NCBI GenBank assembly: GCA_905178155.1
Contig: CAJINV010000016.1
Location: 372,001 to 436,000 of the forward strand
Direction: 5' to 3'
Length of the DNA: 64,000 nucleotides
DNA from: Amoebophrya sp. A120
Lineage: Eukaryota > Protista > Dinoflagellata
Shown: positions 1 to 64,000 of the stretch, one piece after another
How positions within the stretch are numbered: the first letter of the stretch is position 1
Layout of the letters: each line of letters begins with the position of its first letter
Program-made: the position numbers and the translations under genes
The notes under the pieces: model-generated
The model's database searches: none
Told to the model about the DNA's origin: nothing
Seen by the model: only the letters and a program-made list of their open reading frames with translations

Positions 1-141
1 TTGGCCGAAGAGGTTCAGCTTCTGTTCTTGCCGGGCCGATACGAAATGGAACAGGGGCGGGGTGACCTCCTGGTGGTTCTTCTGGAGGAGCAGGATTGTT
101 TCAGCAAGCAGGTTCAGAAGGAAGAAATTCTTGTTGTACAT
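1..141 (-). CDS. possible first exon of a gene running off the window (MYNKNFFLLNLLAETILL...)
   Basis: Open frame from ATG at 141 to the window edge, same strand as all other genes; no homology recognised. Confidence 0.3.
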   Translation of the reverse strand, partial: MYNKNFFLLNLLAETILLLQKNHQEVTPPLFHFVSARQEQKLNLFGQ

Positions 142-1384
142 CTTTAGACCCACGCGGCCGGGGAGCAACGAATCTTTTCTACGATCAAACATAGAGCAGA
201 GGATAAATGAAAATGGCGCGACTAGTTGTAGATAAAGATGACGAAACTAAATACATAAAAACTGGCGTGAGATTGTGCGCAACCGCTACCTCAATAATCG
301 ACGATGGATATAGATACTTACCTCGTCCACCACAAATGAATATAGATACCCGGCAATGTCAAACATCAACAGATACGATTTATCGTCCCACTAGATCATG
401 AGCAATCGATATTATCGGGGCGAGGTAGATACCAACGACAAGATTGAGCAGATCGGTGTTTGGATTCGAGGGAGTGTGCTATGGTGCGACGAAAACGAAT
501 GTACGGAGGTGCAAGGACTGACTTTCCCTTTCACCTCCAAAATCGGAGTGAGGAGAGACTCCTTAACCTTATCTTCATGTCCCAATCTTTATGAAACGAC
601 GATGATCTTCTACAACGAGAGCGACCACAAGTTCCATGAACCCCATCTAGATCTACTCAACCACCAAATCAATATTTAGCGAGATCTATTGCAGTAGCAA
701 ACGAGTGGTCACGGATACGATTGGGTATAACATTTTGCACCCGAAAGAGCTATTTTAAGACGAATTACCCACGACGAGGAACAAAAACCGGGCAGCTCTG
801 TACGGCGTGTCATCATCTCTCCTCTGGCTTCTACTGGAGCAGAGGCAGCTCATGTGGTATTGTAAGTACCCACAACTGACATTCATGTAGTTTCTTGCTT
901 TCATCCTTTATTTCCTGTTGTTCGTTCGAAGTTGCAATGTTGTTCGATGTTCTAAAAGCCACTGGTTTGCAAGTTGTTCTTTGTTCGCTGCTGTCACCAA
1001 TTGTCGAGTTGTCACATGATGATTTCCTGTCGACGAGTTGTCATGCTCTTATCTGCCTAGCACGAAACATTACCTGCTTTGATGCGCCCCCATCGCGCAT
1101 AATGTTGTAGAAGCGGGCGTAACTACTACACTCTTGGTCATTCATGATCTCTGTTCTTTCCCCAGTAGCATCAATCATCATGCGCGCAATTCAGTAAAAT
1201 AAAATGAAAATCACTTCGTTCGTTGCTTTCAAGAAGAGGGAGGTGGCTATCCGGAAAATTGATGTGCAATTAGATGAAAAAATAGCTTCCACGTCGGCGG
1301 GACGAAATGTTATATGTAGCTAGCATCATTTTCATCGCCCGGTGTAAATTCACCAGAAGAGTAGACGAGAATATTAGACTTCAC

Positions 1385-4300
1385 TCAGTGCGTATCAACT
1401 CCAAAAATGTCTGGGTCTGGAAGATTGCCACGTTTGTCATGCAGGTTTTCTATGGCCCATAAAGTTTAGAATGCAGCACCTAGCATGACAAATTCTGTGA
1501 GATCTCTATCATGCCTATCATGCATGAGAAATTGCCTCTCAACTTGGTAAAAAAGGGCGGCTGTTGGTAATCACGCAACACAGATTTTTTGCACGATTCA
1601 GATTTAGCATGACAAGTTGCAACCTTCCAGACCCAGACATATTTGCATTTCATAGTGCGTCACGTTTTCCACCGTTAAGCTCCCCTTTCCGTCCACACTG
1701 AACATGAGGTCAATGTGGTGGTGCGATGTTTCTTCGATAGAGACGGTGGTGAGAGGCGTCCCGTCGGCGGCCACCACTTCAATGTTGAAGGAACCTGATA
1801 TACAATATTTTCTAGGTAGGTGAGGTTCACCATAGTCTCGATCCACGCAACATCACACCAGTGAAGACCTTGTGATGGGCCGCCGTCGTCCATGCAAAAA
1901 TTCAACGATTCGGAATAAGTATAATCAGGTGATGTTCTTTGTCATGCAACAAACATGAAATGCAGCTATGGTACCTGGTGCGCATGCGAAGCTCTCCTTC
2001 TGGCTGACGGGCACCGGAACGCCCTTGTGCAAAACTGGGAAAAATGACTTTGCGTTCCCCTTCTTCACGGAAATGCCGACGGCTTGAGACAGAGCGCTAC
2101 CCTCCATGGCGATACCTGTTCCGTAGAAGTTGTATGGTGGTAGTTTTATTATTTTGATGTCACATCTTTAGAAAATTTGTCATGCGAAAGTCACATTGAC
2201 ATTGCCAGCATGTCAAGCGAAATTCACATCGCAAGCATGTTTTGTCTTGCATAAAAGTCCCTGCTCTACAATAATTGTCCGAAAATTTACCTGGCGTATC
2301 GTCGTCGTCGGCTGGCTCGACATTTCCTTTCAGCTCTGCAGAAACCACCAACTCCCCCTCGTCCGTTGCTCCCATGTTGAGCAATACGTCCGCTTGTATT
2401 GCCGCGCCCATCGCGACCACCTCCTCGGCAAGCAAATCGGTCTCGCCCTTGAGCTATCAAATGCAAAAGTGTCTGGTGTTTTGTCTGGAAACAAGACCTT
2501 GGTACAGCACGGGGAAGAGAACGACTTGAACTTTTTGAAGAAAGAAAAGAAAAGAGAACTACGTGGATGCACTATGTAGAGAGAGATTAAAACATGCTAT
2601 TATGTCCACCGGTGGAACTAACTACTGCTACTTATACCGGGTCTGGAGCAAAGCACCTTGTCATGCTAAATCTGAATCATGTGAAAATCTGTGTTGCATG
2701 ATTACCAAAAGCTGTCCACTTTTGACCTAGTCGAGAGGTGGTTTCTCATGCAGGATAGGCATGATAGAACTCTCACAGAATCTGTCATGCTATGTCCTAC
2801 ATACCAGATCTCATGTGTCATGGAAAACCTGCATGACATGTCTGGCACTCTTCCAGACCCAGACACTTTTGCAGTTGATATGAGCTCCTTCGCTTTGCTG
2901 GCGCTGAAGGCCTCGGCAATCGTTTGGCTCACAACGGGGATGTTGCACCCGCCCCCGATGCACAAATACTCGTTGATCTTTGTTGAGGACGAAGTTGTAC
3001 TTGCGGCGACCTTCTCTTGCACTTCCTCGAGCATCTCCTTCAGTTGGTCAATAACGTTCTTCTCCTCGTCTTCCTTCTTCAGCATCTCCTCAAATTGCTC
3101 CCTGGTCACTTGTATGCATTGCAAATATCGATCTGGGGCTGGAATAAACTTGTGATGCGGAACGCGAAAGATTGGAACTGCGCTTGTGGGTGCAGACAAG
3201 CATGATAAGTTCTGAGAACGGCTGCTCGTCATGCGTATCCCGCATGACAAGCTGCGCTTTCGCATGACAAGAGAGTTCTCACCGCGTCTGTTGATGTCGG
3301 TCATGCAATGCAGATTTTCCACGACACACCCATGCAAGATAAGCATTGTAAGTTCAACCTTTCGAGACCCAGAAGATCGATATATTTGCAATGCATAACT
3401 TGCGTGAAGAAGTCCACATCGCCCAGCAATGCTTCCACCTCAATGGTGGCCCGCTTCGACACCGTGAGGGCCTTCTTCGCCTTTTCACAGGCTTCCTTGA
3501 GTCGCAGCATCGCTCGCTCCTCCTTCTTCAGCTGCAGGGCCGCCTTCGGGTCTTTCCTCTTCAAATCCTTGACGCAGTAGTCAAAGAGCGTTTCGTCCAT
3601 CAGCTTGCAGCATCAACTGCAAATATGTCTGGGTCTGGAAGAATGAAAGTTTGTCATGCAGCTTGCCTCGCGTGACTCTTGAATCTGTCATGCATGAGCA
3701 GGAAAGCAGCAGTCTCTTACTTGTCATGCAAAAACGGAGTTTGTCATGCGGGAAGCGAAACACATAGGAGCTCAGAAACTTGTCATGCGTGGCTGCGTAA
3801 GAACGCAGTGCGCCCACCGTGCACAAACTAGCATCACAAGTTGTTTCCAGACCCAGACATATTTGCAGTTCATATGCAGCCGAGGGACCCGGACCCCACC
3901 GAGGTCACCGGTCGGAAAATGCCGGAGTTTTATCCTGTGCAAAAGTATCGCACTCGTAGTAATTGCAGTCATGCAGTACAAATCTCTCTCTTAAGGCAAA
4001 TCAGCATTACAAATTTTATTTTTCATGCTGAGGAGATTTGAAATGCATTTATACGAGTACGATACTTCTTTTGCAATTCATAAGTTTTTGTTCACCGTGA
4101 AAACCGAGCAATCGATATCCTGAGGAAAAACGTCCCCACCCTCCAATACTTGTCATGCAAATCCGCAAGCCTAGAATGTCTCTCATGTGTAGCCCTATGA
4201 GAGCCATTAGCTAAAAATGCTATCTGGGAGTTTGTCATGCTAGAATCCGAATCAGCTAGTCAATTCGTCATGCGGTTATTTCACTAGGTAAACAGGATTA

Positions 4301-7063
4301 CACTGCGAGCCAGAACTTGTCATGCTCGACAGCCAAAACTTGTGGATGTGTGTAGCAGATTCCCCATCTTGACTATGAGGCGAGCAGGACGGTTTTACAT
4401 AGGATAATCGAAGGTAGACGCGCCGAGATCCACAACGGCCACTATCCTGAGTAAAAACGTCCCCACGACCCCATAGTTGTCATGCAGATGTGCGACTACA
4501 GGAAGATTTGTAATGCGCATCTCCATGAGAGGCATTTTCAATCGCGTTTTGGGATTTGTAATGCTGTAAACGGGATGAGCAGATGGATTTGTGATGCCGC
4601 TGCACTGGCTAAACTGCACTACACTACGGACTGCAACTTGTGATGCGTGACTCCCAAAACTCCTAGGTTTGTGTTGCAAAATCCCCATCCCGACTCTCAT
4701 GTGGGGACGTTTTTGAACGGGATAGCGACGGTTTTTTCCTCATCCTTGACCGCCGCCAGACCGTTCCCGCCCGCCGTTGCGGCTGATCCTTGCTGTGCTG
4801 CCTGTATCCTGGGGAAATAAGACGTCCCCAGTAGCTGCATCGTCCCACATTTTTTGTAGATGCAAATTATAATATCCATGAGAAGCAATTTCGCAGTCAT
4901 GCTCGTGGTCGAATTTTTTGTCGTGTTCGTGTAAAATACTATCAGGAGAAAAAAATCGGTTTGATGTGATGAAGATGCGCCTGCACTAGCGAAACACGAT
5001 CAAAATACTCTCCGAGTCCAAGCGGCTTGAATGACCACTCGAAGAGTATTTTTTGACAGGCTTCATTTTGCCTGGCAGTGCTCCCGTACTAGTTCTTCGT
5101 CTTGAAGACTTTATGACTATGACTACTGGGGAGGACCACCACGTGGTCGTTTTTTTTACGCGGGATAGAAGCTGCTCCACTCACGCTGCTGACATTGGGT
5201 GCTGCCATGCCCGGAATCAAGCGGTGGGCGAGGTAGGCCGGGGTGACGTCCAAGCCGTGGGCGATGAGCGCTGCGCACGGTTCCTTCAGTAGTCGCATCA
5301 CCTTCAACTGCGTCGCGCTGTTCTCGTGGCCCCAGTTCGGGCAGGACTCGCAGCAGGCCTTGAGCAACTCCGCCTTCTCGTCCGAATAGTGGGATGGCAC
5401 GGTCAAGACGCAGTGCGTGACTTTATGGAAGTGTCAGGATCGAAATCGTCAAAGTTGAAATAGTTTGTAAAAAGCGACTCTATTGCAGGGGATGCAAGGA
5501 AGGCGGATTATAGTCCAGGTAAGGGTCAAGTATTGGGCTGCTGACTAGCATGGCAGAAGGCAGCGCTTTTGCTCTAAACCGCATGACAGATTCGCTTCTA
5601 GGACGGGGAAAATTTGTCATGCGCCGACTACAAACTGTGGGTCTAACTGGCAACGATTTTGCGCATCACAAATTTTTCGACTTTGTCAATTTCGATTCTG
5701 ACACTTCCTTAGACTTCCTCCCCGAGGTACAGGCTCGCGGTCTCCCGGACTTTGGCGAAGTATGAACTGTAAAAGTATCGCACTCTATGTATTGCAATCA
5801 TGCATTACAACTCTTTTTCTTAAAATAAATCAGCATTACAAATTTTCTTTCTCATGCTGAGGAAATTTGTAATGCATTTATACGAGTACGATACTTTTCC
5901 CCAGGATACGAAGACGAGAGAGGCGATGTCTTCGAGGGGAACCGACGCCTCTTCCCACGCGAATTTGATGGCACAGGATTTGCTGGAAGAGGAGGCCTCG
6001 ACGATCTGGGTTTTTGAAAAATGTGGAGACGTACACGTAGGTATTTATAATCAAAATGGCTTTTATTGATGATGTAGTCGTGCAGTCATGATTCTGTATA
6101 AAGAAATACATCCATTCTGTGGTGGCGTTCAAGTTGGTCCAGCACCTCTACTTGCATGCAAGCCAAGAAGTACTAGACAAGTTCAAGAGGTGTCACGATC
6201 ATGCCGAATAAAGCGGAGAAGCTGCAATGGCTCACATTTAATAGTACTTACCTCAAGATGCTTCAACGCTTTGCTTTCTGCGATGTCTTCTTGGGTAATC
6301 TCGTCGTCGAACGGCTGGCCCAGCAGCTTCTTGAAGTCCCGCACCGTACCTTTGTTTGTTGTTGTTCCACCGTGTAAGTAAAAAACGTAGTTGTGCTTGC
6401 GCTGGCGCTTGATAGATGACAAGACATGGAGATCATGCAGCAAGGAAGATTTAACGTGGAGAGGATAACATGTGTCTGTATCTATCCCCACGACCACCTG
6501 GTCAACATGCAACGATGCAAAAATTCATCATCAAATCACGATGATGAGGTTTAGTTCTTCTGCAGCTACACAATATATTTATAGCTAGTACCTGGTAAAT
6601 TTCTCTCCTTCTGATTGTAAGCCGCATCCCCGACGGTGATTGTGCTACTGCCATCCGCTGCTTTGACGTAAGAAACGCAGACGTTTGTGCTTCGGTTTCC
6701 CATTTCGTTGGGGATCACTTCCTATCAAATGTAAAAATGTCTGGGTCTGGAAGAATGGAAGGCTTGTCATGCTTGTCTGGCATAACCCATGATGCTTCTA
6801 ATGGATGACCCAGCATCACAGATTTTTGGAAAGCTTCCTGATGCCATTTCCGCATGACACATGCCCTCCTCGCGTAGCACAAATGTGGCTCCTCTTGTTG
6901 GTCATGCAATACAGATTTTTTTAGAGTCCAAAGTTAGCATCACAAGTTCCAACTTTCCAGACCCAGACATTTTTACATTTGATACTTCCGTCTGACCGTT
7001 CTTCGACATGGCCACGACGCACGTGGTCGCGCCAAAATCGATACCGATACCGTAAGTCGACAT
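1385..7063 (-). CDS. atypical Hsp70-family protein (HSPA14/Ssz1-like), ~585 aa, 16 exons
   Basis: Spliced motifs GIGIDFGAT, VLTVP..LLKEPCAALIAHGLD, VVDLGASTFD, NSGIFR, RLKEACEKAKKAL, EEVVAMGAAIQA; short C-terminus without lid/EEVD. 11 introners plus GT-AG introns 1795-1974, 2116-2290, 6006-6251, 6350-6591; spliced length 1758 nt. Hsp70 family is secure, HSPA14 subfamily is by recalled similarity. Confidence 0.85.
1393..1654. mobile_element. introner family A
   Basis: TIR TATCAA..AAAATGTCTGGGTCTGGAAG; direct repeat gtgcg/gtgcg. Confidence 0.9.
2455..2880. mobile_element. introner family A with ~160-bp internal insertion
   Basis: Family A TIRs; direct repeat tgagc/tgagc. Confidence 0.85.
3113..3397. 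mobile_element. introner family A (diverged)
   Basis: Diverged family A TIRs; direct repeat acttg/acttg; removal joins FFTQV-TREQFEE. Confidence 0.9.
3611..3874. mobile_element. introner family A
   Basis: Family A TIRs (left end CATC); direct repeat tgcag/tgcag. Confidence 0.9.
3931..4082. mobile_element. introner family B
   Basis: TIR TATCCTGTGCAAAAGTATCG.ACTCGTA; direct repeat agttt/agttt. Confidence 0.9.
4116..4406. mobile_element. introner family C (diverged)
   Basis: TIR TATCCTGAG.AAAAACGTCC; direct repeat atcga/atcga. Confidence 0.85.
4443..4724. mobile_element. introner family C
   Basis: Family C TIRs; direct repeat gccac/gcgac. Confidence 0.9.
4805..5167. mobile_element. highly degenerate introner (C-like ends)
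   Basis: Residual TIR TATCCTGGGGAAATAAGACG / CGTTTTTTTTACGCGGGATA; direct repeat lost, but removing element plus 5 nt restores the Hsp70 frame. Confidence 0.6.
5424..5711. mobile_element. introner family I (singleton)
   Basis: ~37-bp TIR TATGGAAGTGTCAGGATCGAAAT; direct repeat gactt/gactt. Confidence 0.9.
5761..5908. mobile_element. introner family B
   Basis: Family B TIRs; direct repeat cgaag/cgaag. Confidence 0.9.
6723..6984. mobile_element. introner family A
   Basis: Near-perfect TIR TATCAAATGTAAAAATGTCTGGGTCTGGAA; direct repeat cttcc/cttcc. Confidence 0.95.
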
Positions 7064-7382
7064 TTTTGTCCAGTACTGAAATAAGTAATCGCTACAACTT
7101 GGGACGAAAGCCACAAAAAAATTCACTGGCGTAGCGCTTTTGCTGCAGCTGCAAGATGAATAAATACAGTTTGAATAAATGCAAGGGTTCGCTATGTTGT
7201 ACCAAAAATCGATGTTAGTTTATTCTCCGCAGCTGAATAAACGAAATTGTACGTGTTCTTAGTGGCCGCGTGCAAATGACGATCGAACGGGAAAAAGTAG
7301 GTGTAGTAAGTGGTGAATTTATAGCTAAAAAAAGAAACTTCGTCCTCTCCTGCGAAGTTTCAAGCACCTACGTGAGCCTGTT

Positions 7383-7901
7383 TTAATGTGGTTGATCGGA
7401 AAATTCAGAGATGAAGTTCTTTGCCACTGCAAATGCCTCGACGGCCATGCGTGCAAACAAATTTCTTAATGCTGTACTCACAGAAAGCTGAAAGATCCTA
7501 CGCTGGCTTCGCTTTCTTCCGAATCCGAAAAAAGATCCTCCTCCAGTTGTAAAAGATCCATCCAAGCGCAAATTCCTTGCAATAATTCTTGTTCCAAAGA
7601 TATCATGATCATAACCGCGCGGAAGATCTACTACGTTTTGAACTTCAGGATTATTTTTGTCGCTTTCTTTGATCTTTTTCCACTTCAAGTTTACATTTAC
7701 TTGTCGTCTACTGCATCTTTCTTGCAGTTTATTGCACCAAGAACTCAAGACTGAACAACCTCGCACACCAGATCGATTTTCATTTGAGTTTTTCGTTTTG
7801 CTCCTCGCGCGAAAAGATACTGCAGCTTCGTATACTTTTGAAAAATCACAACTGTTGTACTTACAACTTATGGGGTTCGGACGATGAGAGTGTTTGTTCA
7901 A
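7383..7901 (-). CDS. hypothetical ORF or exon, 172 codons
   Basis: Long open frame in AT-rich DNA on the gene strand; non-ATG start, no recognised motif. Confidence 0.3.
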   Translation of the reverse strand: MNKHSHRPNPISCKYNSCDFSKVYEAAVSFRARSKTKNSNENRSGVRGCSVLSSWCNKLQERCSRRQVNVNLKWKKIKESDKNNPEVQNVVDLPRGYDHDIFGTRIIARNLRLDGSFTTGGGSFFGFGRKRSQRRIFQLSVSTALRNLFARMAVEAFAVAKNFISEFSDQPH

Positions 7902-8368
7902 GTAGGTAGTGCTGGGGATCGCCTGTTACAAAAAACTACAGCAATTCAAATAATTCCTAAATAGGAAACAAGTTCCTAAGCGATGGACTGGTCTTCATTT
8001 CCTGTAGTCATGCGACGGAAGTTGTACTTGATGCAGGAAAAAATTTCTCTCTACAGGCTCTTGAGCGCAATCAACCTCTATGTATTCATCCTAGGTGCAG
8101 AGTCATTCACATAATGAAAAGCAAACTCGAGAAAACCGAAAAAATAAGGGCATCGAAATACGGGTCGGGGTGCGGGAGGGAGAGACAACGCAGTCAGGCG
8201 GACCTACTTTCATGATCCCGGCTCCACCTATAGTGGGTCCTTTTAGTTTTACATGCATGGAGCAGGTACTGCTACACGCCTAACTTTTAAAAATGAAACA
8301 AAATGCCTCATCTTCTTCTATACCGGATTGGGAATAGCGAGTCAAAAGAACAAGTAAAGCAGTTGAGA

Positions 8369-9818
8369 TCAGTAAAACCCCCCTTTTCCCATGCCCTGCC
8401 CTTTCCCGGACTTGCCGATGGTTTGCGCATACATTCCCATCTGGCGCTGCGCTCTATCCTGTGCAAAAGTATCGCACTCGTATAATTGCAATCATGCATT
8501 ACAAATTCTTTTTTTTAGGTAAATCCGCATTACAAATTTTATTTCTCATGCTGAGGGAGTTTGTCATGCATTTATACGAGCACGATACTTTTGCAGTTCA
8601 TACGCTCGCGTCTGAGCAGATTCCGGGCCTTGGTTCAGCACGTGTGCCTATGTATTGGAAATATGTCTGGGTCTGGGTGGAAAGTTGTATTAATGCCAAA
8701 AGTGAATGATTGATATGCGCACGCGCACGGCAATGCGCAGCCACGCATGACAAATTTTTTGGACTGCTATGTGATTCGTTTTGCGCATGACAGACTGCGT
8801 TTTTGCATGACAGACAAGAGGCCCTTATTTACATTTTCCACCTCCCCTCGCATTTTTCCAGAGTTTGGTTTCGCAGTCAAAGTCATGTGAGACAAGCATG
8901 ACAAACTTCTTGCACTCTTCCAGACCCAGACCTTCGATATTTGCATTTGATAATGCCCGGGAGTGCTTCGCCACCGTGGCCTGGTTTCGTGCGCTCGCCC
9001 GAACCATCGCGTTTTGCAGCTGTCCCATCGCGTTATTAATGTCGCTGGTGCCCTTGCTGTGGGTGACGCCCTTGGTGTACTGAATGTTTGCGGCAGCCTA
9101 TGGAGAGAAAAAAGTTTGTCACAGACACAGTCACAGTCACTATCTTGGAGGGTTTGCATTACAAATTTTCTCAGCATCACAAACTTTCCTTGTATTGCAG
9201 AAACACTAGGGAAATCCCTAATGAAGTTTGGCTTTGATGCATTTTTACGCATGACAAACAATTTTGTATTGCAAGAATGCGCATGAGTGATCGTGACGAA
9301 CTTTTTTTCTTTGATACTGCCTGCTCCAGCGCCAGGTCCCGCGTGATTTGTTCCCGCTGCAGGTGAATGTCGCGCGTCATCTCGTGGTAGCCACCCCACG
9401 ACCTCCGTTTGCGCTTCTCCTTTACATCTGCGTGGTGCTCGTCCCAGCGTCGGGCGTTCTCTATACCCTCGTGGTTGTACCGGGCCCACGCCTCGCGGTC
9501 CCGGTGCTGTTGCTTCTTTTTGTACAGAACCACGGCAACCACCACGCCGGCGAGTACCAGGAAAAGCAAAACATAGAACAGCACGTTATGGTCCGTGTTG
9601 CTGAATTGGAGCAACCGCTGCAGAAATTGCTCTTCCAAAGGGGTGGTTCTGGTTATCGAGTTCAATATGATTTCATCGTGTACTCCTGGAGACTTGTTTT
9701 CATAGACCCGGACCGCAGGCAATGCGTCGCTATAGTGGATGTCCACAAGCTGCTTAATAGTCGCAGAAGCTTCTTGCAGCGGAGAGGAGCTGCTGCCACG
9801 ATTGTCAAGCATTTGCAT
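8369..9818 (-). CDS. hypothetical single-pass membrane protein, ~254 aa
   Basis: TM segment VLFYVLLFLVLAGVVVAVVLY followed by KKK; three introners removed give 765 nt ending GKSGKGQGMGKGGFY*. Confidence 0.75.
8455..8602. mobile_element. introner family B
   Basis: Family B TIRs; direct repeat cgctc/cgctc. Confidence 0.9.
8649..8952. mobile_element. introner family A
   Basis: Family A TIRs; direct repeat gtgcc/atgcc. Confidence 0.85.
9099..9316. mobile_element. introner family J (singleton)
   Basis: TIR TATGGAGAGAAAAAAGTTTGTCAC / GTGACGAACTTTTTTTCTTTGATA; direct repeat cagcc/ctgcc. Confidence 0.85.
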
Positions 9819-11280
9819 TCTGGTATGTATCCTGCTCTATCTTGCTGCTGTTCGAAACAAAGATGAATATTGAAAGGAAAAGGTTATTCTTAATGGGGTT
9901 GCTTAGGCTTACACCGAGTGTATTTCATTTTCACAATCTTTTTCACTAGAGCAAAAACAGCTGGGGGGGAGCGGGTGCGGGGGAACAGGCAAATTTCGCT
10001 GCTGGTTGTCGTTGTAAGTATCAGGCACATAAAAATAGTTCGTAGTTGACGAGACATGGAGAAATCTTAGAAGAAAAAGAAGCACGTGTGACTACAATTG
10101 CCTGCTTTTCACGACGACAAGACGAAAAATGGACTACGAAAACGATTTGTATTTCTGCACGAAGACCTGTACAACTGTGAAATAGGGACGACACGAAATT
10201 TTCGCAACCGAAGCCACAAGAATGAAATCGGAAATAACGCCAAGAACTACAACATTAACGCTGCTCCTGCAATTGTTCCTGCTGCATCGACGAAGTACTA
10301 TTAAGCGAGCTGCAACAGACAGTGGAAGACGAAAAAGAAAGGGACTCGCCTTTATTCGAACATAGTGAGACAGTCTGCTTCGATAAGTTCTCGGCGCCTG
10401 CGTAAGTAACAGCTGCTGCCTCGCCACCCATTATATATTCGCACCGTTTGGTACACTGTGCCGAATTCTTGAAAGAGATGCAAATTATGAAAAAAGTACA
10501 TAGCGGTTCGGGTTCCATGCGAAGACAGACGGATCACCGTCTTTTCATGAAAAATAAAAATCTGACAACATTTCCTCATCTCCGTCTTCATGTCGTGCAA
10601 CGAACGAAGAGCACACTTCCTCAATTCCAACAAGACAGAGTCTGTCATGTGGCACTCATGTACAACAAATTATATTGAAGTCCGATAGTACTTACTCTAC
10701 TTCGATGTTGTGAACTGAGAAGAAGCTCCTGTTGATCATGCGCGGCTAGCCCAGTAATTCAGCTGGATGTTGTGGACCTTGACCTGGCGTCCTCGTCGCA
10801 ACATGGAAACCGGAAAAACGCTACTGGGTTTCTTCTTCCTCCGAAAATTTGCTACAGATGGGAAGGATACAACACCAACACGAAGACAAAATACATGAGA
10901 CTAACACTAATAAAATTACAACTAATATCGGAGAATCAGGCACTTGATTTATAGTAGTTTCATGGAGGAGGTGAGCGTGAAATTATAGAAATGTAATGTT
11001 GTCAGGAAATTGTAAACTCCAAAGTAGAGCGGTGATGAAGTTGCGATTAAAAAGTATGGAGTGTCAAACATGAAAGCAAGAACTAGAATAAGAAATTTAC
11101 AATGAGATGAAAGAGAAAAAAATAAGTGTACTTTCGAAACGAAAATGCTGCGGCATCTGCTTCTGATCATACGCATTAGAAGTAAGTATTTTCCATTTTC
11201 CAAAGCTGCAGCTGCTGTAGCGTGCAGCTCCTTTCCAGGCATGATGATCTTGAATGTCGTGCTGTTGTGAATTGTCATGA

Positions 11281-14200
11281 TCAGTAAAACCCATCCCGTC
11301 CAGCTTGGTGAAGTTCCCGTTGCTGGTTGTAAATGTGCTCCACTCGGTCATAGCTCATGGGCGGGCGCACGACTATCCCAGAGAAAAAAGCTGGCAGGGG
11401 ATATTTGTAATGCAAAAATAAATAGACAGAAAAACTTGCCATGGGCGGCCCCCTAGCATGCACATGCTGCTTCGGATATGCAATGCAGATTTTTATTTTG
11501 TGTATTTATTTTTGCATTACAAATATGAGCTGGCAGCTTTTTTCTCTGGGATAACGACGCCCGTCTGCGCACTGGCGTCCGCCTCTCGTTTCGCAGCTAT
11601 CGCAAGAAAAAAGTGTTTCACTGTGAACTTGTGATGCATAGAATGGAACAGCACAGAACTATTTGTCTTGCTACACCTGCAAGACCTTGACTCTTTAGGG
11701 GTGTTTTCCCTTTGGAAGCGCGCATGGCAAATTTTCTGTGTCATGTGTAACAAACTTGTGATGCAGATCTTTCAGAGTCATTACAGTGAAACAGTTTTTT
11801 CGTGGGATAGCAGCCCGCATCACGTCAATCTGCGGCCCCCCGTGCGCCTGAAAGGCGCCCCGGAGCGACCACCCCCCGCCCCCGCCGCGCATCGAACTGG
11901 TGTTGTGGAGGATGTGGTCGTTCGCATTGGAGTATCCACAGGAAAAATCCCCCCACCTCTCACATCAAAAACGAAATTTGTGCTGCTGTATTTGAGTAAA
12001 CACAAATCGACTTTTAAGTATTGCCAGAAGGCCAAGAGACGCAGTTGCTCCCTCCTTTGCAGGCAATTTGTCATGCTGTTTTCCATTTCCATTCGGATTT
12101 GCCTCCGCCTCCTGTCGTGCTGAAGACGCACGGCTTTCCTACGCCACCCAGCACTACAGTCCGCTTCTTTTGCCACCTTCTAGCATGACAGCATGACTTG
12201 TGGTCTCAAATCATGCTACACAAATCTCCGCTTTAGTATGGGGAGGGGGGAATTTTCCTTTTGATATGGAGGTGCCGGCCTCCCATATGGATTGCAAAAG
12301 TATCGTACTCGTATAAATGCATTACAAATTTCTTCAGCATGAGAAATAAAATTTGTAATGCTGATTTGCCTTGATAAAGAAATTTGTAATGCAAGACCTG
12401 CATTTATACGAGTACGATACTTTTGCACAGGATATCCCAGTCGTGGTACCGATCTTCAAAGCCGTAGTGCCCGCGGCCTTCCAGTATCCTGAGTAAAAAC
12501 GTACCCACACCAGAGTCAATTTGGGGTTTTGCAACACAAACCTAGGACTTTTTGGAGTCACGCATGACAAGTTGCACTCCGTAGTGTAGTGCAGGGTAGC
12601 AAGTGCAGCTGCATCACAGATCCATCTGCTTATCCTGTTCATGGCATCACAAATTCCAAAACACGACTGAAAATGTGTACCGTGTGTATGCGCATCACAA
12701 ATGTCCTTGTCATTGCAAATCTGCATGACAACTCTGGGGTGGGAACGTTTTTCCTCAGGATATCCAGGCGCGCGTTAGCCTTGTCTTGCATCTTATCAAA
12801 TGTAAAAATCCCTGGATGTCTGGAAACTTGTGATGTTGCGTGGCGTCTCATGATGAGGCCACAAGTGCTGGCTCAGCATGACAAGTTTCTGAGCTTCTAG
12901 GCGTTGCCTATGCTGCATGACAAACTGCGTTTCTGCACCACAGAAGGGTGGGGCTCTTGGTTAACGTGCATGACAAATTTAAGAGTCATGCCAGACAAGC
13001 ATGACAAACATGCATTCTTCCAGACCCAGACATTTTTGCATTGGATACATCTTGTCCACTTGCCGCTGCGGTTTCTTCTTCGCCCGGGGTGTCCAACTGG
13101 CAATGTTGGTGTCCTCGTAGTAGTGCTCCCCGTGATCGCCGTGGTGCGTCACGGTTTGAAAGGTCGAAGTGGTCACCTGCCCTCCGCCCTTGCCGTGTTT
13201 GTTCAGCACCGCGTTTTTCTTTTGTTGCACGCGCTCCGAGCGCGGCGTCGCAGTTGCTCCACCGTGGTTGCTGTACCCAGCAGCTCCGGGGTAGGAACGG
13301 GTAGATGACATTTCGGAGGAAATCGAGCGGCTTGAGTGGGGAGTAGAGTCGTACCCGTGATGATCGCTGTACCCGGAGTGATGCGAATGGTGCCCGCTGT
13401 GATTGTGCGAATAGTCAGAGTGGTAGCCCTCGTGATCATCGTATTCTTCGTCCCATTCACCATCATGATCGTGGTAGCCGTAGCCTTCGTGCTCGTCATA
13501 ATGAGAATGTTCATCGTAATAGGAAGATTCGTCGCCATGGTGCGAGTGGTCTCCGTAGTGCGAATCTTCCCCGTAGTTGTGGTGGTCACTGTAGTGCGAT
13601 CCGTGGTCCGACCACCCTTCTTCGTAATGGCCGTGCTCGCCTCCGCCGTGGTGGTGGTTATGGCGTTCGCAAACGTTACATTCTCAACTGTTACATGGAT
13701 TTGTAATGCAAGAACAGCAACAGTGAAAGTGGCAATATTGCAGCTTTCGCATCACAGATTTTCCACAGATCATGATGCGGCTTAGCCCTTCGAAAATTTG
13801 TCATGCTAAGCACCTTGATCAAGTGGAGGCTGATGGCAGTTTTGCATGACAAATCCGTGTAACAGTTGAGAATGTAACAGTTGAGAACGCCATAGTGGTA
13901 GTGCTGGTCGTGATAGTTGCCCGCTTCGCCCTCAGCCGAAACGGTCTTATTGATCCGGCTTGTTTTATATGAACTGCAAAAGTATCGTACTCGTATAAAT
14001 GCATCACAAATTTCCTCAGCATGAAAAATGAAATTTGTAATGCGGATTTAGCTTAATGTAATGCATGATTGCAATACGAGTACGATACTTTTGCACAGGA
14101 TATTTTACGGGGTGTTTGCAGTTGCACCTCCGCCATCTCGAGGGCAACGTCATTGGCAGCGCTCATCGTCCTATGCATTGCAAAAATGCCTGGGTCTGGA

Positions 14201-14645
14201 AACTTGTCATGCTAAAATAAAGTGAATGGGAGACGCACTGCAATACGCAGCTACGCATGACAAATTTTTTAGCTCCCATGTCTTACGTAATCCGCATGGC
14301 AAACTGCGTTTTTGCATGACAGGTAAGAGGGCCTCTTCGTGCCTATGCAACGCAGATTCTCGAGTCATGCCAGACAAGCATGACAAACTTGCATTCTTCC
14401 AGACCCAGACATTTTTGCATTTGATACGTCCCTCGGCCAGCTTGTTTCCTCGGGGTGGTCACTGGAGCTCCTGCTTCCGCTACAGCCATCTGCGGGGACT
14501 TTTTCTGCATGGACAGTGCCACCACAAGGATTAACGCCACCACCGCAACGCACGCCCCAACAATGCCGATGACAACGGCGGTGTCAATTTCCGCGCCACT
14601 CGCGTTCTCCGTCACGTGCACATTCGCGCCTTGCTGCGCCGACAT
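11281..14645 (-). CDS. His/Tyr/Asp-rich single-pass membrane protein, ~428 aa
   Basis: TM AVVIGIVGACVAVVALILVVAL near the N-terminus; tract like HHGGGEHGHYEEGWSDHGSHYSDHHNYGEDSHY; nine introners removed give 1287 nt ending GRDGFY*. Confidence 0.8.
11374..11553. mobile_element. introner family H (singleton)
   Basis: TIR TATCCCAGAGAAAAAAGCTG.CAG; direct repeat acgac/acgac. Confidence 0.9.
11598..11809. mobile_element. introner family E
   Basis: TIR TATCGCAAGAAAAAAGTGTTTCACTGT; direct repeat gcagc/gcagc. Confidence 0.9.
11933..12266. mobile_element. introner family D
   Basis: TIR TATC....GGAAAAATCCCCCC.CC; direct repeat tggag/tggag. Confidence 0.9.
12286..12434. mobile_element. introner family B
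   Basis: Family B TIRs; direct repeat tccca/tccca. Confidence 0.9.
12485..12762. mobile_element. introner family C
   Basis: Family C TIRs; direct repeat tccag/tccag. Confidence 0.9.
12794..13047. mobile_element. introner family A
   Basis: Family A TIRs; direct repeat catct/catct. Confidence 0.9.
13659..13894. mobile_element. introner family F
   Basis: TIR TATGGCGTTC.CAA..GTTACATTCTCAACTGTTAC with internal tandem unit; direct repeat gtggt/gtggt. Confidence 0.9.
13968..14102. mobile_element. introner family B
   Basis: Family B TIRs; direct repeat tttta/tttta. Confidence 0.9.
14172..14426. mobile_element. introner family A
   Basis: Family A TIRs; direct repeat cgtcc/cgtcc. Confidence 0.9.
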
Positions 14646-16109
14646 GTTGACTTTTTCGTACTTATTGAATTTGAAATGAGGTTCGTGGGAACTTCGTATT
14701 TATCAATATAGACGTTTTTTTGTTGCAGTTTAGTACGTGAACAAATTGATGTGTTGTTCAGTATGATCTTCTTGAGATGATTTGACCGCGGGGGGGGAAT
14801 AGGCTCAACATCATCTTCTTGCTCCTTGTCGATCGAACCAAAGTGAAATAAAAGTTGTGCTCTTGTTTGCAAGTGATGAAAATAAAGATAAACCGTGGGG
14901 GAAATAAAGAGTTCTGTGTGTTGGTGGAGAAGAGTTTTCGTGGTCGGTCGAACCAGAGCGTTCTCGTCAAATAAGCTTGGCAATGGAAATATTAACGTAG
15001 CAACGAAACAGACCGGCTTTCATTTTTTTTTTGCACGAAACTCAACCGACCTCATGGTGGAGATAGGGAAGAAGAAACCGATCATGCTTTTTTTCGCAAG
15101 AAAAAGAGCTGCGTGGTTTTTTTCTTGCTCTACATGTCAGCGGAGGACGAAAAGCAGCGACTCTGTTGATGTTCCTGTCTCTCACATTAATACCGACACC
15201 GGTTTCATCAGTACGGCATAGACAACACAAACCGACGGGTCGTTGTTTTTGGGTTTTTTTTCTCACGAATTCTAGTACCGAAAGAACGGTCTTAATGGGC
15301 GACCCTAGTATTCATTGTGCACTATGTAGTTTCGTCACGACTACCGACGAACGAGTACACAAGTCTTCCTACTTACTAGCGCACGTGACAGATGAAGAAC
15401 AGAGCCGAGCCGTCCGGCTTTGATCTTGGCACCGGTTATGGAATTTCACAAAGAACATCTTTTCTACATACTCTTGGAATGAAAGCCACCTCCTCACGAC
15501 GGTTTGTGTCTTTGCGGGGGCGTGCTCCGTTACATCGGAATCTCGCCAAACTTCATCTTCAGGGAAACTGTATTCTCAAGTTCTGCAATCTTCCTGTCAG
15601 TGTAAGTCTAAGTGAGTCCCTCTCAACAGCTGCCTTCTTGTTCCAAGAACTAAATTCTTGGAACAAGAAGTGAGTAGCTACTTCCAGGAGAGGATACGCC
15701 CCGCCGGATAGAAGTGCAGCTCGATATTGGGTCAATCGATGCGTTCAATCATATTTGTCGGAGTGCAGTACTGTCACATCAGCAAGCTAGCTCAGCTACG
15801 ACCAGCACGCCTATTGTGGCGGAGGCGGTCTACTAGATTTATTATTTTTCTGTTGATTCTCAAAGCAATTCCAGCTCCTGCATTCTCGTTAGATTTGGTT
15901 TTGATTTTGGTACTGTCGGTGAAAACAAAGATGAAGATCATAGTGACAATTTGGTTTGAAAAAACAAAATCGATTCACTTGGTCAGCTAAGCGTCGAAAT
16001 TGTACATGTGCATATACTATAACGCTTTTTCTTTCTTTAACAAAAAACCGCACGACGTCCTGCTCCTGAATGAATCAAAAAACAAAAAGCATAAATCATA
16101 CAACCCTGC

Positions 16110-19100
16110 TCACACGATATGATCGTCTCCTTCGTGCCGGTTACTATTAGTTCCTTGATTTTCATCCGTGATCTCTCCTCTCCCCCCACCAGGCCGTCCA
16201 TCTGAACCTGATTGCACGGAGCGATTGGAAGTGCTGCTGCCCACCACCTCCTCCCGATGTTCTTCGCCGCTGTTCTTCAATATCGGAAAAATTGTCCTGG
16301 AGGCCCCGCCCCGCCGAGGGTAGTTGCTACTGGTTCTCCTCGTCGTGTGACGTGGTTGTGCCGTTGGGTCATAGATTTTTTCCTGCTGCTGCTCACCTGC
16401 ATTAGGAGCAGAACTTCCAGCAGGATCTTCAACTACATCTCCGCGTTCGCTTCTTCTATTTCCAGCCGCTAGTGGTGCACCAGTTCTTTCCACAACACCC
16501 CCAGGGGCCGACGTACTGTTCATGTTCTGCTCAAGATCATCATCATCTTCATCATGATCCCCAAGTTGTACTAAAGCGCTGGCAGCACCTGCTCCCGCCG
16601 CGGGCGAATTCTCCATTGGAATCGGTGACAGCAACCCGAAGAGAACAGAGCGGTCCTGATGACGGTCCTGCGGATCATTCTTGAACAGGATTCCCGATTC
16701 CTGTCCAAACACCAAGTCATCTTCTTCTTGTGAGCTGTCGTTCTTTTCGTGTTCTTTTGGTTGACGGCCAGGAACGAGCGCTGCAGCGGAAGTAGATCCT
16801 CTTCGTGCAACATCTTTTTTATCTCCGCTTGATGATGTTCGTGTTCCCCTCACGTCTTCTAGCTGGATCCCGCTTTGGTCTTGATCGTGCGGCGTTCCTA
16901 TGTGAAAGAACCTCTTCGCGGCGGCCATCGGGGGCGACCTGGACCGGATGTACTTTTTCCTGTTGTCATCTTCAACAACGCTTATGCTTCGCTGTTCTCC
17001 TTTGTGCCGGTCGGCGGGAGCAGGTGCAGTCTGGATATGAACTGCAAAAGTATCGCACTCGTATAAATGCATTTTTCTCCGCATGAGAAATACAATTTGC
17101 CATGCTGATTCACTTTAAGTAATGCAAGAATTGCATTTAGATTTATACGAGTACGATACTTTTGCACAGGATACTGGAAGACATCACGCAGCGAAGGGAA
17201 GAAAGAATCGTCATCGTCAAGATCATCGACGTAGTCGTGGTGGTTCCATGGTGGCTTATTCATTTCCATCCGTTGTTGAAGGTCGTTACTTCGTCTTTGT
17301 TGTGCTCGTGGTCTATTGGAGACGTAGTTTTTCCTGGTCTGCTCCTCCGCCTCCTGGTAAAAGCGAAACGAGGAACTACTGCTGCTCGCGTATCAAAAGA
17401 AAAAATCCCCCCTCCCCATATCGAAAACGAAATTTGTGATGCTGTATTTGAGTACACAAGGCCTTACAGCATTACAAATCGCCTGCATGACGTCCCGGAC
17501 AGCCTGCACTTGCCTTGTTGCAAGACAGACGCGATGTGTGATCACAAATCTGCATCGCAAATTTTCAGATGGACGCGCTTGCAATATGGGGAGGAGAGAT
17601 TTTTCCTCACAATATCGCGGCACCACCGCCGCCTGGTGGCGCCCCGGGGTTTGTTTGCGCCTTTTGGTTTGTTATTTCGCTGTCAAGATGAACATCACCC
17701 TCGTTCAATATTTCTTCTTCTTCCTCATTCGAAGCGGAGGTCTGCCGGCTTTTCTCCGCCCGACTCATCGCCGTCCGTCGGCCGATGCTCAGTCCGCGCA
17801 CTTTCGTTTGCTCTTGTTGTGCAGCTGCAGCTGTGCCATCACTCGTGACTGTAGGTAGATTACGATCAGAAGGCCCACGCAGAATGCCTAGCCGCTCCTT
17901 GTCTCCATCCGCGGATATGATCGAGGCCTTCGAAATTTCGGTTCCACGCGGATCGTCTACACTGCTCTATCAAATGTAAAAATGTCTGGGTCTGGAAGAA
18001 TGCAACTTGTGATGCTGCATCCATTTGGATTCCAAAAAAAATCTGTATTGCATGAGTACCAAAGGGAATGCATTTTTTGCTACCTTCGTATCGTATCGCT
18101 TTGACCTTTGACTCCTGTCAGGGCGGCGTTAGAACAGATTTAGCCTCTGCCAATACCGTGGCGTTAGAACAGATTTAGCCTCTGCCAATACCCCTAGGTG
18201 GACACACGTTCCACGTCCTACCTTGAGAAGGCATTTGTCATGCGGAATAGGCATCAAGAAGCCCTCAAAAATCTGTATTGCTAGTGTATGCATCACCGAC
18301 ATCATGGCTCATGCAAAACGTGCATGACAAGTGTCAGAATCTACTTCCAGAGGACCCAGACACTTTATTTACAGTTGATATGCTAGCTCCGCGGCTAGCA
18401 ACACTAGGACCATTATCTCTTCTTAAAAGACTACCGCTGCTCCCCTCTCGTCCTGCTCTGTTTAGGACTTTCTTGTTGTTTCCGTTTAATATTTTTGCAC
18501 CCGCGGACGAGGTCTCATAATTCCTAAAAATCCTGCCATCTTCTGCACCGACGTCCAGCACTTCTCCTTCGTCCCCACGGTCGTCCGCTTTCTGCTGTGC
18601 TGCGGCTCCCGCGTCTTTCGTTTGCGCTTGATATATCGCGAGGAAAAATCCCCCCTCCCCATCTTGGAAGCATGTCCTTCCGAAAATTTGTGATGCAGAT
18701 TTGTGATCCTGTCTGTCTTGCCAGAAGGCAAACCCAGAGAGTCCGCCACGATATGCCGGCGGTTTGTAATGCTGCAAGGCCTACAACAGGGTAGACGTCT
18801 GCCATGCTAGACCTCTACACCAAAAGGCCTCCCCTGAGGCTTGCGATCTGCGCGCAATGCTTTCCTGCAAGACAAATGTGATTTGTGTACACAAATCCCG
18901 CATCACAGATTTCCTTTTTGATATGGGGAGGGGTGATTTTTCATTTTGATATGGTAGTTCTTTTTCTTACTTTCCAACGCCCGCATGGACAGTTGCTTCC
19001 GAGATGAACTTTTCGTGCTCAGAGAGTTCTTGTTTTGCGTGTTCTGTTGAGAGCGCTCGTTTCTACTACTTCCCTGCTTGTTCGAGGACGAGGTCGCTGT

Positions 19101-22100
19101 TCCACCAGCAGCGGGTGCACCACGACCGGAGGTGTCACTCATCGGCTCAGACAACGTACTGGTGATGCCGCCAGAGGAATTTGAATTGTAGCCCTGAATT
19201 TCAATGTCCGAGAGGTGGCCATGCTCGATGAAGTCCATGTCATCCTTGTGCGTGTCAGCGGGCATCAGGTATTGCAAGGAAAAATGCCCCCACCCCCAAA
19301 GATGCAATAACTTGTGATGCGAAGAAGTTTCCAAATGAAAACTTTTTGTCATGCATAAAAGGACTATGAGTCTTTCTGATGCAGAGTCTAGAGGTATATT
19401 ACATCGCTTGCATGACAAGCACCGCTCTTGCAGCTGGGATTTTTTGCAATACTGATTTTTGCTATTCACAATTGAAAATCTGTGATGCTGATAGATGCAA
19501 GAGGGCGAGTGTTTCATTTGGAAAGGTTTGCATATACAGATAATCCCAAGTTCTGGGGCGGGCAGGGCATTTTTCATTGTAATATCAGGGTGACAATGTT
19601 CGTGACAAAATTGGACATAAGCTGTTGGAAGACCCCGCCCGGGTCCTCCGTGAGCACTCCGAGGGAATCCGGGTCCCGCACGATGTTAATATTTCTTGTC
19701 GCGGCAATCATCAGCAGAATGCCGAACAGGAGAAACACCAGCGCCAAGACGATCATCCGGTCCTCCCGCCGCTCGTTTACCTCTTCGTAGTCCACTATCC
19801 AGCAAAAAGGATTGTAGGCGTAGCTTTCAATTTGTGATGCGCAACATGCAACATAATTGCGTCTGTCATGCTGGTCAACATCCATAAATGTAGAGCCCAG
19901 CATTCCAGCGCGTTTTCACGTACAAGCTGCGCATGACAGGTTTATTTTGCAGTCATGCCAAACAGATTTGTGTATCAATGCTGTTCCGCCAAAAAAGGTA
20001 GTACACCTACATAATATCTTTTTTTTCTTGGATATCCGCGACCTTGTGGCTACCGTCGTACAAGGTGTGCGTCAGCCAGGTATCCCACGAAAAAAGTGTT
20101 ACAGTTACACATTTGTAAGTCAATTCAGCAACACAAATTCCTGAGAGAGAAAACTTGCAATGCAGAAACTCTAAGGGAAAACACCTATGAAACGAAGCTC
20201 GTTGCTTATCCGGCATGACAGAACGCGTCTGTCTTGCATGGCTTGCAACACAATGTGCAACTGTAACACTTTTTTCTTCCCATACCAGGCGCCGCTGCTC
20301 CACTGGTGAAAGAACCACCGGCTGGCGTCGACCGGCCGTATCCTGTGCAAAAGTATTATCGTACTCGTATTGCAGTCATGCATTTTTTTTTTCTCAATGG
20401 AAATCCGCATTACAAATTTTATCTCTCATGCTGAGGGAATTTGTCATGCATTTATACGAGTACGATACTTTTGCAGTTCATAGGCCGCCACCGGTACCGA
20501 AACGCCTGGTTCTCCGGATTCACCGTGGTTTGTCTCCCGAGGGACTCCAGCATCTGCAGGGCGTTCTTCTCCAACTTTTCGAAGATCGCCTGATCGTTTT
20601 TCACAGCGGAGTTCATATCACTCGCAGCGCCGCCGCTCGCCACGTCCGCGTTTCTCTCCTCAAAGAGCCGATTCGCCATGTCCAGAATGGAGGACATGTG
20701 CCGCGCGAGATACACGCTCGCGTGCTCCTTAACCTTCACTGGGCTACTTGCAGAGGACAGTGATGTTGTTGATGAAGCTGCTTTCTTCATGCTTTCTCTA
20801 TCGTACGCGTTCTTGTATTCGAAGTTTTGATCATTTTCGTCGAATCTGCGCCACCCGGTGCAAAAAACGAAGTCGTCAATCTGCAGGACTGGTTCCGTTT
20901 GCAGTTGGTAGAGTCCACTGTGTTGCCCCTGGCCGGTGCTTGGTTCACCTCGCGCACCAGCTGCCCCACCGGTGGAAGTAGATTTTGTCCCTCCTTGTCC
21001 TGCTCTCGCACGAACCCCAGGAGCTGCCCGTTGCCCACTCGTCCTCCCATCGTAGTAGTCATGTTCTGGGCAGATCCAGCTGGTCCAGTCCTTAATCGCT
21101 TCCTGGTTGAATTTTTGCGGCTTTTTCAGAGCCACCTTCCGCAGGTACTCAATTTGCGCCGTGAACTTGTCGAGCGCGAGACTCTTCTATGACAGTGCAC
21201 AACTCCCCCTCCCCCTCATTTGTCATGCAAAGCAATACAAGTGAGGGGGAGGGGGAGTTGTGCACTTTCATATCTTCACCTCGGCGGACAGAAGCGAGAA
21301 CGCAAAGGTGATCTGCTCCAGGTCGTCCTGCAAAATCGAAGCCACGCTGCTCTCGCGGCTTCTCAACGGGTAAATGTCGGGCTCAGGCGCGGGCACGCGG
21401 GCCCCGAGTTGTTCGGAATTCTGTTCTTCCATGCCGGCAGAAAAGCCGGGCGGCGGTTGTGCGACGTTGTAGCTCCCCACCGCTTTTTCTTGCAGGAACG
21501 AGCTCGCTGCTGCTCCTGCTTGCCCTCCTGCTGCTCCCTCCTGCTCCTGCAGGAGTAGTTCCTGAATGTGGGCGCGCCCGATTTTGGCTCGGAGATTTGG
21601 ATACCGCAGCGCGTCGGGGTTCCAGGGAAGGTCATCGCTCGCCACGATCTGGGTCTGCACGGGCGCGAAGAATTTCACCAAGACCTCCGGCATCGATCGG
21701 GCTCGCACCGTCGCGTCCCGCGGCCAGGAGGGAAGCCACCGGGGGAACATTTGCACGACGTCCGGCCCCAAGTCCACGGACGCAAGCAGTGCGGAGTAGA
21801 GTGCGAGCTCCTCGTTCAATTTTGCCCGCAGTTCGTACAGCAATGCTCGTCTGCGCTGCTGTTGCTGCAGAAACGCGAATTTCTTGCAGACGTGGCTCAG
21901 TTGCTCGGGATTGAACTGCTGGGCGCGAAGCAGTATGGCGTTCTCAAATGTTAAATTCTCAGCTGTTACATGATTTGTCATGCAAAAATACATATCAGAA
22001 TCGACGCGATCAAGCTGCTTCGCATGACAGATTCTCGAAGAGCCAAAGAAGGCTGAGACTCTGTGCCAAATCTGTCATGCAAGACGCGCAAGGGCGCCCC

Positions 22101-25100
22101 TTTCACTTTTCTTGCGATTCTTTTTCTTGCATCAAAAATTATCCACGTAACGGCTGATAATGTAACAGTTGAGAACGCCATAAGCAGCAGCTGCGCGTTT
22201 TGGGCGGATAAATCGCCAAGCGTCACTTTTGAAGGAGATCCTGCGCTGCTGCCGCTGTTCCCTTGGTTGTGGTCTCTAGAAGTACTATCCACACCCGCCC
22301 TAAGGCGCCGCGCGAACTCGTCAGCCTCGGTGTTCAGGAGCTTATCGCTTTGGTCCACGGCTTTTTTGGAGCTCGTCGTGTAAGAGGCTGCAGGAGATAT
22401 CGCAAGGAAAAATCCCCCCTCCCCATATTGAAGAGGTAGGTTTTCGAAAATTTGTGTTGCTGATTTGAGGTCACAAATCACGTTTGTGTTGCAAGAAGAC
22501 AAGGGCAGCAGCTTCCGTCCCATTATAGAGGCGGTTTGTCATGCTGTTGAGCCAACATCACGGACGCTTCTCATGCTAAGCGCCTAAGTCAAAGCATCTC
22601 TGCTCAGGCTTGATATGGGTCTGCAGTCCTCTCTAGCAAGACAGATGTGATTTGTGTACTCAAATACAGCAACACAAATTCCGCTTTCGATATGGAGGTG
22701 GGATTTTTCCTCACAATAGGAGAAGTACCACTACTACTACTACCCCAGCCACGGCAGGCATTTGAAAAGCGTAGAGTAGAGACCCACTCCTGCTGCGAAT
22801 ACAGAAACTCCTTCACCGCGGGATCAGCAGCCGCTTCTCCGAGTTGCTGCAACGGAACGTCGTAGGCATGTTCCAGAAAAACTTTTTTGATGAACAACCG
22901 GACCACCTCGTTCATGCTATTCGTGATTGCCAGGGAGAACAGATTCATGTACTGGATGCGATCCGCGAATTTCCGGAGCCGCACGTTCTGGTGCCTCCGG
23001 AGAAACTCCGTGACATCGGGTAACACCCCTCTCCGCTGGTCCCACAGGATCAATCTCACCTCGAAAAACCCGCACACTTGGTCCACCAACTCATTCAAAT
23101 CGTCCACCGTGGTAAAGCTTTTCGAAGTGTCCCCGCAGAGGGGGCAAAACCGCTTCCCGCTCTTGAAATTCCCCCGCAGAAACGTCGTTTCCCACTTTGT
23201 CGCCCAGTCCTGGCACGCGTTCATGGTCTTCCGCCGGTAGTGCCGCGTGCCCCGGATGTGCTGGCCGCCCACGAACACAATCCGTTTCACGCCGCGGACC
23301 TCATGGTGAAAGCGGTCGTATTCCGCCTTGTCTATCTTTTCACCGGTTGTACTCGTTGTGCCCGTCACCGGAGCGTCCTCATTTTGCAGCCCTGCTCTGC
23401 CTACCTCCGACGCCGACAAGTGCGCTTCGTGCCTCTCGGAGTCGTAAAAAAGATTGTCCGCTAACGGCTCCTCGTAGGGATTATGATCCTCGTACACATC
23501 GTGGTCGTAGCTGTCGTCTAATGTCCTCTGCGACGGAGCGTTTTGCGCGCCGCCGCCGGGATGGAGCTGCGCGCTCGCTACGACCTGCTGCGCCACAGGC
23601 CTGTCCGTTGGTCTGAAGTCTCTCAAGTCTTGGTGAACGCGATCGTTCGTAGAGGCGGAAGATTGTTTCATATTCCTGTTCCTTGGACCTCGTCCGATGT
23701 CAGCAGCATTGTCCTGTTCCCCACTCGTCATCTCCTCCGTTTGCAGCATCTATCCAAGAAAAAAACTGTGTTAGTGTAACTTTCCTTGGCTGGCAGCATC
23801 ACAAATTTGCTCTACATGACAGAGAAAACCTATCATGCATGGTTTGTATGGGAAAACACACATGAAAGGAGGACTTCATGGCTGTCTGGCATGACAGGTG
23901 TAACTCTGTTGCATCTTGTCTTCTGCAACACAAATTTACACTTACACAGTTTTTTTCTTGCATAGCATCTTCGAGATCTTCAACACCTTCGAACTCATCT
24001 CCGCTGCCCACATTATCACAATGAAAAATCCCCCCGCATCAAAACGAAATCTCGGATGCTGGATTTGCGTACACGCATCAGATCTGTCTTGCAGTAGAGG
24101 ACCGCAGGCCCATATCGTGCCCATGTAGAGAGGTTCTGGCCTAGGCACTTGGCATGAGGGACGCGTATGCTGTAGGCCGAACAGCATGGCAAACCGCCTG
24201 TATACTGGGGCGGAACCTATGCCGTTGCTTTCTTGCAAGACAGACGCGATTTGTGGTAACAAATCAGCATGACAAATTCTCTGAGGCGTGCCTTTTCGAT
24301 ATGGGGAGGGGGGATTTTTCCTTTTGATACACATCGCTTTTTCTTCTTCCGACGCGTACATGTCTTCGCGATCCAGGTAATCGGTTTCGGTTTCCTCCTT
24401 CAGACTCTCGTCGCACTTTTCGCACATGTCCATGTTGTGGTCGCACCCGGGTCGCCCGAAATTATCCCCGCAGTAGGTGACCTCGATCCCGTATGAATTG
24501 CAAAAGTACTATCCTACTCGTATAAATGCATTACAAATTTCTCAGCATGAGAGTAATGCTGATTTACCTATAAGAAAAAGATTTGTAGTGCATGATTGCA
24601 AGAATACGAGTACGATACTTTTGCCCAGGATATCCCGGACTGGACGTGCAGTGACCGGAACTGCTTCTGGCCCATGCTGCTCGAGTCGGACTCCGAGAGC
24701 TTCTCTAGGGTCAAAGCGATCAGTTCTACGGCGGAGACGCGCACGATGTCCAGTTTCTTACTGTCAATATCAAATGCAAATACTTATGTCTGGGTCTGGA
24801 AACTTGTGATGCTAGCTCGACAATCTTGAGGCCGTCCCAATTGGTGGCCACGCATGACAAGTTCTTGAGCTGCTAGGTGTTGCCTGTTCTGCATGGCAAA
24901 CTGCGTTTCCGCATGACAGAAATCTGGGATGCTTGCCGAACACGCATGACAGACTTGAGAGTCATGCTGGTCACGCATGACAAACTCTGCATTCTTCCAG
25001 ACCCAGACATATTTGCACTTGATAGTCAAATTGGTCGTACAAGTCCTTCGCGTTGATTTTTTTCGGCTGGCGTTTCAAGTCTTTGCAGTTCGGAAGGGAG

Positions 25101-28100
25101 GATGAAAGATCCGAGGAACTACTAATACCACTTGCACCTCCGCCGGCTGACGAACCAGGGAAGTAGGAGTTTTGTCCACCGGTATTAAGTAGACCTCCGT
25201 CATTTCTGTCGCTCGCGGCTCTCCCGCCGGGATTCGCGAAGTTATTGTAGTCAACCGACTCAGGGTCGTCCGCTGCCTGCATGTCCCGAATTCCCTGAAG
25301 GGTCTATGATTTGCAAATATGTCTGGGTCTGGAAGGATGCAAGGTTTTTGGTCATGCATATTCTGCATGATCCATGATGCCTGTAACGCATCACCCAGCA
25401 TCACAGATTTTTTTCGGGCTTGCTGTTGCCTGTTCCGCATGACAAACGCGGCCCTCTCCGCGTAGCACAGACTGGTCTCCTCTTGCTGGTCATGCATTGA
25501 AAATTTCTATTGGCATCTGCATCCAAAGACAGCATCACAAGTTGCAATCTTCTAGACCCAGACATATTTGCAGTTGATACGCTCGCGTAGCCCGCGATTT
25601 CCCCCCGGCAATTCAGACCGTCCGAGTACAGGTCCTCCTCCTCGGGAACCCACCCAAACAGATTGGGAATGTCCTTGCCCGGGAAGAAAAACGCCACGTC
25701 TGCCTGCATGCCCTCGCGAGCCGCGTCCGTCATGAAGTTCATGTAGTGCGTTTCCCAGTGCCCGATGTTGTACAAATCCACCAGGCCAAACCAGCGCATT
25801 GTGAGGAAACATCCCCCCTCCCCATATCCAAGACGAAACTTGTGTTGCTGGATTTGAGTACACAAGTCGACTTGTATTGCTAGAAGGCCAAGAAGCGCAG
25901 TTGCTCTTACTTATTTCGTTTGCAGGCAATTTGCCGTGCTGTTTCATCCCGCTTCCAGTTGCTTTCTGTCATGCTAAAGGCGCAAGGCTTTCCTACGCCA
26001 GCCAGCACTACAACAGTGTGTACATCGATCTCTACTTCCCTTCTAGCATGACAGCGTGATTTGTTATCCCAAGTCATGCTACACAAATTTCCCTTTGAGT
26101 ATGGGGACGAGGGGGGATTTTTCATTTTGATACAGCGGATGGGCAGTTCCCAGGTGCGGAGGTCCGCCACTGTGAAGTCGGTATCCTCGCCCTGCAGATA
26201 TGCAGTGCAAAAGTATCGTACTCGTATAAATGCATTACAAACTTCCTCAGCATGAGAAATAACATTTGTAGTGCGGATTTACCTCAAGAAAAAGATTTGT
26301 AATGCATGATTGCAATACGAGTACGATACTTTTGCACAGGATAGCAGGTTCGTGATCTTGATGTTTGCCTCATCGGCGGGGGAGACTGGCGGGTACTCTT
26401 CCGCCAGCGTTGCGGAACGAAGTAGTGTAGAAGACGCCCCGCTGGTTCCCGTGTTCTCTTGATTCCCAAAAAAATTCAGCGAGCCGTCGCAGCCGCCCTC
26501 GGGGAGGAATACCATCTTGGCGGCTTCCGGTTGCGCTTCGTTCATGTTCCAAGTGAAGACACCGACCGCCTGCGGGCCCGGCCGCCAGAGGATGGTGAAC
26601 CGCTCCTCCTCGCTGGTGTCGGCAAAGGCGGCGGTCATGCGACTCGCCGTTCGGCTCTGTTGCGCGAGCGTGTAGGTATCCTGTGCAAAAGTATCGTAGT
26701 CGTAGTAATCGCAACCATGCATTACAAGTTCTTTTCTCAAGTTAAATCCGCATTACAAATTCTATTTCTCATGCTGAGGAAATTTGTATTGCAATTCATA
26801 CTAGTACGATGCTTTTGCATTTCATAGTAGGGGAGCTTTAGCAAAACTGGCACCGACATGCCCGCTCCGAGGATCTGGTCCACCCGGTACCCGCTGCTGG
26901 TTAATGTATCCAGTGCATATGTGTCTGGGTCTGGAAGACTTGGGGAGTTTGTCATGCAAATTGCACATGGCTCCCATTGCATCTGATGCATGCTCTAGCA
27001 TCACAGGTTTGCTCATGCCTAAAGTGCATGAGAAATGCTCTCTCCGGGTGGCAATAGTCTGAGTGTCTTTTGCCTCTCTTGCAACACAGATTTTTGTGTG
27101 ATCGACAGCTAGCATCACAAGTCCCATTCTTTTTCTTTCCAGACCCAGACATATCTGCATTTGATATAATGAAGCCCAGAGCAACAGGTCCGCTTCGATC
27201 GACTGGCTTGTCAAAATGATCACCGCCGCGCAGTGCCCCACCCGGCGCTTGTCGTCCGCCGCGGCGGACCGGAAATTCGCCGCCGATGTACTTATCCTGA
27301 GTAAAAACGTCCCCACCCCATAGTCAAGTTGGGAATCTAGCAACACAAATCTCTAAGCTTTCGGAGCAGTGCATGACAAGTTTCCCTCTGCAGTGTAGTG
27401 CTGGTTGGCAAGGGAAGCTGCATGAGAAAGCCGTCTTCTCATCGTGTTTACGGCATTACAAATTTTCAAATACGATTGAAAATGCCTGTCATGGGGATGC
27501 GCATCAAAAATGTTCCTGTCGTGGCAAATCTGCATGACAACTCTGGGGTGGGGACGTTTTTCCTCAGGATAGTACTATCCGTTTGGTTTGCGGAAGAAGT
27601 CGCCGCGTCGCCTGTTCGTATCACAAGAAAAAAGTGTATACTTACCGTAACACATGTGTTGTAACTGCAGCAACACAAATTTACTCTGTGTGGCTGCACA
27701 GAAAACTTGCAATGCAGAGATCCTAAGGGAAAACGCGTACGAAATCGAAATGAAGTTCGCAAGCAATTCTTGCATGACAACGGTTGTGTGTCTTGCGGCT
27801 CCTGCAACACAATGTGTAACTGTAACACTTTTTTCTCACGATAGTTTGTTCTCTCTGATTGCTATGCGACGAAGCGTCATCGTAGGCCGAGCCGTAGTGC
27901 CCCGCCAAGTTGTAGTTTTGCAGCAGCCTCTTCAGCTCCCGAAGCGGGTCCGGGTGAAAAGACAAGGACGCGGACAGTGGCGGATCAAATTCCAGTGTGT
28001 TCCGCTCTCGCATCTCCCGATCATTGTAGGGAAACACACAGGCTTTTCCGACAAATTCATCCCGCACGTTGGAAGAAGATTCTAAAACTTCCGCATTGGC

Positions 28101-30554
28101 ATTGTCTGAGACATCTTCCGGGTCATCGGGATCGAGGACATCGGACAGCCTATTTTTGGTCGTTGTGCTTGTGCCCAGAGGACTTGAAGAAGAGGAAAAC
28201 GCAGCACCTCCGGACGATGATCTTCCAGTAGCCGAGGAGTCGTCTTCGACGTCCTCGATATCAAGAGCCCCATCACGGCCTTGATCCACCAAAGGCCGCT
28301 GCGCGGTCTTCTCTGCTGCTGCTGGGTCGTTTATCGCGTCTATTGTTCCTGAACCACGACCAGTGCTTGATGTCAACATCTTCGCGCTCTTGCTGTTACC
28401 ACTGCCAGTGGTCACAGCGTGTTGTTCCTGGTGAACATCCTCAAACGGGTTGAAGTTCAGCAGGTTAGAAGGTGTGCTTGCGGCTGGGTAACTATTGCTG
28501 TCGTAATCATTTGTACTTCCTGTTTTCAACATCGTGTTTTTGCTTTCCGTCTCGTAAAACCCCCGTTTCTCCCCGGTTGGAATCGCCCGGCTGGTCATCC
28601 GTAAAGATTGGGTCGGGTACCGCTCCACGGCCTTCACCAACACGTTCGACGATACTCGTTTCCTGGCAGCGAGATTCGTGGCGTTGGTGCCCCAAATGTT
28701 CAAATTCACATCCTTCGCTTCGATGTGTTTCAACCGCCAGCGCAGGTCCGCGGCGTAGGCCTGGTCCCCGATCTTGTGTATGGCGTTCTCAAATGTTACA
28801 TTCTCAACTGTTACATTAATTTGTAAGGCAAGAACGGCGAAAGTGGAAGGAACAAGATTGCGCCTTTTGCATTACAGATTTGACACAGATTTACATGCTG
28901 TTTAGCCCTTCGGATATTTGCCATGCGAAGCAGCCTAAGCGTGGCGATCTTGGTGGTAAATTTGCATGACAAATCATGTAACAGTTGAGAATGTAACAGT
29001 TGAGAACGCCATATTGTGGTCAAACAGGGTGTGCACGTAGGCGAAGTTCGATTCCCGCATCCGTTGCAGAGTGGAATCACAGGAGACATCCGTCTCACAC
29101 CCGTCTGCTCGCGCAATCGCGTCGGACTCCGGTACGATCAGGGTGGCGTCAAGTTTCGCACTGTTCCACAGCTGGATCATCGAGCGACCGGAGTCGGCAC
29201 TAGAAACCACCCCGTTGTCCAAAAACCCGCCGCCGCCCAAGGCGAGCACTTCAAAACCCGGTAATTGTTCGAAGTACTGTCGGTAGCGGAGAAACGCTTT
29301 GCGGATTTCGTAGAGGCCCCCCATCGGGGTCCTTCGGTGCATCCGCTTCACCGATTGCTCGTCTTGTAGCGTCTTCGCGCTGGCAAAATTCGTGCCCGTG
29401 AAAGCTCCACTGGCGTAGTCGTTGCTGCACCCGAAGGAAAAAACCCCCGCTTCCATCATCTCGTCGCGCCCCTCCTTTGTGGTCAAGTCGATCTCTTGCA
29501 TCCCGATCTTCTGCAGGATCCCCGGGAAACAGGTGACGCCCCGGATCCGGCCCTTGCAGTGGTCGAAAATCTGGCCGTGCAGGTCCGAAGCGAGGCTGCC
29601 GCCGTGGGACGAACCAGAAAGTTCCGCTAACACGGAAGACGCGTCCTCTCCGAGGTAGAAGGCGCGCTGCACGTGGGCCACCGGACCGGGATCCATGTTG
29701 TAGGTGTCCGCGGTATGGAGGATGGCCAGGCGCAAAGCCGTGTCGGAATTGACAGAGGAGTCGCTGGAGGGGCCTTGCTTGAACTTCTCCCGGCGGAGCA
29801 TCGGCGTTTTCTGCTTCAATTCTAGGCTGCTGGAGGCGGCTGGATCTTGATGTAGTAGTTCTTCAACATCAGACTTCTTAGTCTTCACGGACTTGCTTTG
29901 CTGTTGCTCCTGCTTTGTTGTTGACTGTCCTTGCCGCTCCTCGGTCTGCCTCTTAGACGACGGCGACACAACGACCGTAGCGGCCGACTTCTTCGACTTC
30001 GTACTACTTTTTGTCATGCTATTGACGCTTTCAAAATTCTCGATCTCCTCGTCGATTTCCTGTTCGGGGCCGAAGACTCGTGCCGGAATAATGTCGTCGT
30101 CGGGATTTTTATGCTTTTTTTTCGTTGCAGTTCTACCGTTTGGAACATGTTTCTTCTCCGGTCGTGTAGACCCTGTAGACCCTCCACCAGCAGTGGCAGC
30201 TTCTATCTCCACGTTTACTTTGCTTCCCTTTGTAGCGCCGGGCAACGGGTCCACCGGGGGGTGGAAATGGCGGTGGTATAATTCATGATCCGGGTGTAGT
30301 TCCTCGTCGTGGACGTCTTCCACCTCTACGTTCGATGACGGAGCTGCTGCTGTTGCTGGTGCTGTTGAGTCTAGCACGCCGCCAGGAGACTTCTCGGTCT
30401 TTGCGTTAGTTACAGCAGTCACGCCACGGTGAAAGTTGAACATCACCAACAGCGCCGAAACCGCCAACGTTGTGAACGGCCGGGCGACGAGGAATGAAGG
30501 TGAACGCAAGAACAACCTCGGCATTCTCCTTTTGGAAGCGGAAGGCGCCATCAT
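16110..30554 (-). CDS. large secretory-pathway/membrane protein (~2948 aa) with degenerate 5'-nucleotidase-like metallophosphoesterase domain
   Basis: N-terminal hydrophobic stretch; motifs LAILHTAD, LALGGGGFL..SSADSGRSMIQLWN, VIILTSQSIEAD, VDQILGAG in 5'-nucleotidase order; TM IVLALVFLLFGILLMIAA near 19720; 23 introners removed give 8847 nt (multiple of 3). Not every junction was translated. Confidence 0.65.
17036..17173. mobile_element. introner family B
   Basis: Family B TIRs; direct repeat ctgga/ctgga. Confidence 0.9.
17391..17614. mobile_element. introner family D (short)
   Basis: Family D TIRs; direct repeat tcgcg/tcgcg. Confidence 0.9.
17968..18380. mobile_element. introner family A with nested insertion
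   Basis: Family A TIRs; direct repeat tgctc/tgcta. Confidence 0.9.
18087..18217. mobile_element. retroposon-like fragment nested in an introner
   Basis: Flanked by ctacctt/ctacctt; cgtatcgtatcg at one end; 33-bp tandem duplication; absent from related family A copy 46866-47127. Confidence 0.6.
18634..18951. mobile_element. introner family D
   Basis: Family D TIRs; direct repeat tgata/tggta. Confidence 0.9.
19270..19584. mobile_element. introner family K (D-like ends)
   Basis: TIR TATTGCAAGGAAAAATGCCC; direct repeat tcagg/tcagg. Confidence 0.9.
19796..20034. mobile_element. introner family L
   Basis: TIR TATCCAGCAAAAAGGATTGTAGG; direct repeat tccac/tccgc; related to 33177-33388. Confidence 0.85.
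20081..20284. mobile_element. introner family E
   Basis: Family E TIRs; direct repeat ccagg/ccagg. Confidence 0.9.
20339..20482. mobile_element. introner family B
   Basis: Family B TIRs; direct repeat ggccg/ggccg. Confidence 0.9.
21188..21272. mobile_element. introner family G, minimal 85-bp copy
   Basis: TIR TATGACAGTGCACAACTCCCCCTCCCCCTCA; direct repeat tcttc/tcttc. Confidence 0.9.
21934..22182. mobile_element. introner family F
   Basis: Family F TIRs; direct repeat agcag/agcag. Confidence 0.9.
22398..22718. mobile_element. introner family D
   Basis: Family D TIRs; direct repeat ggaga/ggaga. Confidence 0.9.
23751..23964. mobile_element. introner family E
   Basis: Family E TIRs; direct repeat gcatc/gcatc. 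Confidence 0.9.
24014..24329. mobile_element. introner family D
   Basis: Family D TIRs; direct repeat cacat/cacat. Confidence 0.9.
24492..24632. mobile_element. introner family B
   Basis: Family B TIRs; direct repeat tcccg/tcccg. Confidence 0.9.
24768..25024. mobile_element. introner family A
   Basis: Family A TIRs; direct repeat gtcaa/gtcaa. Confidence 0.9.
25305..25579. mobile_element. introner family A
   Basis: Family A TIRs; decayed direct repeat gggtc/cgctc. Confidence 0.85.
25797..26132. mobile_element. introner family D
   Basis: Family D TIRs (left end CATT); direct repeat cagcg/cagcg. Confidence 0.85.
26199..26343. mobile_element. introner family B
   Basis: Family B TIRs; direct repeat gcaga/gcagg. 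Confidence 0.9.
26677..26826. mobile_element. introner family B
   Basis: Family B TIRs; direct repeat gtagg/gtagg. Confidence 0.9.
26907..27166. mobile_element. introner family A
   Basis: Family A TIRs; direct repeat taatg/taatg. Confidence 0.9.
27293..27571. mobile_element. introner family C
   Basis: Family C TIRs; direct repeat gtact/gtact. Confidence 0.9.
27619..27843. mobile_element. introner family E
   Basis: Family E TIRs; direct repeat gttcg/gtttg. Confidence 0.9.
28779..29013. mobile_element. introner family F
   Basis: Family F TIRs; direct repeat ttgtg/ttgtg. Confidence 0.9.
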
Positions 30555-31574
30555 GACTTATTTTGTCAGTTCAAGTTCTGTTTCAGGCGGTGTCCTTCTT
30601 TTCTGTTGTTCTCGTTCGTGTCGCCCCGGGTGCTTTCACCTAGGGAAACGCTACAGTATCGAAACACGAAGAGAACATTTTGAATCGTTTGCATTTTGCT
30701 TGCATCTCTCACGACCCCTCAGCAAATAGAAGCAACGACTTTTTCACATTTTTGGCCCTGTTTGACGCTATCACTCGTGGCCTGATGCAGTTCTTTGCGT
30801 TCAGCTTTTTTGCACTCAATCCGACAGCTCTTACGAAAAAAACGACAGCGATTTAAAGACTTAGAACGGCAACGAAAAGGAAAATTAATCATGGGGAGCA
30901 GGTGGCAAAATAAACTACGACCAAATTCTCTTACACACCGGCCAACAAGGTAAGCAGGTGTAGCCTCGTCGCGCTGCACGTTACAGCTGCAGGAGCCCGC
31001 TGATGTGTGGCAGCCATCATCGGGCGAAGGAGCCACAACGAAATCCTTTTCGGTCTTGTCAAGATAACAACTTTGGTACATTGACATTGACTAAGTAGGT
31101 TCTTATTTTCACTTTGGTACAAAAGCGTAAAGGATTCGATTTTATCCCTTTTTCGATTTCATCCTTTACAATGAATTACAGGTTACTGCGCAGCAGTTGC
31201 AGTGCATTTTGATTTTACCATTTCATACCATTGGAGCATTCTGCTTTAGTGTTGACAATTGGAAAAAGTGATCTTTTCTATTGATTGACAATTGGAAAAA
31301 ATATGTGCCGTGAGTTTCTCTCTTACTTCATTTCGTTCTTTCTGCTGAAGCTGCCAAAAATCGTTCGTATACGACCTCTCGCTCAATCACGAGGGTCAAA
31401 AAAGTGTTCTCTCCGCTTGCGCTGCAGGTTCTGCCTCGCAGCTGGAGACGACGACCGTACAGTACTTACTTAGTTTATTTGTTTTCATTGACAATTAATT
31501 TTGGAACAAGTTGAAGAAAAGTAAAGTTATATATATGACAAACGCCGACGTTAGGATTTACAGCATGAAGACCC

Positions 31575-34500
31575 TCATCCTGGAACTTTGTACTTCCGCT
31601 CCAGCTCTTCTTTTCGTTCGCCGTCCATGGAATTCCTGACCCCGCGCAAGGTCGTTGCCGCCATTGAAGTCGCACCAATTACCGGCTTCAGGATACACAC
31701 GGGGACGCCCTGTATCAAGTGCGTTTGCGGTTTGCATTTCTTGCTTATCACAACACATCTTCAATGACTACTTGTACTTTCATGCGAAGATACATAGTGA
31801 AGACGAAATAAATTTTACCGCAAACCAGATGAACTGTACCTTCGCAAAGTGCTTTATCAGTTGGTCGCCCGACTGAATTTGCCTGGAGTGTATCGGCTGC
31901 GAAATTATCCGTCCGGCGTCTTTCACGTTTCGCTTCAAATTCTCGAACCCCATCTGCAGTCCTTCCAAACCGTCCGCCGGTTGCATCGACTCCCGGGCGC
32001 CTTTATCATCCAAAGGAAAAAATGTGTTAGTGTAGGTCCCATGGGGTGACAGCATGACAAATCTGTTCTGCATGACAGACCAAGCCTGTCATCCACAGTT
32101 AGTATCAGTGAAAGCACATAGTGCTTATGAAAGAGGACTTCAACATGAAAGGCTAGCGTGACAAGTGTAATTGTGTTGCATGCTTTGCATCACAGGCTTT
32201 CAATATACACAGTTGTTTTCTTGCATATTTATCGACGGTTGTCCAATCTTCGTCTTCGATGAGGGCACGGAAGGGGTCGACGTCACCTGATTTGTTTATT
32301 TTTTGTTGACGCTCGAGTGTTGTGACTTTGATCTTCTTTCGTCCCGACACAGCTATCAATGTTTTGAAAATTTTGCATGAGCAGAAGGTGGACGCTTAAT
32401 ATTGCAATTGCACCGCTCACCAGATTCAAAATCAACTACGGAATAGCAGGTGCACAATTTTGGAACAGCAAGTATCGTACCATTCTCATCCCTCTCCTCC
32501 TCGTAGATCGCAGCCGGCTGCATCGTGCCACGATTTCGACTGCTTCTGGACCGATTCGTCCCGTAGGCAGAACCTGAGCTCGTCCCAGGCATTCGCTGAT
32601 TCACTTTTTGGTCGATTGACTTTTCGGCGAATTCTATCGTGAGAAAAAAATGTCTCCATGTAAGGATTTTGCAGGTTTTGCATCACAGGGTCGCTCTACA
32701 TTACAGAGAAAATTTGCCATGCAAGGTTCCTAAGGGAAATCGCAGGCAAAGATCCACTGTCTTGATGCATGTGCTGTAGCAAGACAAACACCTGTGAGAT
32801 GCATTTTCTGCATTACAAGTTTACAGTGAAGCAGTTTTTTCTCACGATAAATTCCAAAACCGACTGCGTCGCGAAAAACGCCTTTTCCGTGAGCTCCAAG
32901 GATTCGATCGTTAAATTTTTCAGAAACGCCGTTGTCCCCCGAACTAAGGACCTCGATAGCTGGTTCGTGTGCCCGGAGGAGTGTAAAGAACCGGCGCCCA
33001 TCCTGTTCCCGACATTGCTCAACTGATCCTGTAGAGCGACCTGCAGCGGCTCTTTGACAAATTCGGTTAACGAGACCCCGATATTCGCGAAGGAGCGGAT
33101 CGGGGTTATGCCGGACAAAGACCGCAAAATCTGCGACCGATTCAAATCATTCGCGTACTGGTCGACTAGCAGTTGTTATCCAAGAAAAAAACATTGGCAG
33201 TGTAAGTTTGTGATGCGCAACGCGCAAGATGATTGCGTCTGTCATGCTAGGTGGAATGCGTTGTAGGGTCCATTCAGCCGCGTTTTCCAGTACTATCTGC
33301 GCATGATAAGTTTTGCTCTCATGTCACACAGATTTGTAATGCTGTTCCTGCAAAAAAAGTTACACCTACAATCTTTTTTTCCTGGATAGTTGCAACAGCT
33401 TGTTCGTGCCGACCACTTGCTGCACCTTCACGGAACGGAACGCGATTTCCAAACCCTCTAGTAAGGGAAGTAGGTTGATCAACTCGGTCAAGTCGCCCCG
33501 CTGTAACGCCTGCATGTCCAGCCTTTTCGCCCGATAGTCCATGACCGCGAGCAATGCGGAGATGCGGACATGCTGGAACTTCGGACCAAGGGCACTGCTG
33601 GAGGAGGAAGAAGAAGAAGCACTGTGCCCTGTCATGGTTCCACGAGGACCTGCATCATGATCAGCAGAAAGCTCCATGTTTGCTGTTCCAGAGTAGTTGC
33701 CGGCGGCGGACGAGGCAGAAAAAGTTGTGCCGTGTGCCGGCGCATGATTGTTGTTCATTGCAGAGTTGGACAGAACTGACACCATTTCATCCTCTTCATC
33801 CGCGACCTCCTCGATGTAGCTTGGCAATGTGGTTAGCCGCACGAAACGCAAAACGAAATCAACGACGTCCTGGTCTAGAGTGAGCCTGATCGGAAGTAAC
33901 TTCACGTCGAGAGTGTACTCTTTCCGAGCTGCTTGCTGTTGAGACGATGACTGTATGCTGTGCAAAATAAGTATCGCACTCGTATAATTTGCAGCTATGC
34001 ATGACACACCTAGTTTCTTACCTGAATTACCAACAGAAATTCGCCTTTTCTTCTCGAGCAAATTTGCAATGCAAGTCCTACTAGTACGATAGTTCTTTTG
34101 CAATGCATAGACTGCTGTTGTAGTTCCCGCAAACTGTCGTAGTCCGTAAAGGAATCCAATTTCACCACCAACATATCCAAATCGCTCGGTCTGGGCCTCT
34201 TTTTCTCGTCTTGGTAATACGCCAAAACGTGCTGAAAGGCGGAGCTCTGCACTTCGTCCTTTATCGTGATGTCGCGGATGTGCAACACGATTCTCTTATC
34301 GAGAATGTCGCAGGGCAGCGCTTGAAACAAAGCATGACTCCCCGAACTAGAAGTGCCACCTCCTCCAGGTACCCTTATGAACGTGTTGCTGGATAGGTCA
34401 CTGGTTGCGGGCGGTAAGTGCACTGCGCGGTCAGAGGTTGAAGTTTTTGAAAACGTCGGCTGGACAGTAAACCCGAAGCCGTTGGTCGGTTGCTGGATTT

Positions 34501-37500
34501 TCGGCTTCACAGGCACTAACAATTTCAATCCCATTTTCCTCAGTTGGAGGATTAACGAGAGATCTTTCCGCCTCCTATTGTGTAGTCGCGCAGGATAGTT
34601 GTTGCCACCGCTGCCGGGTCCACCAGGAGAGGAGGATGTGGACACTAGCGCTTGCAATTTCTGCTGATACCTATCCACCGCGAAGTCCGTGCCGCCGTAG
34701 ATCGCGAGAGATAATTCCTCACACTTGAAAGAAAAGTTTTTCGCCACACGACTCCCATCCAACTCCAATTCCTTTTCCCCCGCTAGATCTTTCGGTGAAT
34801 CCTCCCTATCCGCGTAGAGAAATTGGTCGTGCTTGATTGATACCCTATCGGGTGGGACGAACCATCTCGTGGCGGAACCGTGCTGGTGCGCGACGACGTT
34901 ACGGAAGCCGCCGGAGGTTGTATTGGTATTTTGACGTTGATGCGCAGTTGAGGAGGACGACGATGATGTTGTTGTTGACCCACGTTGTTGCTGTCCTGGA
35001 CCCCTAACCACTTCGCGACGACGCGGATCTGACGCAATCGCTCCGGCGGCATGTTGGCCAGATGTTGTCGACCCAGGTCGATGTCCTGGCACCGCTGCTG
35101 ACGAGACAGGATCCCCAACTCCTCCAACAGCAACAGAACTACTGTACATGTTCGCAATTTCCCTTCTCGCCACCCGCTCCTCATCCCGAAAATTTCGGAG
35201 TTCCGCGTTACTGTAAGCGTCTCGGTTGAAGTAGCAGACGGTGACAGGCTCGCCTTGTTCGTCTGACTGCTGATGTTGTTGTACTTCTACGCCATTTGGA
35301 TCGAAGGATGAGGACGTGCTTGTTCCCCCCGCTGTCATGCTTCCTCTTGCACCTGGTGCAACACCACCTTGCTGTAGTTCTTGCTGAAATCTCCGCCGGT
35401 AGTGCTCAACGTCCTCCATTTCATCGTCGTTACTCCCCTGCTCCACCGGAGAAAAGTAGCCAACCTCACTATCCAGAGACATCGCTCTGCTCCTCGGATG
35501 CTGTCCACCTCGGTTGTGATCTTTCGAGTCTTTGGAAGAGATCTTCACAATCGACGCTGGCTTCGAAGAAATTGTCGGTCTTAATAACGGTGGTGAACCG
35601 AAATGAGAGGAGTCCTCGTCGTCGTCGTCGTCGTCATCCAGCATGCCGGGCGCAAAGGGAAGGGGTATGGAAAAGTCGTTATCATCTTCGTCCAGTTGCT
35701 GTCCCAACCCACCCGTCATGTTCCGCACCGCCCTTTGATCGTCCGCGATTAATTTCGGACTCGCCAGCTGCTCTTCTTTTTCGAGGAACAACCGAGGGCT
35801 GTCGGACAAGAGCTGCTCTGTCATGACAGTGCACAACTCCCCCTCGTTCTCATTTCTCATGCAAAACACCAAGTCCACCCTTTGCCTCCTGTCACTATTA
35901 TGCATGACAACTTGCGGCAGCCCAAATAGCACTACACTCCAGTGCAAATTTGTCATGTTGGAAGACTAAGGGCAGGGCGTCCCATTTCTTTAATATAAAA
36001 GCTCCAGTGCAATAAATTTGTCATTCCTTCTATTGCCGTTCATGCTATACAAATGAGGGGGCGGGGGAGATGTGTACTGTCATATCTGTGTTGCTAGTAC
36101 CAGATCCACCCGGGCCACCGCTGCCACTGGATTCCGGAATGGACAGAATCGAGGGCCTTCTCGTCCCTTGATAACTCGGCACTTCCGGTTCCTGGTCTTC
36201 AAACATTTCGAATTCCACCTTGCTGTCCTATCAAGTGCAGAGTACATGTCTGGGTGTGGGTCTGGACGTTTGTCATGCTAAAATGTGCATGATAAAAGCA
36301 CTGTCTTATGCAGGAAAGGATGACAAGTTTGCGGAACGCTTTCTTGTACGCACTCCGCATGACAAACTGCGTTTTTGTAGGACAAGAGAGGCTGCGACTT
36401 TTACTGGCCGTGCAATACAGATTTCACAGAAATGTAAGGCCAGCATCACAAGTTCCAACTTTCCAGACCCGGACCTATTATTGCATTTGATATGTCCTCT
36501 TGATTGTTCATTTTCGATGCTCCAGCTGCACCTCCTGCGGACAAAGTCGGATCGGGTAGTTGTAGTAGGTCATTCGCGTTGTTTGTGAAGTCTGGACTTG
36601 ATAAAGTTGGAACATGTTTCAATTGTTCGGACATCAAATCATCCCTCCCAATGTCGCTATGCAACAACCCTCCGACTCCCTGCATCGCCACCGGCTGGTT
36701 CGTTTCCATCGGGGTAATCGTTATCGGTTGGTGCAGCAACTGCGGGATAGCAGGAGGTGGCATCAACTCTACGTTTGCTACCGGTAGAACACCACGAGCA
36801 TCCATTCCTGCAGGTAAAGAACCTCGTGGTGAGACAACGTCACTGGTCCTGGGACTGTTCAGAATGATCTGCTCCTTCCTCTGCTGCACGATATCCTCCG
36901 CTATTGGAACCGTCGCGGTCTGCGCTTCCACCAACACATTGAGCAAGCACTGTAGCGTGTCCGAGCAGGCGTGCAAAGCGATTCTCTTACACCGGACATC
37001 TAAAGAGTGCTCATCTTCCACCTCCCCGGCGTTATTTGGTTGTAGTTGACTATGCTTCGATATCAATCCCGCTTGCGCCGCTGCTTGGCTTGCAAGTTGC
37101 AAATTGGACAAGTCCCGCTTCACTTTCCACAAAATCGCCGCGTCCTTCGCCTCCAATACGTGCGCAAACCCTAAGCTGCTCAAGATCGAAGTCAAACTCG
37201 CCCGGCTGGGCGGGATGCGGAGGTGGGTTTGCAGCAAGTGCTCCGGTTTGTCGATGACGTATGCGTGGAATTCACCGAGTTCTATGCGAAACCCCTGGTA
37301 CTGCGTACCCGCGACGCCCGTTGCAAGTTCGAATTTGGAAAGCGTAATCACCGTGTTACACTCCACTTTCGTGTTATTTTGTAGGTTATTTGCTTGGTTT
37401 GTGGTGCTTTGCCGTGTGACCGACGGTTGGGAGCGAGGGGAAGCAAGCATCAAGTTATTTTCCCCATAACTGAATTGATCATTTCCGCTCGGACCGTCAC

Positions 37501-40500
37501 CACGCGGTGACATGAAGTCGATGTCGCGCAGATGTTGACCAGTTGTGGCCGCGCCGACAGCCGCCGCTGGGAGGTTGTTCAGCCGTAACGGATCCACACG
37601 ACCAGTTCCAATCCCATTTGGCTGCTGCTCTCCACCACTGCCACTCGAAGATGAGGATGTTATCTGTGACTGCTTGCTGCTGTGGTTACTTGTTTTCGCT
37701 TTCCCCCTCCGTGCCAAAGTGATATCCGCCAGGCATTTCTCTGAGTAGCCCTCGGAGGGTAACTGCACCAGGCAATCCTTCAAATCGATGAAGTACTTTG
37801 TGAAACTTTTCCGATCCCGGTCCAAACACTCCTCCGTCATAGGCGGTGGGGAATAACCCGGTGGGGCGAAGAATTCCAGCAAGTTATCAAAAGGAAAAAT
37901 CCCCCCTCCCCATATCAAAAACAAAATTTGTGTTGCTGTATTTGAGTACACAAATCGTTGTGTATTGCGAGAAGGCCAAGAGGCGCAGTCGCTCCCTCGT
38001 TTGGAGGCAATTTGTCATGCTATTTCCCGTTTCCAGTTGCTTCCTGTCATGCTGAAGACGCAAGGCGTCCCTGCGCCAGCCAGCACTACAGTCCGCATCT
38101 CTTCCCTTCTAGCATCACAAAGCTGATTTGTGACCACAAATCTGAATCACAGATTTCCGTTTTGACATGGGGAGGGGGCATTTTTCATTGTAATACAAGT
38201 CTGCGTAAGACCAGTACATGTGGGGGTGGAAGTGAAGAGACAGTCTAGATAAAACCAGCGTTAGTTCGAAGAGGTAGAGGGTTGACCAGGTGGAGGAGTT
38301 TGATGCTGGGGGTGAGACCGGAGTTGAAGGTGCTGCTTGCGCTCTACTTGTGCCGTCTGAAGTTGTTCCGGGTGCAGCAGCGCTCGCTGTACTAGATGCG
38401 GCCCCACCACCGCCACTGTCGCTGTGCCCGATCTTTTTCTGGTCCAACACCAACAGCAAACAGCCAGAATCTGCCCAGGTGTTTTTGTCCACTTGTTCAA
38501 AGATCGCGTTTTTTTTCCGGAAGAAATTCACGGGGATCTTGTACTTCTGCTTCACTAATTGCTGTTCTTGCTCGTGCTTTTTCTCCAGTAACTCTTGCGG
38601 GGACACCTGTTTGTAGTTCGCCGACATGAGATTTTGCCGAAATTTCTCCCTCACGTGCTCCTCAATCAAGTAGATACTTGAAGACGCCGAGGAGGAGAAC
38701 AAGGACCTCTGTCCCTCCACCGCGGGCTCCTTAAACGCGGTCGGACGGCGCTGGTTCGCCGGGTTTGTTGTCGAGGTTTGTTGATAGTTGTTTTGCTGGT
38801 GATTTTTTTGGTATCTCTGCTGAGACGAAGAGCTAGACGAGCCTCCGCCCATGTTGGTGGCGGCTGTTCCCCTAGAAGTTCTACCGCGATGAATGTGATC
38901 TCGGTCCTCTGCGAAGGTTCTCCTTTCAAACTGCGGCTCGACGTAGCCACCAGAGAATTGCTGCTGCTGCTGTTGGTGAAGAGGACCTCCTGGGTTCATC
39001 ATACCTCCCGGCGCAGAAGAATTTTGCTCCGCAAACCGAAACTCGCAGGGGGCCAAGGCGTTGGTGGAAAAAGTTGTCATGCTGTTCACACTTGTTGTAC
39101 AACTTCTACCGCCTTTATCCACTTGCAAGATTTCGTCCTCCTCGAGCAAAAGGTCAAAGTCCACCACATTTCCCTTCATCACGTAGTCTTCGTTCGCCAC
39201 ACAGCAGTACAATTCTTCATCCGGTTTCTGATACGTGAACCGTCTTGGTAGCAGTTCCGCCCGTAAGGGCACCCACCACGGCTCCGCTAAGTACTCCACC
39301 GATTGCTTCGAATTATTCTCCACTGGTCTCTCCCCTATCGCCCGGAGGTCTCGGCCCAATAACCCAACACGGAAAGCCCCGGTGGCGATCGCCACGTACC
39401 GTGCTTCCACTGCGCCCACACCGATCCAGATGTTCTTCAAATGATGGTTACTATCGGAGGAGGGTGTTGTATTAATTGCGGTTTGTGTTGCTGCTCCTTG
39501 CTGCTGTTCTGTTGACGAAGATGGTGCTGCAGTAGTTGCAGCAGCTTCCACCGGCGGCAGAACTTCCAACCACACGCTTTTCACGTAAACGGAGACACCT
39601 AAGGTTGAAAAATGCGACTCTTCAATTAAGCTCGTGATTCTCTTAACTGGGTCGTATCTTTTCCGCATCAGTTGGTTCAGATATGCGGAGTTCCCGAAGC
39701 TCGTCGCGAAGTGATCAAACGACTCGACCAAAGACAACAAGGTCTTGCTGTCAAAGTGGAGCACTAACGGGTTCGCGACCACGTCAATTTCCGTTCCGGA
39801 TGGCTCTAGTAATGGATTAATATTCTGGATTTCCTCTTTGATTTCCCCCCTAGAAGATGAGGAGTTATTATTTCCTCCCGCGAAAGCACCCATCTGCGCT
39901 TGCCTCTGCCTCCGTTCCCGCTGCTTTTTCTGCTGCTCGAAGATCGACTGGCGGTTGTTCATTCCAGATTTATTATAGCGGTTTCGGTTATTTTGTTGGT
40001 GTTTGGGGAAGAAAAACTTTTGCCCCAGTTCCTGCACGTGCTCGAAGAGAGAGCCGGGTCTGTTCACGCCTTGGCCCGCGAATCTGGCGGCTAGACCGGA
40101 CGGGAGAGAGATTTTCGTCCAGCCGGAATCAGCGTTGACATCGGTAGCTTTGTCGTGATCTGCGGGCGGCGGTTGTTCTTCTTCATCTACTACGTTAGTA
40201 GCTCCTCCCTCCGAGAATTTCAAAACGCGCAAATCCCTTGTAAATCCTCTCACGACGATGGCGTCCTGCGTCCCCTCCTGGGACACGATCCTGGCCCCCT
40301 TTTGCGAGATCGGGATGCCGAATTCGCGATCGACTTCTTGAGTAGTAACGAGAACCGTTGCACCAGTTCCTGGGGCCGCTACTACTTGCTGCGCACCACC
40401 GCCTTGCGTCGTTGTGTCTTGTTCCTCTTTGCTACTAGTTGCACTTGAAACGTCTTCCTCGTAGTAAAAGCAGGAAATTTTCCCCGACGACAGTTTCCAG

Positions 40501-43500
40501 GATTCCGTGAAATAATCTATCCCGCCCGGAGGAGTTTTATTCGCCGATCCACCACTTCGCTGTGGTGAAGCTGAAGAAGAGCTACTTCTAGAACCACCGC
40601 TAGTACTCCCACCACTCTTTGTTCCCCTTTATCCTGTGCAAAAGCATCGCACTCGTAGTAATTGCATTCATGCATTACAAATCTTTTTCTTGACGTAAAT
40701 CCGCATTAGAAATTCCATTTCCCATGCTGAGGAAGTTTGTAATGCAGCTACTACTAGTACCATGCTTTTGCAGTTCATACCCCTGCACTCACGACAATGT
40801 CCGGCAACTCCAACCCGAGCGTGCACAATCGGCCGCGAGGCTTCCCCAGCCTTAACCTCAGCTCAAACTTCTGCAGCTCCGTGAAAATTGCGTAGTTCTC
40901 TTTGTTGTCGGCCTGTTCTATCCCCGTGAAACTCCGGTTCAGCCGCCGCGAGTAGGTGGTTTCCGGGAGAAATCCGGGCCGCGGGATCTTCGCGTTAGGT
41001 GCTGGATAATTACTTGATGTAGTGTAGTTTGCGCCTGGTTGTTGTACACCGCGCGACGAACTGGAACTTGCTGGCCCGGTGCCGACTCTTGGACCACCAC
41101 TTCCGGAAGCTCCTGCTGCAGCTGATGCTCCGGAACTGCCCGCCGCCTGTTCAGCCGCCACACTACCACTTCCGGACTTCGTGTTGCACCGGGACAGTAT
41201 CACGGACAGACACTCGATGCTCCTGGGGCACAAATCCAGCACCACTGGATACGGCGCGACCTGCAGCTTCGCCTCCTTTTTATGAATATTGATGGAGAAG
41301 GCGGAAGGGTATGAATGGTCAGCACTGCCGGAACTATTTCCACCGGAATTATACCCGAAAAACCGCGCGTTCATCGACTTCACAGCGGACGGGGTGCTAC
41401 TGACAGATGAAGATAACGACGGAACTTCCTCGTTGGAGGAAGAAGTGGAGGAGGAGAGCGATTTGGTTTTCTTCAAATAATTCGTCCCGCTGTCACTGTC
41501 CTGATTTATCGCTAGAAAAAACTGTTTCACTGTAAACTTGTGATGCATAGCACGGAACGCAAATGCGTTTGTCTTTCTACACATGCAAGACATTGGATTT
41601 TTAGCTGTGTTTTCCCTTAGAAAGCACGCATGCCAAGTTTTCTTTGTCATGTGTGACAAACTTGTGATGCAAATCTTGCAAAATCATCACAGTGAAACAC
41701 TTTTTTCGTGCGATATGATTGCTCTCGGTGGTATTGAGCTCGATTTCCGTGTCGGTTTTGATTGTATCGGACAACGAACTATCAAGTGTAAAAATGTCGG
41801 GGTCTGGAAGGTTGCAACTTGTCATGCTGATTTTGGATTCTAAAAAAATCTGTATTACATGAGCAGCAAAGAGAGTCCAAGTTTTGCTACATGGAAAGAG
41901 CATTTGTCATGCGGTATAGGCATCAGGAAGCCCTCACAAAATCTGTGATGCTAGGGCATGCATCACAGACATCAGGAGTCATGCAAAATATGCATGACAA
42001 ACCTGGCATTCTTCCAGACCCAGACATTTTTACATTTGATAAGAACCTGTACTGGATGAACTATTCGTCGCATTCAATCCTGGGATCAAGTTACTTTCAC
42101 CCTTTTTCCCGATATCCCTGTCCCTGACCGGGTCTCTCCCACATTCCAAAATCCGTTTTCTCCCGTCCTTCGTTCCGTCGCAAAACGTCAGCCGCTGCAG
42201 ATTCCCGACCCAATCTCCCCGGCGCGGTTTGGAAGACTCCGGCATCACGATCCGCATGTCTTCGAGCTGTTCTGGTTCAGGGTTGAGGGAAGATTTGGAA
42301 TTGGAAAGTTCGTTGGGCGGGGTTGTCGGCGACACACCTTGTTGTTCTTCTGTCACCAATCTCGGACTGCCGCCAAACATCCGGCCGAAAAAGCCAGGTG
42401 CGGCGGCCGGTGCAGGGTTTTTTTCTTTCGTGTAGTTTTCCTCACCTGCAGAAGGGTCAGCGTCGGATATTTCCTTATCCTTACCCACCTCACGCCCGTC
42501 TACTCTGTTGCTTGCTCTACTTTCACTCCCATCCGTTGCTTGCGCGGAGGTGGAGGCTGGGTGTTCGCCGCTCAAAATTTGCGTTCTTGGCTCCAATCCT
42601 GTCTGCACCACGCCAAAAGAGTTCATTGTAGTCGCAGTCGCAGCCCCTTGCATAACGACCTGATCCCGCACCAACGCACGCATTTTCTCCGCTAGTGTTT
42701 CCACGGATTGATCAGCGAAAAACTCGATTTCCAAATCCACCACGGACGTTTCCAGATTGAAATCATTCTCATCTAATTCCTCGTCGGTTGTTTCCTCTAA
42801 AATGGATTCCTCCTTTGATTTTTTCGTACCAAGCGACTCCGACTCTATCGTCTCCGTGTCGACCGATTGCACGTCGGGGGAGAGCGGAACCGGGCGGGAA
42901 GTGTCGTAGGTGGTTTGGGGATCATGATCATTTACTACATGATCGACGTCTTTATTTGTAGTGGCTGCTGCTGGTGCAGAGGAGGGGGAAGCTCCTTCGG
43001 CATCATTTTGACCTCCGGCAACCGAAGATAGCCGCTCGGTAAGTTGCTCGGCGATATTTTGAGGTGCGGACGCTAATGTCGCCTGGGCTGTCTCTGCGGG
43101 TTTGAGATTCATTTGATCATGTTGTTCGTCTCGTCTCTGATGCGTAGTACTCGTTGCCGACGAGCTAGAGGACGACGAAGCTCCTGCTTGAGCGGATCCT
43201 GCTGGTGGCCTGTCGAATCCAAGAAACGGCAGTGGTATGTTGTCCTCACTGTCGTGGTCTCCAGAAATTATTGGTGCGCCACCAGCTGCTGATGTCGATG
43301 TCGTTCCACTTTTTGTTACAGAGCCGAAGTTCGCATCGTCTTCGATTTTAATCTCGCCGAACACCGTGGTCGTTGGCAGGTTTAGGTTGGTGCTGCTTGG
43401 GCTGCTGGTCGGGAACTCCGGTATGGAAGTGCCGAGAATAGCGGTGCTCTTATTTTGACTCGTGGACCCAGTTTCTTTTCACAGCCGAGTGCATCCCACT

Positions 43501-46500
43501 TTGTGGAGAATTTCTGGAGCTCATGGCCCAGACACTCCAGAAATTCGAAACAGGTCGTGGAACAGAAAAAGACGTTGTTTTGTTTTCACAAAAGCAAGAA
43601 AGCAAGTTTTTTTTCTCCACGAGGGTACGGAATTCTGGAGAATTTCTGGAGCTCATGGCCCAGACACTCCAGAAATTCGAAACAGGTCGTGGAACAGAAA
43701 AAGACGTTGTTTTGTTTTCACAAAAGCAAGAAAGCAAGTTTTTTTTCTCCACGAGGGTACGGAATTTCTGGAGAATTTCTGGAGCTCACGGTCCAGCCAC
43801 TCCAGAAATTCGAAACAGCTCGCGGAACAGAAAAAAACGTTGTTTTCTTTTCACAAAAGCAAGAAACCAAGTTTCTTCTTCCACGATGGTACGGAATTTC
43901 TGGAGAATTTCTGGAGCTCATGGTCCAGCCACTCCAGAAATTCGAAACAGCTCGTGGAACAGAAAAAGACGTTGTTTTCTTTTCACAAAAGCAAGACAGT
44001 AGTTTTTTTTCTCCACGAGGGTACGAAATTTCTGGAGATGAGTTTCTAGAACTCGTAGTCTAGACACTCCAGAAATTTAAAACAGGCTGTGGAAGAGAAA
44101 GAGAGGAACGTTTCTTGTTCATGTTCTGCGACATCCGAGTACAACCACTAAGTACGTAAGAGGACCGCTTAACAAGAGCACCTAAGATTTCTCCCATTCC
44201 ATACCGACGAGCTCTCCGCTGCTCGACGAGCATGACTCTAACCCGTTATCCCTGTCTTCCATCATGCTTTGGAACATGGCCGCCTCGTTATGAACTGCAA
44301 AAGAATCGTACTCGTATAAATGCATTACAAATTTTCTCAGCATAAGTAATAAAATTTGTCATGCTGATTTACTTTAAGAAAAAAATTTGTAATGCAAGAC
44401 TTGCATTTATACGAATGCGATACTTTTGCAATGCATACTCGTCCGCATCCTGCAAATTCACACGTGGTCCAGCAGCATTTGAAGTCGCAGTTGTAGCCGG
44501 GCTGCTGTTCGACGCTGTTGAACTAGCAGCACCAACACCAGTCCCTTCACTTATCACCGACTGAAACATGTCCGCCCCGTAAGAATCACTCTGCTCCAAG
44601 GGCGGTGGAAAAGATTGTTGCAACTCAACTGGAGACGCAAACACCGGTTTTGTTGTTGTACCCGCCAGGACACTCGCTTTCGTGCTTTCGTTTAAAACAG
44701 AATGAAACATCGCGTTTTCCTCCTCCTCTTCCCGGTTGACGATGGTTCTGAATTTTTGCAGATCCGCTTGCACGGTTTCCGACAGATTACCGGCCGGGTT
44801 TTTGAATTCCTTTTCCAAGGGGAATCGGTACCGGATGTTCTGGTCCGTGTTCGCATGCTGTTCGAGAAAAACTTCGTCCGGCTCCCGGGCGACCCGAAAG
44901 TTGAAAAACGCGTCAATTGAAGAAAGCTCCGCCGTTATCGAGGTTTGATTCGCCGAATGAACTTGTTCAGAATTAGAGCCAGTTTGATGGTGTTGGCCGT
45001 AGTTGTGCTGATTTGAAGATGTCGGGGAAAAGGCGCCAGATCTACTAGACGACGGTCCATTTATTTTTGCAGCAGCTGCGTCAACACCTTCGTCTTGCCG
45101 GTCTGCGATACAGACTCCCATTCTCCCAATGTTCACCTCGTAGTTCGTGTAGGGTAAGACGCTGTTAATCGGCGGCGGCCCGTTCAACACCTTCCCGGAG
45201 CCGAATTCCAAGTGGTTCCACGGGTTGACGAACTGCACCCGCTCTGCCAAAACGAAGAAGTAGCTCTGTCGATCCACTTGTAGGTTGATTTTCAAGCAAC
45301 GGGTGAAGGAAGTTGGTTGGTTGTTCTGCTTGTTGCTAGTATTTCCGGCATAATTATTACTCTTCATCTGATCAACATTGCCACCTGTTCCTTTCGAACT
45401 ACCGGTATCAAAACGAAAAATCCCCCCACCCCATATCGAGAAGGTATGTTTCCGGAGATTTGTGTTGCTGATTTGAGGCCACAAATCACACTTGTCTTGC
45501 AAGAAGACAAGGGCAGAAGCTTACGCCCCATTAGGGCAGCGATTTGTCATGCTGTTGGCCCTAAAAGTGAGCCGCTTGCCATGCTCCTGAACAACTGGAC
45601 CCATAGGCCCCTACCTAGCCTAGGAATCTGGCCAAAGTGCCTCTCTGCAATACAAACCTGATTTGTGTACACAAATCCAGCATCAGAAATTCCGTTTTGA
45701 TATGGGGAGGGGGGATTTTTCCCTTCGATAACCGGATTTTCTTCTTTTCTTCCCCTTCGCCAAAACTTTCGTTGCCGCGTGCACGTCTTGCTCGGATATC
45801 AGGTTGTTTGCGTTGTTGTTCATGCTGTTGCTCACGCCATCTTCCTCGCTGCAGTTGTCCTCCAAGATCGATTCTGTCTCAAACAGCGCGTACAGCTCGT
45901 ACCAAAAATTCCGGCTGGGTTTCGGCTCGATGAATGAGTGAAAAAGCTCCGCGTCCTGCTGCGCTTCTTTCGTTTGCAGGTAGTGCTTGTTTTTGTGCAG
46001 CTGCTGCTGGAGTCGTAATTGCTCCCGTAACGCGGACTGCTGGGAGCCGAACGTGAGGAACTCGGAAGATCTGCGCACGTTCCACAGGGACAGAATCGCG
46101 TGGAGACCCGCGATGTGGAGATCGACCTTGTAGATATTGCGTTGACGACACCATTGAGGAAGTTTCAGGCAAAGATTTTACTTGTTGCACATAACATTCC
46201 GATTCCGTTTATGATTATGCATGACAATGGCAAATAAATATGAAAACCAAAGAACAAACCTCCATTTCCATCTTCATATTCTCCCCATCTAGATTCTTCC
46301 GCACGACCAGCGACAGCGGCTCCGCTTTGTCGGTTCGCAAGATCAAATCTTCCTTCAGAACCGGTGCTCGGTCGAGAACCAGCGAGTCTGCGATGGCGTT
46401 TTCCTGAAAATTTGACGTTGATTTGGTCGGGACGAATTGAATCGCAACATCCGCAATCTGGATCCGACGCTCCTCCTCGCAAGTTGTGTCGGATACAGAT

Positions 46501-49500
46501 GAGTTTTTTTTCCTACTTCTTCCATCCCGGTTGATGTTTTATCCTGAGTAAAAACGTACCCACACCAGAGTCAGGATGGGGATTTTGCAACACAAACCTA
46601 GGAGTTTTGTGAGTCACGCATGACAAGTTGCGCTCTGCAGTGTAGTGCAGGTTAGCAAGTGCAGCGGCGTCACAGATTCGTCTGCTCATCGTGTTCACAG
46701 CATCACAAATTCCAAAACACAATTGGAAATGGCTCTCATGGGGATGCGCATTACAAGTCTTCCTGTCTTTGCAAATCTGCATTACAACTCTGGTGTGGGG
46801 ACGTTTTTACTCAGGATATGTTTCTTTCGGTGTTTCTTTGCGCGGAAGAATCGGCGAAAACCAAATATCAAATGTAAAAATGTCTGGGTCTGGAAGAATG
46901 CAACTTGTGATGCTGCATGTGGATTCCAAAAATATCTGTATTGCATGAGCACGAAAGGGAATGCGATTTTTGCTACGCGGAGAGGGCATTTGTCGTGCGG
47001 AACAGGCATCAAGATTCCCGCAAAACGTCTGTGATGCTAGGGCATGCATCACAGACATCATGGCTCATGCAAAGCGTGCATGACAAGTGTCGAAATCTTC
47101 CAGACCCAGACATTTTTGCAATGCATACCAAAGCAGAGGAAACAATGATCTGCAAGGCGTAGGGGTAGTAGGAGGGAGCACCTGTAGTTCTTGAGTTCTT
47201 GTTGTGTGATTTATTCCGTCGAAGTTGAGTACTTAGAAGCAAACGAAAAGAGAAAGTGAAAGACATTTGTGTTGCATGAAACTGAAAGTAACGACCAACA
47301 ATTAATACAAACGGCCATCCTGTACGACGTAGCCCCGACGAGAGTCTGCAAATCGATGAAAGTGCAAGAGTAAAGCTTCAAGCGATGATCATTCTTCCGC
47401 AGAAAGCTATTCTGCATGCTGCTGCGCACTTTGGGGGGGCGTTTGTAAAATTACAAACGGGCACCAGTGGCACAAGAAGGTGCAACAAACACGGCGGGAC
47501 TCCAGAAAATCCCAAAACATTGGCAGTCTACGCGAAAAATTGCCCAAATCACAATAAAAACACAATCCCGATGGCAGAGCGCGTTTTTCCTCGTTTACAA
47601 ACGGCCGTTTGTAAAATACGAACGGCCATCCTGTACAACGTAGCCCCGACGGCAGTCTGCAAATCGAGAAAAGTGAAAGAGTAAAGCTGCAAGCGATGAC
47701 CATTCTTCCGAAGAAAGCTATTCTGCATGGTGCTGCGCACTTTGGGGGGGCGTTTGTAAAATTACAAACGGGTGCCGGTGGCACAAGAAGGCGCAACAAA
47801 CACGAAGGGACTCCAGAAAATCCCAAAACATTGGCAGTCTACGCGAGAAGTTGCCCAAATCGCGATAAAAACACAATCCCGATGGCAGAGCGCGTTTTTC
47901 CTCGTTTACAGACGGCCGTTTGTAAAATACAAACGACCATCCTGTACGACGTAGCCCCGATGGGAATCTGTAAATCGATAAAAGTTCAAGAGTAAAGCTT
48001 CAAGCGATGGCCATTCTTCCGAAGAAAGCTATCCTGCGTGCTGCTGCGCACTTTGGGGGGGCGTTTGTAAAATTACAAACGGGCACCGGTGGCACAAGAA
48101 GGCGCAACAAACACGGCGGGATTCCAGGAAATCCCAGAACGTTTGCAGTCTACGCGAAAAATTGCCCAAATCACAAGAAAAACACAATCCCGATGGCAGG
48201 GCGCGTTTTTCCTCGTTAACAAACGGCCGTTTGTAAAATACAAACGGCCATCCTGCACGACGTAGCCCCGACGGGAGTCTGCAAATCCATGATGAAAGTG
48301 CAAGAGTAAAGCTTCAAGCGATGGCCATTCTTCCAAAGAAAGCTATCCTGCATGCTGCTGCGCACTTTGGGGGGGCGATTGTAAAAATACAAGAGAAAGT
48401 GACGCTGTGAGACCCAGAAATCAATGGATTCCGCTCGGGCAAGGTCGTTTAAGGTTTCCCGGGAAACCTTCGGCTTAGCTCGTGCTAAAGTGTGTTGCAA
48501 TGCAACCGAAAACGCGGCGCGCGCAAGGACTCCGCTGCTGTTTGTTTGCACAACCGCGCCGCGTCTGCGTTGCAGTCTCGTGCGCCCAGATCGCCACAGT
48601 CGGCTGCGGATTGCGAGCAACCTGGCGGCCCCGGCAAACCGGCGCACATTTTCGCAGAGGATCCCGCAGAGGATTCCGCAGAGGATTCCAAAATCCTCTC
48701 AGGAATCCTCTGGCCCAAGTTGAGCCGTCCCCCGCGCCCTTTCCCCGACGGCAGTGCCTCGATTTCGGGGGAGGATTCCGCAGAGGATTCCTGAGAGGAT
48801 TCCAAAATCCTCTCAGGAATCCTCTGGCCCAAGTTGCGCCGTCTCTCGCGCCCTTTCGCCGACGGCAGTGCCTCGATTTCGCGGGAGGATTCCACAGAGG
48901 ATTCCTCAGAGGATTCCAAAATCCTCTCAGGAATCCTCTGGCCCAAGTTGCGCCGTCTTCCGCGCCCTTTCCCCGGCGGCAGTGCCTCGATTTCGGGGGA
49001 GGATTCCACAGAGGATTCCGCAGAGGATTCCGCCGAGGATTCCAAAATCCTCTCAGGAATCCCGTGGCCCAAGTTGAGCCGTCTTCCGCGCCCTTACCCC
49101 GGCGGCACTACCTCGATTTCGCGAGAGGATTCCGCAGAGGATTCTGCAGAGGATTCCAAAATCCCCACCCTCAGGAATCCTCTGGCCCAAGTTGGCCCGT
49201 CCCTCGCGCCCTTTCCCCGACGGCACTGCCTCGATTCCGGGCGCGGATTCCACAGAGGATTCCGCAGAGGATTCCGAAATCCTCTCGGGAACCCTCTGGC
49301 CCAAGTTGAGCCGTCTTCCGCGCCCTTCCCCCGGCGGTATTGCCTCGATTTCGGAAGAGGATTCCTGAGAGGATTCCAAAATCCTCTCCGGAATCCTCCG
49401 GCCGGATTCGCGCCGTCCTTCGCGGTCTTTCCCCGCCGGCACAGCGTCGATTTCGGGCACCGCGGCAAACCGGCGCACATTTTGGAAGATTTTGGAACGC

Positions 49501-52301
49501 ACTCGAGTGCAGGGCATCGCGGCAAACCGGCGCGCATTCTCTCGATTCTCAAGGCCTCGGGTGGTTGTGCGGACGCCTCCTGTTTCTGTGTGGTTGTCGC
49601 ATCTCGATCCTGCTGCTGGTTGTCAACGCGCCGCTTTGACAACCAGCAACACGCTGACAACTTGGAAGAACCAAGCCGAAACAAGAAATGTGCGCCGGTT
49701 TGCCGGTGCCGGTGCCCGTGCCCACCGCCAACGCGGCAAGGGCAAGGACCCCTAAGGCGGGAGCCTCTGGCGCAAGGGCGCACCCGCCCCGGGCTGGCCG
49801 GGTGTCCGTCGGGGAGGGAGTGAAACCCCGCGACGCCGGCGCAGTCCGAGGGGCAAGCACGAATATCGGATCCCTCCTGGCAAGGGGAGATCCCCGGAGG
49901 CTGGGGCGAACGCACCGGGGCGAGGGCGGATCCCCCGAGCTGAGGAGGATCCCCCCAAAGAAAGTTCGTAGGCTGGACCCCCCGAGGGCGCGCGGATCCG
50001 CGGGAGGCGGGCCGGCCCTCCGGGGCGAGGGCGGATCCCCCGAAGAACCGGCGGACCCCCCGGGGCGCGGGCGGATCCCCCGCAGAACAGGCGGATCCCC
50101 GGGGAGCGGGCGGATCCCCCGGAGAACCGGTGGGCCCCCCGGGCGAAGGCGGATCCCCCGGGGTGCGGGCGGAGCCCCCGGGGAACGGGCGCATCCCCCG
50201 GGAACGGGCGGATGCCCGAGGAACAAGCGGATCCCCTGGGCGAAGGCGGATCCCCGGTGAGCGGGCGGATCCCCGGGGAGCGGGCGGATCCCCGAGTAGC
50301 AGGCGGATCCCCTGGGCGAAGGCGGATCCCCGGGGAACGGGCGGACGGGACCCCCTGGGCGAAGGCGGATCCCCGGGGTGCGGGCGGACCCCCGGGAGCG
50401 GGCGGATCCCCTGAGCGAAGGCGGATCCCCGGGAGCGGGCGGATCCCCTGCGCGAAGGCGGATCCCCGGCGGGCGGATCCCCTGAGCGAAGGCGGTTCCC
50501 CGGGGAAGGGGCGGATCCCCTGGGCGAACGAAGGCGGATCCCCGGGGAACGGGCGGATCCCCTGGGCGAAGGCGGATCCCCGGGGAGCGGGCGGATCCCC
50601 GAGTAACAGGCGGATCCCCGGGGAGCGGGCGGATCCCCGTGGAGAGGCGGATCCCCCAAAAAACAAGAGAAATCGAAATCACGATGCTATGAGTATTTAT
50701 TTTTCGTCATTCTAAACACAAGAAAACCACGCTGCCGTCGTGTTTCGCTGGTTTGGGTCTCAGAGCGTCAGGGTCTCAAATACAAACGGGTGCCGGTGGC
50801 ACAAGACGGCGCAACAAACACGGCGAGATTCCAGAAAATCTCAAAACATTCGCAGTCTAGGCGAAAAATTGCCCAGATCACAATAAAAACACAATCCCGA
50901 TGGCAGAGCGCGTTTTTCCTCGTTTACAAACGGCCGTTTGTAAAATACGAACGGCCATCCTGTACGACGTAGCCCCGACGGGACTCTGCAAATCGAGAAA
51001 AGTGCAAGAGTAAAGCTTCAAGCGATGATCATTCTTCCGCAGAAAGCTATTCTGTATGCTGCTGCGCACTTTGGAATTACAAACGGGCACCGGTGGCACA
51101 AGCAGGCGCAACAAACACGGCGGGATTCCACGAAATCTTCAAAAATTCGATGTCTACGCGAAAAATTGCCCAAATCGCAATAAAAACACAATCCCGATGG
51201 CAGAGCGCGTTTTTCCTCGTTTACAAACGGCCGTTTGTAAAATACAAACGGCCATCCTGTACGACGTAGCCCCGACGGGACTCTGCAAATCGAGAAAAAT
51301 GAAAGCGTAAAGCTTCCAGCGATGATCATTCTTCCAAAGAAAGCTATCCTGCATGCTGCTGCGCACTTTGGGGGGGCGTTTGTAAAAATACAAACGGATG
51401 CCGGTGGCACAAGAAGGCGCAACAAACACGGCGAGATTCCAGAAAATCTCAAAACATTCGCAGTCTAGGCGAAAAATTGCCCAAATCGCGCTAAAAACAC
51501 AATCCCGATGGCAGCGCGCGTTTTTTCTCGTTTACAAACGGCCGTTTGTAAAAAATTGCAACAACAAAACCGTAGTTTCATATATTTACCTCCGATATCT
51601 TCTTCCGGATCCTCGGAAAACAGCGAGAGTCGCACGTTTTTCAAACACACCTCCATATTCCCCAAAACGTGCTGCACGAGCCTTGACAACGTTTCCACTC
51701 CCTCGTCCCCGTAGCCCGAGGATTGCGGTTCCTGCTTTTTCTTATCGGCAGTGCTACGATTTTTGCCTTTGGACGAAGATCCTCTTGACGAGTCGTAATC
51801 ACTGCTCGCCATTTGAAACTGCTGTTTTTTCTTCGTCTGGTTTGTCATTTTCGAGGTTGCTGAGGAAAACAGGTTAGAAGTACTCGATGACGAATGCTGA
51901 TGATCTGGGGAGTCTGGCCTGCTGGAATTGATCCCGTCAACATCCTGATCATCACCTGCAGATCCGTTCTTCCCGCTACTCAAAATACTCCCGGACACGT
52001 GCAAGTCCGCTATGTAAATTTTGCAGGATTTCTCCAACAAGCGGCTCCAGGGGATTTCCATGCGCAAATACCCCACCGCACCGTCGAGGAGCTTGAAGGG
52101 CGAGTCCTGCAGGTGTTCGTTCAGGAGGTCCGTTTCTAACTCCAAATTGCGCAACTCCAGCACTCCGTGCGACATTTGCAGGGAGACTTCCAGGTTGTCG
52201 AGGTCCAAATCTTTCCGCAGGAAGCCCCCGAGGAAACGGCGCAGCACATACTTGTAGAACCGCTTAAGCGGCACCTGCGTCAGACGGGCGGCGAACTCCA
52301 T
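31575..52301 (-). CDS. ATG2: autophagy-related protein 2 (chorein-N lipid transfer protein), ~3947 aa
   Basis: N-terminal LKRFYKYVLRRFLGGFL..LDLDNLEVSL..IPWSRLL; C-terminal LLPIRLTLDQD, DYRAKRLDMQALQRGDLTELINL, PIRSFANIG, RGTTAFLKNLTIE, QPADGLEG, LRGVRNSMDGERKEELERKYK. 14 introners plus GT-AG introns 31710-31839, 32287-32420, 43475-44204, 46127-46259, 47182-51589 give 11844 nt. Confidence 0.9.
32007..32227. mobile_element. introner family E
   Basis: Family E TIRs (left end CATC); direct repeat tttat/tttat. Confidence 0.85.
32635..32849. mobile_element. introner family E
   Basis: TIR TATCGTGAGAAAAAA; direct repeat aattc/aattc. Confidence 0.9.
33177..33388. mobile_element. introner family L
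   Basis: TIR TATCCAAGAAAAAAA; direct repeat gttgt/gttgc. Confidence 0.85.
33954..34109. mobile_element. introner family B
   Basis: Family B TIRs; direct repeat gactg/gactg. Confidence 0.85.
35822..36084. mobile_element. introner family G (long copy)
   Basis: TIR .ATGACAGTGCACAACTCCCCC; direct repeat tctgt/tctgt. Confidence 0.85.
36229..36492. mobile_element. introner family A
   Basis: Family A TIRs; direct repeat tgtcc/tgtcc. Confidence 0.9.
37885..38195. mobile_element. introner family D
   Basis: Family D TIRs; direct repeat caagt/caagt. Confidence 0.9.
40630..40779. mobile_element. introner family B
   Basis: Family B TIRs; direct repeat ccctt/cccct. Confidence 0.85.
41507..41715. mobile_element. 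introner family E
   Basis: Family E TIRs; direct repeat tgatt/tgatt. Confidence 0.9.
41780..42041. mobile_element. introner family A
   Basis: Family A TIRs; direct repeat cgaac/agaac. Confidence 0.9.
43504..44100. repeat. 132-bp tandem repeat, ~4.5 copies, in an ATG2 GT-AG intron
   Basis: Units starting tggagaatttctggagctca at about 43504, 43636, 43769, 43901, 44033. Confidence 0.95.
44289..44437. mobile_element. introner family B
   Basis: Family B TIRs; direct repeat ctcgt/ctcgt. Confidence 0.9.
45406..45730. mobile_element. introner family D
   Basis: Family D TIRs; direct repeat accgg/accgg. Confidence 0.9.
46540..46818. mobile_element. introner family C
   Basis: Family C TIRs; direct repeat tgttt/tgttt. 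Confidence 0.9.
46866..47127. mobile_element. introner family A
   Basis: Family A TIRs; direct repeat ccaaa/ccaaa. Confidence 0.9.
47305..48392. repeat. ~311-bp tandem repeat, left block (~3.5 copies)
   Basis: acggccatcctgtacgacgtagccccga recurs near 47310, 47620, 47930, 48245. Confidence 0.95.
48652..49460. repeat. ~115-125-bp GC-rich tandem repeat built from gaggattcc subunits
   Basis: Repeated gaggattccaaaatcctctcaggaatcctctggcccaagttg blocks. Confidence 0.9.
49880..50657. repeat. GC-rich minisatellite, ~19-20-bp unit with core ggcggatcccc
   Basis: Dozens of ggcggatcccc cores in tandem. Confidence 0.95.
50778..51555. repeat. ~311-bp tandem repeat, right block (~2.5 copies)
   Basis: Same unit as 47305-48392. 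Confidence 0.95.
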
Positions 52302-55300
52302 CTTGTCTTAGTGTGGGTTTCTGTGCTGGAAGATGGGGCGGTTGAAGCTGTTCTTTTCTGTACTACCGGAAGGAGATGCCGTGTGTCGGTGCTCTTTCAG
52401 TGTCGTGTGTGTTGCGCGAACGCGAAGGCGAAATCAAGTCGGCTTCTACTGCAAGTCATGCTCTTGCACTGGCGTACTTTTGCAGTGGACCTCCGTTCTC
52501 CTTCTCTCCGCCCACGGTGGTGCGTTCGCGCGGTCGCACATTAATCGTGGAGCCAAACTGGTGGTGCGCACCACGGGAAAATCGGTGAATCTGCCCCGCC
52601 GATCCTCGGTATGGTAGATGCATCGCAGGGGCGTGTCTCCTGTGTAGCTTATCACAATCAAGCTGATCTGAAGAAAGCAAGCTAGACAAAAAAAACGGTG
52701 AAACGCAATTGATAAGATAGGTAAAAGCCAAGAACAAAAAAAAAGATTAAAGAGATTGTCTACAATACACTAGGACATCATCTCTTTGGTGGAAATACTT
52801 TCGTTCCAAAAATACAGGGCGTTTGATGACAGGGCATGACACGGAAAATGCGAATGGAAATGACCGTGGGCTTTAGAGAAAACAACAAGTTATCAAAAAC
52901 TATAGTTAGACATGGGGTAAAAAAAGCGCTTGAAAAATTCCTCTATGTATAGTCAAAAAACGGACAAGCCCACGCACAGGGAGAAATGTGCGCCGTCACG
53001 TCGTGCACCGGAGTTGCAGAGACGACGGTTGCTGTGGTCATTTTTAGTTTCGGGGCAGGCAGGTACTCCTCCGTGGGTTGCCTCGTCGAAAATGGTGTGT
53101 AGTATTCAAAAAGACAAAACTCTTTACTCGTATCCCGTAGCGGCTCTAGCTCTGGAAGAATTGAACAAAATAATATTGACCACATCTGGATCGAGTTGAA
53201 AATACAGAAAAGAAACATCAAGCGAGAGGCAATTTCCCACTCATCTGTTGTAGGCCACGAAACAGAAATAAATAGCTGAGGACTACATCATCCAGCACTC
53301 GACCTCGGTTGGGTTGCGGACGTCACATTTTCAGCATTAGCCTTCCCTGACATCTCTCGCCGAATTCTCCGAACGCCAATCACCAGAAACAAGCAACACC
53401 CGTCTGCGCAACGCCTCGCACACGCTTTTTGTTTTTCTTTGTTGTCTGTTAAGAAATAAAACACACTGCAACACATACAAAAACACATCCCTTCGGGCGC
53501 CCCCGAACGACGGCCGCTTCTACACACAAGCGCACTCACGCCGGCCGCCGCGAGGTCAGTACGGGCCCCGCGCGGCGCAGTGAATGGCGTGGCATCACTG
53601 CCACCGGCAAAATTAATGGCATCGGGCACACGCTACGACCATCTCCATCACTCAGGTGGCGACGCGGGCCGGCCTTTGTATCCAGACCACGCGCAATCAC
53701 GACGGCCCAAGGCCCACCGCGCCAACAGGTAGCAAGCGCGCCCGCGCACTGGCTGGGCGCGCGGCTGGGCGCAGACGAATAAAACAGGGCTGCCACGCTA
53801 ACGAGCACGGGGCGGGGGCCCGCGCCCGCATGCGCGCGGCGACTACTTAGGCCCGCGCGCCTGCGGCCGGCGCAGTTCGCTGGCCCCGGCGGCGCACCAG
53901 CGCCAGGCCCCCCGCACCTACCTGGCGCGGGGCAACCCCGCGCGGGCGCGCGGGCTACATATATTTATAAAGAACACGGGCGGCGCCGGCCTCCGCTTCT
54001 CAGCGAGCAAGTCCAGCGGCGTTGCAGGGCTACCCTTCTGGCGTGGCCGGTTTCCCAGTCGGCCCTCCAGTCGCGTCCAGGCTTCCTCCACTACCCCGCC
54101 GCCCCTGTCCCGCCTCTGGCAGATGCCACAGAACCGCTGCTGTACGACGACGAGAGCAAGCCTCCCAATGCGGTCGCGGAGGTGATAAGAAACGCGAAGG
54201 CCATCATCGTCTCGGAAATTACAAAACAGCCAGCGGCCAGCAGCGCCGGCACCAGGGTCAACCACGCATAGCAGCGCGGAGGCACGCCAGCGCGCGCGAG
54301 GCCGACCCGCGGCTGCTAACTTCTACGAACCAGGTCGCCCCCTCTGTCCCACCACCCGCTGGGCCGACATGGGGCCCAGCCCGCGGCATGGGCAGGGGCG
54401 AGCCCGAGGCGCTCGCATTCTCACTGCTACACGAAGATGGGAGCCATTCACCAATTTGCTTGCGAAATGCAGCAGAAGCGTCTCCATAACGCTTGCAGAC
54501 ACGCACGCGCCGGCACAACTCTCTTCCACCTAGTAATCATCTCAATTTCCCAGTCAGACTCGCTAATTCAAAAACCGTCTTCCTCCAGCTTCAACACAGC
54601 AAAGCGTCAACGCAGCAAACTGCCTCCTGTGCTGTTGGAGCTCTTCTTCCTCCGCGTTTGTCACATCTCTCAATCGCAGCACAAAAACAACTCCGTTTAT
54701 CTTCTCCACGAAACTACTAAACGGGACCCCGGTGTAAAAACAATAAAGTTCCCGCGCAGCAGGCATGCAGAGTTTTAGGCCCCGCTCACTTTTGCTGACA
54801 AGTAAGAGAGCGGAGCAAAGAATTTGCAACGCAAATAATTCTCGCGATCACGGCACAGACAGAAACTCACAGCCGGCCAACACCAGCGCCTTTGTGCGGG
54901 CCAAGTGAGTCCTGCGACCGGCAAGCAACGGGGACGACACTGGCTCCCGCGCGACGGATCATGCTAGTGATTCGTAACAGGCGGCCGCAAAGGAAGCATC
55001 GCATCACCGAGAACAGCTGCGCCTGCGTACAGGGCGGGGCGACGTCCGCTCCGGCGGGCGAGGCAACTTAAGAACATTGCACGGGCGGGTGCCCACAAAA
55101 AAAATGCGCCGGGGTAAAATGCGCCTTGGTCCCCCGCCGGGGGGCGCGGTAGCGGGCCAAACGGCCGCGGGGCTGGCCAACACAGGCCCGGCGGCCGCCA
55201 CGACGCAAGAAGCGCCGCCGTTTTGCTCCCCGAGTCGAAAGGCAGAGGCAAAGAAGGGAGCAACCAGCGCCGCCGGCGCATGGCGCAGGGCTGAGGCGAC

Positions 55301-56040
55301 GCGCCGGGGCGATTCGCGCCGACCTTCATCTTTACTCCGTGCTTTGCGGACAGGTCGCCGGCGGCAGCTTCTTCGATGGTCGGCGCTATCTCACGCCCCG
55401 GGCGCCGCCTTCGACTCCCGCTAAGCCGCTCCGCGCGCCCCGCTTCTGCGGCAGTTCCCCGTGGTAAGAACCAGGGCAAACAAGACGGCCCCCGAGCCGC
55501 ACGGGCCGCGTCCTTCGGACAGAAGGGTCGATCGTTTGATAAGGAATGGCCGGCCGGAGCCCGGCACTCTTCGGGCCGCAACAGTTTCAGTCGCCGGCCT
55601 TCGATATGTAGTTTTCGAGGCCGAGCGATCCCAATGAGTGAGACTTACACCCATGGTGTCTTGTTTGAGGAATAAGGTGTAATATTCCCGATGGTCCCGC
55701 TGTTTCACTCACACTCGTCGTGGTCAGCTAAGTACAGCTAAAAGCTGCAACCTCTTCTCCACTACCACTACAGACAAATCCCTCTTCCTCCCCTTCTGCC
55801 ACGCCGCTCAGATGCTTTAGGATTGGTGTCCTGGTGCCTCTCAGACCTCCGTGCAACTCTTTACGTTTCACCCTCTTATTTTTTGCAGTTCCCGTCGTGC
55901 ACGTTGGAAACACAATGGCTCGTTTGTGAACTCCTGTGCTGCAAGCCACGCTATCGCGGGCCCATCTTCGTCATCTGAACTCTCCCTGATGTATCTTCGC
56001 TATCAGCCTAATGGCAATGCTGATGTGGATTCGATTTTGA

Positions 56041-58159
56041 TCAATCCAAATCGTCGAGTTCGTCCTTCGATTCTACTGGTTTTTCAACTACTTCGACTTC
56101 CTTTTCCACAGATTTTTCTGCACTTGCTTTCCTACCCTGCTCCTCATCCACACCACTCCTGTCTTCACTGTGATCAGACGCCGACTTATTTTCAACGCCC
56201 GCGCCAGCAGAATTCGCAGTTGATTTCCCTTCCCCCGGTTCCTCTACCGCACAAGCCACCGCAGCACAAAACTTCGCTGCCTCCTCCTCGGTCGCGACAA
56301 ATTCGACCTTCTTCCGTAGCATCCGTAACCCGGTCACCATGCACCTCCCCAATTCCGTCATCTCCGCATTGCCGTCAATCCGCACGGTCTTTAAAGAGGG
56401 TAAATTATCCGGACTCGCGAGGAAGGCCACCAACTGCTGCATCCCCGCGTCCGCGATTTCGTTGTGGGAAAGGTCCAGGGTCTGGATGTAAGACGAGTCT
56501 GTGATTTTTTTATTTTCGTTTTCGATTTTCAAAGACAGGTGGATGTTCGATAAAAGTAGGCATGGAAAAGAGTATGTTATGCGTCTTGTTCTTTCTTGCA
56601 AACAATTACATTCCCCTCGAACATCGTTTTGCAACTCTACTGTCCTCTCACCTTTGCAAACCTCCAGCACACTCCCCATGTCCGTGTCCCCGAGGCCGAG
56701 TTTTGGGAGTTTGAGCACATTCCCCTTCAAGTACTGTTTCACTCCGGTCGCGGTGATGCCGTTGCATTTCTTGGATTCCGCAAGTTCTGCCGGCATTTTT
56801 GTCGACGGTCCGGTGGAAGAGGAGGATGAAGTGGATGCTCCTGCTGCAGTTTCTGTGGTGGGAAATTCCAATACAGTTCATTCCTGAGACGAAATCATGA
56901 CACCATAATCACGTAGTATAATTCATCGTGAATAACAATAACACCTACACCTAGACGCGTCCTCGAATATAATGGCGCATCCGAGCAAGAAAAGCAAAAG
57001 TGACAGCTTGTGCGCGTGACATTATACCATCATCCCCCAAAAGTTTCTCGTCTTTTCCCCCAGGAGCCCGACCATCCCCCTTGTTCCCGCTGCAACTCGC
57101 TTTCGACTGAATGCTGTAACTCCCACTTTCCGCGTCCGGCTTGAACGCCAACGTCGCCCGGTGGTCCTTCGATTCCTGTTCCAACCGTTCGATTTCCGTC
57201 AAAATCTCCTGCATCCGCTTCCGCATGCCCGGGGCTCGCTCTTTAAAATCGGCTTCCCCGACGTACTATCAACTGCAAAGGTGTCTGGGTCTGGAAGATT
57301 TCTAGATTTGTCACGCATATCTTGCATGAGCCATGATGTCTGTGATGCATGCCGTAGCATCACAGACTTTTAGAGGGCTTTGTGATACCTCTACCGCATG
57401 AGAAATGCCCTCTCCACGTAGGACAAACCCGACCCCTCTTGCTGGTCATGCAATACAAATCTTTTTAGAATCCACAGACAGCATCACAAGTTGTGACCTT
57501 CCAGACCCAAACATATTTGCATTTGATACGTACTTCAGACAGTCCAAGCAGTAACTCACCACCTTTCCCGTTTCCCGAAACGCCTGCTTCTTGAAATCTT
57601 CCGGTAGAACACACCCGGCTATCGTGAGGAAAAATCCCCCCTCCCCATATTGACGAGGTGCGTTTTCGAAATTTGTGTTGCTGATTTGTGGCCACAATTA
57701 GCGTCTGTCTTGCAAGAAGGCAACTCCGCAGGCTCCGCCGCATTATGCAGGCGGTTTGTCATGCTGTTGGGCCTACAGTGCGGAAGTTTTTCATGCTAAG
57801 CGCCTAGGCAAAACCTCTCTCCTCAGACTCGATAGGGGCCTGCAGCCCTCTCCAGCAACACAAACCTGATTTGCGTACGCAAATCCAGCATCAGAAACTT
57901 CATTTTGATATGGGGAGAGGGGATTTCTCATTTTGATACCGGGCTTGTGGTGGCGGGACTGGACCTTCCAGGCGAATTCTCGGAGCTTTTCGACCTGTTC
58001 CGTGAAGGGTAATTCCTCCCAAGGTCTAGTGTCCGTCTCCTTCGCCGGAAGATCGTTGGCTTTCTGATAGCTATTGCGGGTATCCAGCTGCTTTGCGTCG
58101 TGTTCCTCATCGCTGTCGATCTCCTCGATACGAGGGCCGTCGGAATAGGAAGGAGCCAT
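56041..58159 (-). CDS. leucine-rich repeat (RI-like) protein
   Basis: LRR motifs LKLPKLGLGDTDM, IQTLDLSHNEIADAGMQQL, LKTVRIDGNAEMTELG; acidic ends RIEEIDSD and ELDDLD; two introners plus probable GT-AG introns near 56500-56650 and 56850-57027 (boundaries uncertain). Confidence 0.7.
57267..57528. mobile_element. introner family A
   Basis: Family A TIRs; direct repeat cgtac/cgtac. Confidence 0.9.
57620..57938. mobile_element. introner family D
   Basis: Family D TIRs; direct repeat ccggc/ccggg. Confidence 0.9.
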
Positions 58160-58684
58160 TTTTGTGGTGTACGTCTCGAATGACAAATAAGCTCTACTTT
58201 CTAATTTTATTTAAGCGCTCAGCGACTAGTCTTGTTTAGTACGCAAAGACAAGAAGGTGCTTTGCGCAAATAAGCATGTTGTTCTTGTTGTTTTTTATTT
58301 CACACGCTCGTAATTAAGTAATTCGCACTCACATGTCCAACATGGTGCACCAGAACTCTGAGCAGTTCGTTGTACTTGTTGTACTCACTCGTTCATCATC
58401 TTCTACACTTTCACATCAGAGCTCACTCCAAGTCTGTAAAGCAGAAGCGAAACCCTTCTTCTTGCGCTTGAAAGTTACAAGAAGAACAAGGACATCGTCA
58501 CTGTGGCTCGTGCTCGTCTTCCTATTTCTCTTCATAAATCAGAGACAAAGTGGTGCCAGAAAAAAACAAGCATAAGAACTGGTAGTGGTCGCGCAAATTA
58601 TGCCTGATACACTGTGAGCAATGAGGAAACATCAAGGCATGCAGATCATCTTCATCTCGAAGTTCATCTACTATTAATTTCGAC

Positions 58685-60774
58685 TTACACACCAAACACA
58701 ATCTCCTTTCCCTTCAGCAGGAAGTTCTGCGCTAGTGCGATCAAACCTAAAATGCAGCCTTTATGAATTGCAAAGATGTCTGGGTCTGGAAAAATGCAAC
58801 TTGTGATGCTATTTTTGGAATCTACAAAAATCTGTATTGCATGAGCAGCAAGAGGCGTCCAGTTTTTGCCCCGCGTTGGAGAGGGCATTTGTCATGCGGG
58901 ATAGGCATCAAGATACCCGCAAAAAAATTGTGATGCTGGGGCATACATCGCAGACATCACAGGCCATGCAAAATGTCCATGACAAGTCTTGCAATCTTCC
59001 AGACCCAGACACTTTTACAATCCATAGCCTTTCACAAACGACAAAACGCAGATGAAGGTGATGGAAATGGGTAGGACCAGGTAAAAGAAGGAAAAGAAGA
59101 AGGGCCAGAGCGGGCCAGCGGTTGTACTTGGTGGTGGCGACGATGTTGCACAAGATGACGCAGTGGGCATCTTTGTAAACAAAGGCAATGAGAAGCTGCT
59201 CGTCCTGCCTCGATCCCCACGATTATTCTCGAGCTCGTCTAGCTCGTCACACGGAGTTTGGTTCCCAGACCCAGCTTCTTCGATCGATTGCGCATTTTTC
59301 GCTATCGCTGCTTTCTTTTCCAGCACTTTCTCCACCGCCTGGCGAAATTCCCGGGTAGCGCAGACGACGACGAGATTGCGTTTCTCGTCCGCTTGCTTCT
59401 CCTCCGCCACTCGCTCTATCTGTTTCGCAAAATGTTCCGCCCGTTTTTCGATCAAGGTCGGCACCATGGCGAGGGGAAGAGGGAGTTTCGTGTCGGCACC
59501 GGCAGTTGTACTAGTTGTAGCATCTTTATTCACAGAGGCAGCTGCCGCGGTATTTACTTCGCCTAGTACCCCTACATCACCACTATTTGCACCTCCAGTA
59601 GCCATGCCACCAGAACCATCTCCAGCATCCGCATGTCGTGTGCAGCTCCTTTGCTCCTCCAGCAATCTCGTTCGCCGACTCACATCCGCCAGCCGCTGTT
59701 TTGCGTATTTCGCGTACTGAAAAAGCAACCAGGGCTTTAGGAACAGCAGTTTCGCCACGTCGTTCTGCGTTTGCCGGTACAGCTGGTCGCAGGGATGGAA
59801 GGTGGTCGTGGTGCTACTCGTAGTGGAAGTAGCACCAGAGTTCATCGTGTCCTCGCCCTTAGTATCGTTTGTAATATTTTTTGTCATGCTATTCTTCAAT
59901 TCCAGCATATGCTCTGCAAAAGTATCGTACTCGTACTAATTGCAATCATGCATGACAAATCTTGTTTTTTTAGCGAAATCAGCATTACAAATTTCATTTC
60001 TCCTTCTGGAAAAATCTGTAATGCTATTTCTACTAGTACGATACTTTTGCAATGCATACAGCAGATCTCGAGACAGAAGCCCGCCGTGCAGCGTGTTTAT
60101 CGCGTCCAACTGAGCTTGGTATTTTTCGCTGTTATGGACTGTAAAAATGTCTGGGTCTGGAAACTTGTGATGCTGGGTGGCGTATCATGAAGGGGCCACA
60201 AGTACTGGCTCAGCATGGCAAGCTTTTGAGCTTCTAGGTGTTGCCTCTTCTGCATGACAAGCTGCGTTTCTGCATGACAGCAAAATGGGGCTCTTGGGTA
60301 ACGTGCATGACAGATTTAAGAGTCATGCCAGACACGCACGACAAACATGTACTCTTCCAGACCCAGACATATTTGCAATGCATAGCTGTTCGCGTTCTGC
60401 AAATTCTTCCACCGGACCGGGCAAGTTTCGAGCAGGATGTGTGCTGGGTTGAGCGCAAGCACAGTCGTGGAAAGCCGCTGGGTACTAGTCTCTGAAGATG
60501 TTGTCCATCTTGATGTGGTGCTCCTCGTCAGAGAAAATGCTTCTGCGTCAAGAAACGTGATCCGATTGCCGCCGCTTCGTAATGTGCTGGTGCTTGTTGT
60601 CCCGAAAGTACGAGTTCTTCTTGTACTAGAGGGTGAACGTGAAGTAAAAGTCTCACGCCCTAATAAGTAGACACTCGAGCCGCATGTTCTGGAGCACAGT
60701 GCTGGTGATCTGCTTGAAGTGGAAAATGCATGCTGTGCTGATGCGGAGGAGGAGGTGCTCAAGAAGATCTTCAT
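58685..60774 (-). CDS. divergent TraB/TRABD-like membrane protein, ~468 aa, possibly mitochondrial
   Basis: Ser/Arg-rich, acid-poor N-terminus; NPAHILLETCPVR resembles TraB PDxVxVELCxxR; LIEKRAEHFAKQI and NLVVVC resemble TraB C-terminal motifs; C-terminal TM; three introners removed give 1407 nt. Confidence 0.55.
58762..59026. mobile_element. introner family A
   Basis: Family A TIRs; direct repeat gcctt/gcctt. Confidence 0.9.
59908..60058. mobile_element. introner family B
   Basis: Family B TIRs; direct repeat cagca/cagca. Confidence 0.9.
60133..60384. mobile_element. introner family A
   Basis: Family A TIRs; direct repeat gctgt/gctgt. Confidence 0.9.
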
Positions 60775-62596
60775 TCTCCCAGTTCTTGTGGATAAATATC
60801 TTCTACTTCATCCGTGGCAGGATGAACAACAACAAACTAGCATACTTAAGAGTTCCTGCAACCGCTAGCGCTGACTCACCGCGTTTCGCAAGTGCGCGCG
60901 ATGGCCAAAATATTTATTTCCACCGATTTCACCACGAAATCTACGATCTCGAAGAGGGTGCTGTTGATCTGGGAACAAATCAAATAAAACAGCTGATGAA
61001 AGCCGCTGCGGCCACATACGCAAGCACTAACAAACGCACTCACGCAGCAACAAAGCCTTGGGACCACTACATGCGTCAAGAAGTGCGTCGCCGTTTCCTT
61101 CTTTCCGTTGAAAAAAGGAGGATCTATTCATATCTGGCGATCAACGCAGGACGTGGAGCGCTTGTGGCTATCTGGTACTAGGTTGAACCGTCGCACCATC
61201 GGTGATCAGTCTTTCGTGTCAGGGAAAAATTTTCCGAACAGAACAAAAGGATAGAGGTGGACCCTGATCCGATTGTAATAGTGTTCCGCGGGAGACCAAC
61301 CGTTGCTATCCCTCCGGTACGCCTTTTTTTCAACATTTAGTCCCGGTACGCCTTTTTTTCAACATTTTAATCCCAACCGTTGCTGGAATGCAGACAAAAT
61401 TGTTTCGGAAACGGAAACATCGGTTGAAGTAAAGTTCTCCATTCTTGTGCTAGAGTGTAAAAGTCCGAAAGGCAAACAACGTAGTAGAGATCGAGCCTCA
61501 TTATTGAAGCTGATGTGATGAACAAAATCAGAATCGGAATAACCCTAAGCAGCCCTACAGTCTATAAAACCGTGAGAGACCCGGCCGCGACGGGCGCCCA
61601 TCTTGTCTGTTGCGATCCCTACATGCATACGTGTGATGATGAAATGTGACGAATAAAAAGAGTAGATCGTAGTAGCCAACTACCTACTGATGAACAAATA
61701 TGTCGTGTGGGCGGCAGTAAAAAGGAAAGTGTGTCGTTTTTGTTTGGCCGCAAACAAGTACGTGGATAAGAGGAAACTACTTTTTCGAAGATCCAATTGC
61801 TTCAACTTGTCACTGGAAATTCGTGTTACCCCGAGGCTCTCTATGCAAAGAGAGCCGCGAATTTTGATGTTAGTATAGTAAGTTCACCTTCATACATAAT
61901 CATAACTACATGCGTTCTCAAAAAAACGTACGAGTGAGAACTCAGACGCGTCCCGCCCCCGGCTCCTGGGTCCTCCGACGGTCTTTGCTTCCTTTGCCTT
62001 TCCGCCGATGACGACGACGGCGCTCATTTGGGGAAGGAGCCACTCCTCGTCCTTCAGATGAACTCGCAGCTCCTGCTGCACCGTAACGTTCCGCGACGTC
62101 GGACGCGGCGCCGGTATGGTCGCTCTCATATCCACCCATGTCCGCCACACCCGCGGCTCCTGGCGCGGGTTGAAGCAGTGGTGAAATAGCGCTTGCTGAA
62201 GCTCCGGACGATGACACAGGACCGCGGCCAGATCGACGATTCATCCTGCTCGCGCGGCGGTTATCCAACACCTGAGGAATCGAAGAAAAGAGAACGTGCG
62301 AAGGGACACGTACCGAATTATCAGACTGATGTCTGATACGTACTTGCAACACATGCGTTTTTTTTTTCGATAATATGGACGGAATAGTGTAGTACTTCTG
62401 GTGTCGCGTCCGAGGGTTTTCATCTTTCTGAGGATGCACAGGTTTCTTGTTTTCCATCCACAACAAAAAGCCTTTCGTACAGAAAAACAGGCATGGCCTG
62501 GATCCGCTACCGGTAATATCGCTCGCAGCCTAATGCTGATGCTCAGAGAAGAAAAACGCGCATCGAAATCTACCTCGCATGCGAGATTATAGATGG

Positions 62597-63463
62597 TCAT
62601 GGACGAGACCCATCCTCTACAACAATTCTATGAATATTTTCGTTTCTTGGTAGTGGTGCATTTGGGCAGTAAGAGCAATCATCTATATGTATCAGGCATA
62701 CTATGTCCTCCACCGTCTGCCTTTGCTCCCTCCCCGTGCGCAGCTGGTATTCTTGGGATCCGTCCCAACCCTCGACGGCCTCAAGTCCCATCGTAAAGAG
62801 CAACCGCGGCAGCCCGTCATCGCTGTAGGCGCGTTGTGTAGGCGAGTAGGGTCCCCGATGCAGCACGCCCCAGGGGCCTCCGTCGAAAAGCAGCTCTTCT
62901 TCTGCACTTTCCGCGTTGATCGCGGTCTCTTCGAGAGCAGCAATCTCCTCTTCAGAGAGAGGAACTTGCGCCTTCTGACCGGGACCTGGGGCGTAGAACC
63001 TACGCGGAAGGTTGAGGCTGGACGACAGGTTGTCGAACTGCCTTTGATCTTTCGTTCCGGTGGTGCTCAGACCAAAAAGCGCTACGGAGGCTCGCGTGCC
63101 GGCGTGTAAGACGTCTGTGTCACGATGCCACTCCGCCTTCTGCCAAAATCGCGCTTCGCCGGCCTGTAGGCCCAGAAAAATTTTGTACGCCAGCCTGTAT
63201 GGTGGAGTCCAAACGTACTGTGCCAAGTGGTTGTCTTCAAACAAAATCTGTCTCGCTGCATCAGGGAGTTGCAGTTGATCAATCACGCTGAAGCGGTCCC
63301 CGCTCCCTTCCTTGCTTTCCAGAAAGTTATCCGAGGGAAAAAAATGGCGTGCTGCAGCGCAGCCAAAATTGAGAAGACCGAAGTCACTTATGATGATCAT
63401 CAGCATGGTTGTTCCTAATGGTGTTGATGCATTCCAACTCGCAGTAGGTTTTTTTTTGAACAT
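62597..63463 (-). CDS. 2OG-Fe(II) dioxygenase, PhyH-like (probably one exon of a larger gene)
   Basis: Q..EWHRD (HxD), GEEELLFDG-like segment, LHRG (distal His) and downstream PRLLF Arg; true exon ends uncertain, further exon possible at 61942-62272. Confidence 0.6.
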   Translation of the reverse strand: MFKKKPTASWNASTPLGTTMLMIIISDFGLLNFGCAAARHFFPSDNFLESKEGSGDRFSVIDQLQLPDAARQILFEDNHLAQYVWTPPYRLAYKIFLGLQAGEARFWQKAEWHRDTDVLHAGTRASVALFGLSTTGTKDQRQFDNLSSSLNLPRRFYAPGPGQKAQVPLSEEEIAALEETAINAESAEEELLFDGGPWGVLHRGPYSPTQRAYSDDGLPRLLFTMGLEAVEGWDGSQEYQLRTGREQRQTVEDIVCLIHIDDCSYCPNAPLPRNENIHRIVVEDGSRP

Positions 63464-63640
63464 GTGAGCAAATGCAAAAGCAATTCGTCACATGACAATA
63501 TGCAATTTACATAGAACACAACTATATAGCACAGAGCTATGAACCAAAATTGATGCAGCCTACCAATGCACCCTAAACGAAAAGGAGCTCCTTCGCCTAT
63601 CGTGAAGAAAACTTACGATCAGGACAATGCCATGCTAGAC

Positions 63641-64000
63641 TCAATGCTCTCTTGACAAAGACTGCGCTGCGCCGACTACAATCATATGACAGTGCGTCTG
63701 ATAACTTCTCACAGCGTCATAATATGCCAGCACGTTCGCGTGCGCACCCCCACTGCGCCGCATTGCCTTTTCGTGTTCATCAATGTTTTTGACGCTCTGT
63801 TGAATGACTTTCCACAGCTTGGGCCACAGAGTGTCTTTTACCAATGCGCGCATGCGCATTGTGTCGCCCCGCTCCTGATCTAGCATCCGGCGCACGGACA
63901 GCTCAAGTCGCTGCAGGTTTTGCTCCTGCTCGTACTGCTCCAGCCGCTCCTGCCGCCGCCGCCGACCGGCACTAGCACTGTCGCAAACGTTCCGGGCCAA
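63641..64000 (-). CDS. partial exon, hypothetical (may belong to the dioxygenase gene)
   Basis: Open frame of 119 codons from the window edge with helical, protein-like composition. Confidence 0.4.
   Translation of the reverse strand: MARNVCDSASAGRRRRQERLEQYEQEQNLQRLELSVRRMLDQERGDTMRMRALVKDTLWPKLWKVIQQSVKNIDEHEKAMRRSGGAHANVLAYYDAVRSYQTHCHMIVVGAAQSLSREH

What the first reader, a model, noticed from the sequence alone, without database searches (positions are those of the whole stretch)
1393..60384. 65 transposon-like elements act as precisely removed non-canonical introns
Seen: 65 elements of 85-426 bp in ~12 families with TIRs TAT...ATA and 5-bp direct repeats interrupt seven genes, including conserved motifs of Hsp70 and ATG2. 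Removing element plus one repeat copy gives CDS lengths divisible by 3 in all six genes I summed (1758, 765, 1287, 8847, 11844, 1407 nt). Known: inverted-repeat/direct-repeat introners with non-canonical ends have been reported in Amoebophrya genomes, and as far as I know the removal mechanism is unresolved. Inference: a dedicated excision machinery lets MITEs colonise exons at no coding cost.
Basis: partly seen in the sequence, partly recalled or inferred. Interest (0 to 1): 0.92.

Follow-up and report, generated by a model that had tools for sequence, protein, structure and literature searches.

The report
Known Amoebophrya transposon-derived non-canonical introns
Seven genes of a parasitic dinoflagellate are interrupted by 65 small transposon-like inserts that lack normal intron ends yet are missing, to the base, from the likely messenger RNA of the one gene tested; this intron class was described in 2021, and the machinery that removes it is still unidentified.

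Summary
65 elements (85-426 bp; TAT...ATA inverted ends; a 5-bp direct repeat in 64) lie in the coding regions of seven genes. Two exons searched are 100% identical to public Amoebophrya sp. A120 proteins, and the end motif is the one Farhat et al. 2021 published for A120 introner elements, so the class is known. Probable RNA contigs lack all 23 elements of one 2,948-aa gene at exactly element+5 nt (11 of 11 and 9 of 9 checkpoints); a DNA-like run keeps them. Details I did not find in the papers read: families are removed in both orientations; mismatched repeats show the upstream copy is kept through base 3, excluding the only AG-rich register; no register is enriched for GT-AG; 64 of 65 elements share an internal motif TTGTVATGC; none lies outside coding exons. 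Best reading: RNA splicing that reads the inverted ends at fixed offsets, probably a U1-less spliceosome core; a separate cut-and-ligate pathway is nearly as likely. A 'dedicated machinery' is not shown, and one public gene model reads into an element. The scan noted similar introns in other genomes (unchecked).

The parts
1385..7063 (-). Gene G1, Hsp70-like, 585 aa; 11 elements, 4 canonical introns
   Evidence: Pfam PF00012 on 3 of 7 exons tested
8369..9818 (-). Gene G2, unknown, 254 aa; 3 elements
   Evidence: first exon 100% identical to P0002
11281..14645 (-). Gene G3, unknown, 428 aa; 9 elements
   Evidence: exon 13048-13653 lies inside a 2,377-nt contig of run X3
16110..30554 (-). Gene G4, unknown, 2,948 aa; 23 elements, no canonical intron
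   Evidence: contig 10 of X3 (9,489 nt) equals 15557-30643 minus 23 x (element+5)
31575..52301 (-). Gene G5, ATG2; 14 elements, 5 canonical introns
   Evidence: agrees with public P0001 at 14 of 14 element junctions
56041..58159 (-). Gene G6, LRR-containing; 2 elements, 1 canonical intron (acceptor not fixed)
58685..60774 (-). Gene G7, unknown, 468 aa; 3 elements
1393..1654 (-). element 262 bp, GTCTGG type
2455..2880 (-). element 426 bp, GTCTGG type (longest)
3113..3397 (-). element 285 bp, GTCTGG type
3611..3874 (-). element 264 bp, GTCTGG type, 3' end ATG
3931..4082 (-). element 152 bp, ~150-bp family
4116..4406 (-). element 291 bp, ~280-bp family
4443..4724 (-). element 282 bp, ~280-bp family, repeat mismatch at base 3
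4805..5167 (-). element 363 bp, singleton, no direct repeat; +5 removal or a 371-nt GC-AG intron both keep the frame
5424..5711 (-). element 288 bp, singleton, 5' end TAA
5761..5908 (-). element 148 bp, ~150-bp family
6723..6984 (-). element 262 bp, GTCTGG type
8455..8602 (-). element 148 bp, ~150-bp family
8649..8952 (-). element 304 bp, GTCTGG type, mismatch at base 5; public model reads into it
9099..9316 (-). element 218 bp, singleton, mismatch at base 4
11374..11553 (-). element 180 bp, singleton
11598..11809 (-). element 212 bp, ~210-bp family
11933..12266 (-). element 334 bp, AATCCCC type
12286..12434 (-). element 149 bp, ~150-bp family
12485..12762 (-). element 278 bp, ~280-bp family
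12794..13047 (-). element 254 bp, GTCTGG type
13659..13894 (-). element 236 bp, ~240-bp family
13968..14102 (-). element 135 bp, ~150-bp family
14172..14426 (-). element 255 bp, GTCTGG type
17036..17173 (-). element 138 bp, ~150-bp family
17391..17614 (-). element 224 bp, AATCCCC type
17968..18380 (-). element 413 bp, GTCTGG type, mismatch at base 1 (upstream copy kept)
18634..18951 (-). element 318 bp, AATCCCC type, mismatch at base 3 (upstream copy kept)
19270..19584 (-). element 315 bp, singleton with AATCCCC-like ends
19796..20034 (-). element 239 bp, ~210-bp family, mismatch at base 2; spanned whole by a contig of X1
20081..20284 (-). element 204 bp, ~210-bp family
20339..20482 (-). element 144 bp, ~150-bp family
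21188..21272 (-). element 85 bp (shortest); junction resolved singly in X3 and X6
21934..22182 (-). element 249 bp, ~240-bp family
22398..22718 (-). element 321 bp, AATCCCC type
23751..23964 (-). element 214 bp, ~210-bp family
24014..24329 (-). element 316 bp, AATCCCC type; the only one whose retention would keep the frame open
24492..24632 (-). element 141 bp, ~150-bp family
24768..25024 (-). element 257 bp, GTCTGG type
25305..25579 (-). element 275 bp, GTCTGG type, mismatches at bases 3 and 5 (best junction marker)
25797..26132 (-). element 336 bp, AATCCCC type, 3' end ATG
26199..26343 (-). element 145 bp, ~150-bp family, mismatch at base 1
26677..26826 (-). element 150 bp, ~150-bp family
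26907..27166 (-). element 260 bp, GTCTGG type
27293..27571 (-). element 279 bp, ~280-bp family
27619..27843 (-). element 225 bp, ~210-bp family, mismatch at base 2 (upstream copy kept)
28779..29013 (-). element 235 bp, ~240-bp family; junction resolved singly in X3
32007..32227 (-). element 221 bp, ~210-bp family, 3' end ATG
32635..32849 (-). element 215 bp, ~210-bp family
33177..33388 (-). element 212 bp, ~210-bp family, mismatch at base 1
33954..34109 (-). element 156 bp, ~150-bp family
35822..36084 (-). element 263 bp, ends like 21188-21272, 3' end ATG
36229..36492 (-). element 264 bp, GTCTGG type
37885..38195 (-). element 311 bp, AATCCCC type
40630..40779 (-). element 150 bp, ~150-bp family, mismatch at base 2 (public model has the upstream copy's residue)
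41507..41715 (-). element 209 bp, ~210-bp family
41780..42041 (-). element 262 bp, GTCTGG type, mismatch at base 5 (silent)
44289..44437 (-). element 149 bp, ~150-bp family
45406..45730 (-). element 325 bp, AATCCCC type
46540..46818 (-). element 279 bp, ~280-bp family
46866..47127 (-). element 262 bp, GTCTGG type
57267..57528 (-). element 262 bp, GTCTGG type
57620..57938 (-). element 319 bp, AATCCCC type, mismatch at base 1
58762..59026 (-). element 265 bp, GTCTGG type
59908..60058 (-). element 151 bp, ~150-bp family
60133..60384 (-). element 252 bp, GTCTGG type

Best explanation
These 65 inserts carry the published ends of Amoebophrya A120 introner elements; they are likely non-autonomous DNA transposons that made a 5-bp target duplication on insertion, and they are missing, with one repeat's worth of sequence, from probable mRNA, likely because splicing reads the inverted TAT...AT(A/G) ends at fixed offsets instead of GT and AG. 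Shown: anatomy, exact element+5 loss in one gene, removal in both orientations, upstream repeat kept through base 3. Inferred: the paired arms bring the two junctions together; the 5' cut falls 0-2 nt before TAT and the 3' cut 3-5 nt after AT(A/G). My committed guess for the catalyst (about 0.5) is the U2/U5/U6 spliceosome core working without U1 and without G+1/AG checking, cutting 1 nt before TAT so that TAT stands at +2..+4, where this window's canonical donors have T, A and C/A/T. The mobiliser is inferred to be one trans-acting transposase or integrase not encoded in the window, perhaps binding the shared motif TTGTVATGC.
For: End profile of 116 arms: TAT, seven looser bases, then AAA, as published for A120. 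2 of 3 protein searches hit A120 proteins at 100%. X3 contig 10 fits element+5 at 11 of 11 checkpoints over 23 elements, X6 contig 12 at 9 of 9 over 9; both end in the gene's flanks, and other contigs of these runs leave the genome at the canonical acceptor 31709/31710, as RNA would. X1 contigs run 25-60 nt into elements at depth 35-50 and one spans 19796-20034 whole. Public ATG2 agrees at 14 of 14 element junctions. Orientation within families 8:6, 4:5, 2:3, 2:1, with both orientations among the 23 removed. No register gives GT/GC-AG in more than 2 of 65; only 3 of 65 have any such register. Ends are conserved after insertion: 5 changes in 390 terminal sites against 8.5-17 expected from repeat divergence (P 0.15-0.0006; 0.03 at the middle rate), 4 of them the same A-to-G at the 3'-most base, while the mirror 5' T is 65 of 65. 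The only 5' variant, TAA, matches 3 of 10 canonical donors at +2..+4. 63 of 65 fold better than doublet shuffles (z<-2); arm position 12 is predicted paired in 60 of 65. Farhat: 83 of 89 spliceosomal proteins and U2, U4, U5, U6 found in A120, U1 not.
Against: X3 and X6 are RNA only by the tool's guess; only 2 of 23 junctions are resolved singly, the rest as sums; the other six genes have no junction-level read evidence here. The public G2 model reads into element 8649-8952 and stops at 8827: retention or mis-annotation. Arm mismatches show no G.U bias in the transcript sense (38 against 43) and sense and antisense fold equally (34 of 65), so RNA-level pairing is predicted, not shown; arm positions 4-7 pair in only 27-40 of 65. 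No enrichment of G at +1 (18 of 65) or AG (4 of 65) in the guessed register, and no branch-like bias of the 3' arm (25 against 28 at the tested position), which weighs against the spliceosome. Repeat bases 4 and 5 are unmapped.
Confidence: 0.85

Rival explanations
1. Same RNA-level removal, but by a separate non-spliceosomal cut-and-ligate pathway (endonuclease plus ligase) that recognises the hairpin with TAT/ATR and the A/U block at positions 11-13, as proposed for euglenid nonconventional introns.
For: Orientation-blind removal; no GT, GC or AG preference in any allowed register beside strict GT-AG in 10 of 10 modelled canonical introns; Euglena introns need an inverted motif at fixed, 3'-longer offsets (PMC12501133 abstract) and leave as circles (review PMC11282704).
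Against: The 5' T/TA invariance with a relaxed 3' mirror base fits donor-like reading; a tunicate splices TIR-derived non-canonical introns with its spliceosome; no such enzyme was looked for (no genome held).
Confidence: 0.4
2. Elements are cut from the DNA in the transcribing stage (IES-like or transposase-driven precise excision), so transcripts are copied from element-free templates.
For: Orientation independence, no G.U bias and a strand-neutral internal motif (146 against 132) are what DNA-level recognition would give; element+one repeat is the product of precise excision.
Against: The 8 X1 contigs shown all run into elements at flank depth, none skips one (2,987 joints were not shown and contigs drop rare variants). 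X3 and X6 hold many element-containing contigs as well. The terminal variants are strand-skewed (4 ATG at the transcript 3' end, 0 at the 5' end). Thousands of precise excisions per nucleus are not described for this lineage (recalled).
Confidence: 0.05
3. Ordinary spliceosomal removal at cryptic GT/GC-AG sites in or near the repeats.
For: Element 4805-5167 can be read as a 371-nt GC-AG intron; 3 of 65 have a GT/GC-AG register; public annotation lists GT or AG ends for part of each A120 family.
Against: 62 of 65 have no such register at net length +5; the one register with frequent AG (19 of 65) is excluded by the mismatched repeats at 18634 and 27619.
Confidence: 0.03

Closest known systems
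Introner elements among the non-canonical introns of Amoebophrya sp. A120 (Farhat et al. 2021, PMC7789003; outline, sections 10 and 16, passages and supplement passages read)
   Same: IR starting TAT, seven looser bases, then at least three A; 3-5-nt direct repeats (5-bp example in Fig. S19 legend); about 240 nt; many families; RNA-seq-supported; no transposase found in A120; proteins identical to A120's.
   Different: Nothing in kind. Not seen in what I read (word searches for orientation, subterminal, GCAT, excision, branch, lariat; figures not held): both-orientation removal, junction bound from mismatched repeats, the shared internal motif, coding-exon-only placement. The paper calls junction position variable or unknown.
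A120 introner families in Gozashti et al. 2025 (PMC12130899; passages and 21 of 58 A120 rows of supplementary file 8 read)
   Same: Families of 149, 208, 214-227, 252-261, 278-279, 305 and 319-349 bp classed mostly as TIR DNA elements of unknown superfamily, matching the size classes here.
   Different: Automated TSD calls vary from 2 to 5 and splice sites are treated as co-opted; sequences were not compared, so family identity is by size only. Family 38 with integrase-like ORFs is a candidate mobiliser, untested here.
Euglenid nonconventional introns (Nomura et al. 2025, PMC12501133, abstract and passages; review PMC11282704 section 6)
   Same: Non-GT-AG ends, terminal inverted motif at fixed distance from the junctions with the longer spacer on the 3' side, direct repeats, MITE origin proposed, unknown machinery.
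   Different: Motif is CDG/CHG not TAT/ATR; purine required at the downstream exon start; unrelated lineage; circles shown there, untested here.
Spliceosomal introners of Aureococcus, Micromonas, Symbiodinium (PMC9860276 passages) and Fritillaria non-canonical introns (review PMC11282704)
   Same: TIR/TSD transposons that become introns, enriched in genes.
   Different: Those carry or co-opt defined splice dinucleotides; here no dinucleotide is preferred in any allowed register.

Membership tests
Amoebophrya A120 introner elements | IR begins TAT, seven looser bases, then at least three A | tested here: met
   116 arms: TAT 116/116 (ascertained on it), A at 11-13 in 108, 106, 113; over all 130 arms 125 have TAT
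Amoebophrya A120 introner elements | 3-5-nt direct repeat at the exon/intron boundary | tested here: met
   5-bp repeat in 64 of 65, 51 perfect; no extension beyond chance (14 and 15 of 64)
Amoebophrya A120 introner elements | Repeated families | tested here: met
   58 of 65 in 5 clusters, best pair 90% identical
Amoebophrya A120 introner elements | Removed from transcripts at non-GT-AG ends | tested here: met
   23 of 23 in G4 by contig offsets in runs guessed to be RNA; 62 of 65 lack a GT/GC-AG register; other genes not tested on reads
Amoebophrya A120 introner elements | Host is Amoebophrya A120 | tested here: met
   two exons 100% identical to proteins named Amoebophrya sp. A120
MITE (non-autonomous TIR transposon) | Short, TIRs, TSD, no coding capacity | tested here: met
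   85-426 bp; longest ATG ORF 102 aa
MITE (non-autonomous TIR transposon) | Cognate autonomous element with the same TIRs; empty-site alleles | not testable with these tools
   no genome held; Farhat found no transposase in A120
U2 spliceosomal intron | GT/GC donor and AG acceptor | tested here: not met
   at most 2 of 65 in any register
U2 spliceosomal intron | Lariat with branch adenosine | not testable with these tools
   no raw RNA reads of this genome were available; X9 does not hold the stretch
Euglenid nonconventional intron | 5'-N3CDG...CHGN5-6|R signature | tested here: not met
   conserved triplets are TAT/ATR; repeat and flanking bases show no purine rule
Euglenid nonconventional intron | Excised as full-length circle | not testable with these tools
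   needs circle-enriched RNA
Ciliate-type IES (DNA elimination) | Element-free alleles in somatic DNA | tested here: inconclusive
   none among 8 X1 contigs shown; life stage unknown, rare variants dropped

The most novel reading that the evidence does not exclude
Amoebophrya A120 removes tens of thousands of nuclear introns by a spliceosome-independent, orientation-blind reaction run by a domesticated transposase or integrase-like protein: it recognises TAT...ATR and the TTGTVATGC motif that all the otherwise unrelated families share, copies the elements into coding DNA, and cuts them back out of the RNA hairpin, so that the transposon system carries its own splicing.
Probability: 0.1. Interest if true: 0.92.

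Novelty: already known. Interest (0 to 1): 0.32.

Why it matters
The class is published, but how it is spliced is open, and it is one of few cases where a eukaryote removes many nuclear introns with no GT-AG rule and no detected U1. This window shows a cheap way in: about one element in five has a mismatched repeat that marks which copy ends up in the mRNA, so existing RNA-seq could fix the junction genome-wide; three such sites already bound it. Both-orientation removal, selection on TAT/ATR and a motif shared by all families give concrete bait for finding the mobiliser and the splicing factor.

Tried and rejected
Divisibility by 3 as proof of +5: rejected, +2 keeps G2, G3, G4 and G7 open as well. 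G.U-versus-A.C test for RNA pairing: null (38 against 43; the ungapped count double-counted one class and is superseded; its gapped count was 59 against 56). Sense-versus-antisense folding: null. Branch-like bias of the 3' arm: null. Base preference in the repeats: none. The stronger P values for terminal conservation on 325 sites (0.007-0.00001) drop the variable position after the fact; the 390-site values are the fair ones. Motif columns are more conserved than other interior columns in 4 of 4 families (0.91-0.95 against 0.78-0.82), but they were chosen on the consensus, which inflates this. No RNA holder on record was listed for 20001-30000. Raw-read run X9 does not hold the stretch: 119 partial reads on one element end from another locus. 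No read evidence was obtained for 4400-9900, so repeat bases 4 and 5, the TAA variant and the repeat-less element stay open; the public proteins did not settle them (silent changes, or the model reads through). G4 has no hit among 899-2,565-aa proteins, a range that excludes its own length. Rfam: 0 matches. No genome for a transposase search. Literature: six searches showed no paper resolving the Amoebophrya mechanism; Roy et al. 2023 (Curr Biol) was seen only as a citation and in a review's summary, and may bear on these points.

Full report
Observation. A scan that assumed nothing about end sequence (any 5-bp direct repeat around arms alike in at least 13 of 20 positions) returned 66 pairs, 43 of them starting TAT; five shuffles gave 2-7 pairs and none with TAT. 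Relaxed scans and the gene models complete the set at 65 elements of 85-426 bp between 1393 and 60384. In transcript sense (all seven genes are on the minus strand) 60 are TAT...ATA, 4 end ATG and 1 begins TAA. 64 have a 5-bp direct repeat, 51 perfect; the repeats have no sequence preference and do not extend beyond 5 more than chance. One, 4805-5167, has no repeat. Pfam confirms an Hsp70-like gene and ATG2, and finds LRRs in G6. Retaining any single element breaks the frame in all but 1 of the 63 tested.

What it is. Two of three protein searches returned one hit each, 100% identical and named Amoebophrya sp. A120 (one search found none). Farhat et al. 2021 (PMC7789003) describe for A120 29,850 repeated introns in 1,954 families, with inverted repeats starting TAT, seven looser bases and at least three A, direct repeats of 3-5 nt, RNA-seq support, no transposase and no detectable U1 snRNA. 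The end profile here is that motif. Gozashti et al. 2025 list A120 families of the same size classes as TIR DNA elements of unknown superfamily (21 of 58 rows read). The window is therefore a sample of a published class.

Removal. Four runs were laid on 12001-32000. Contig 10 of X3 is 9,489 nt and runs from 15557 to 30643; its record coordinates equal the genome minus element+5 at 11 of 11 checkpoints spanning all 23 elements of G4, and contig 12 of X6 at 9 of 9 spanning 9 elements. Two junctions (21188, 28779) are resolved singly, the rest as sums of 2 to 11. This matters because the frame test cannot tell +5 from +2. The tool only guesses that X3 and X6 are RNA; in favour, contig 10 ends 89 nt before the start and 553 nt after the stop, X6 has no depth at 14669-15335, and contigs of both runs leave the genome at 31708, next to a canonical acceptor. 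X1 behaves as DNA: the 8 contigs shown cross intergenic sequence or run into elements at flank depth, one spans 19796-20034, none skips an element; 2,987 joints were not displayed and contigs drop rare variants. The public ATG2 protein equals my model at 14 of 14 element junctions. Against: the public G2 protein reads into element 8649-8952 and stops at 8827, which is retention or an annotation slip.

Where the cut falls. With perfect repeats the junction is ambiguous over six registers. Mismatched repeats break the tie. In one search the pieces starting at 18952 and 27844 include the whole upstream repeat copy with no differing letter, and the piece ending at 17962 stops short of the downstream copy; these mark bases 3, 2 and 1 as coming from the upstream copy. 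The public ATG2 model agrees at base 2 of 40630. So the 5' cut lies 0-2 nt before TAT and the 3' cut 3-5 nt after AT(A/G). This excludes the only register with frequent AG (19 of 65, the last A plus a chance G). In no register do more than 2 of 65 read GT/GC-AG, and 62 of 65 have no such register. Bases 4 and 5 remain unmapped.

What is read. Family members sit in both orientations relative to the transcript (8:6, 4:5, 2:3, 2:1; the largest cluster mixes two types) and both orientations are among the 23 removed, so the signal is symmetric and lies in the arms, or in a motif present on both strands. The terminal triplets look selected after insertion: 5 changes in 390 sites where repeat divergence predicts 8.5-17 (P 0.15 to 0.0006). 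Four of the five are the same A-to-G at the transcript's 3'-most base, the mirror 5' T never varies, and the fifth turns TAT into TAA. If the cut is 1 nt before TAT, T and A fall at +2 and +3, where the window's ten canonical donors have T (10) and A (9), and +4 is C, A or T; that U+2 is read by U6 snRNA is recalled knowledge. That is the basis of my spliceosome guess. Against it, G at +1 (18 of 65) and AG (4 of 65) are at chance in that register, and the 3' arm shows no branch-site bias. The elements fold strongly (63 of 65 with z below -2) and the arms are predicted to pair, but there is no G.U excess on the transcript strand (38 against 43) and positions 4-7 pair in only 27-40 of 65, so recognition may be of the sequence blocks 1-3 and 11-13 rather than of a perfect helix.

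A shared internal motif. (Y)TGTVATGC with at most one mismatch occurs 278 times in the elements against 19.6 in shuffles (maximum 31 of 200), in 64 of 65 elements and in every family, at 17.9 per kb against 0.9 in exons and 0.7 between genes, often 32-46 nt from an end, with no strand bias (146 against 132). Families with unrelated interiors sharing one end motif and one internal motif point to a single mobilising protein; a role in splicing is possible, since opposite copies can pair. I did not find it in Farhat's main text; figures and Roy et al. 2023 could not be seen. All 65 elements lie in coding exons (27.2 kb) and none in the other 20.7 kb (binomial P 2e-16; 3e-13 without satellites); genic bias is known for introners in general, and two canonical introns of G1 hold 3 and 2 motif copies that may be decayed elements.

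Comparison. Membership in the A120 introner class is met on every feature tested. They work like euglenid nonconventional introns (inverted motif at fixed offsets, longer on the 3' side) but fail that signature. They fail the U2 dinucleotide test, which lowers 'ordinary spliceosomal intron' but not 'removed by a changed spliceosome', for which a tunicate gives a precedent. A random 5-bp target duplication is typical of retroviral-type integrases and some Ginger elements (recalled), and an A120 TIR family with integrase-like ORFs is reported; no link to these elements was tested.

Verdict. Real, precisely removed in the gene tested, and already known. Confidence that removal is RNA-level and end-directed 0.85; within that, spliceosome core about 0.5 against separate pathway about 0.4; DNA excision 0.05. 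Interest 0.32: the phenomenon would not surprise a specialist, but the junction bound, orientation blindness and shared motif sharpen an open question. The scan's earlier notes report like introns in other genomes; I did not check them and they did not change my reading.

Noticed in passing
window 47182-51589: The first ATG2 intron (GT-AG, 4,408 nt) is a satellite sandwich: 311-bp units (3.5 copies), 114-bp units (6.2), GC-rich 19-bp units (35), then 297-311-bp units again (2.6).
   Followed up: no
window 43500-44104: 132-bp tandem array, 4.5 copies, inside another canonical ATG2 intron.
   Followed up: no
window 4805-5167: Element with intact TAT...ATA ends but no direct repeat and no internal motif; can also be read as a 371-nt GC-AG intron, a possible element turning canonical.
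   Followed up: partly
window 1795-1974 and 2116-2290: Canonical GT-AG introns of the Hsp70-like gene carry 2 and 3 copies of the element motif; possible decayed elements.
   Followed up: partly
window 8369-9818 and 11281-14645: Neighbouring genes G2 and G3 both have an N-terminal hydrophobic stretch and end in DGFY/GGFY; possibly diverged paralogues. The public model of G2 has a different C-terminus.
   Followed up: no
window 2455-2880 and 17968-18380: The two longest elements are GTCTGG-type copies with about 150 extra bases; 17968-18380 holds a 35-bp tandem duplication at 18125-18192.
   Followed up: no
window 52400-56000: 3.6 kb without a modelled gene, partly about 60% GC, with no element ends found.
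   Followed up: no
window 62600-63463 (minus): Uninterrupted 288-aa ORF with no Pfam hit and no element.
   Followed up: no
window 17968-18016: Raw-read RNA run X9, which does not hold this locus, has 119 reads on an unspliced related element end, 69 of them with one other flank: a retained copy elsewhere.
   Followed up: no
window 12267-12285 and other short exons: Internal exons as short as 14, 26, 28 and 31 nt between introns.
   Followed up: no

Follow-up and report, generated by a model that had tools for sequence, protein, structure and literature searches.

A 64-kb window of Amoebophrya sp. A120 (the whole stretch of 64,000 nucleotides analysed here) carries introns bordered by short direct repeats, raising the question of where within the repeat the transcript is cut and which machinery cuts it. 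Between positions 1388 and 60389, 64 elements were identified, each with a 5-bp direct repeat and inverted ends of the form [TC]AT…AT[AG], a size of 85-426 bp (median 255) and a host gene on the minus strand. The repeats were perfect in 51 and imperfect in 13, and the upstream copies comprised 63 different 5-mers among the 64, which rules out a consensus within the repeat, in line with an earlier note on this DNA. The inverted ends consisted of TAT, 7 variable bases and then an A-run (A at positions 11-14 in 78-88 of 92 ends), and 10 families at a threshold of at least 70% took in 52 of the 64 elements. Copies occurred in both orientations (65:69), and an orientation bias was rejected. With terminal inverted repeats (TIR), a target duplication of fixed length, multiple copies and either orientation, the elements are, as judged by these features of the DNA, MITE-like, having been inserted either way round with duplication of 5 bases. 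For pooled tests (n = 349), 342 related elements were found, and 285 oriented ones were retained after 57 unoriented ones had been dropped; the finder recovers 59 of the 64 window elements and required a 5-bp offset, so that these loci do not independently test the duplication length. Two further TAT…ATA elements, 4805-5167 and 43422-44203, have lost the repeat (none left and decayed, respectively). An Rfam search of the window gave zero matches, and the branch-point motif CT[AG]A[CT] occurred in the elements without enrichment (1.8 vs 1.5 per kb); of the terminal ATA, the A lying farthest from the junction was retained in 347 of 349.

The elements are the published introner elements (IEs) of Amoebophrya sp. 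A120 (Farhat et al. 2021, PMC7789003), and the introns themselves are already known. Two exons of the window are 100% matches to proteins that bear the name Amoebophrya sp. A120, and, within the accessible part of that paper, both sets share inverted ends of TAT, 7 variable bases and at least 3 A, a border repeat (3-5 nt as an IE feature, 5 bp here), a length of about 250 nt, repeated families, absence from transcripts, non-GT-AG ends and a mixture with GT-AG introns in one gene, with nothing different in kind. The border is unknown and 'variable' in that part of the paper, whereas here it is confined to a point 3-4 bases inside the repeat; also added to the picture it gives are the indifference to orientation, dinucleotides at chance level and elements without a repeat. 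The same text states that most A120 introns do not obey the GT-AG rule, reports no transposase in A120, and already raises both of the main mechanisms weighed below. In the literature outside subscription papers, including the text but not the figures of PMC7789003, no statement was found on the register, orientation independence or donor-side asymmetry, and PMC12787238 and PMC12621601 contain nothing on A120 introns.

The elements are real introns that are removed without GT-AG. In X1 and X3, which are contigs guessed to be RNA (no run recorded as RNA covers the stretch), element joints skip exactly the element plus 5 bases in 13 of the 13 listed (15 of 21 joints are listed), and the same contigs skip GT-AG introns. 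The DNA contigs of X5 continue from exons into elements, and the raw RNA runs X8 and X9 hold only element fragments, without exons. Moreover, deposited proteins of 2948 and 3908 residues are rebuilt by exact element removal. The ATG2 gene (31575..52301, minus strand, as are all genes described here; 3908 aa; PF13329; 100% identical to P0001, named A120) chains its exons across 19 introns, of which 15 have the length of an element plus 5 (32007-32227, 32635-32849, 33177-33388, 33954-34109, 35822-36084, 36229-36492, 37885-38195, 40630-40779, 41507-41715, 41780-42041, 43422-44203, 44289-44437, 45406-45730, 46540-46818 and 46866-47127) and 4 are GT-AG introns starting at 51589 (4408 nt), 46259 (133), 32480 (194) and 31839 (130); RNA joints cover 8 of the elements and 2 of the GT-AG introns. 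The 782-bp TAT…ATA element 43422-44203, whose repeat has decayed to a 1/5 match and which contains a tandem array of 132 bp, is still removed, since the deposited protein, rather than RNA, requires a length of 787 (element plus 5) and a cut after 2-4 bases of the repeat. The 2948-aa gene (16110..30554) holds 23 elements (17036-17173, 17391-17614, 17968-18380, 18634-18951, 19270-19584, 19796-20034, 20081-20284, 20339-20482, 21188-21272, 21934-22182, 22398-22718, 23751-23964, 24014-24329, 24492-24632, 24768-25024, 25305-25579, 25797-26132, 26199-26343, 26677-26826, 26907-27166, 27293-27571, 27619-27843 and 28779-29013), and its RNA support comprises joints listed for 5 elements, a piece end at 27619 and spacer lengths of 212, 248 or 297 for 8 more.

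In the HSP70-like gene (1385..7063; 585-aa model; Pfam HSP70 match by exon 3400-3603 at 4e-8), element introns (1393-1654, 2455-2880, 3113-3397, 3611-3874, 3931-4082, 4116-4406, 4443-4724, 4805-5167, 5424-5711, 5761-5908 and 6723-6984) occur together with GT-AG introns (6350-6591, 6006-6251, 2116-2290 and 1795-1974). The model mRNA, 7378..1001, has 2457 nt and equals the X3 contig coordinate 2457, with the acceptor at 6350 picked after the needed length was known; a solution with five GT-AG introns was sought and none was obtained. Removal of the repeat-less element 4805-5167 plus 5 bases preserves the frame: among lengths of 360-375, it stays open throughout with 362, 368 and 371 alone, and 368 is the single length that yields 2457 nt when combined with the four chosen GT-AG introns. 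This removal is derived from the model rather than from an RNA joint and is a fit, not a proof, given 104 length-compatible GT-AG combinations in the ranges tried and a final acceptor outside them. The claim of the earlier note that GT-AG introns lie beside elements in one gene is borne out by the 4 in the ATG2 gene (two skipped in RNA contigs) and the 4 in the HSP70-like model, and its two recognition logics on one transcript hold to the extent that two sets of cis signals coexist, with element introns lacking GT-AG beside GT-AG introns in the ATG2 RNA joints. In the 428-aa gene (11281..14645), an ORF appears only upon exact removal of 9 elements (11374-11553, 11598-11809, 11933-12266, 12286-12434, 12485-12762, 12794-13047, 13659-13894, 13968-14102 and 14172-14426), and the intron length is not a multiple of 3 in 8 of the 9. 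An ORF is also obtained upon removal in the 205-aa gene (56951..58159; elements 57267-57528 and 57620-57938), where both lengths are multiples of 3 and the frame test is weak; the 468-aa gene (58685..60774) contains elements 58762-59026, 59908-60058 and 60133-60384.

The earlier note took the junction to slide freely across the repeat, which is not borne out: mismatched repeats bound the cut to 3 or 4 bases into it (the register, i.e., the number of upstream repeat bases kept). In element 25305-25579 (25300..25584), the copies differ at repeat positions 3 and 5, and the joint 25300->25581, a skip of 280 with 1 ambiguous base, is identical in X1 and X3 and agrees with the database protein P0003, placing the cut after base 3 or 4. 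A mismatch at repeat position 3 of 18634-18951 (18629..18956; spacer of 248 nt) shows that at least 3 upstream bases are kept, as the X3 piece begins at 18952 with 0 other letters, and a mismatch at position 5 of 41780-42041 (41775..42046) limits them to at most 4, as spliced pieces start at 42043 in X1 and X3. Further RNA contigs give at least 2 (40630 and 27619) or at least 1 (26199, 33177 and 17968), and proteins give at least 2 for 19796 and 2-4 for 43422. The bounds thus cover 8 elements by RNA contigs and 2 by protein, are deciding in only 4 of them, and leave out 4 of the 13 imperfect repeats (4443, 8649, 9099 and 57620). Every readable element is compatible with register 3-4, and P0003 shows 0 differences from the 2948-aa model across the 23 elements only at register 3 or 4. 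The distance between the cut and the hairpin ends is likely constant. A polarity test between registers 3 and 4, asking whether the A/T allele lies in the intronic copy, was dropped together with an apparent 9:4 at position 4, as the control showed no bias at positions 1-3.

Computed enumeration of all registers on the sense strand of the 64 elements reproduced the earlier counts exactly, with 0 GT-AG, 3 GC-AG (8649, 9099 and 58762) and 3 GA-AG (6723, 14172 and 36229); the meaning attached to them did not withstand comparison with chance. Random coding 5-mers predict 2.4 GT-AG, 1.1-1.5 GC-AG, 2.8 GA-AG and about 58 elements with none, matching the observation, and the probability of zero GT-AG is about 0.09 for 64 elements. 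Furthermore, GT-AG was possible in 12 of the 285 further oriented elements (10.6 expected) and in 12 of the 349 pooled (13.0 expected). The absence of GT-AG in the window is a sampling effect, and GT-AG avoidance was rejected. Enrichment of GC-AG or GA-AG was rejected as well, with registers offering GT-AG, GC-AG or GA-AG in 38 of 349 elements vs about 36 expected. With these counts close to random expectation, no selection on splice dinucleotides, favourable or adverse, is seen in the repeats. Five of the six GC-AG/GA-AG solutions sit at register 1, and 58762 (GC-AG, register 3) alone falls inside the observed register; since the junction lies 3-4 bases into the repeat, those five are probably coincidences. 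U2-type GT/GC-AG ends are available to 3 of the 64 elements at any register, all of them GC-AG (1 at register 3, 0 at register 4). Elements 19270, 20081 and 26677 offer GT-AG on the non-coding strand only (CT-AC on the sense strand).

As to the machinery, we give roughly even chances to excision by a modified U2-type spliceosome that the paired ends guide. It would measure from these ends rather than read GT and AG. The register would be identical for all copies and equal to 4, so that the intron would read N-U-A-U…A-U-A-N-N-N-N, with the invariant U as donor +2 and A as +3, as in host GT-A donors; the pair G+1/G-1 found in normal introns would be given up simultaneously at either end, and the acceptor would be held at a fixed distance by the terminal stem or by a stem-bound protein. 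Because the cut offset and the duplication length both sum to 5, insertion would be scarless, which would explain the spread of the elements. The donor-side T is invariant (349/349), and among the window's 8 GT-AG donors, all 8 carry T+2 and 7 carry A+3. Deviations of the first TIR base number 0 on the donor side and 8 on the acceptor side, and those of the third base 9 vs 2 (n = 349; p = 0.0007 by Fisher's test, 0.015 with the loci alone), an asymmetry noticed post hoc that rests on 25 deviant bases in elements without RNA verification. The donor-side pattern (U fixed, next A/G, next free) resembles +2/+3/+4, and both A-to-G variants carry a G immediately ahead of the T. Seven of the 8 acceptor-end changes create a U-G wobble, and a closing-pair requirement therefore also explains the asymmetry; the invariant T would fit U+2 of a relaxed spliceosome but a closing base pair as well. 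Several features count against a spliceosome. No acceptor sequence was seen, as all 16 acceptor dinucleotides occur at register 4 and the terminal ATA tolerates a change at each base. A strand-specific machine would not usually serve both orientations equally well (65:69), and a stem covering +2 onward must open for U6 pairing. For A120, the accessible part of PMC7789003 reports nearly all spliceosomal proteins plus U2, U4, U5 and U6, with U1 not found, which may reflect divergence; its Table S4 has T second in all 9 commonest A120 end types, an aligner-dependent result. In the relative Kv, both GT-AG introns and U1 are present (PMC12005148). The lack of U1 in the two strains that carry such introns, together with its presence in Kv, points to an altered spliceosome and counts against a separate machine.

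Such a machine is nevertheless a tenable, if tentative, alternative: a non-spliceosomal endonuclease and ligase, or a Euglena-like activity resembling back-splicing, would recognise the terminal stem and make staggered cuts 1-2 bases before and 3-4 after it, leaving GT-AG introns to the ordinary spliceosome. Symmetric ends, orientation indifference, no dinucleotide selection and a dispensable repeat favour it, as do strong hairpins (z of -9.1 and -8.5; two elements folded) and a sense strand that folds slightly better than the antisense (188/342, p = 0.03; 189 vs 146 for the terminal duplex, p = 0.011). However, this folding bias is about 1%, the 20 terminal pairs show no RNA-pairing signal (213 G-U vs 214 A-C oppositions), pairing is mostly lacking at pairs 4-7 and mismatches arising on the donor side are tolerated at pair 3. 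Euglena's nonconventional introns (PMC12501133; PMC11282704) have the same geometry of a short 5' and a longer 3' spacer around paired terminal motifs, with abundant direct repeats, free junction bases and GT-AG introns alongside. Euglena is an unrelated lineage with the motif CDG/CH'G, spacers of 3 and 5-6 and a purine at the next exon start, whereas A120 has TAT/ATA, spacers of 1-2 and 3-4 and no purine rule; the signature N3-CDG…CH'G-N5-6 is absent here, and the next exon starts with a pyrimidine in 134 of 349 elements at register 4. Excised circles have been shown in Euglena. The stronger proposition, that A120 has a second nuclear mRNA splicing machine of origin independent of Euglena, a ruler on the transposon's terminal stem that would cut 1 base before and 4 after regardless of sequence or orientation and be matched to the 5-base duplication of tens of thousands of scarless insertions, is rather unlikely.

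It is highly improbable that a single spliceosome chooses the register per element, using GT-AG, GC-AG or GA-AG where the repeat offers it (the six solutions being really used) and otherwise a nearby site. The Fig. 3 legend in the accessible part of PMC7789003 calls splice sites 'variable' relative to the hairpin, and none of the six solutions has a mismatch readable in RNA; against this, such registers are not enriched and all readable elements fit 3-4. Slightly more improbable still is removal of the elements from DNA in the transcribing nucleus, or reverse-transcriptase template switching across hairpins between direct repeats. A hairpin with a short repeat is a classic setting for template switching, and the RNA nature of X1 and X3 is only a guess; against this, long ORFs, the ATG2 Pfam domain and the 27-45% homologue P0004 cross junctions of lengths mostly not multiples of 3, the 25305 join has one ambiguous base and is identical in two runs, GT-AG introns are skipped in these contigs too, and the DNA contigs of X5 run from exons into elements.

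Other transposon-derived introns offer partial parallels. MITE-derived introns of Fritillaria borealis (PMC11282704; PMC13326754) share a TIR and target-duplication origin, non-GT-AG ends and precise removal, but have preferred AG-AC/AG-AT ends, a target preference, conserved U1 and reported spliceosomal removal, the last of which speaks for a modified spliceosome in A120. The introners of Aureococcus and Micromonas, as described in the accessible part of PMC7789003, are likewise non-autonomous TIR transposons turned introns, with canonical splice sites, whereas the A120 elements show no selection for such sites (GT-AG in 12/349 vs 13.0). With a fixed register, the blurred border gives way to defined substrate ends (N-UAU…AUA-NNNN, or shifted by one base), and these indicate where a branch should be sought, how the sequence of an excised circle would run and what change in an snRNA or protein is to be expected; a spliceosome that works without G+1 and AG would be of broad interest, and so would a second splicing machine. 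Gene annotations that take GC-AG or GA-AG inside the repeats are probably following coincidences. In the small membrane-protein gene (8369..9818), the ORF is restored by removal of elements 8455-8602, 8649-8952 and 9099-9316, the latter two GC-AG at register 1, and the deposited A120 protein P0002 has 9099 spliced but reads into 8649.

The elements are removed exactly from transcripts. A search for direct repeats around inverted repeats, followed by end-profile refinement, identified 64 of these transposon-like introns within positions 1388-60389 of the window, with a summed length of 15.4 kb. Every element is flanked on both sides by a 5-base repeat. Inside it, TAT is followed by roughly seven variable bases and a run of A; then comes a body of 85-426 bases, and the far end mirrors the first, finishing in ATA, with the ends pairing into strong stems upon folding. 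Two extra elements with the same ends and little or no repeat (4805-5167 and 43422-44203) were found via gene models; the repeat is dispensable in these two, neither of which was observed as an RNA junction. Deletion of each element with one repeat copy opened extended reading frames, confined to the minus strand (2949, 3011, and 446 codons across 23, 10, and 9 elements, respectively), even though 46 of the 64 lengths are not multiples of three. Element length plus five bases was skipped at 13/13 element joints among the joints listed (15 of 21), which came from two contig sets presumed, by guess, to be RNA. The same contigs also skip two GT-AG introns, and spacers of 212, 248, and 297 are consistent with the removal of eight further elements. 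An HSP70-like model with 11 elements and four GT-AG introns matched the contig's length of 2457, one acceptor being fitted, and the deposited ATG2 corresponds to 15 element introns and four GT-AG introns; the RNA-presumed runs, deposited proteins, and window are possibly not mutually independent. The deposited protein P0002, from the small membrane-protein gene at 8369..9818 (-), reads through into element 8649-8952 rather than splicing, reflecting either a mistake in annotation or a copy that was left unspliced.

Sense-strand enumeration bore out the earlier note's claim that no register of the window elements gives GT-AG, and recovered its three GC-AG (8649, 9099, and 58762) and three GA-AG (6723, 14172, and 36229) solutions. 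Random coding 5-mers gave chance expectations of 2.4, 1.1, and 2.8 for GT-AG, GC-AG, and GA-AG, respectively, with 58 elements lacking all three versus 57.9 expected. A pattern scan of metagenome contigs yielded 149 loci with 342 distinct related elements, 285 of which were oriented, from sequence alone, by a coding model that was correct for 57 window elements, wrong for one, and silent for six. GT-AG was possible in 12 of the 285 (10.6 expected), GC-AG in seven (6.6), and GA-AG in 13 (12.3). The absence of GT-AG in the window is sampling, and the repeats are random, unselected target duplications. The metagenome loci bear the same element families as the window (identity up to 96%, similar density), with the accession prefix JACKZZ01 common to the 79 contigs listed, and no exons common to their contigs and the window were found.

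The earlier proposal that the junction slides freely across the repeat did not hold, as mismatched repeats bound the number of upstream repeat bases retained (k), and all readable elements are compatible with k = 3 or 4. RNA-presumed contig joints gave k = 3 or 4 at 25305, k at most 4 at 41780, at least 2 at 40630 and 27619, and at least 1 at 26199 and 33177; contig piece ends gave at least 3 at 18634 and at least 1 at 17968, and protein comparison gave at least 2 at 19796 and 2 to 4 at 43422. No readable element contradicted this, the tight bounds being set by four elements only and the reading covering nine of the 13 imperfect repeats among the 64. A 2948-aa database protein likewise agrees with the model only at k = 3 or 4. 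Five of the six GC-AG/GA-AG solutions are located at k = 1 and thus are probably unused, the sixth (58762) lying at k = 3. At k = 4, 64/64 introns begin with N-T, and all 16 dinucleotides occur at the 3' end. An attempt to tell k = 3 from k = 4 failed its own control; we infer that k is uniform across elements and equals 4.

Element orientation is irrelevant to removal, with copies in both orientations in the largest window family (8:6) and the related loci (65:69, seven more unclear). The sense strand folds with an advantage of only 1%, and terminal pairs showed no excess of G-U over A-C (213:214). Among 349 elements, the first T of the donor end had no changes and its mirror base at the acceptor end had eight; third-base changes numbered nine at the donor end against two at the acceptor end, an asymmetry noticed post hoc and involving few bases. 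At k = 4 it would read as a fixed U+2, A or G at +3, and a free +4, as in the window GT-AG donors (T+2 in 8/8, A+3 in 7/8). Because a U-G pair is retained in 7/8 acceptor-end first-base changes, the need for a closing pair would explain the first position equally well.

As to the catalyst, we infer a relaxed U2-type spliceosome, at about an even chance, which would still read the donor U-A, give up G+1 and AG together, and set the acceptor position by distance from the stem. It is favoured because of the asymmetry, the reported spliceosomal inventory (nearly complete, U1 not found, in the excerpts of Farhat et al. 2021, PMC7789003), the presence of U1 in the GT-AG relative Kv (excerpts of PMC12005148), and the Fritillaria introns cited as support (excerpts of PMC11282704; PMC13326754). 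Somewhat less probable is a separate stem-guided machine, supported by the symmetry of the elements and by Euglena introns, in which the spacers are arranged in the same way and the products are circular (excerpts of PMC12501133; PMC11170887). A register chosen per element fits worse than either and is improbable; DNA excision or template switching also fits worse and is marginally less credible still.

The system is already known, since the excerpts of Farhat et al. 2021 (PMC7789003) describe these elements. There, A120 introners have ends that open with TAT, seven loose bases, and at least three A, carry repeats of 3-5 nt, and have a border position left unknown, with non-canonical introns making up 65%. 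The window elements belong to this class, agreeing on every feature tested, and two window exons are 100% identical to proteins named Amoebophrya sp. A120. The canonical introner class was ruled out, as was the Euglena-type intron by its signature. The elements are MITE-like without a known transposase, and A120 introners span several transposon types (excerpts of PMC12130899). Register and signal detail are an addition, not found in the literature searched, the excerpts of PMC11453091 adding nothing on either; the unanswered question of a published oddity is now more directly testable.

Terminal pairs 4-7 separate the main stem from a 3-bp helix at the element ends. They are mostly unpaired (Watson-Crick 34-55%) and make up a conserved internal loop, a candidate recognition feature. 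The motif TTGT[CG]ATGC, common to otherwise unrelated element families, has 48 copies (complement 49) in the 15.4 kb of elements and one (complement six) in the 48.6 kb outside, and is a candidate binding site for a putative transposase or splicing factor. The eight window GT-AG introns have A/C-rich 3' ends without a clear pyrimidine tract, and therefore the host's ordinary acceptors are unusual too. One of them (31710-31839) contains a 9-bp inverted repeat and ends in TGATACAG, resembling an element end plus three bases; judged from its sequence, it is possibly an old element become canonical. The ATG2 GT-AG intron at 47183-51589 (4408 nt) is filled with satellites (periods 311/297, 114-126, 39, and 19). 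The 2948-aa protein (gene 16110-30554) had no Pfam family, and it has a hydrophobic stretch at the N-terminus and one relative, the database protein P0004 (27-45% over five stretches).

Follow-up and report, generated by a model that had tools for sequence, protein, structure and literature searches.

Introners of Amoebophrya sp. A120 are removed from RNA in both orientations, probably by a fixed cut

The introners of Amoebophrya sp. A120 (Farhat et al. 2021, PMC7789003) are about 250 nt long, with TAT + 7 nt + AAA ends, short direct repeats, non-canonical borders and a predicted hairpin, and the elements described here share all of these features. The accessible text of that paper gives the borders as variable or unknown and the repeats as 3–5 nt, and contains no mention of element orientation. 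In contrast, in the 64-kb stretch of DNA analysed here (hereinafter, the window) the duplication is 5 nt, the cut is apparently fixed at 1 + 4 nt, and both orientations are spliced. Figures and subscription papers aside, no statement on orientation or on a fixed cut for A120 introners was found in the accessible text of PMC7789003, PMC12130899, PMC9860276, PMC11453091, PMC8469720 and PMC13326754. The genome-wide pipeline of PMC12130899, as its accessible part describes it, kept only same-orientation family members; the same part reports an ORF-bearing A120 family with terminal inverted repeats (TIRs) and similarity to Copia/Gypsy.

The ILEs of Polarella glacialis and Aureococcus anophagefferens likewise have TIRs and target duplications and serve as introns in either orientation (accessible part of 10.1101/2020.10.14.339549). 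According to that part, however, they carry or co-opt GT/GC/GA and AG sites, use particular target bases and show an orientation bias, whereas the elements here lack GT-AG, have no target preference and show no clear bias. The nonconventional introns of Euglena, a lineage unrelated to Amoebophrya, resemble the present elements in their paired terminal triplets, their inner stem, their short 5' and longer 3' spacers, and their suspected MITE origin (PMC12501133, in part). Their triplets are CAG/CTG, their spacers 3 and 5–6 nt, and their exons start with a purine, whereas the elements here have UAU/AUR, spacers of 1 and 4 nt and no exon preference. Fritillaria borealis also has abundant TIR-derived, non-GT/AG introns. 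It keeps U1 (accessible part of 10.1101/2025.08.15.670264), and its end dinucleotides fall into preferred classes, AG-AN (PMC7789003, in part), unlike the N-U and any-pair ends found here. The elements are already published, and two-way introners have precedent in other algae.

Elements, families and host genes

The window contains 65 short TIR elements with ends TAT...ATA and a 5-nt target-site duplication (TSD); they are named by their start positions in the window. The catalogue draws on a search for TAT...ATA segments that have inverted ends and lie between direct repeats (73 rows, 16 of them loose or overlapping and left out) and on an end-profile scan whose profile came from 58 seed elements. 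The invariance of the end triplets partly follows from how the catalogue was built; a scan without the TAT requirement recovered 55 of 64 elements and gained one (5424–5711). The catalogue is also partly selected on the flanking duplication, and its independent confirmation is the RNA joints. Unpaired end-like sites at 63328, 63598, 31227 and 62372 have no partner in the window and were left out. An Rfam search of the window gave no match, and no other non-canonical introns turned up in the genes checked against RNA or gene models.

The elements are 85–426 nt long (median 255, n = 65), have a median TIR stem of 33, and occupy 15.7 of the 64 kb. As published for A120 introners, each TIR starts with TAT, followed by seven looser bases and at least three As (A at positions 11–13 in 58–61 of 63 elements, depending on the end), and a short direct repeat lies at the borders. 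The flanking duplication matches at 5/5 bases in 51 elements, at 4/5 in 12 and worse in two. Among 1300 slid controls, 5/5 matches occur in two and 4/5 matches in 26, indicating that the element flanks are not a chance result. The sixth flank base matches in 15/65, the chance level, and no target-site preference was found for insertion. TIRs, a fixed-length TSD, short length and multiple copies are the features of MITEs. The region 47128–57266 (10 kb) is free of introners, and the other inter-element gaps up to 60384 are all at most 3 kb.

Fifty-eight elements group into 10 families and seven are singletons. Orientation was called on the body alone, with 20 nt stripped from each end, and all family members were then consistent. 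Alignment and tabulation within the window place eight of the 10 families in both orientations, as the preliminary description anticipated. The ratios of forward to reversed bodies are 8:6 (B), 5:5 (A1), 1:7 (A2), 2:3 (C), 4:2 (D1), 2:1 (F), 2:1 (G), 2:2 (H), 3:0 (D2) and 2:0 (I). Clear orientation bias is absent; B and A1 are near balance, and A2 gives p = 0.07.

The preliminary description had read the two orientations of family B from its end sequences. These are where it placed them: TATCCTGTGC opens the copies at 3931, 8455, 20339, 26677 and 40630, while CAGGATA closes the copies starting at 5761, 12286, 13968, 17036, 24492 and 26199. Global alignment also confirms the three pairs it had named as reversed, with scores (same/reversed) of 47/280 for 6723 and 41780, −6/302 for 4443 and 12485, and 49/181 for 24014 and 45406. 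The presence of B in two orientations holds by body; the inclusion of 5761 among the copies reversed relative to 3931 does not. The body of 5761 is co-oriented with 3931 and 8455 (13/13 comparisons) and only its outer tips of about 10 nt are exchanged, so that 3931 and 5761, the two B copies bounding the interval 3931–5908 to which the claim was attached, have one orientation. Element 5761–5908 looks as if its interior had been inverted between inner repeats. Tip types TATGCATTGC and TATGAACTGC are common to families A and B.

The hosts lie on the minus strand, as had been proposed, for 59/65 elements by RNA contigs or gene models; five of the other six (57267–60384) fall within minus-strand ORFs after in-silico removal, and the sixth is 1393. 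At least 59 verified elements all lie inside spliced genes. Host protein models were found by HMMER search, and two host exons are 100% identical to Amoebophrya sp. A120 models (P0001, P0003). Because the two host proteins are identical to A120 models, the elements belong to the introners already published for A120. No Pfam match was obtained for the 2948-aa host protein, for which the sole relative listed is a protein of Amoebophrya AT5.2 (27–45% identity over five stretches). In-silico removal of length + 5 opens minus-strand frames of 2949 and 3011 aa, while removal offsets not equal to 2 mod 3 give frames of at most 879 aa. A 14-nt exon between two introners (12267–12285) is used in RNA contigs; other exons are 26–42 nt. 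Nested tandem arrays (unit lengths 311, 114 and 19 bp) lie in the first intron of the ATG2-like gene (47209–51588), which is free of introners, and a gap in the model of that gene (43424–44206) holds four copies of a 132-bp tandem array.

Table 1. Introners and host genes in the window, with body orientation, limits on k (see text) and evidence
Feature	Position	Strand	Evidence
Introner A1, body reversed	2455–2880		joint 2449/2881 in X3 and X6
Introner A2, body reversed	3113–3397		joint 3107/3398
Introner A2, body forward; RNA 3' end AUG, not AUA	3611–3874		joint 3605/3875
Introner B, body forward; TSD AGTTT	3931–4082		joint 3925/4083; fold z −6.3
Introner C, body forward	4116–4406		joint 4109/4406
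Introner C, body forward; TSD mismatch, k ≤ 2	4443–4724		joint 4437/4725, both=2
Decayed singleton; TSD 1/5; no internal motif; k ≤ 1	4805–5167		joint 4799/5168, both=1, X3 and X6
Singleton introner; RNA 5' end N-UAAG, not N-UAU	5424–5711		joint 5418/5712
Introner B, body forward, end tips exchanged	5761–5908		joint 5755/5909
Introner A1, body forward	6723–6984		joint 6716/6984
Introner B, body forward	8455–8602		joint 8449/8603 in X3
Introner A2, body reversed; TSD mismatch, k ≥ 1	8649–8952		joint 8644/8954, both=4, X3 only
Singleton; TSD mismatch, k ≤ 1	9099–9316		X3 piece starts 9317, 0 other letters; record arithmetic
Introner B, body reversed	12286–12434		joint 11932/12435, 9 letters between; fold z −8.5
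Introner C, body reversed	12485–12762		joint 12479/12763
Introner B, body reversed	13968–14102		joint 13962/14103
Introner B, body reversed; no internal motif match	17036–17173		gene model and RNA record arithmetic
Introner A1, body reversed; k ≤ 4	17968–18380		X6 piece starts 18381; record arithmetic
Introner D1, body forward; k ≤ 2	18634–18951		X6 piece ends 18628
Introner H, body forward; k ≤ 3	19796–20034		gene model; record arithmetic
Introner B, body forward	20339–20482		gene model; RNA record arithmetic
Introner D1, body reversed	24014–24329		alignment; gene model
Introner B, body reversed	24492–24632		gene model
Introner A1, body forward; k = 1 or 2	25305–25579		gene model
Introner D2; RNA 3' end AUG	25797–26132		alignment; gene model
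Introner B, body reversed	26199–26343		gene model
Introner B, body forward	26677–26826		gene model
Introner I; k ≤ 3	27619–27843		gene model
Introner H, body reversed; RNA 3' end AUG; no predicted end-to-end stem	32007–32227		gene model
Singleton introner; RNA 3' end AUG	35822–36084		gene model
Introner B, body forward; k ≤ 3	40630–40779		gene model
Introner A1, body reversed	41780–42041		alignment; gene model
Introner D1, body forward	45406–45730		alignment; gene model
Hsp70-like host gene, part bridged by RNA contigs; continues below 1973	1973–7063	-	Pfam PF00012 on two exons; contig joints
Host gene, 2948 aa, 23 introners of mixed orientation	16113–30554	-	P0001 = A120 model GSA120T00019289001
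ATG2-like host gene, 3908 aa, 14 introners	31578–52301	-	model P0003

Removal from RNA and position of the cut

RNA contigs remove at least 30 elements exactly as length + 5. Specifically, at least 19 are listed joints (at least 12 in 1900–9500 and at least seven others), and 11 further elements are removed by record arithmetic with zero remainder. Both orientations are removed in five families: B (forward 3931, 5761, 8455, 20339; reversed 12286, 13968, 17036), C (forward 4116, 4443; reversed 12485), A1 (forward 6723; reversed 2455, 17968), A2 (forward 3611; four reversed copies) and D1 (forward 18634; reversed 17391). None of the 11 listed runs is registered as RNA; the analysis covered four of them, with the raw-read run X9 contributing three reads. 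Runs X3 and X6, at most two samples of one study, were presumed to be RNA, supported by their skipping of three GT-AG introns; the contigs display the majority form only. Public gene models remove 29 more elements; in all, P0001 removes 23/23 and P0003 14/14. These models are based on transcript alignments (PMC7789003, in part) and are semi-independent of the RNA contigs. Removal is shown for at least 59/65 elements, the remainder being 1393 and five elements past 57000. Repeated elements removed from transcripts with non-GT-AG borders are what has been published for A120 introners.

The contigs of run X1, one DNA run with partly counted joints, cross element borders at a depth of 24–32, and one of them spans 4805 whole and unspliced. 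An X6 contig runs unspliced across 4116 (4086–4435) at a depth of 4.7, compared with 59.2 for the spliced joint, and may represent retention, precursor or DNA. The earlier proposal that introners are tolerated in both orientations is thus borne out by RNA contigs in five families, and their removal at the RNA level is nearly certain. Its second element, an end signal that reads alike on either strand, is provided by the terminal inverted repeat. In 4805 the duplication is lost (1/5), yet the element is removed as length + 5, indicating that removal is not signalled by the duplication itself.

Where the two copies of the duplication are identical, the splice junction is hidden; a mismatch between them reveals it. 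We use k for how many bases of the transcript-downstream duplication copy are retained. Ten of the 14 mismatched duplications are informative; at 26199, 33177 and 41780 the protein is unchanged either way, and 57620 lies outside coverage. All ten allow k = 1, the only value common to all. RNA contigs set the limits k ≥ 1 (8649), k ≤ 1 (4805, 9099), k ≤ 2 (4443, 18634) and k ≤ 4 (17968), and gene models restrict k to 1 or 2 (25305) and to k ≤ 3 (19796, 27619, 40630). The mirror cut, k = 4, is excluded at 8/8 sites able to reveal it (p = 0.004). Four sites, of which a gene model supplies one, set the exact value k = 1; 8649 and 9099 come from a single run, and the bracketing on both sides covers no opposite-orientation pair of one family. 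On these ten mismatch sites, the cut is likely fixed, with 1 nt of the intron ahead of the 5' UAU and 4 nt of it beyond the 3' AUA (N-UAU...AUR-NNNN). A symmetric element is thus cut in a polar manner relative to the transcript. The two spacings sum to 5, the duplication length, so coding sequence would be restored at any target and in either orientation.

Published border statistics are compatible with this cut. The accessible part of PMC7789003 Table S4 has T second in 9/9 top A120 classes and A second to last in 8/9, a pattern that fits k = 1 or its mirror and to which we give little weight. In the dataset of PMC12130899, GT donors make up 26–30% of six large A120 families (21 of 58 rows available); at k = 1, GT donors are expected at 18/65 elements in the window, near that share, which could equally come from aligner preference.

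At k = 1, +2 is U and +3 is A in 65/65 elements, +4 is U in 64/65, −7 is A and −6 is U in 65/65, and −5 is A in 61 and G in four, while +1 and −4 to −1 accept any base. Position +5 is C in 38/65 and G in 23/65, and +6 is C in 25/65 and never U, to which the usual U6 pairing is a poor fit. The U12-type donor consensus is RTATCCTT; only some tips here read N-UAUCCU. Minor snRNAs are described as absent in A120 (PMC7789003, in part). U2-type borders are likewise absent, with GT-AG in 0/65 elements across host-strand registers −3 to 8, and the ends, N1-UAU...AUR-N4, do not carry the Euglena signature N3-CDG...CH'G-N5-6 with R at the exon start. The three GT-AG introns examined all start with GTA. 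Within the triplets, four elements have G instead of A at −5, in each case at the RNA 3' end (p = 0.125) and with a U-G pair retained, and one element has A instead of U at +4.

An end-to-end stem is predicted in 60/65 elements, alike in both orientation classes. With families equally weighted, pairing occurs in 98% at TIR positions 11–13 (the A and U tracts) and in about 63–66% at positions 5–7. Five of the 65 have no predicted in-register end stem, including 4805 and 8649, which are spliced in RNA contigs; in the predicted folds, the ends of 8649 and 32007 are not paired in register and those of 4805 are weakly paired. On the host strand, G-U pairs do not significantly outnumber A-C pairs (58 vs 45, p = 0.24), and that strand has the better fold in only 34/63 elements, likewise without significance. 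Selection on the stem at the RNA level is thus without support from wobble or strand-fold bias, and the ends may be regarded as a pair of sequence motifs whose complementarity reflects descent.

Internal motif and candidate machinery

A TTGTCATGC-like word has 215 of its 231 matches inside elements. A spacing of 31–33 bp recurs in 9/17 families or singletons (on average 7.1 hits per draw, against 0.9 under the null), and motifs near element ends mostly face inward (35 vs 12). The periodogram of same-direction distances peaks near 15.8, not at 10.4. Concentration, spacing and inward direction would all suit a protein that binds the double-stranded motif, marks the DNA and recruits the removal machinery during transcription. 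We consider this improbable. The cut tracks the end triplets rather than the motif, and the three motif-free elements are still removed, 4805 and 17036 in RNA contigs and 33954 in a gene model. The preliminary description had offered palindromically arranged internal motifs as a removal signal. That proposal fails on the same three elements and on family C, which carries the motif in one direction only and yet is spliced in both orientations; single-direction motifs occur in 20/65 elements in total. The motif is therefore unlikely to be the removal signal. Regularly spaced subterminal repeats are the usual binding sites of transposases, and the spacing here fits a DNA-binding role that lies more likely in mobility (putative transposase binding). 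The motif also occurs at 1939, 2177 and 2242, within the GT-AG intron 2116–2290 and a likely intron near 1939 of the Hsp70-like gene, possibly as relics of old introners.

It had also been argued that a symmetric signal must act outside the spliceosome. This does not follow, as two-way TIR introners are found in Aureococcus and Polarella (accessible part of 10.1101/2020.10.14.339549) and the cut found here is polar. A modified, U1-less spliceosome is a plausible candidate and the leading one. It is favoured because N-U-A matches the local G-U-A donor, because most spliceosome proteins are present with U1 undetected (83/89 found in A120; PMC7789003, in part), and because TIR-derived introns of tunicates are handled by an altered spliceosome (accessible part of 10.1101/2025.08.15.670264). 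The transposon-like inserts would be placed by a cut-and-paste transposase supplied in trans, and orientation independence would arise because the two ends are inverted copies, either orientation giving a pre-mRNA with UAU...AUA. The U1-less spliceosome would read N-U-A as a relaxed form of the local G-U-A donor, with the end-to-end stem replacing U1 and AG recognition. The insert and 5 nt would then be removed by the 1 + 4 cut, the 3' site being set by distance; we conjecture that the invariant A at −7 is the branch point. Short fixed branch-to-acceptor distances occur in group II introns and some protists.

Close behind ranks a separate, non-spliceosomal endonuclease-ligase that would bind the hairpin base and make the 1 + 4 cut in RNA, like the enzyme proposed for the nonconventional introns of Euglena; we regard it as possible, though less probable than the spliceosome. 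It would account for the absence of GT or AG in any register (0/65), for the long stems in both orientations, and for the use of the 14-nt exon between two elements. The Euglena rule is similarly staggered (PMC12501133), and Euglena introns leave as circles (PMC11282704; both in part). The match of N-U-A to the local G-U-A donor speaks for the spliceosome instead, as do the sole +4 exception (5424), which shifts to N-UAAG, the confinement of all four terminal exceptions to the 3' end, and the splicing of elements with weak stems. A DNA-bound mark and DNA excision fit worse than either. Excision in the expressing nucleus, as for ciliate IESs, would mean that RNA never contains the elements; TA-like ends, TIRs and orientation independence agree with it, the joints of the DNA run are only partly counted, and the DNA and RNA runs may represent different life stages. 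It is nevertheless very unlikely, given the DNA contigs that cross element borders, the unspliced contig of 4116 in an RNA run, and the duplication copy that is kept, which is the transcript-upstream one at 8/8 sites, whereas a strand-symmetric DNA cut would divide these sites (p = 0.004).

The occurrence of both orientations is in itself a modest addition, and the 1 + 4 cut rule is the part worth following. Tentatively, A120 could run a second, non-spliceosomal RNA splicing system that measures 1 and 4 nt from paired UAU/AUA. If so, its ruler would match the 5-nt footprint of the transposon, and any insertion, in either direction, would be silently repaired in mRNA. Such a system, convergent with that of Euglena, would confer universal tolerance of one transposon class. 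In Amoebophrya, more than 60% of introns are removed with neither GT-AG borders nor a detected U1. A fixed N1-UAU...AUR-N4 rule points to where a branch point or a circle junction should be sought, would allow ambiguous gene-model borders to be placed by one rule, and would explain why insertion needs no target sequence or orientation. It would thereby make the machinery of A120 introner splicing testable.

Follow-up and report, generated by a model that had tools for sequence, protein, structure and literature searches.

The window analysed here is a stretch of 64,000 nucleotides from Amoebophrya sp. A120 (contig CAJINV010000016.1, positions 372,001 to 436,000 of the forward strand). A preliminary description of this DNA proposed that one internal motif, TTTGT[CGA]ATGC, is shared by many short element families that otherwise differ, and that it is the binding site of one trans-acting factor, either a shared transposase or a host protein that marks sequence for removal. 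The locus thus raises the question of what reads the motif, and whether it is read in DNA or in RNA.

Elements, families, and the shared motif

Elements were located as inverted ends beginning [TC]AT, with the flanking duplication scored as a 5-bp match. The first catalogue held 65 elements; two were dropped as false (10019-10687 and 56145-56837) and two were added (4805-5167 and 5424-5711), giving a final 65. All lie within minus-strand genes. They are short, non-coding, and multicopy, with terminal inverted repeats (TIRs) and target-site duplications (TSDs), the features of MITEs. The ends read TAT...ATA, with TAT at positions 1-3 in 97-100% of 126 ends (partly built in, as the finder demands [TC]AT) and A at positions 11-13 in 92-95% of them; families 5, 6, and 7 depart from this AAA. 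The TIRs had been described as different between families, which holds for their interiors but not for their tips, as all ends are TAT or CAT (one TAA) and most carry AAA at 11-13. The 5-bp TSD is exact in 51 of the 65 elements. An exact 6-bp duplication occurs in 0 of 65, and duplications of other lengths from 3 to 9 bp were not found by this finder, which scored 5-bp matches. Element lengths have no 10.5-bp phase. By our clustering the window contains 11 families, or 12 once the second genome described below is included; these are not mappable to the letters A-L used earlier. An apparent orientation bias in family 3 (9/9) was rejected, since it arose from the alignment of an element that is nearly symmetric.

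The window elements are very likely the introner elements of Amoebophrya A120 (PMC7789003). The text of that paper describes them as non-canonical introns of ~240 nt with inverted ends of TAT + 7 variable nt + AAA, direct repeats of 3-5 nt, and no coding capacity, sorted into 1954 families; ~30,000 introners are given as 17% of the genome. The features of the window are listed below, with F and R denoting the direction of a site.

1393..60384, no strand: span of the 65 TIR elements, lengths 85-426 nt
46866..47127, no strand: family 0 example, 253/262 nt, ends ...TCTGGGTCTGGAA; consensus sites 40F 72F 91R 130R 184R 215R; starts 1393, 3113, 3611, 6723, 8649, 12794, 14172, 24768, 25305, 26907, 36229, 41780, 46866, 57267, 58762, 60133; longer variants 2455-2880 and 17968-18380
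12286..12434, no strand: family 1 example, ~149 nt; consensus sites 34R 52R 66F 97F; starts 3931, 5761, 8455, 12286, 13968, 17036, 20339, 24492, 26199, 26677, 33954, 40630, 44289, 59908
41507..41715, no strand: family 2 example, ~209 nt; sites 30F and 61F counted from one end; starts 11598, 19796, 20081, 23751, 27619, 32007, 32635, 33177, 41507
45406..45730, no strand: family 3 example, 311/321 nt, C-tract ends; starts 11933, 17391, 18634, 22398, 24014, 25797, 37885, 45406, 57620
46540..46818, no strand: family 4 example, 279 nt, six same-direction sites (30, 61, 109, 142, 191, 222); members 4116 and 4443 in one orientation, 12485, 27293, and 46540 in the opposite
4805..5167, no strand: old family 4 copy (alignment score to family 4 of 54, shuffles at most 41), ends retained, target duplication decayed, 0 sites (all six lost)
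35822..36084, no strand: family 5 member
21188..21272: 85-nt element related to family 5, shortest of all, 2 sites
28779..29013, no strand: family 6 example, 235 nt; members 13659, 21934, 28779
5424..5711, no strand: family 7 member, ends without AAA at 11-13, 4 sites
19270..19584, no strand: family 9 member, 5 sites
9099..9316, no strand: family 10 member, 5 sites
11374..11553, no strand: family 11 member, sites 30F and 61F counted from the left end

The motif had been described as common to all families, present in both orientations, and sparse outside the elements, and each of these statements is borne out. The 10-mer TTTGT[CGA]ATGC occurs 44 times on the plus strand and 42 times on the minus strand. 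Its 9-mer, TTGT[CGA]ATGC, is present in every window family and has 138 matches in the window, against a mean of 2.13 and a maximum of 5 in dinucleotide shuffles, so that the enrichment over background that the motif's first report called for is there. Elements hold 131 of the 138 matches (65 elements, 8.3/kb over 15,736 nt) and GT-AG introns hold 2. The remaining 47,420 nt hold 5 (0.105/kb; a slight excess over the ~1.0 expected), which places the density in elements ~80-fold above the rest of the window. Shuffled elements give 1.1 matches compared with 129 in the real ones (63 elements). The 9-mer is found in 60 of 65 elements and the exact 10-mer in 49. An iterated profile yields a wider and looser motif of 11 letters, RYYTGTVWTGC, with 321 sites in 63 elements of the first catalogue and 307 internal sites across the final 65, or ~5 per element.

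A second genome extends these counts. Scanning metagenomes with one end pattern gave at least 167 loci, and all 80 of those listed are on JACKZZ01 contigs; the family 0 end pattern had no match in viral contigs. One JACKZZ01 protein is 95% identical to CAD7969985.1 of Amoebophrya A120, and for this reason JACKZZ01 is taken to be a close but distinct strain. Searches with a protein of the window itself gave no match. The set used comprises 154 loci and 684 kb, in which family 0 is over-represented through the choice of pattern. It contains 354 distinct elements, of which 329 carry the 9-mer; they belong to the window's families and one further family. Profile sites at threshold are absent in 3 of 418 elements, one of which is a nested element of 111 nt with a perfect target duplication. 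At position V of the motif T is excluded, with 0 cases in the window and 4 vs 737 in the second genome.

Spacing of the sites and constraint on their sequence

The sites are placed by a grammar. It was evaluated on one consensus per family for 12 families, with a null of 5000 random placements that kept sites at least 29 from the ends. Among same-direction pairs within 100 bp, 19 of 47 are 31-33 bp apart. An inward-pointing site opens 17 of 24 ends, at 30-31 (7), 38-41 (9), or 53 bp (1), and distances between F and R sites are best fitted by a period of 10.25 bp. None of the 5000 placements reaches the observed pair, first-site, and F-R values; a test of spacing periodicity had been proposed in the preliminary description. 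The result is robust to three thresholds and three family sets, the F-R term being the weakest (p up to 0.05), and the 31-33 bp pair is present in 20 of 22 subfamily consensuses. The first site can shift by one helical turn within a family: in family 3 it lies at 41-42 (27 ends) or 53 (15 ends), and in family 0 at 31 (47 ends) or 38-40 (249 ends). For same-direction pairs the periodogram has its peak at 16 bp, which is a harmonic of 32, and with the 30-34 class removed the 10.5-bp signal falls to p=0.018; most of the signal from these pairs comes from a single distance. Outward-pointing sites have no phase (p=0.19). Families could be related by descent, as could both ends within one family, and to that extent the spacing counts are not fully independent. 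On these consensuses, 12 families without other detectable similarity obey one site grammar. The idea that the 7 nt + AAA of the ends is itself a degenerate motif was rejected as a general rule (12-family permutation p=0.28); for the two largest families taken alone, the share of ends scoring >4 against the motif is 20-31%.

Phasing of this kind suits a DNA-bending protein, and a general host chromatin or architectural protein could bind the motif, with elements that recruit it being copied or tolerated more and a catalytic enzyme reading the ends only. The motif's left half is similar to a CTTTGT-like Sox HMG box word, and its right half to the opening letters of the ATGCAAAT octamer, as these words are given in PMC3367189, a likeness that is probably coincidence. 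Such a protein is quite improbable as the reader, since the motif, unlike a general chromatin site, is nearly absent elsewhere (5 matches in 47 kb) and has a phase set relative to the element end.

Is the motif simply inherited from one ancestral element, without function, decaying or homogenised by copying? The families have ends and module spacings in common, which suggests descent from one ancestor, and some C-tract ends are alike across families in an unmasked comparison. Common ancestry of the families is possible. Family consensuses match one another only along stretches of 14-47 nt, however, and BLAST between them with the sites and outer 16 nt masked gives no match at E<0.01, with lower power for such short pieces; end-to-end alignment of the families, which had been named as an outcome against the shared-site idea, is therefore not what was found. 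Similarity has gone from the spacers while cores and spacings persist. The rate of changes shared between copies is 0.18 per cell for spacers, compared with 0.02-0.03 for T4, T9, G10, and C11. Position V changes freely (0.21), yet 389 of ~412 changes there remain within C, G, and A. In 433 copies found by homology, core divergence is less than half the spacer rate in five of five divergence bins, and core conservation is close to that of the TAT and AAA ends. By this pattern of change the motif is under constraint. The contrast between core and spacer largely refutes inheritance alone, which we consider highly improbable, while common ancestry itself stands.

Removal from RNA and the molecule that carries the signal

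The elements interrupt reading frames. Excising each element with one duplication copy opens minus-strand frames of 2949 and 3011 codons; with alternative excision lengths the longest frame is 877 codons.

16113..30557, minus strand: host gene, 2949-codon frame after excising 23 elements with one duplication copy each

A probable-RNA contig of this gene, 9489 nt long, is without all 23 elements. In total, 43 of the 65 elements are skipped exactly (length + 5) in probable-RNA contigs, 8 as joints in the first gene and 35 by exact contig arithmetic, where the source runs (X3-X6) are classed as RNA by guess and their contigs likewise skip two GT-AG introns. Contigs of run X1 retain the elements. 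Raw reads of the RNA runs X9 and X10 have no coverage of the exons. None of 64 elements is readable as a GT-AG intron.

If the motif acted in RNA, either as a word bound by a protein or by pairing into stems that shape the intron for its removal, it would leave traces on the transcribed strand. In predicted folds, motif bases are indeed paired more often than other inner bases (71% vs 59%; 42% with another site), which is explained by the inverted layout alone. Orientation on the transcript strand has no bias (162 forward vs 145 reverse), mismatches in the ends show no excess of G-U over A-C (30 vs 35) and so no RNA signal, and the transcribed strand folds better in just 34 of 64 elements. The sites of family 4 all point one way and are unable to pair together, yet its copies are skipped in both orientations (4116 and 4443; 12485). 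Copy 4805-5167, which has no sites, is also skipped (368 nt) in four probable-RNA runs, a single case from contigs that give no efficiency. Because the motif is strand-blind, one-direction elements are skipped both ways, and a site-less copy is skipped, an RNA-level removal mark does not fit, and there is very little chance that the motif works in RNA. The preliminary interpretation is supported in part: enrichment, a constrained core, and fixed spacings support a binding site for one trans factor, and of the two branches proposed the transposase fits, whereas removal through a mark in RNA does not.

The double-stranded DNA evidence all fits equally well with a host protein that binds the phased motif and marks the region during transcription for an unusual splicing machinery, mobility co-using or tolerating the mark. 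U1 snRNA and transposase are both reported missing in A120 in the text of PMC7789003. Two of four GT-AG introns examined carry sites (two of these four introns are inferred from sequence).

1795..1974, minus strand: GT-AG intron, 1 strong site
2116..2290, minus strand: GT-AG intron, 3 profile sites, no intact TIR

Such introns could be old elements, and 2116..2290 is perhaps one. Core changes private to single copies are also few, at 0.67-0.80 of spacer overall, 0.46 in window copies (22 changes), and 0.47 in the nine closest pairs, which is not expected under pure neutrality after insertion. These private changes may, however, be inherited from mobile ancestors, as ~1-2% of copies are sampled. 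A marking protein is also at odds with the skipping of copy 4805-5167 despite the loss of its six sites, with the exact skipping of the 85-nt element with 2 sites in probable-RNA contigs, and perhaps with two other motif-less copies whose ends are well matched (L032:2386-2653, 21/24; L061:15559-15897, 20/24). We hold this explanation to be unlikely, though it deserves attention.

A candidate mobilising protein and comparison with known systems

Our preferred explanation, which we judge reasonably probable, is that RYYTGTVWTGC, repeated ~5 times per element at helical-turn spacings, is a putative double-stranded DNA site for a single mobilising protein common to the families, and does not mark RNA for removal. 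This protein would likely be an integrase-type transposase (IS3EU/GingerRoot/Ginger-like) or its DNA-bending partner. Multiple DNA-binding domains would line up along the same helical face, where pairs are three turns apart and the first site is three, four, or five turns inward of the element end. Looping of short DNA requires help. The bound protein would wrap or loop the short element (about 85-330 bp) so that both ends meet, and this pairing would lead to cutting and insertion. The protein would then move any sequence that retains the ends and the grammar, and this would account for hundreds of families that look unrelated. Excision from RNA would take place separately, guided by the ends rather than by the motif.

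A related but distinctly unlikely possibility joins the two functions: one host-encoded or unrecognisably diverged protein would read the phased code, mobilise all A120 families in trans, and flag insertions during transcription for exact RNA removal, making the motif a DNA-encoded intron mark.

For the mobilising protein we favour, published work offers partial precedents. Subterminal repeats of MITEs are described as bound cooperatively by transposases (PMC1636448), and TA..TA ends are given as a mark of IS3EU/GingerRoot elements (PMC10045372, PMC6839031). By analogy, the TA..TA ends of the window elements point to integrase-type transposons, although the duplication of the latter is usually 6 bp. 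Among the families listed in PMC12130899, the superfamily is "unknown" for most from A120, and family 38 is assigned to Ginger with a 5-bp TSD, TA/TA ends, and integrase-like remnants. The text of Farhat et al. (PMC7789003) reports no transposase in A120 and argues against general mobilisation by transposases. Our searches found no Pfam families, and no transposase, in nine frames of the long elements L019:505-1608 and L026:632-1465, and no transposase among 140 of 393 long frames of the second-genome loci.

The internal code itself was sought in earlier work. No shared internal motif or spacing rule is given in the text or supplement legends of PMC7789003, where figures S19-S25 could show one, and the words "subterminal" and "MEME" are absent from its text. 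None was found in the literature on Amoebophrya introners covered here, including the reviews PMC11282704 and PMC11453091, from which theses and Repbase could differ. The motif strings are absent in 13 of 14 supplement files of PMC12130899, which may contain no element sequences.

Compared with known systems, the window elements share with the A120 introners the TAT + 7 nt + AAA ends, the border direct repeat, and removal without GT-AG; the introner account describes repeats of 3-5 nt (PMC7789003), whereas a clean 5-bp duplication, exact in the 51 elements counted above, is seen here. The introns of Fritillaria borealis and euglenids are also MITE-like, with TIR and TSD, and removed from RNA, but their signals, as reviewed in PMC11282704, are at the junctions, and that review describes no internal phased motif. 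IS3EU/GingerRoot elements have the same TA..TA termini with a TSD that is usually 6 bp, unlike the 5 bp of the window elements, and Ginger ends are reported as TG..CA, in contrast to TA..TA. A120 family 38 combines a 5-bp TSD with TA/TA ends (PMC12130899), as do the window elements. A known parallel for the motif is in the Emigrant MITE and Lemi1, where subterminal repeats likewise lie in both orientations in a non-autonomous element and are placed relative to its ends (PMC1636448); the same source reports subterminal transposase-binding repeats for hAT, CACTA, and Tc1/mariner. The Emigrant/Lemi1 repeat duplicates a portion of the TIR and works for a single family. In most families of the window the putative site does not repeat the terminus; it is spread over the entire element and is common to at least 12 families whose TIR interiors differ.

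The elements are thus known, as is the kind of subterminal-site signal, and the shared phased code appears new. One motif and one spacing rule would unite the A120 families as clients of a single machine and separate a mobility signal inside the elements from a likely splicing signal at their ends. The motif also offers a homology-free means of annotating introners, and a precise bait for the mobilising protein, with T at position V and half-turn shifts as mutant controls.

Terminal variants and pairing of the ends

Only four elements in the window (3611, 25797, 32007 and 35822) have a CAT end; in all four it lies on the 3' side of the transcript, where the outermost bases of the two ends then pair as U-G. 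In the element at 5424-5711, it is the 5' end that is changed. Two TAT...ATA elements of the second genome lack the motif and have unrecognisable interiors, yet their two ends still agree at 21/24 (L032:2386-2653) and 20/24 (L061:15559-15897). This persistence, seen in the sequences, suggests that end pairing may be retained to serve splicing. More than 100 raw reads of the 2026 RNA run X9 retain a family-0 end (window 17968-18016) with a different flank, and represent an unspliced family-0 element located elsewhere, within an abundant transcript.

Interiors and nested insertion

Two long elements of the second genome, L019:505-1608 (1104 nt) and L026:632-1465 (834 nt), have perfect duplications and unrelated interiors that look non-coding; to delimit foreign DNA, the ends together with a small number of sites are enough. 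A near-palindromic element of 111 nt with a perfect 5-bp duplication (L015:1642-1752) is inserted inside a family-7 element, immediately ahead of the first site of its host, and itself contains no above-threshold site. Its end is similar to the inner TAT...AAA stretch of family 3, at about position 29, hinting that the family-3 ends may be composite. Across all elements, internal TAT[CG] is rare, at 4.3 per kb versus 10 expected (less than half), and T, which would generate TAT[CG], is avoided at the variable position of the motif.

Other features of the window

43500-44104, array with a 132-nt unit
47304-51553, block of tandem arrays (units of 311, 114, 102, 19-20 and 297 nt), free of elements
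51471-52301 and 56047-56877 (-), VPS13_N-like (under the curated cut-off) and LRR frames
~53400-55600, GC-rich stretch after the tandem-array block
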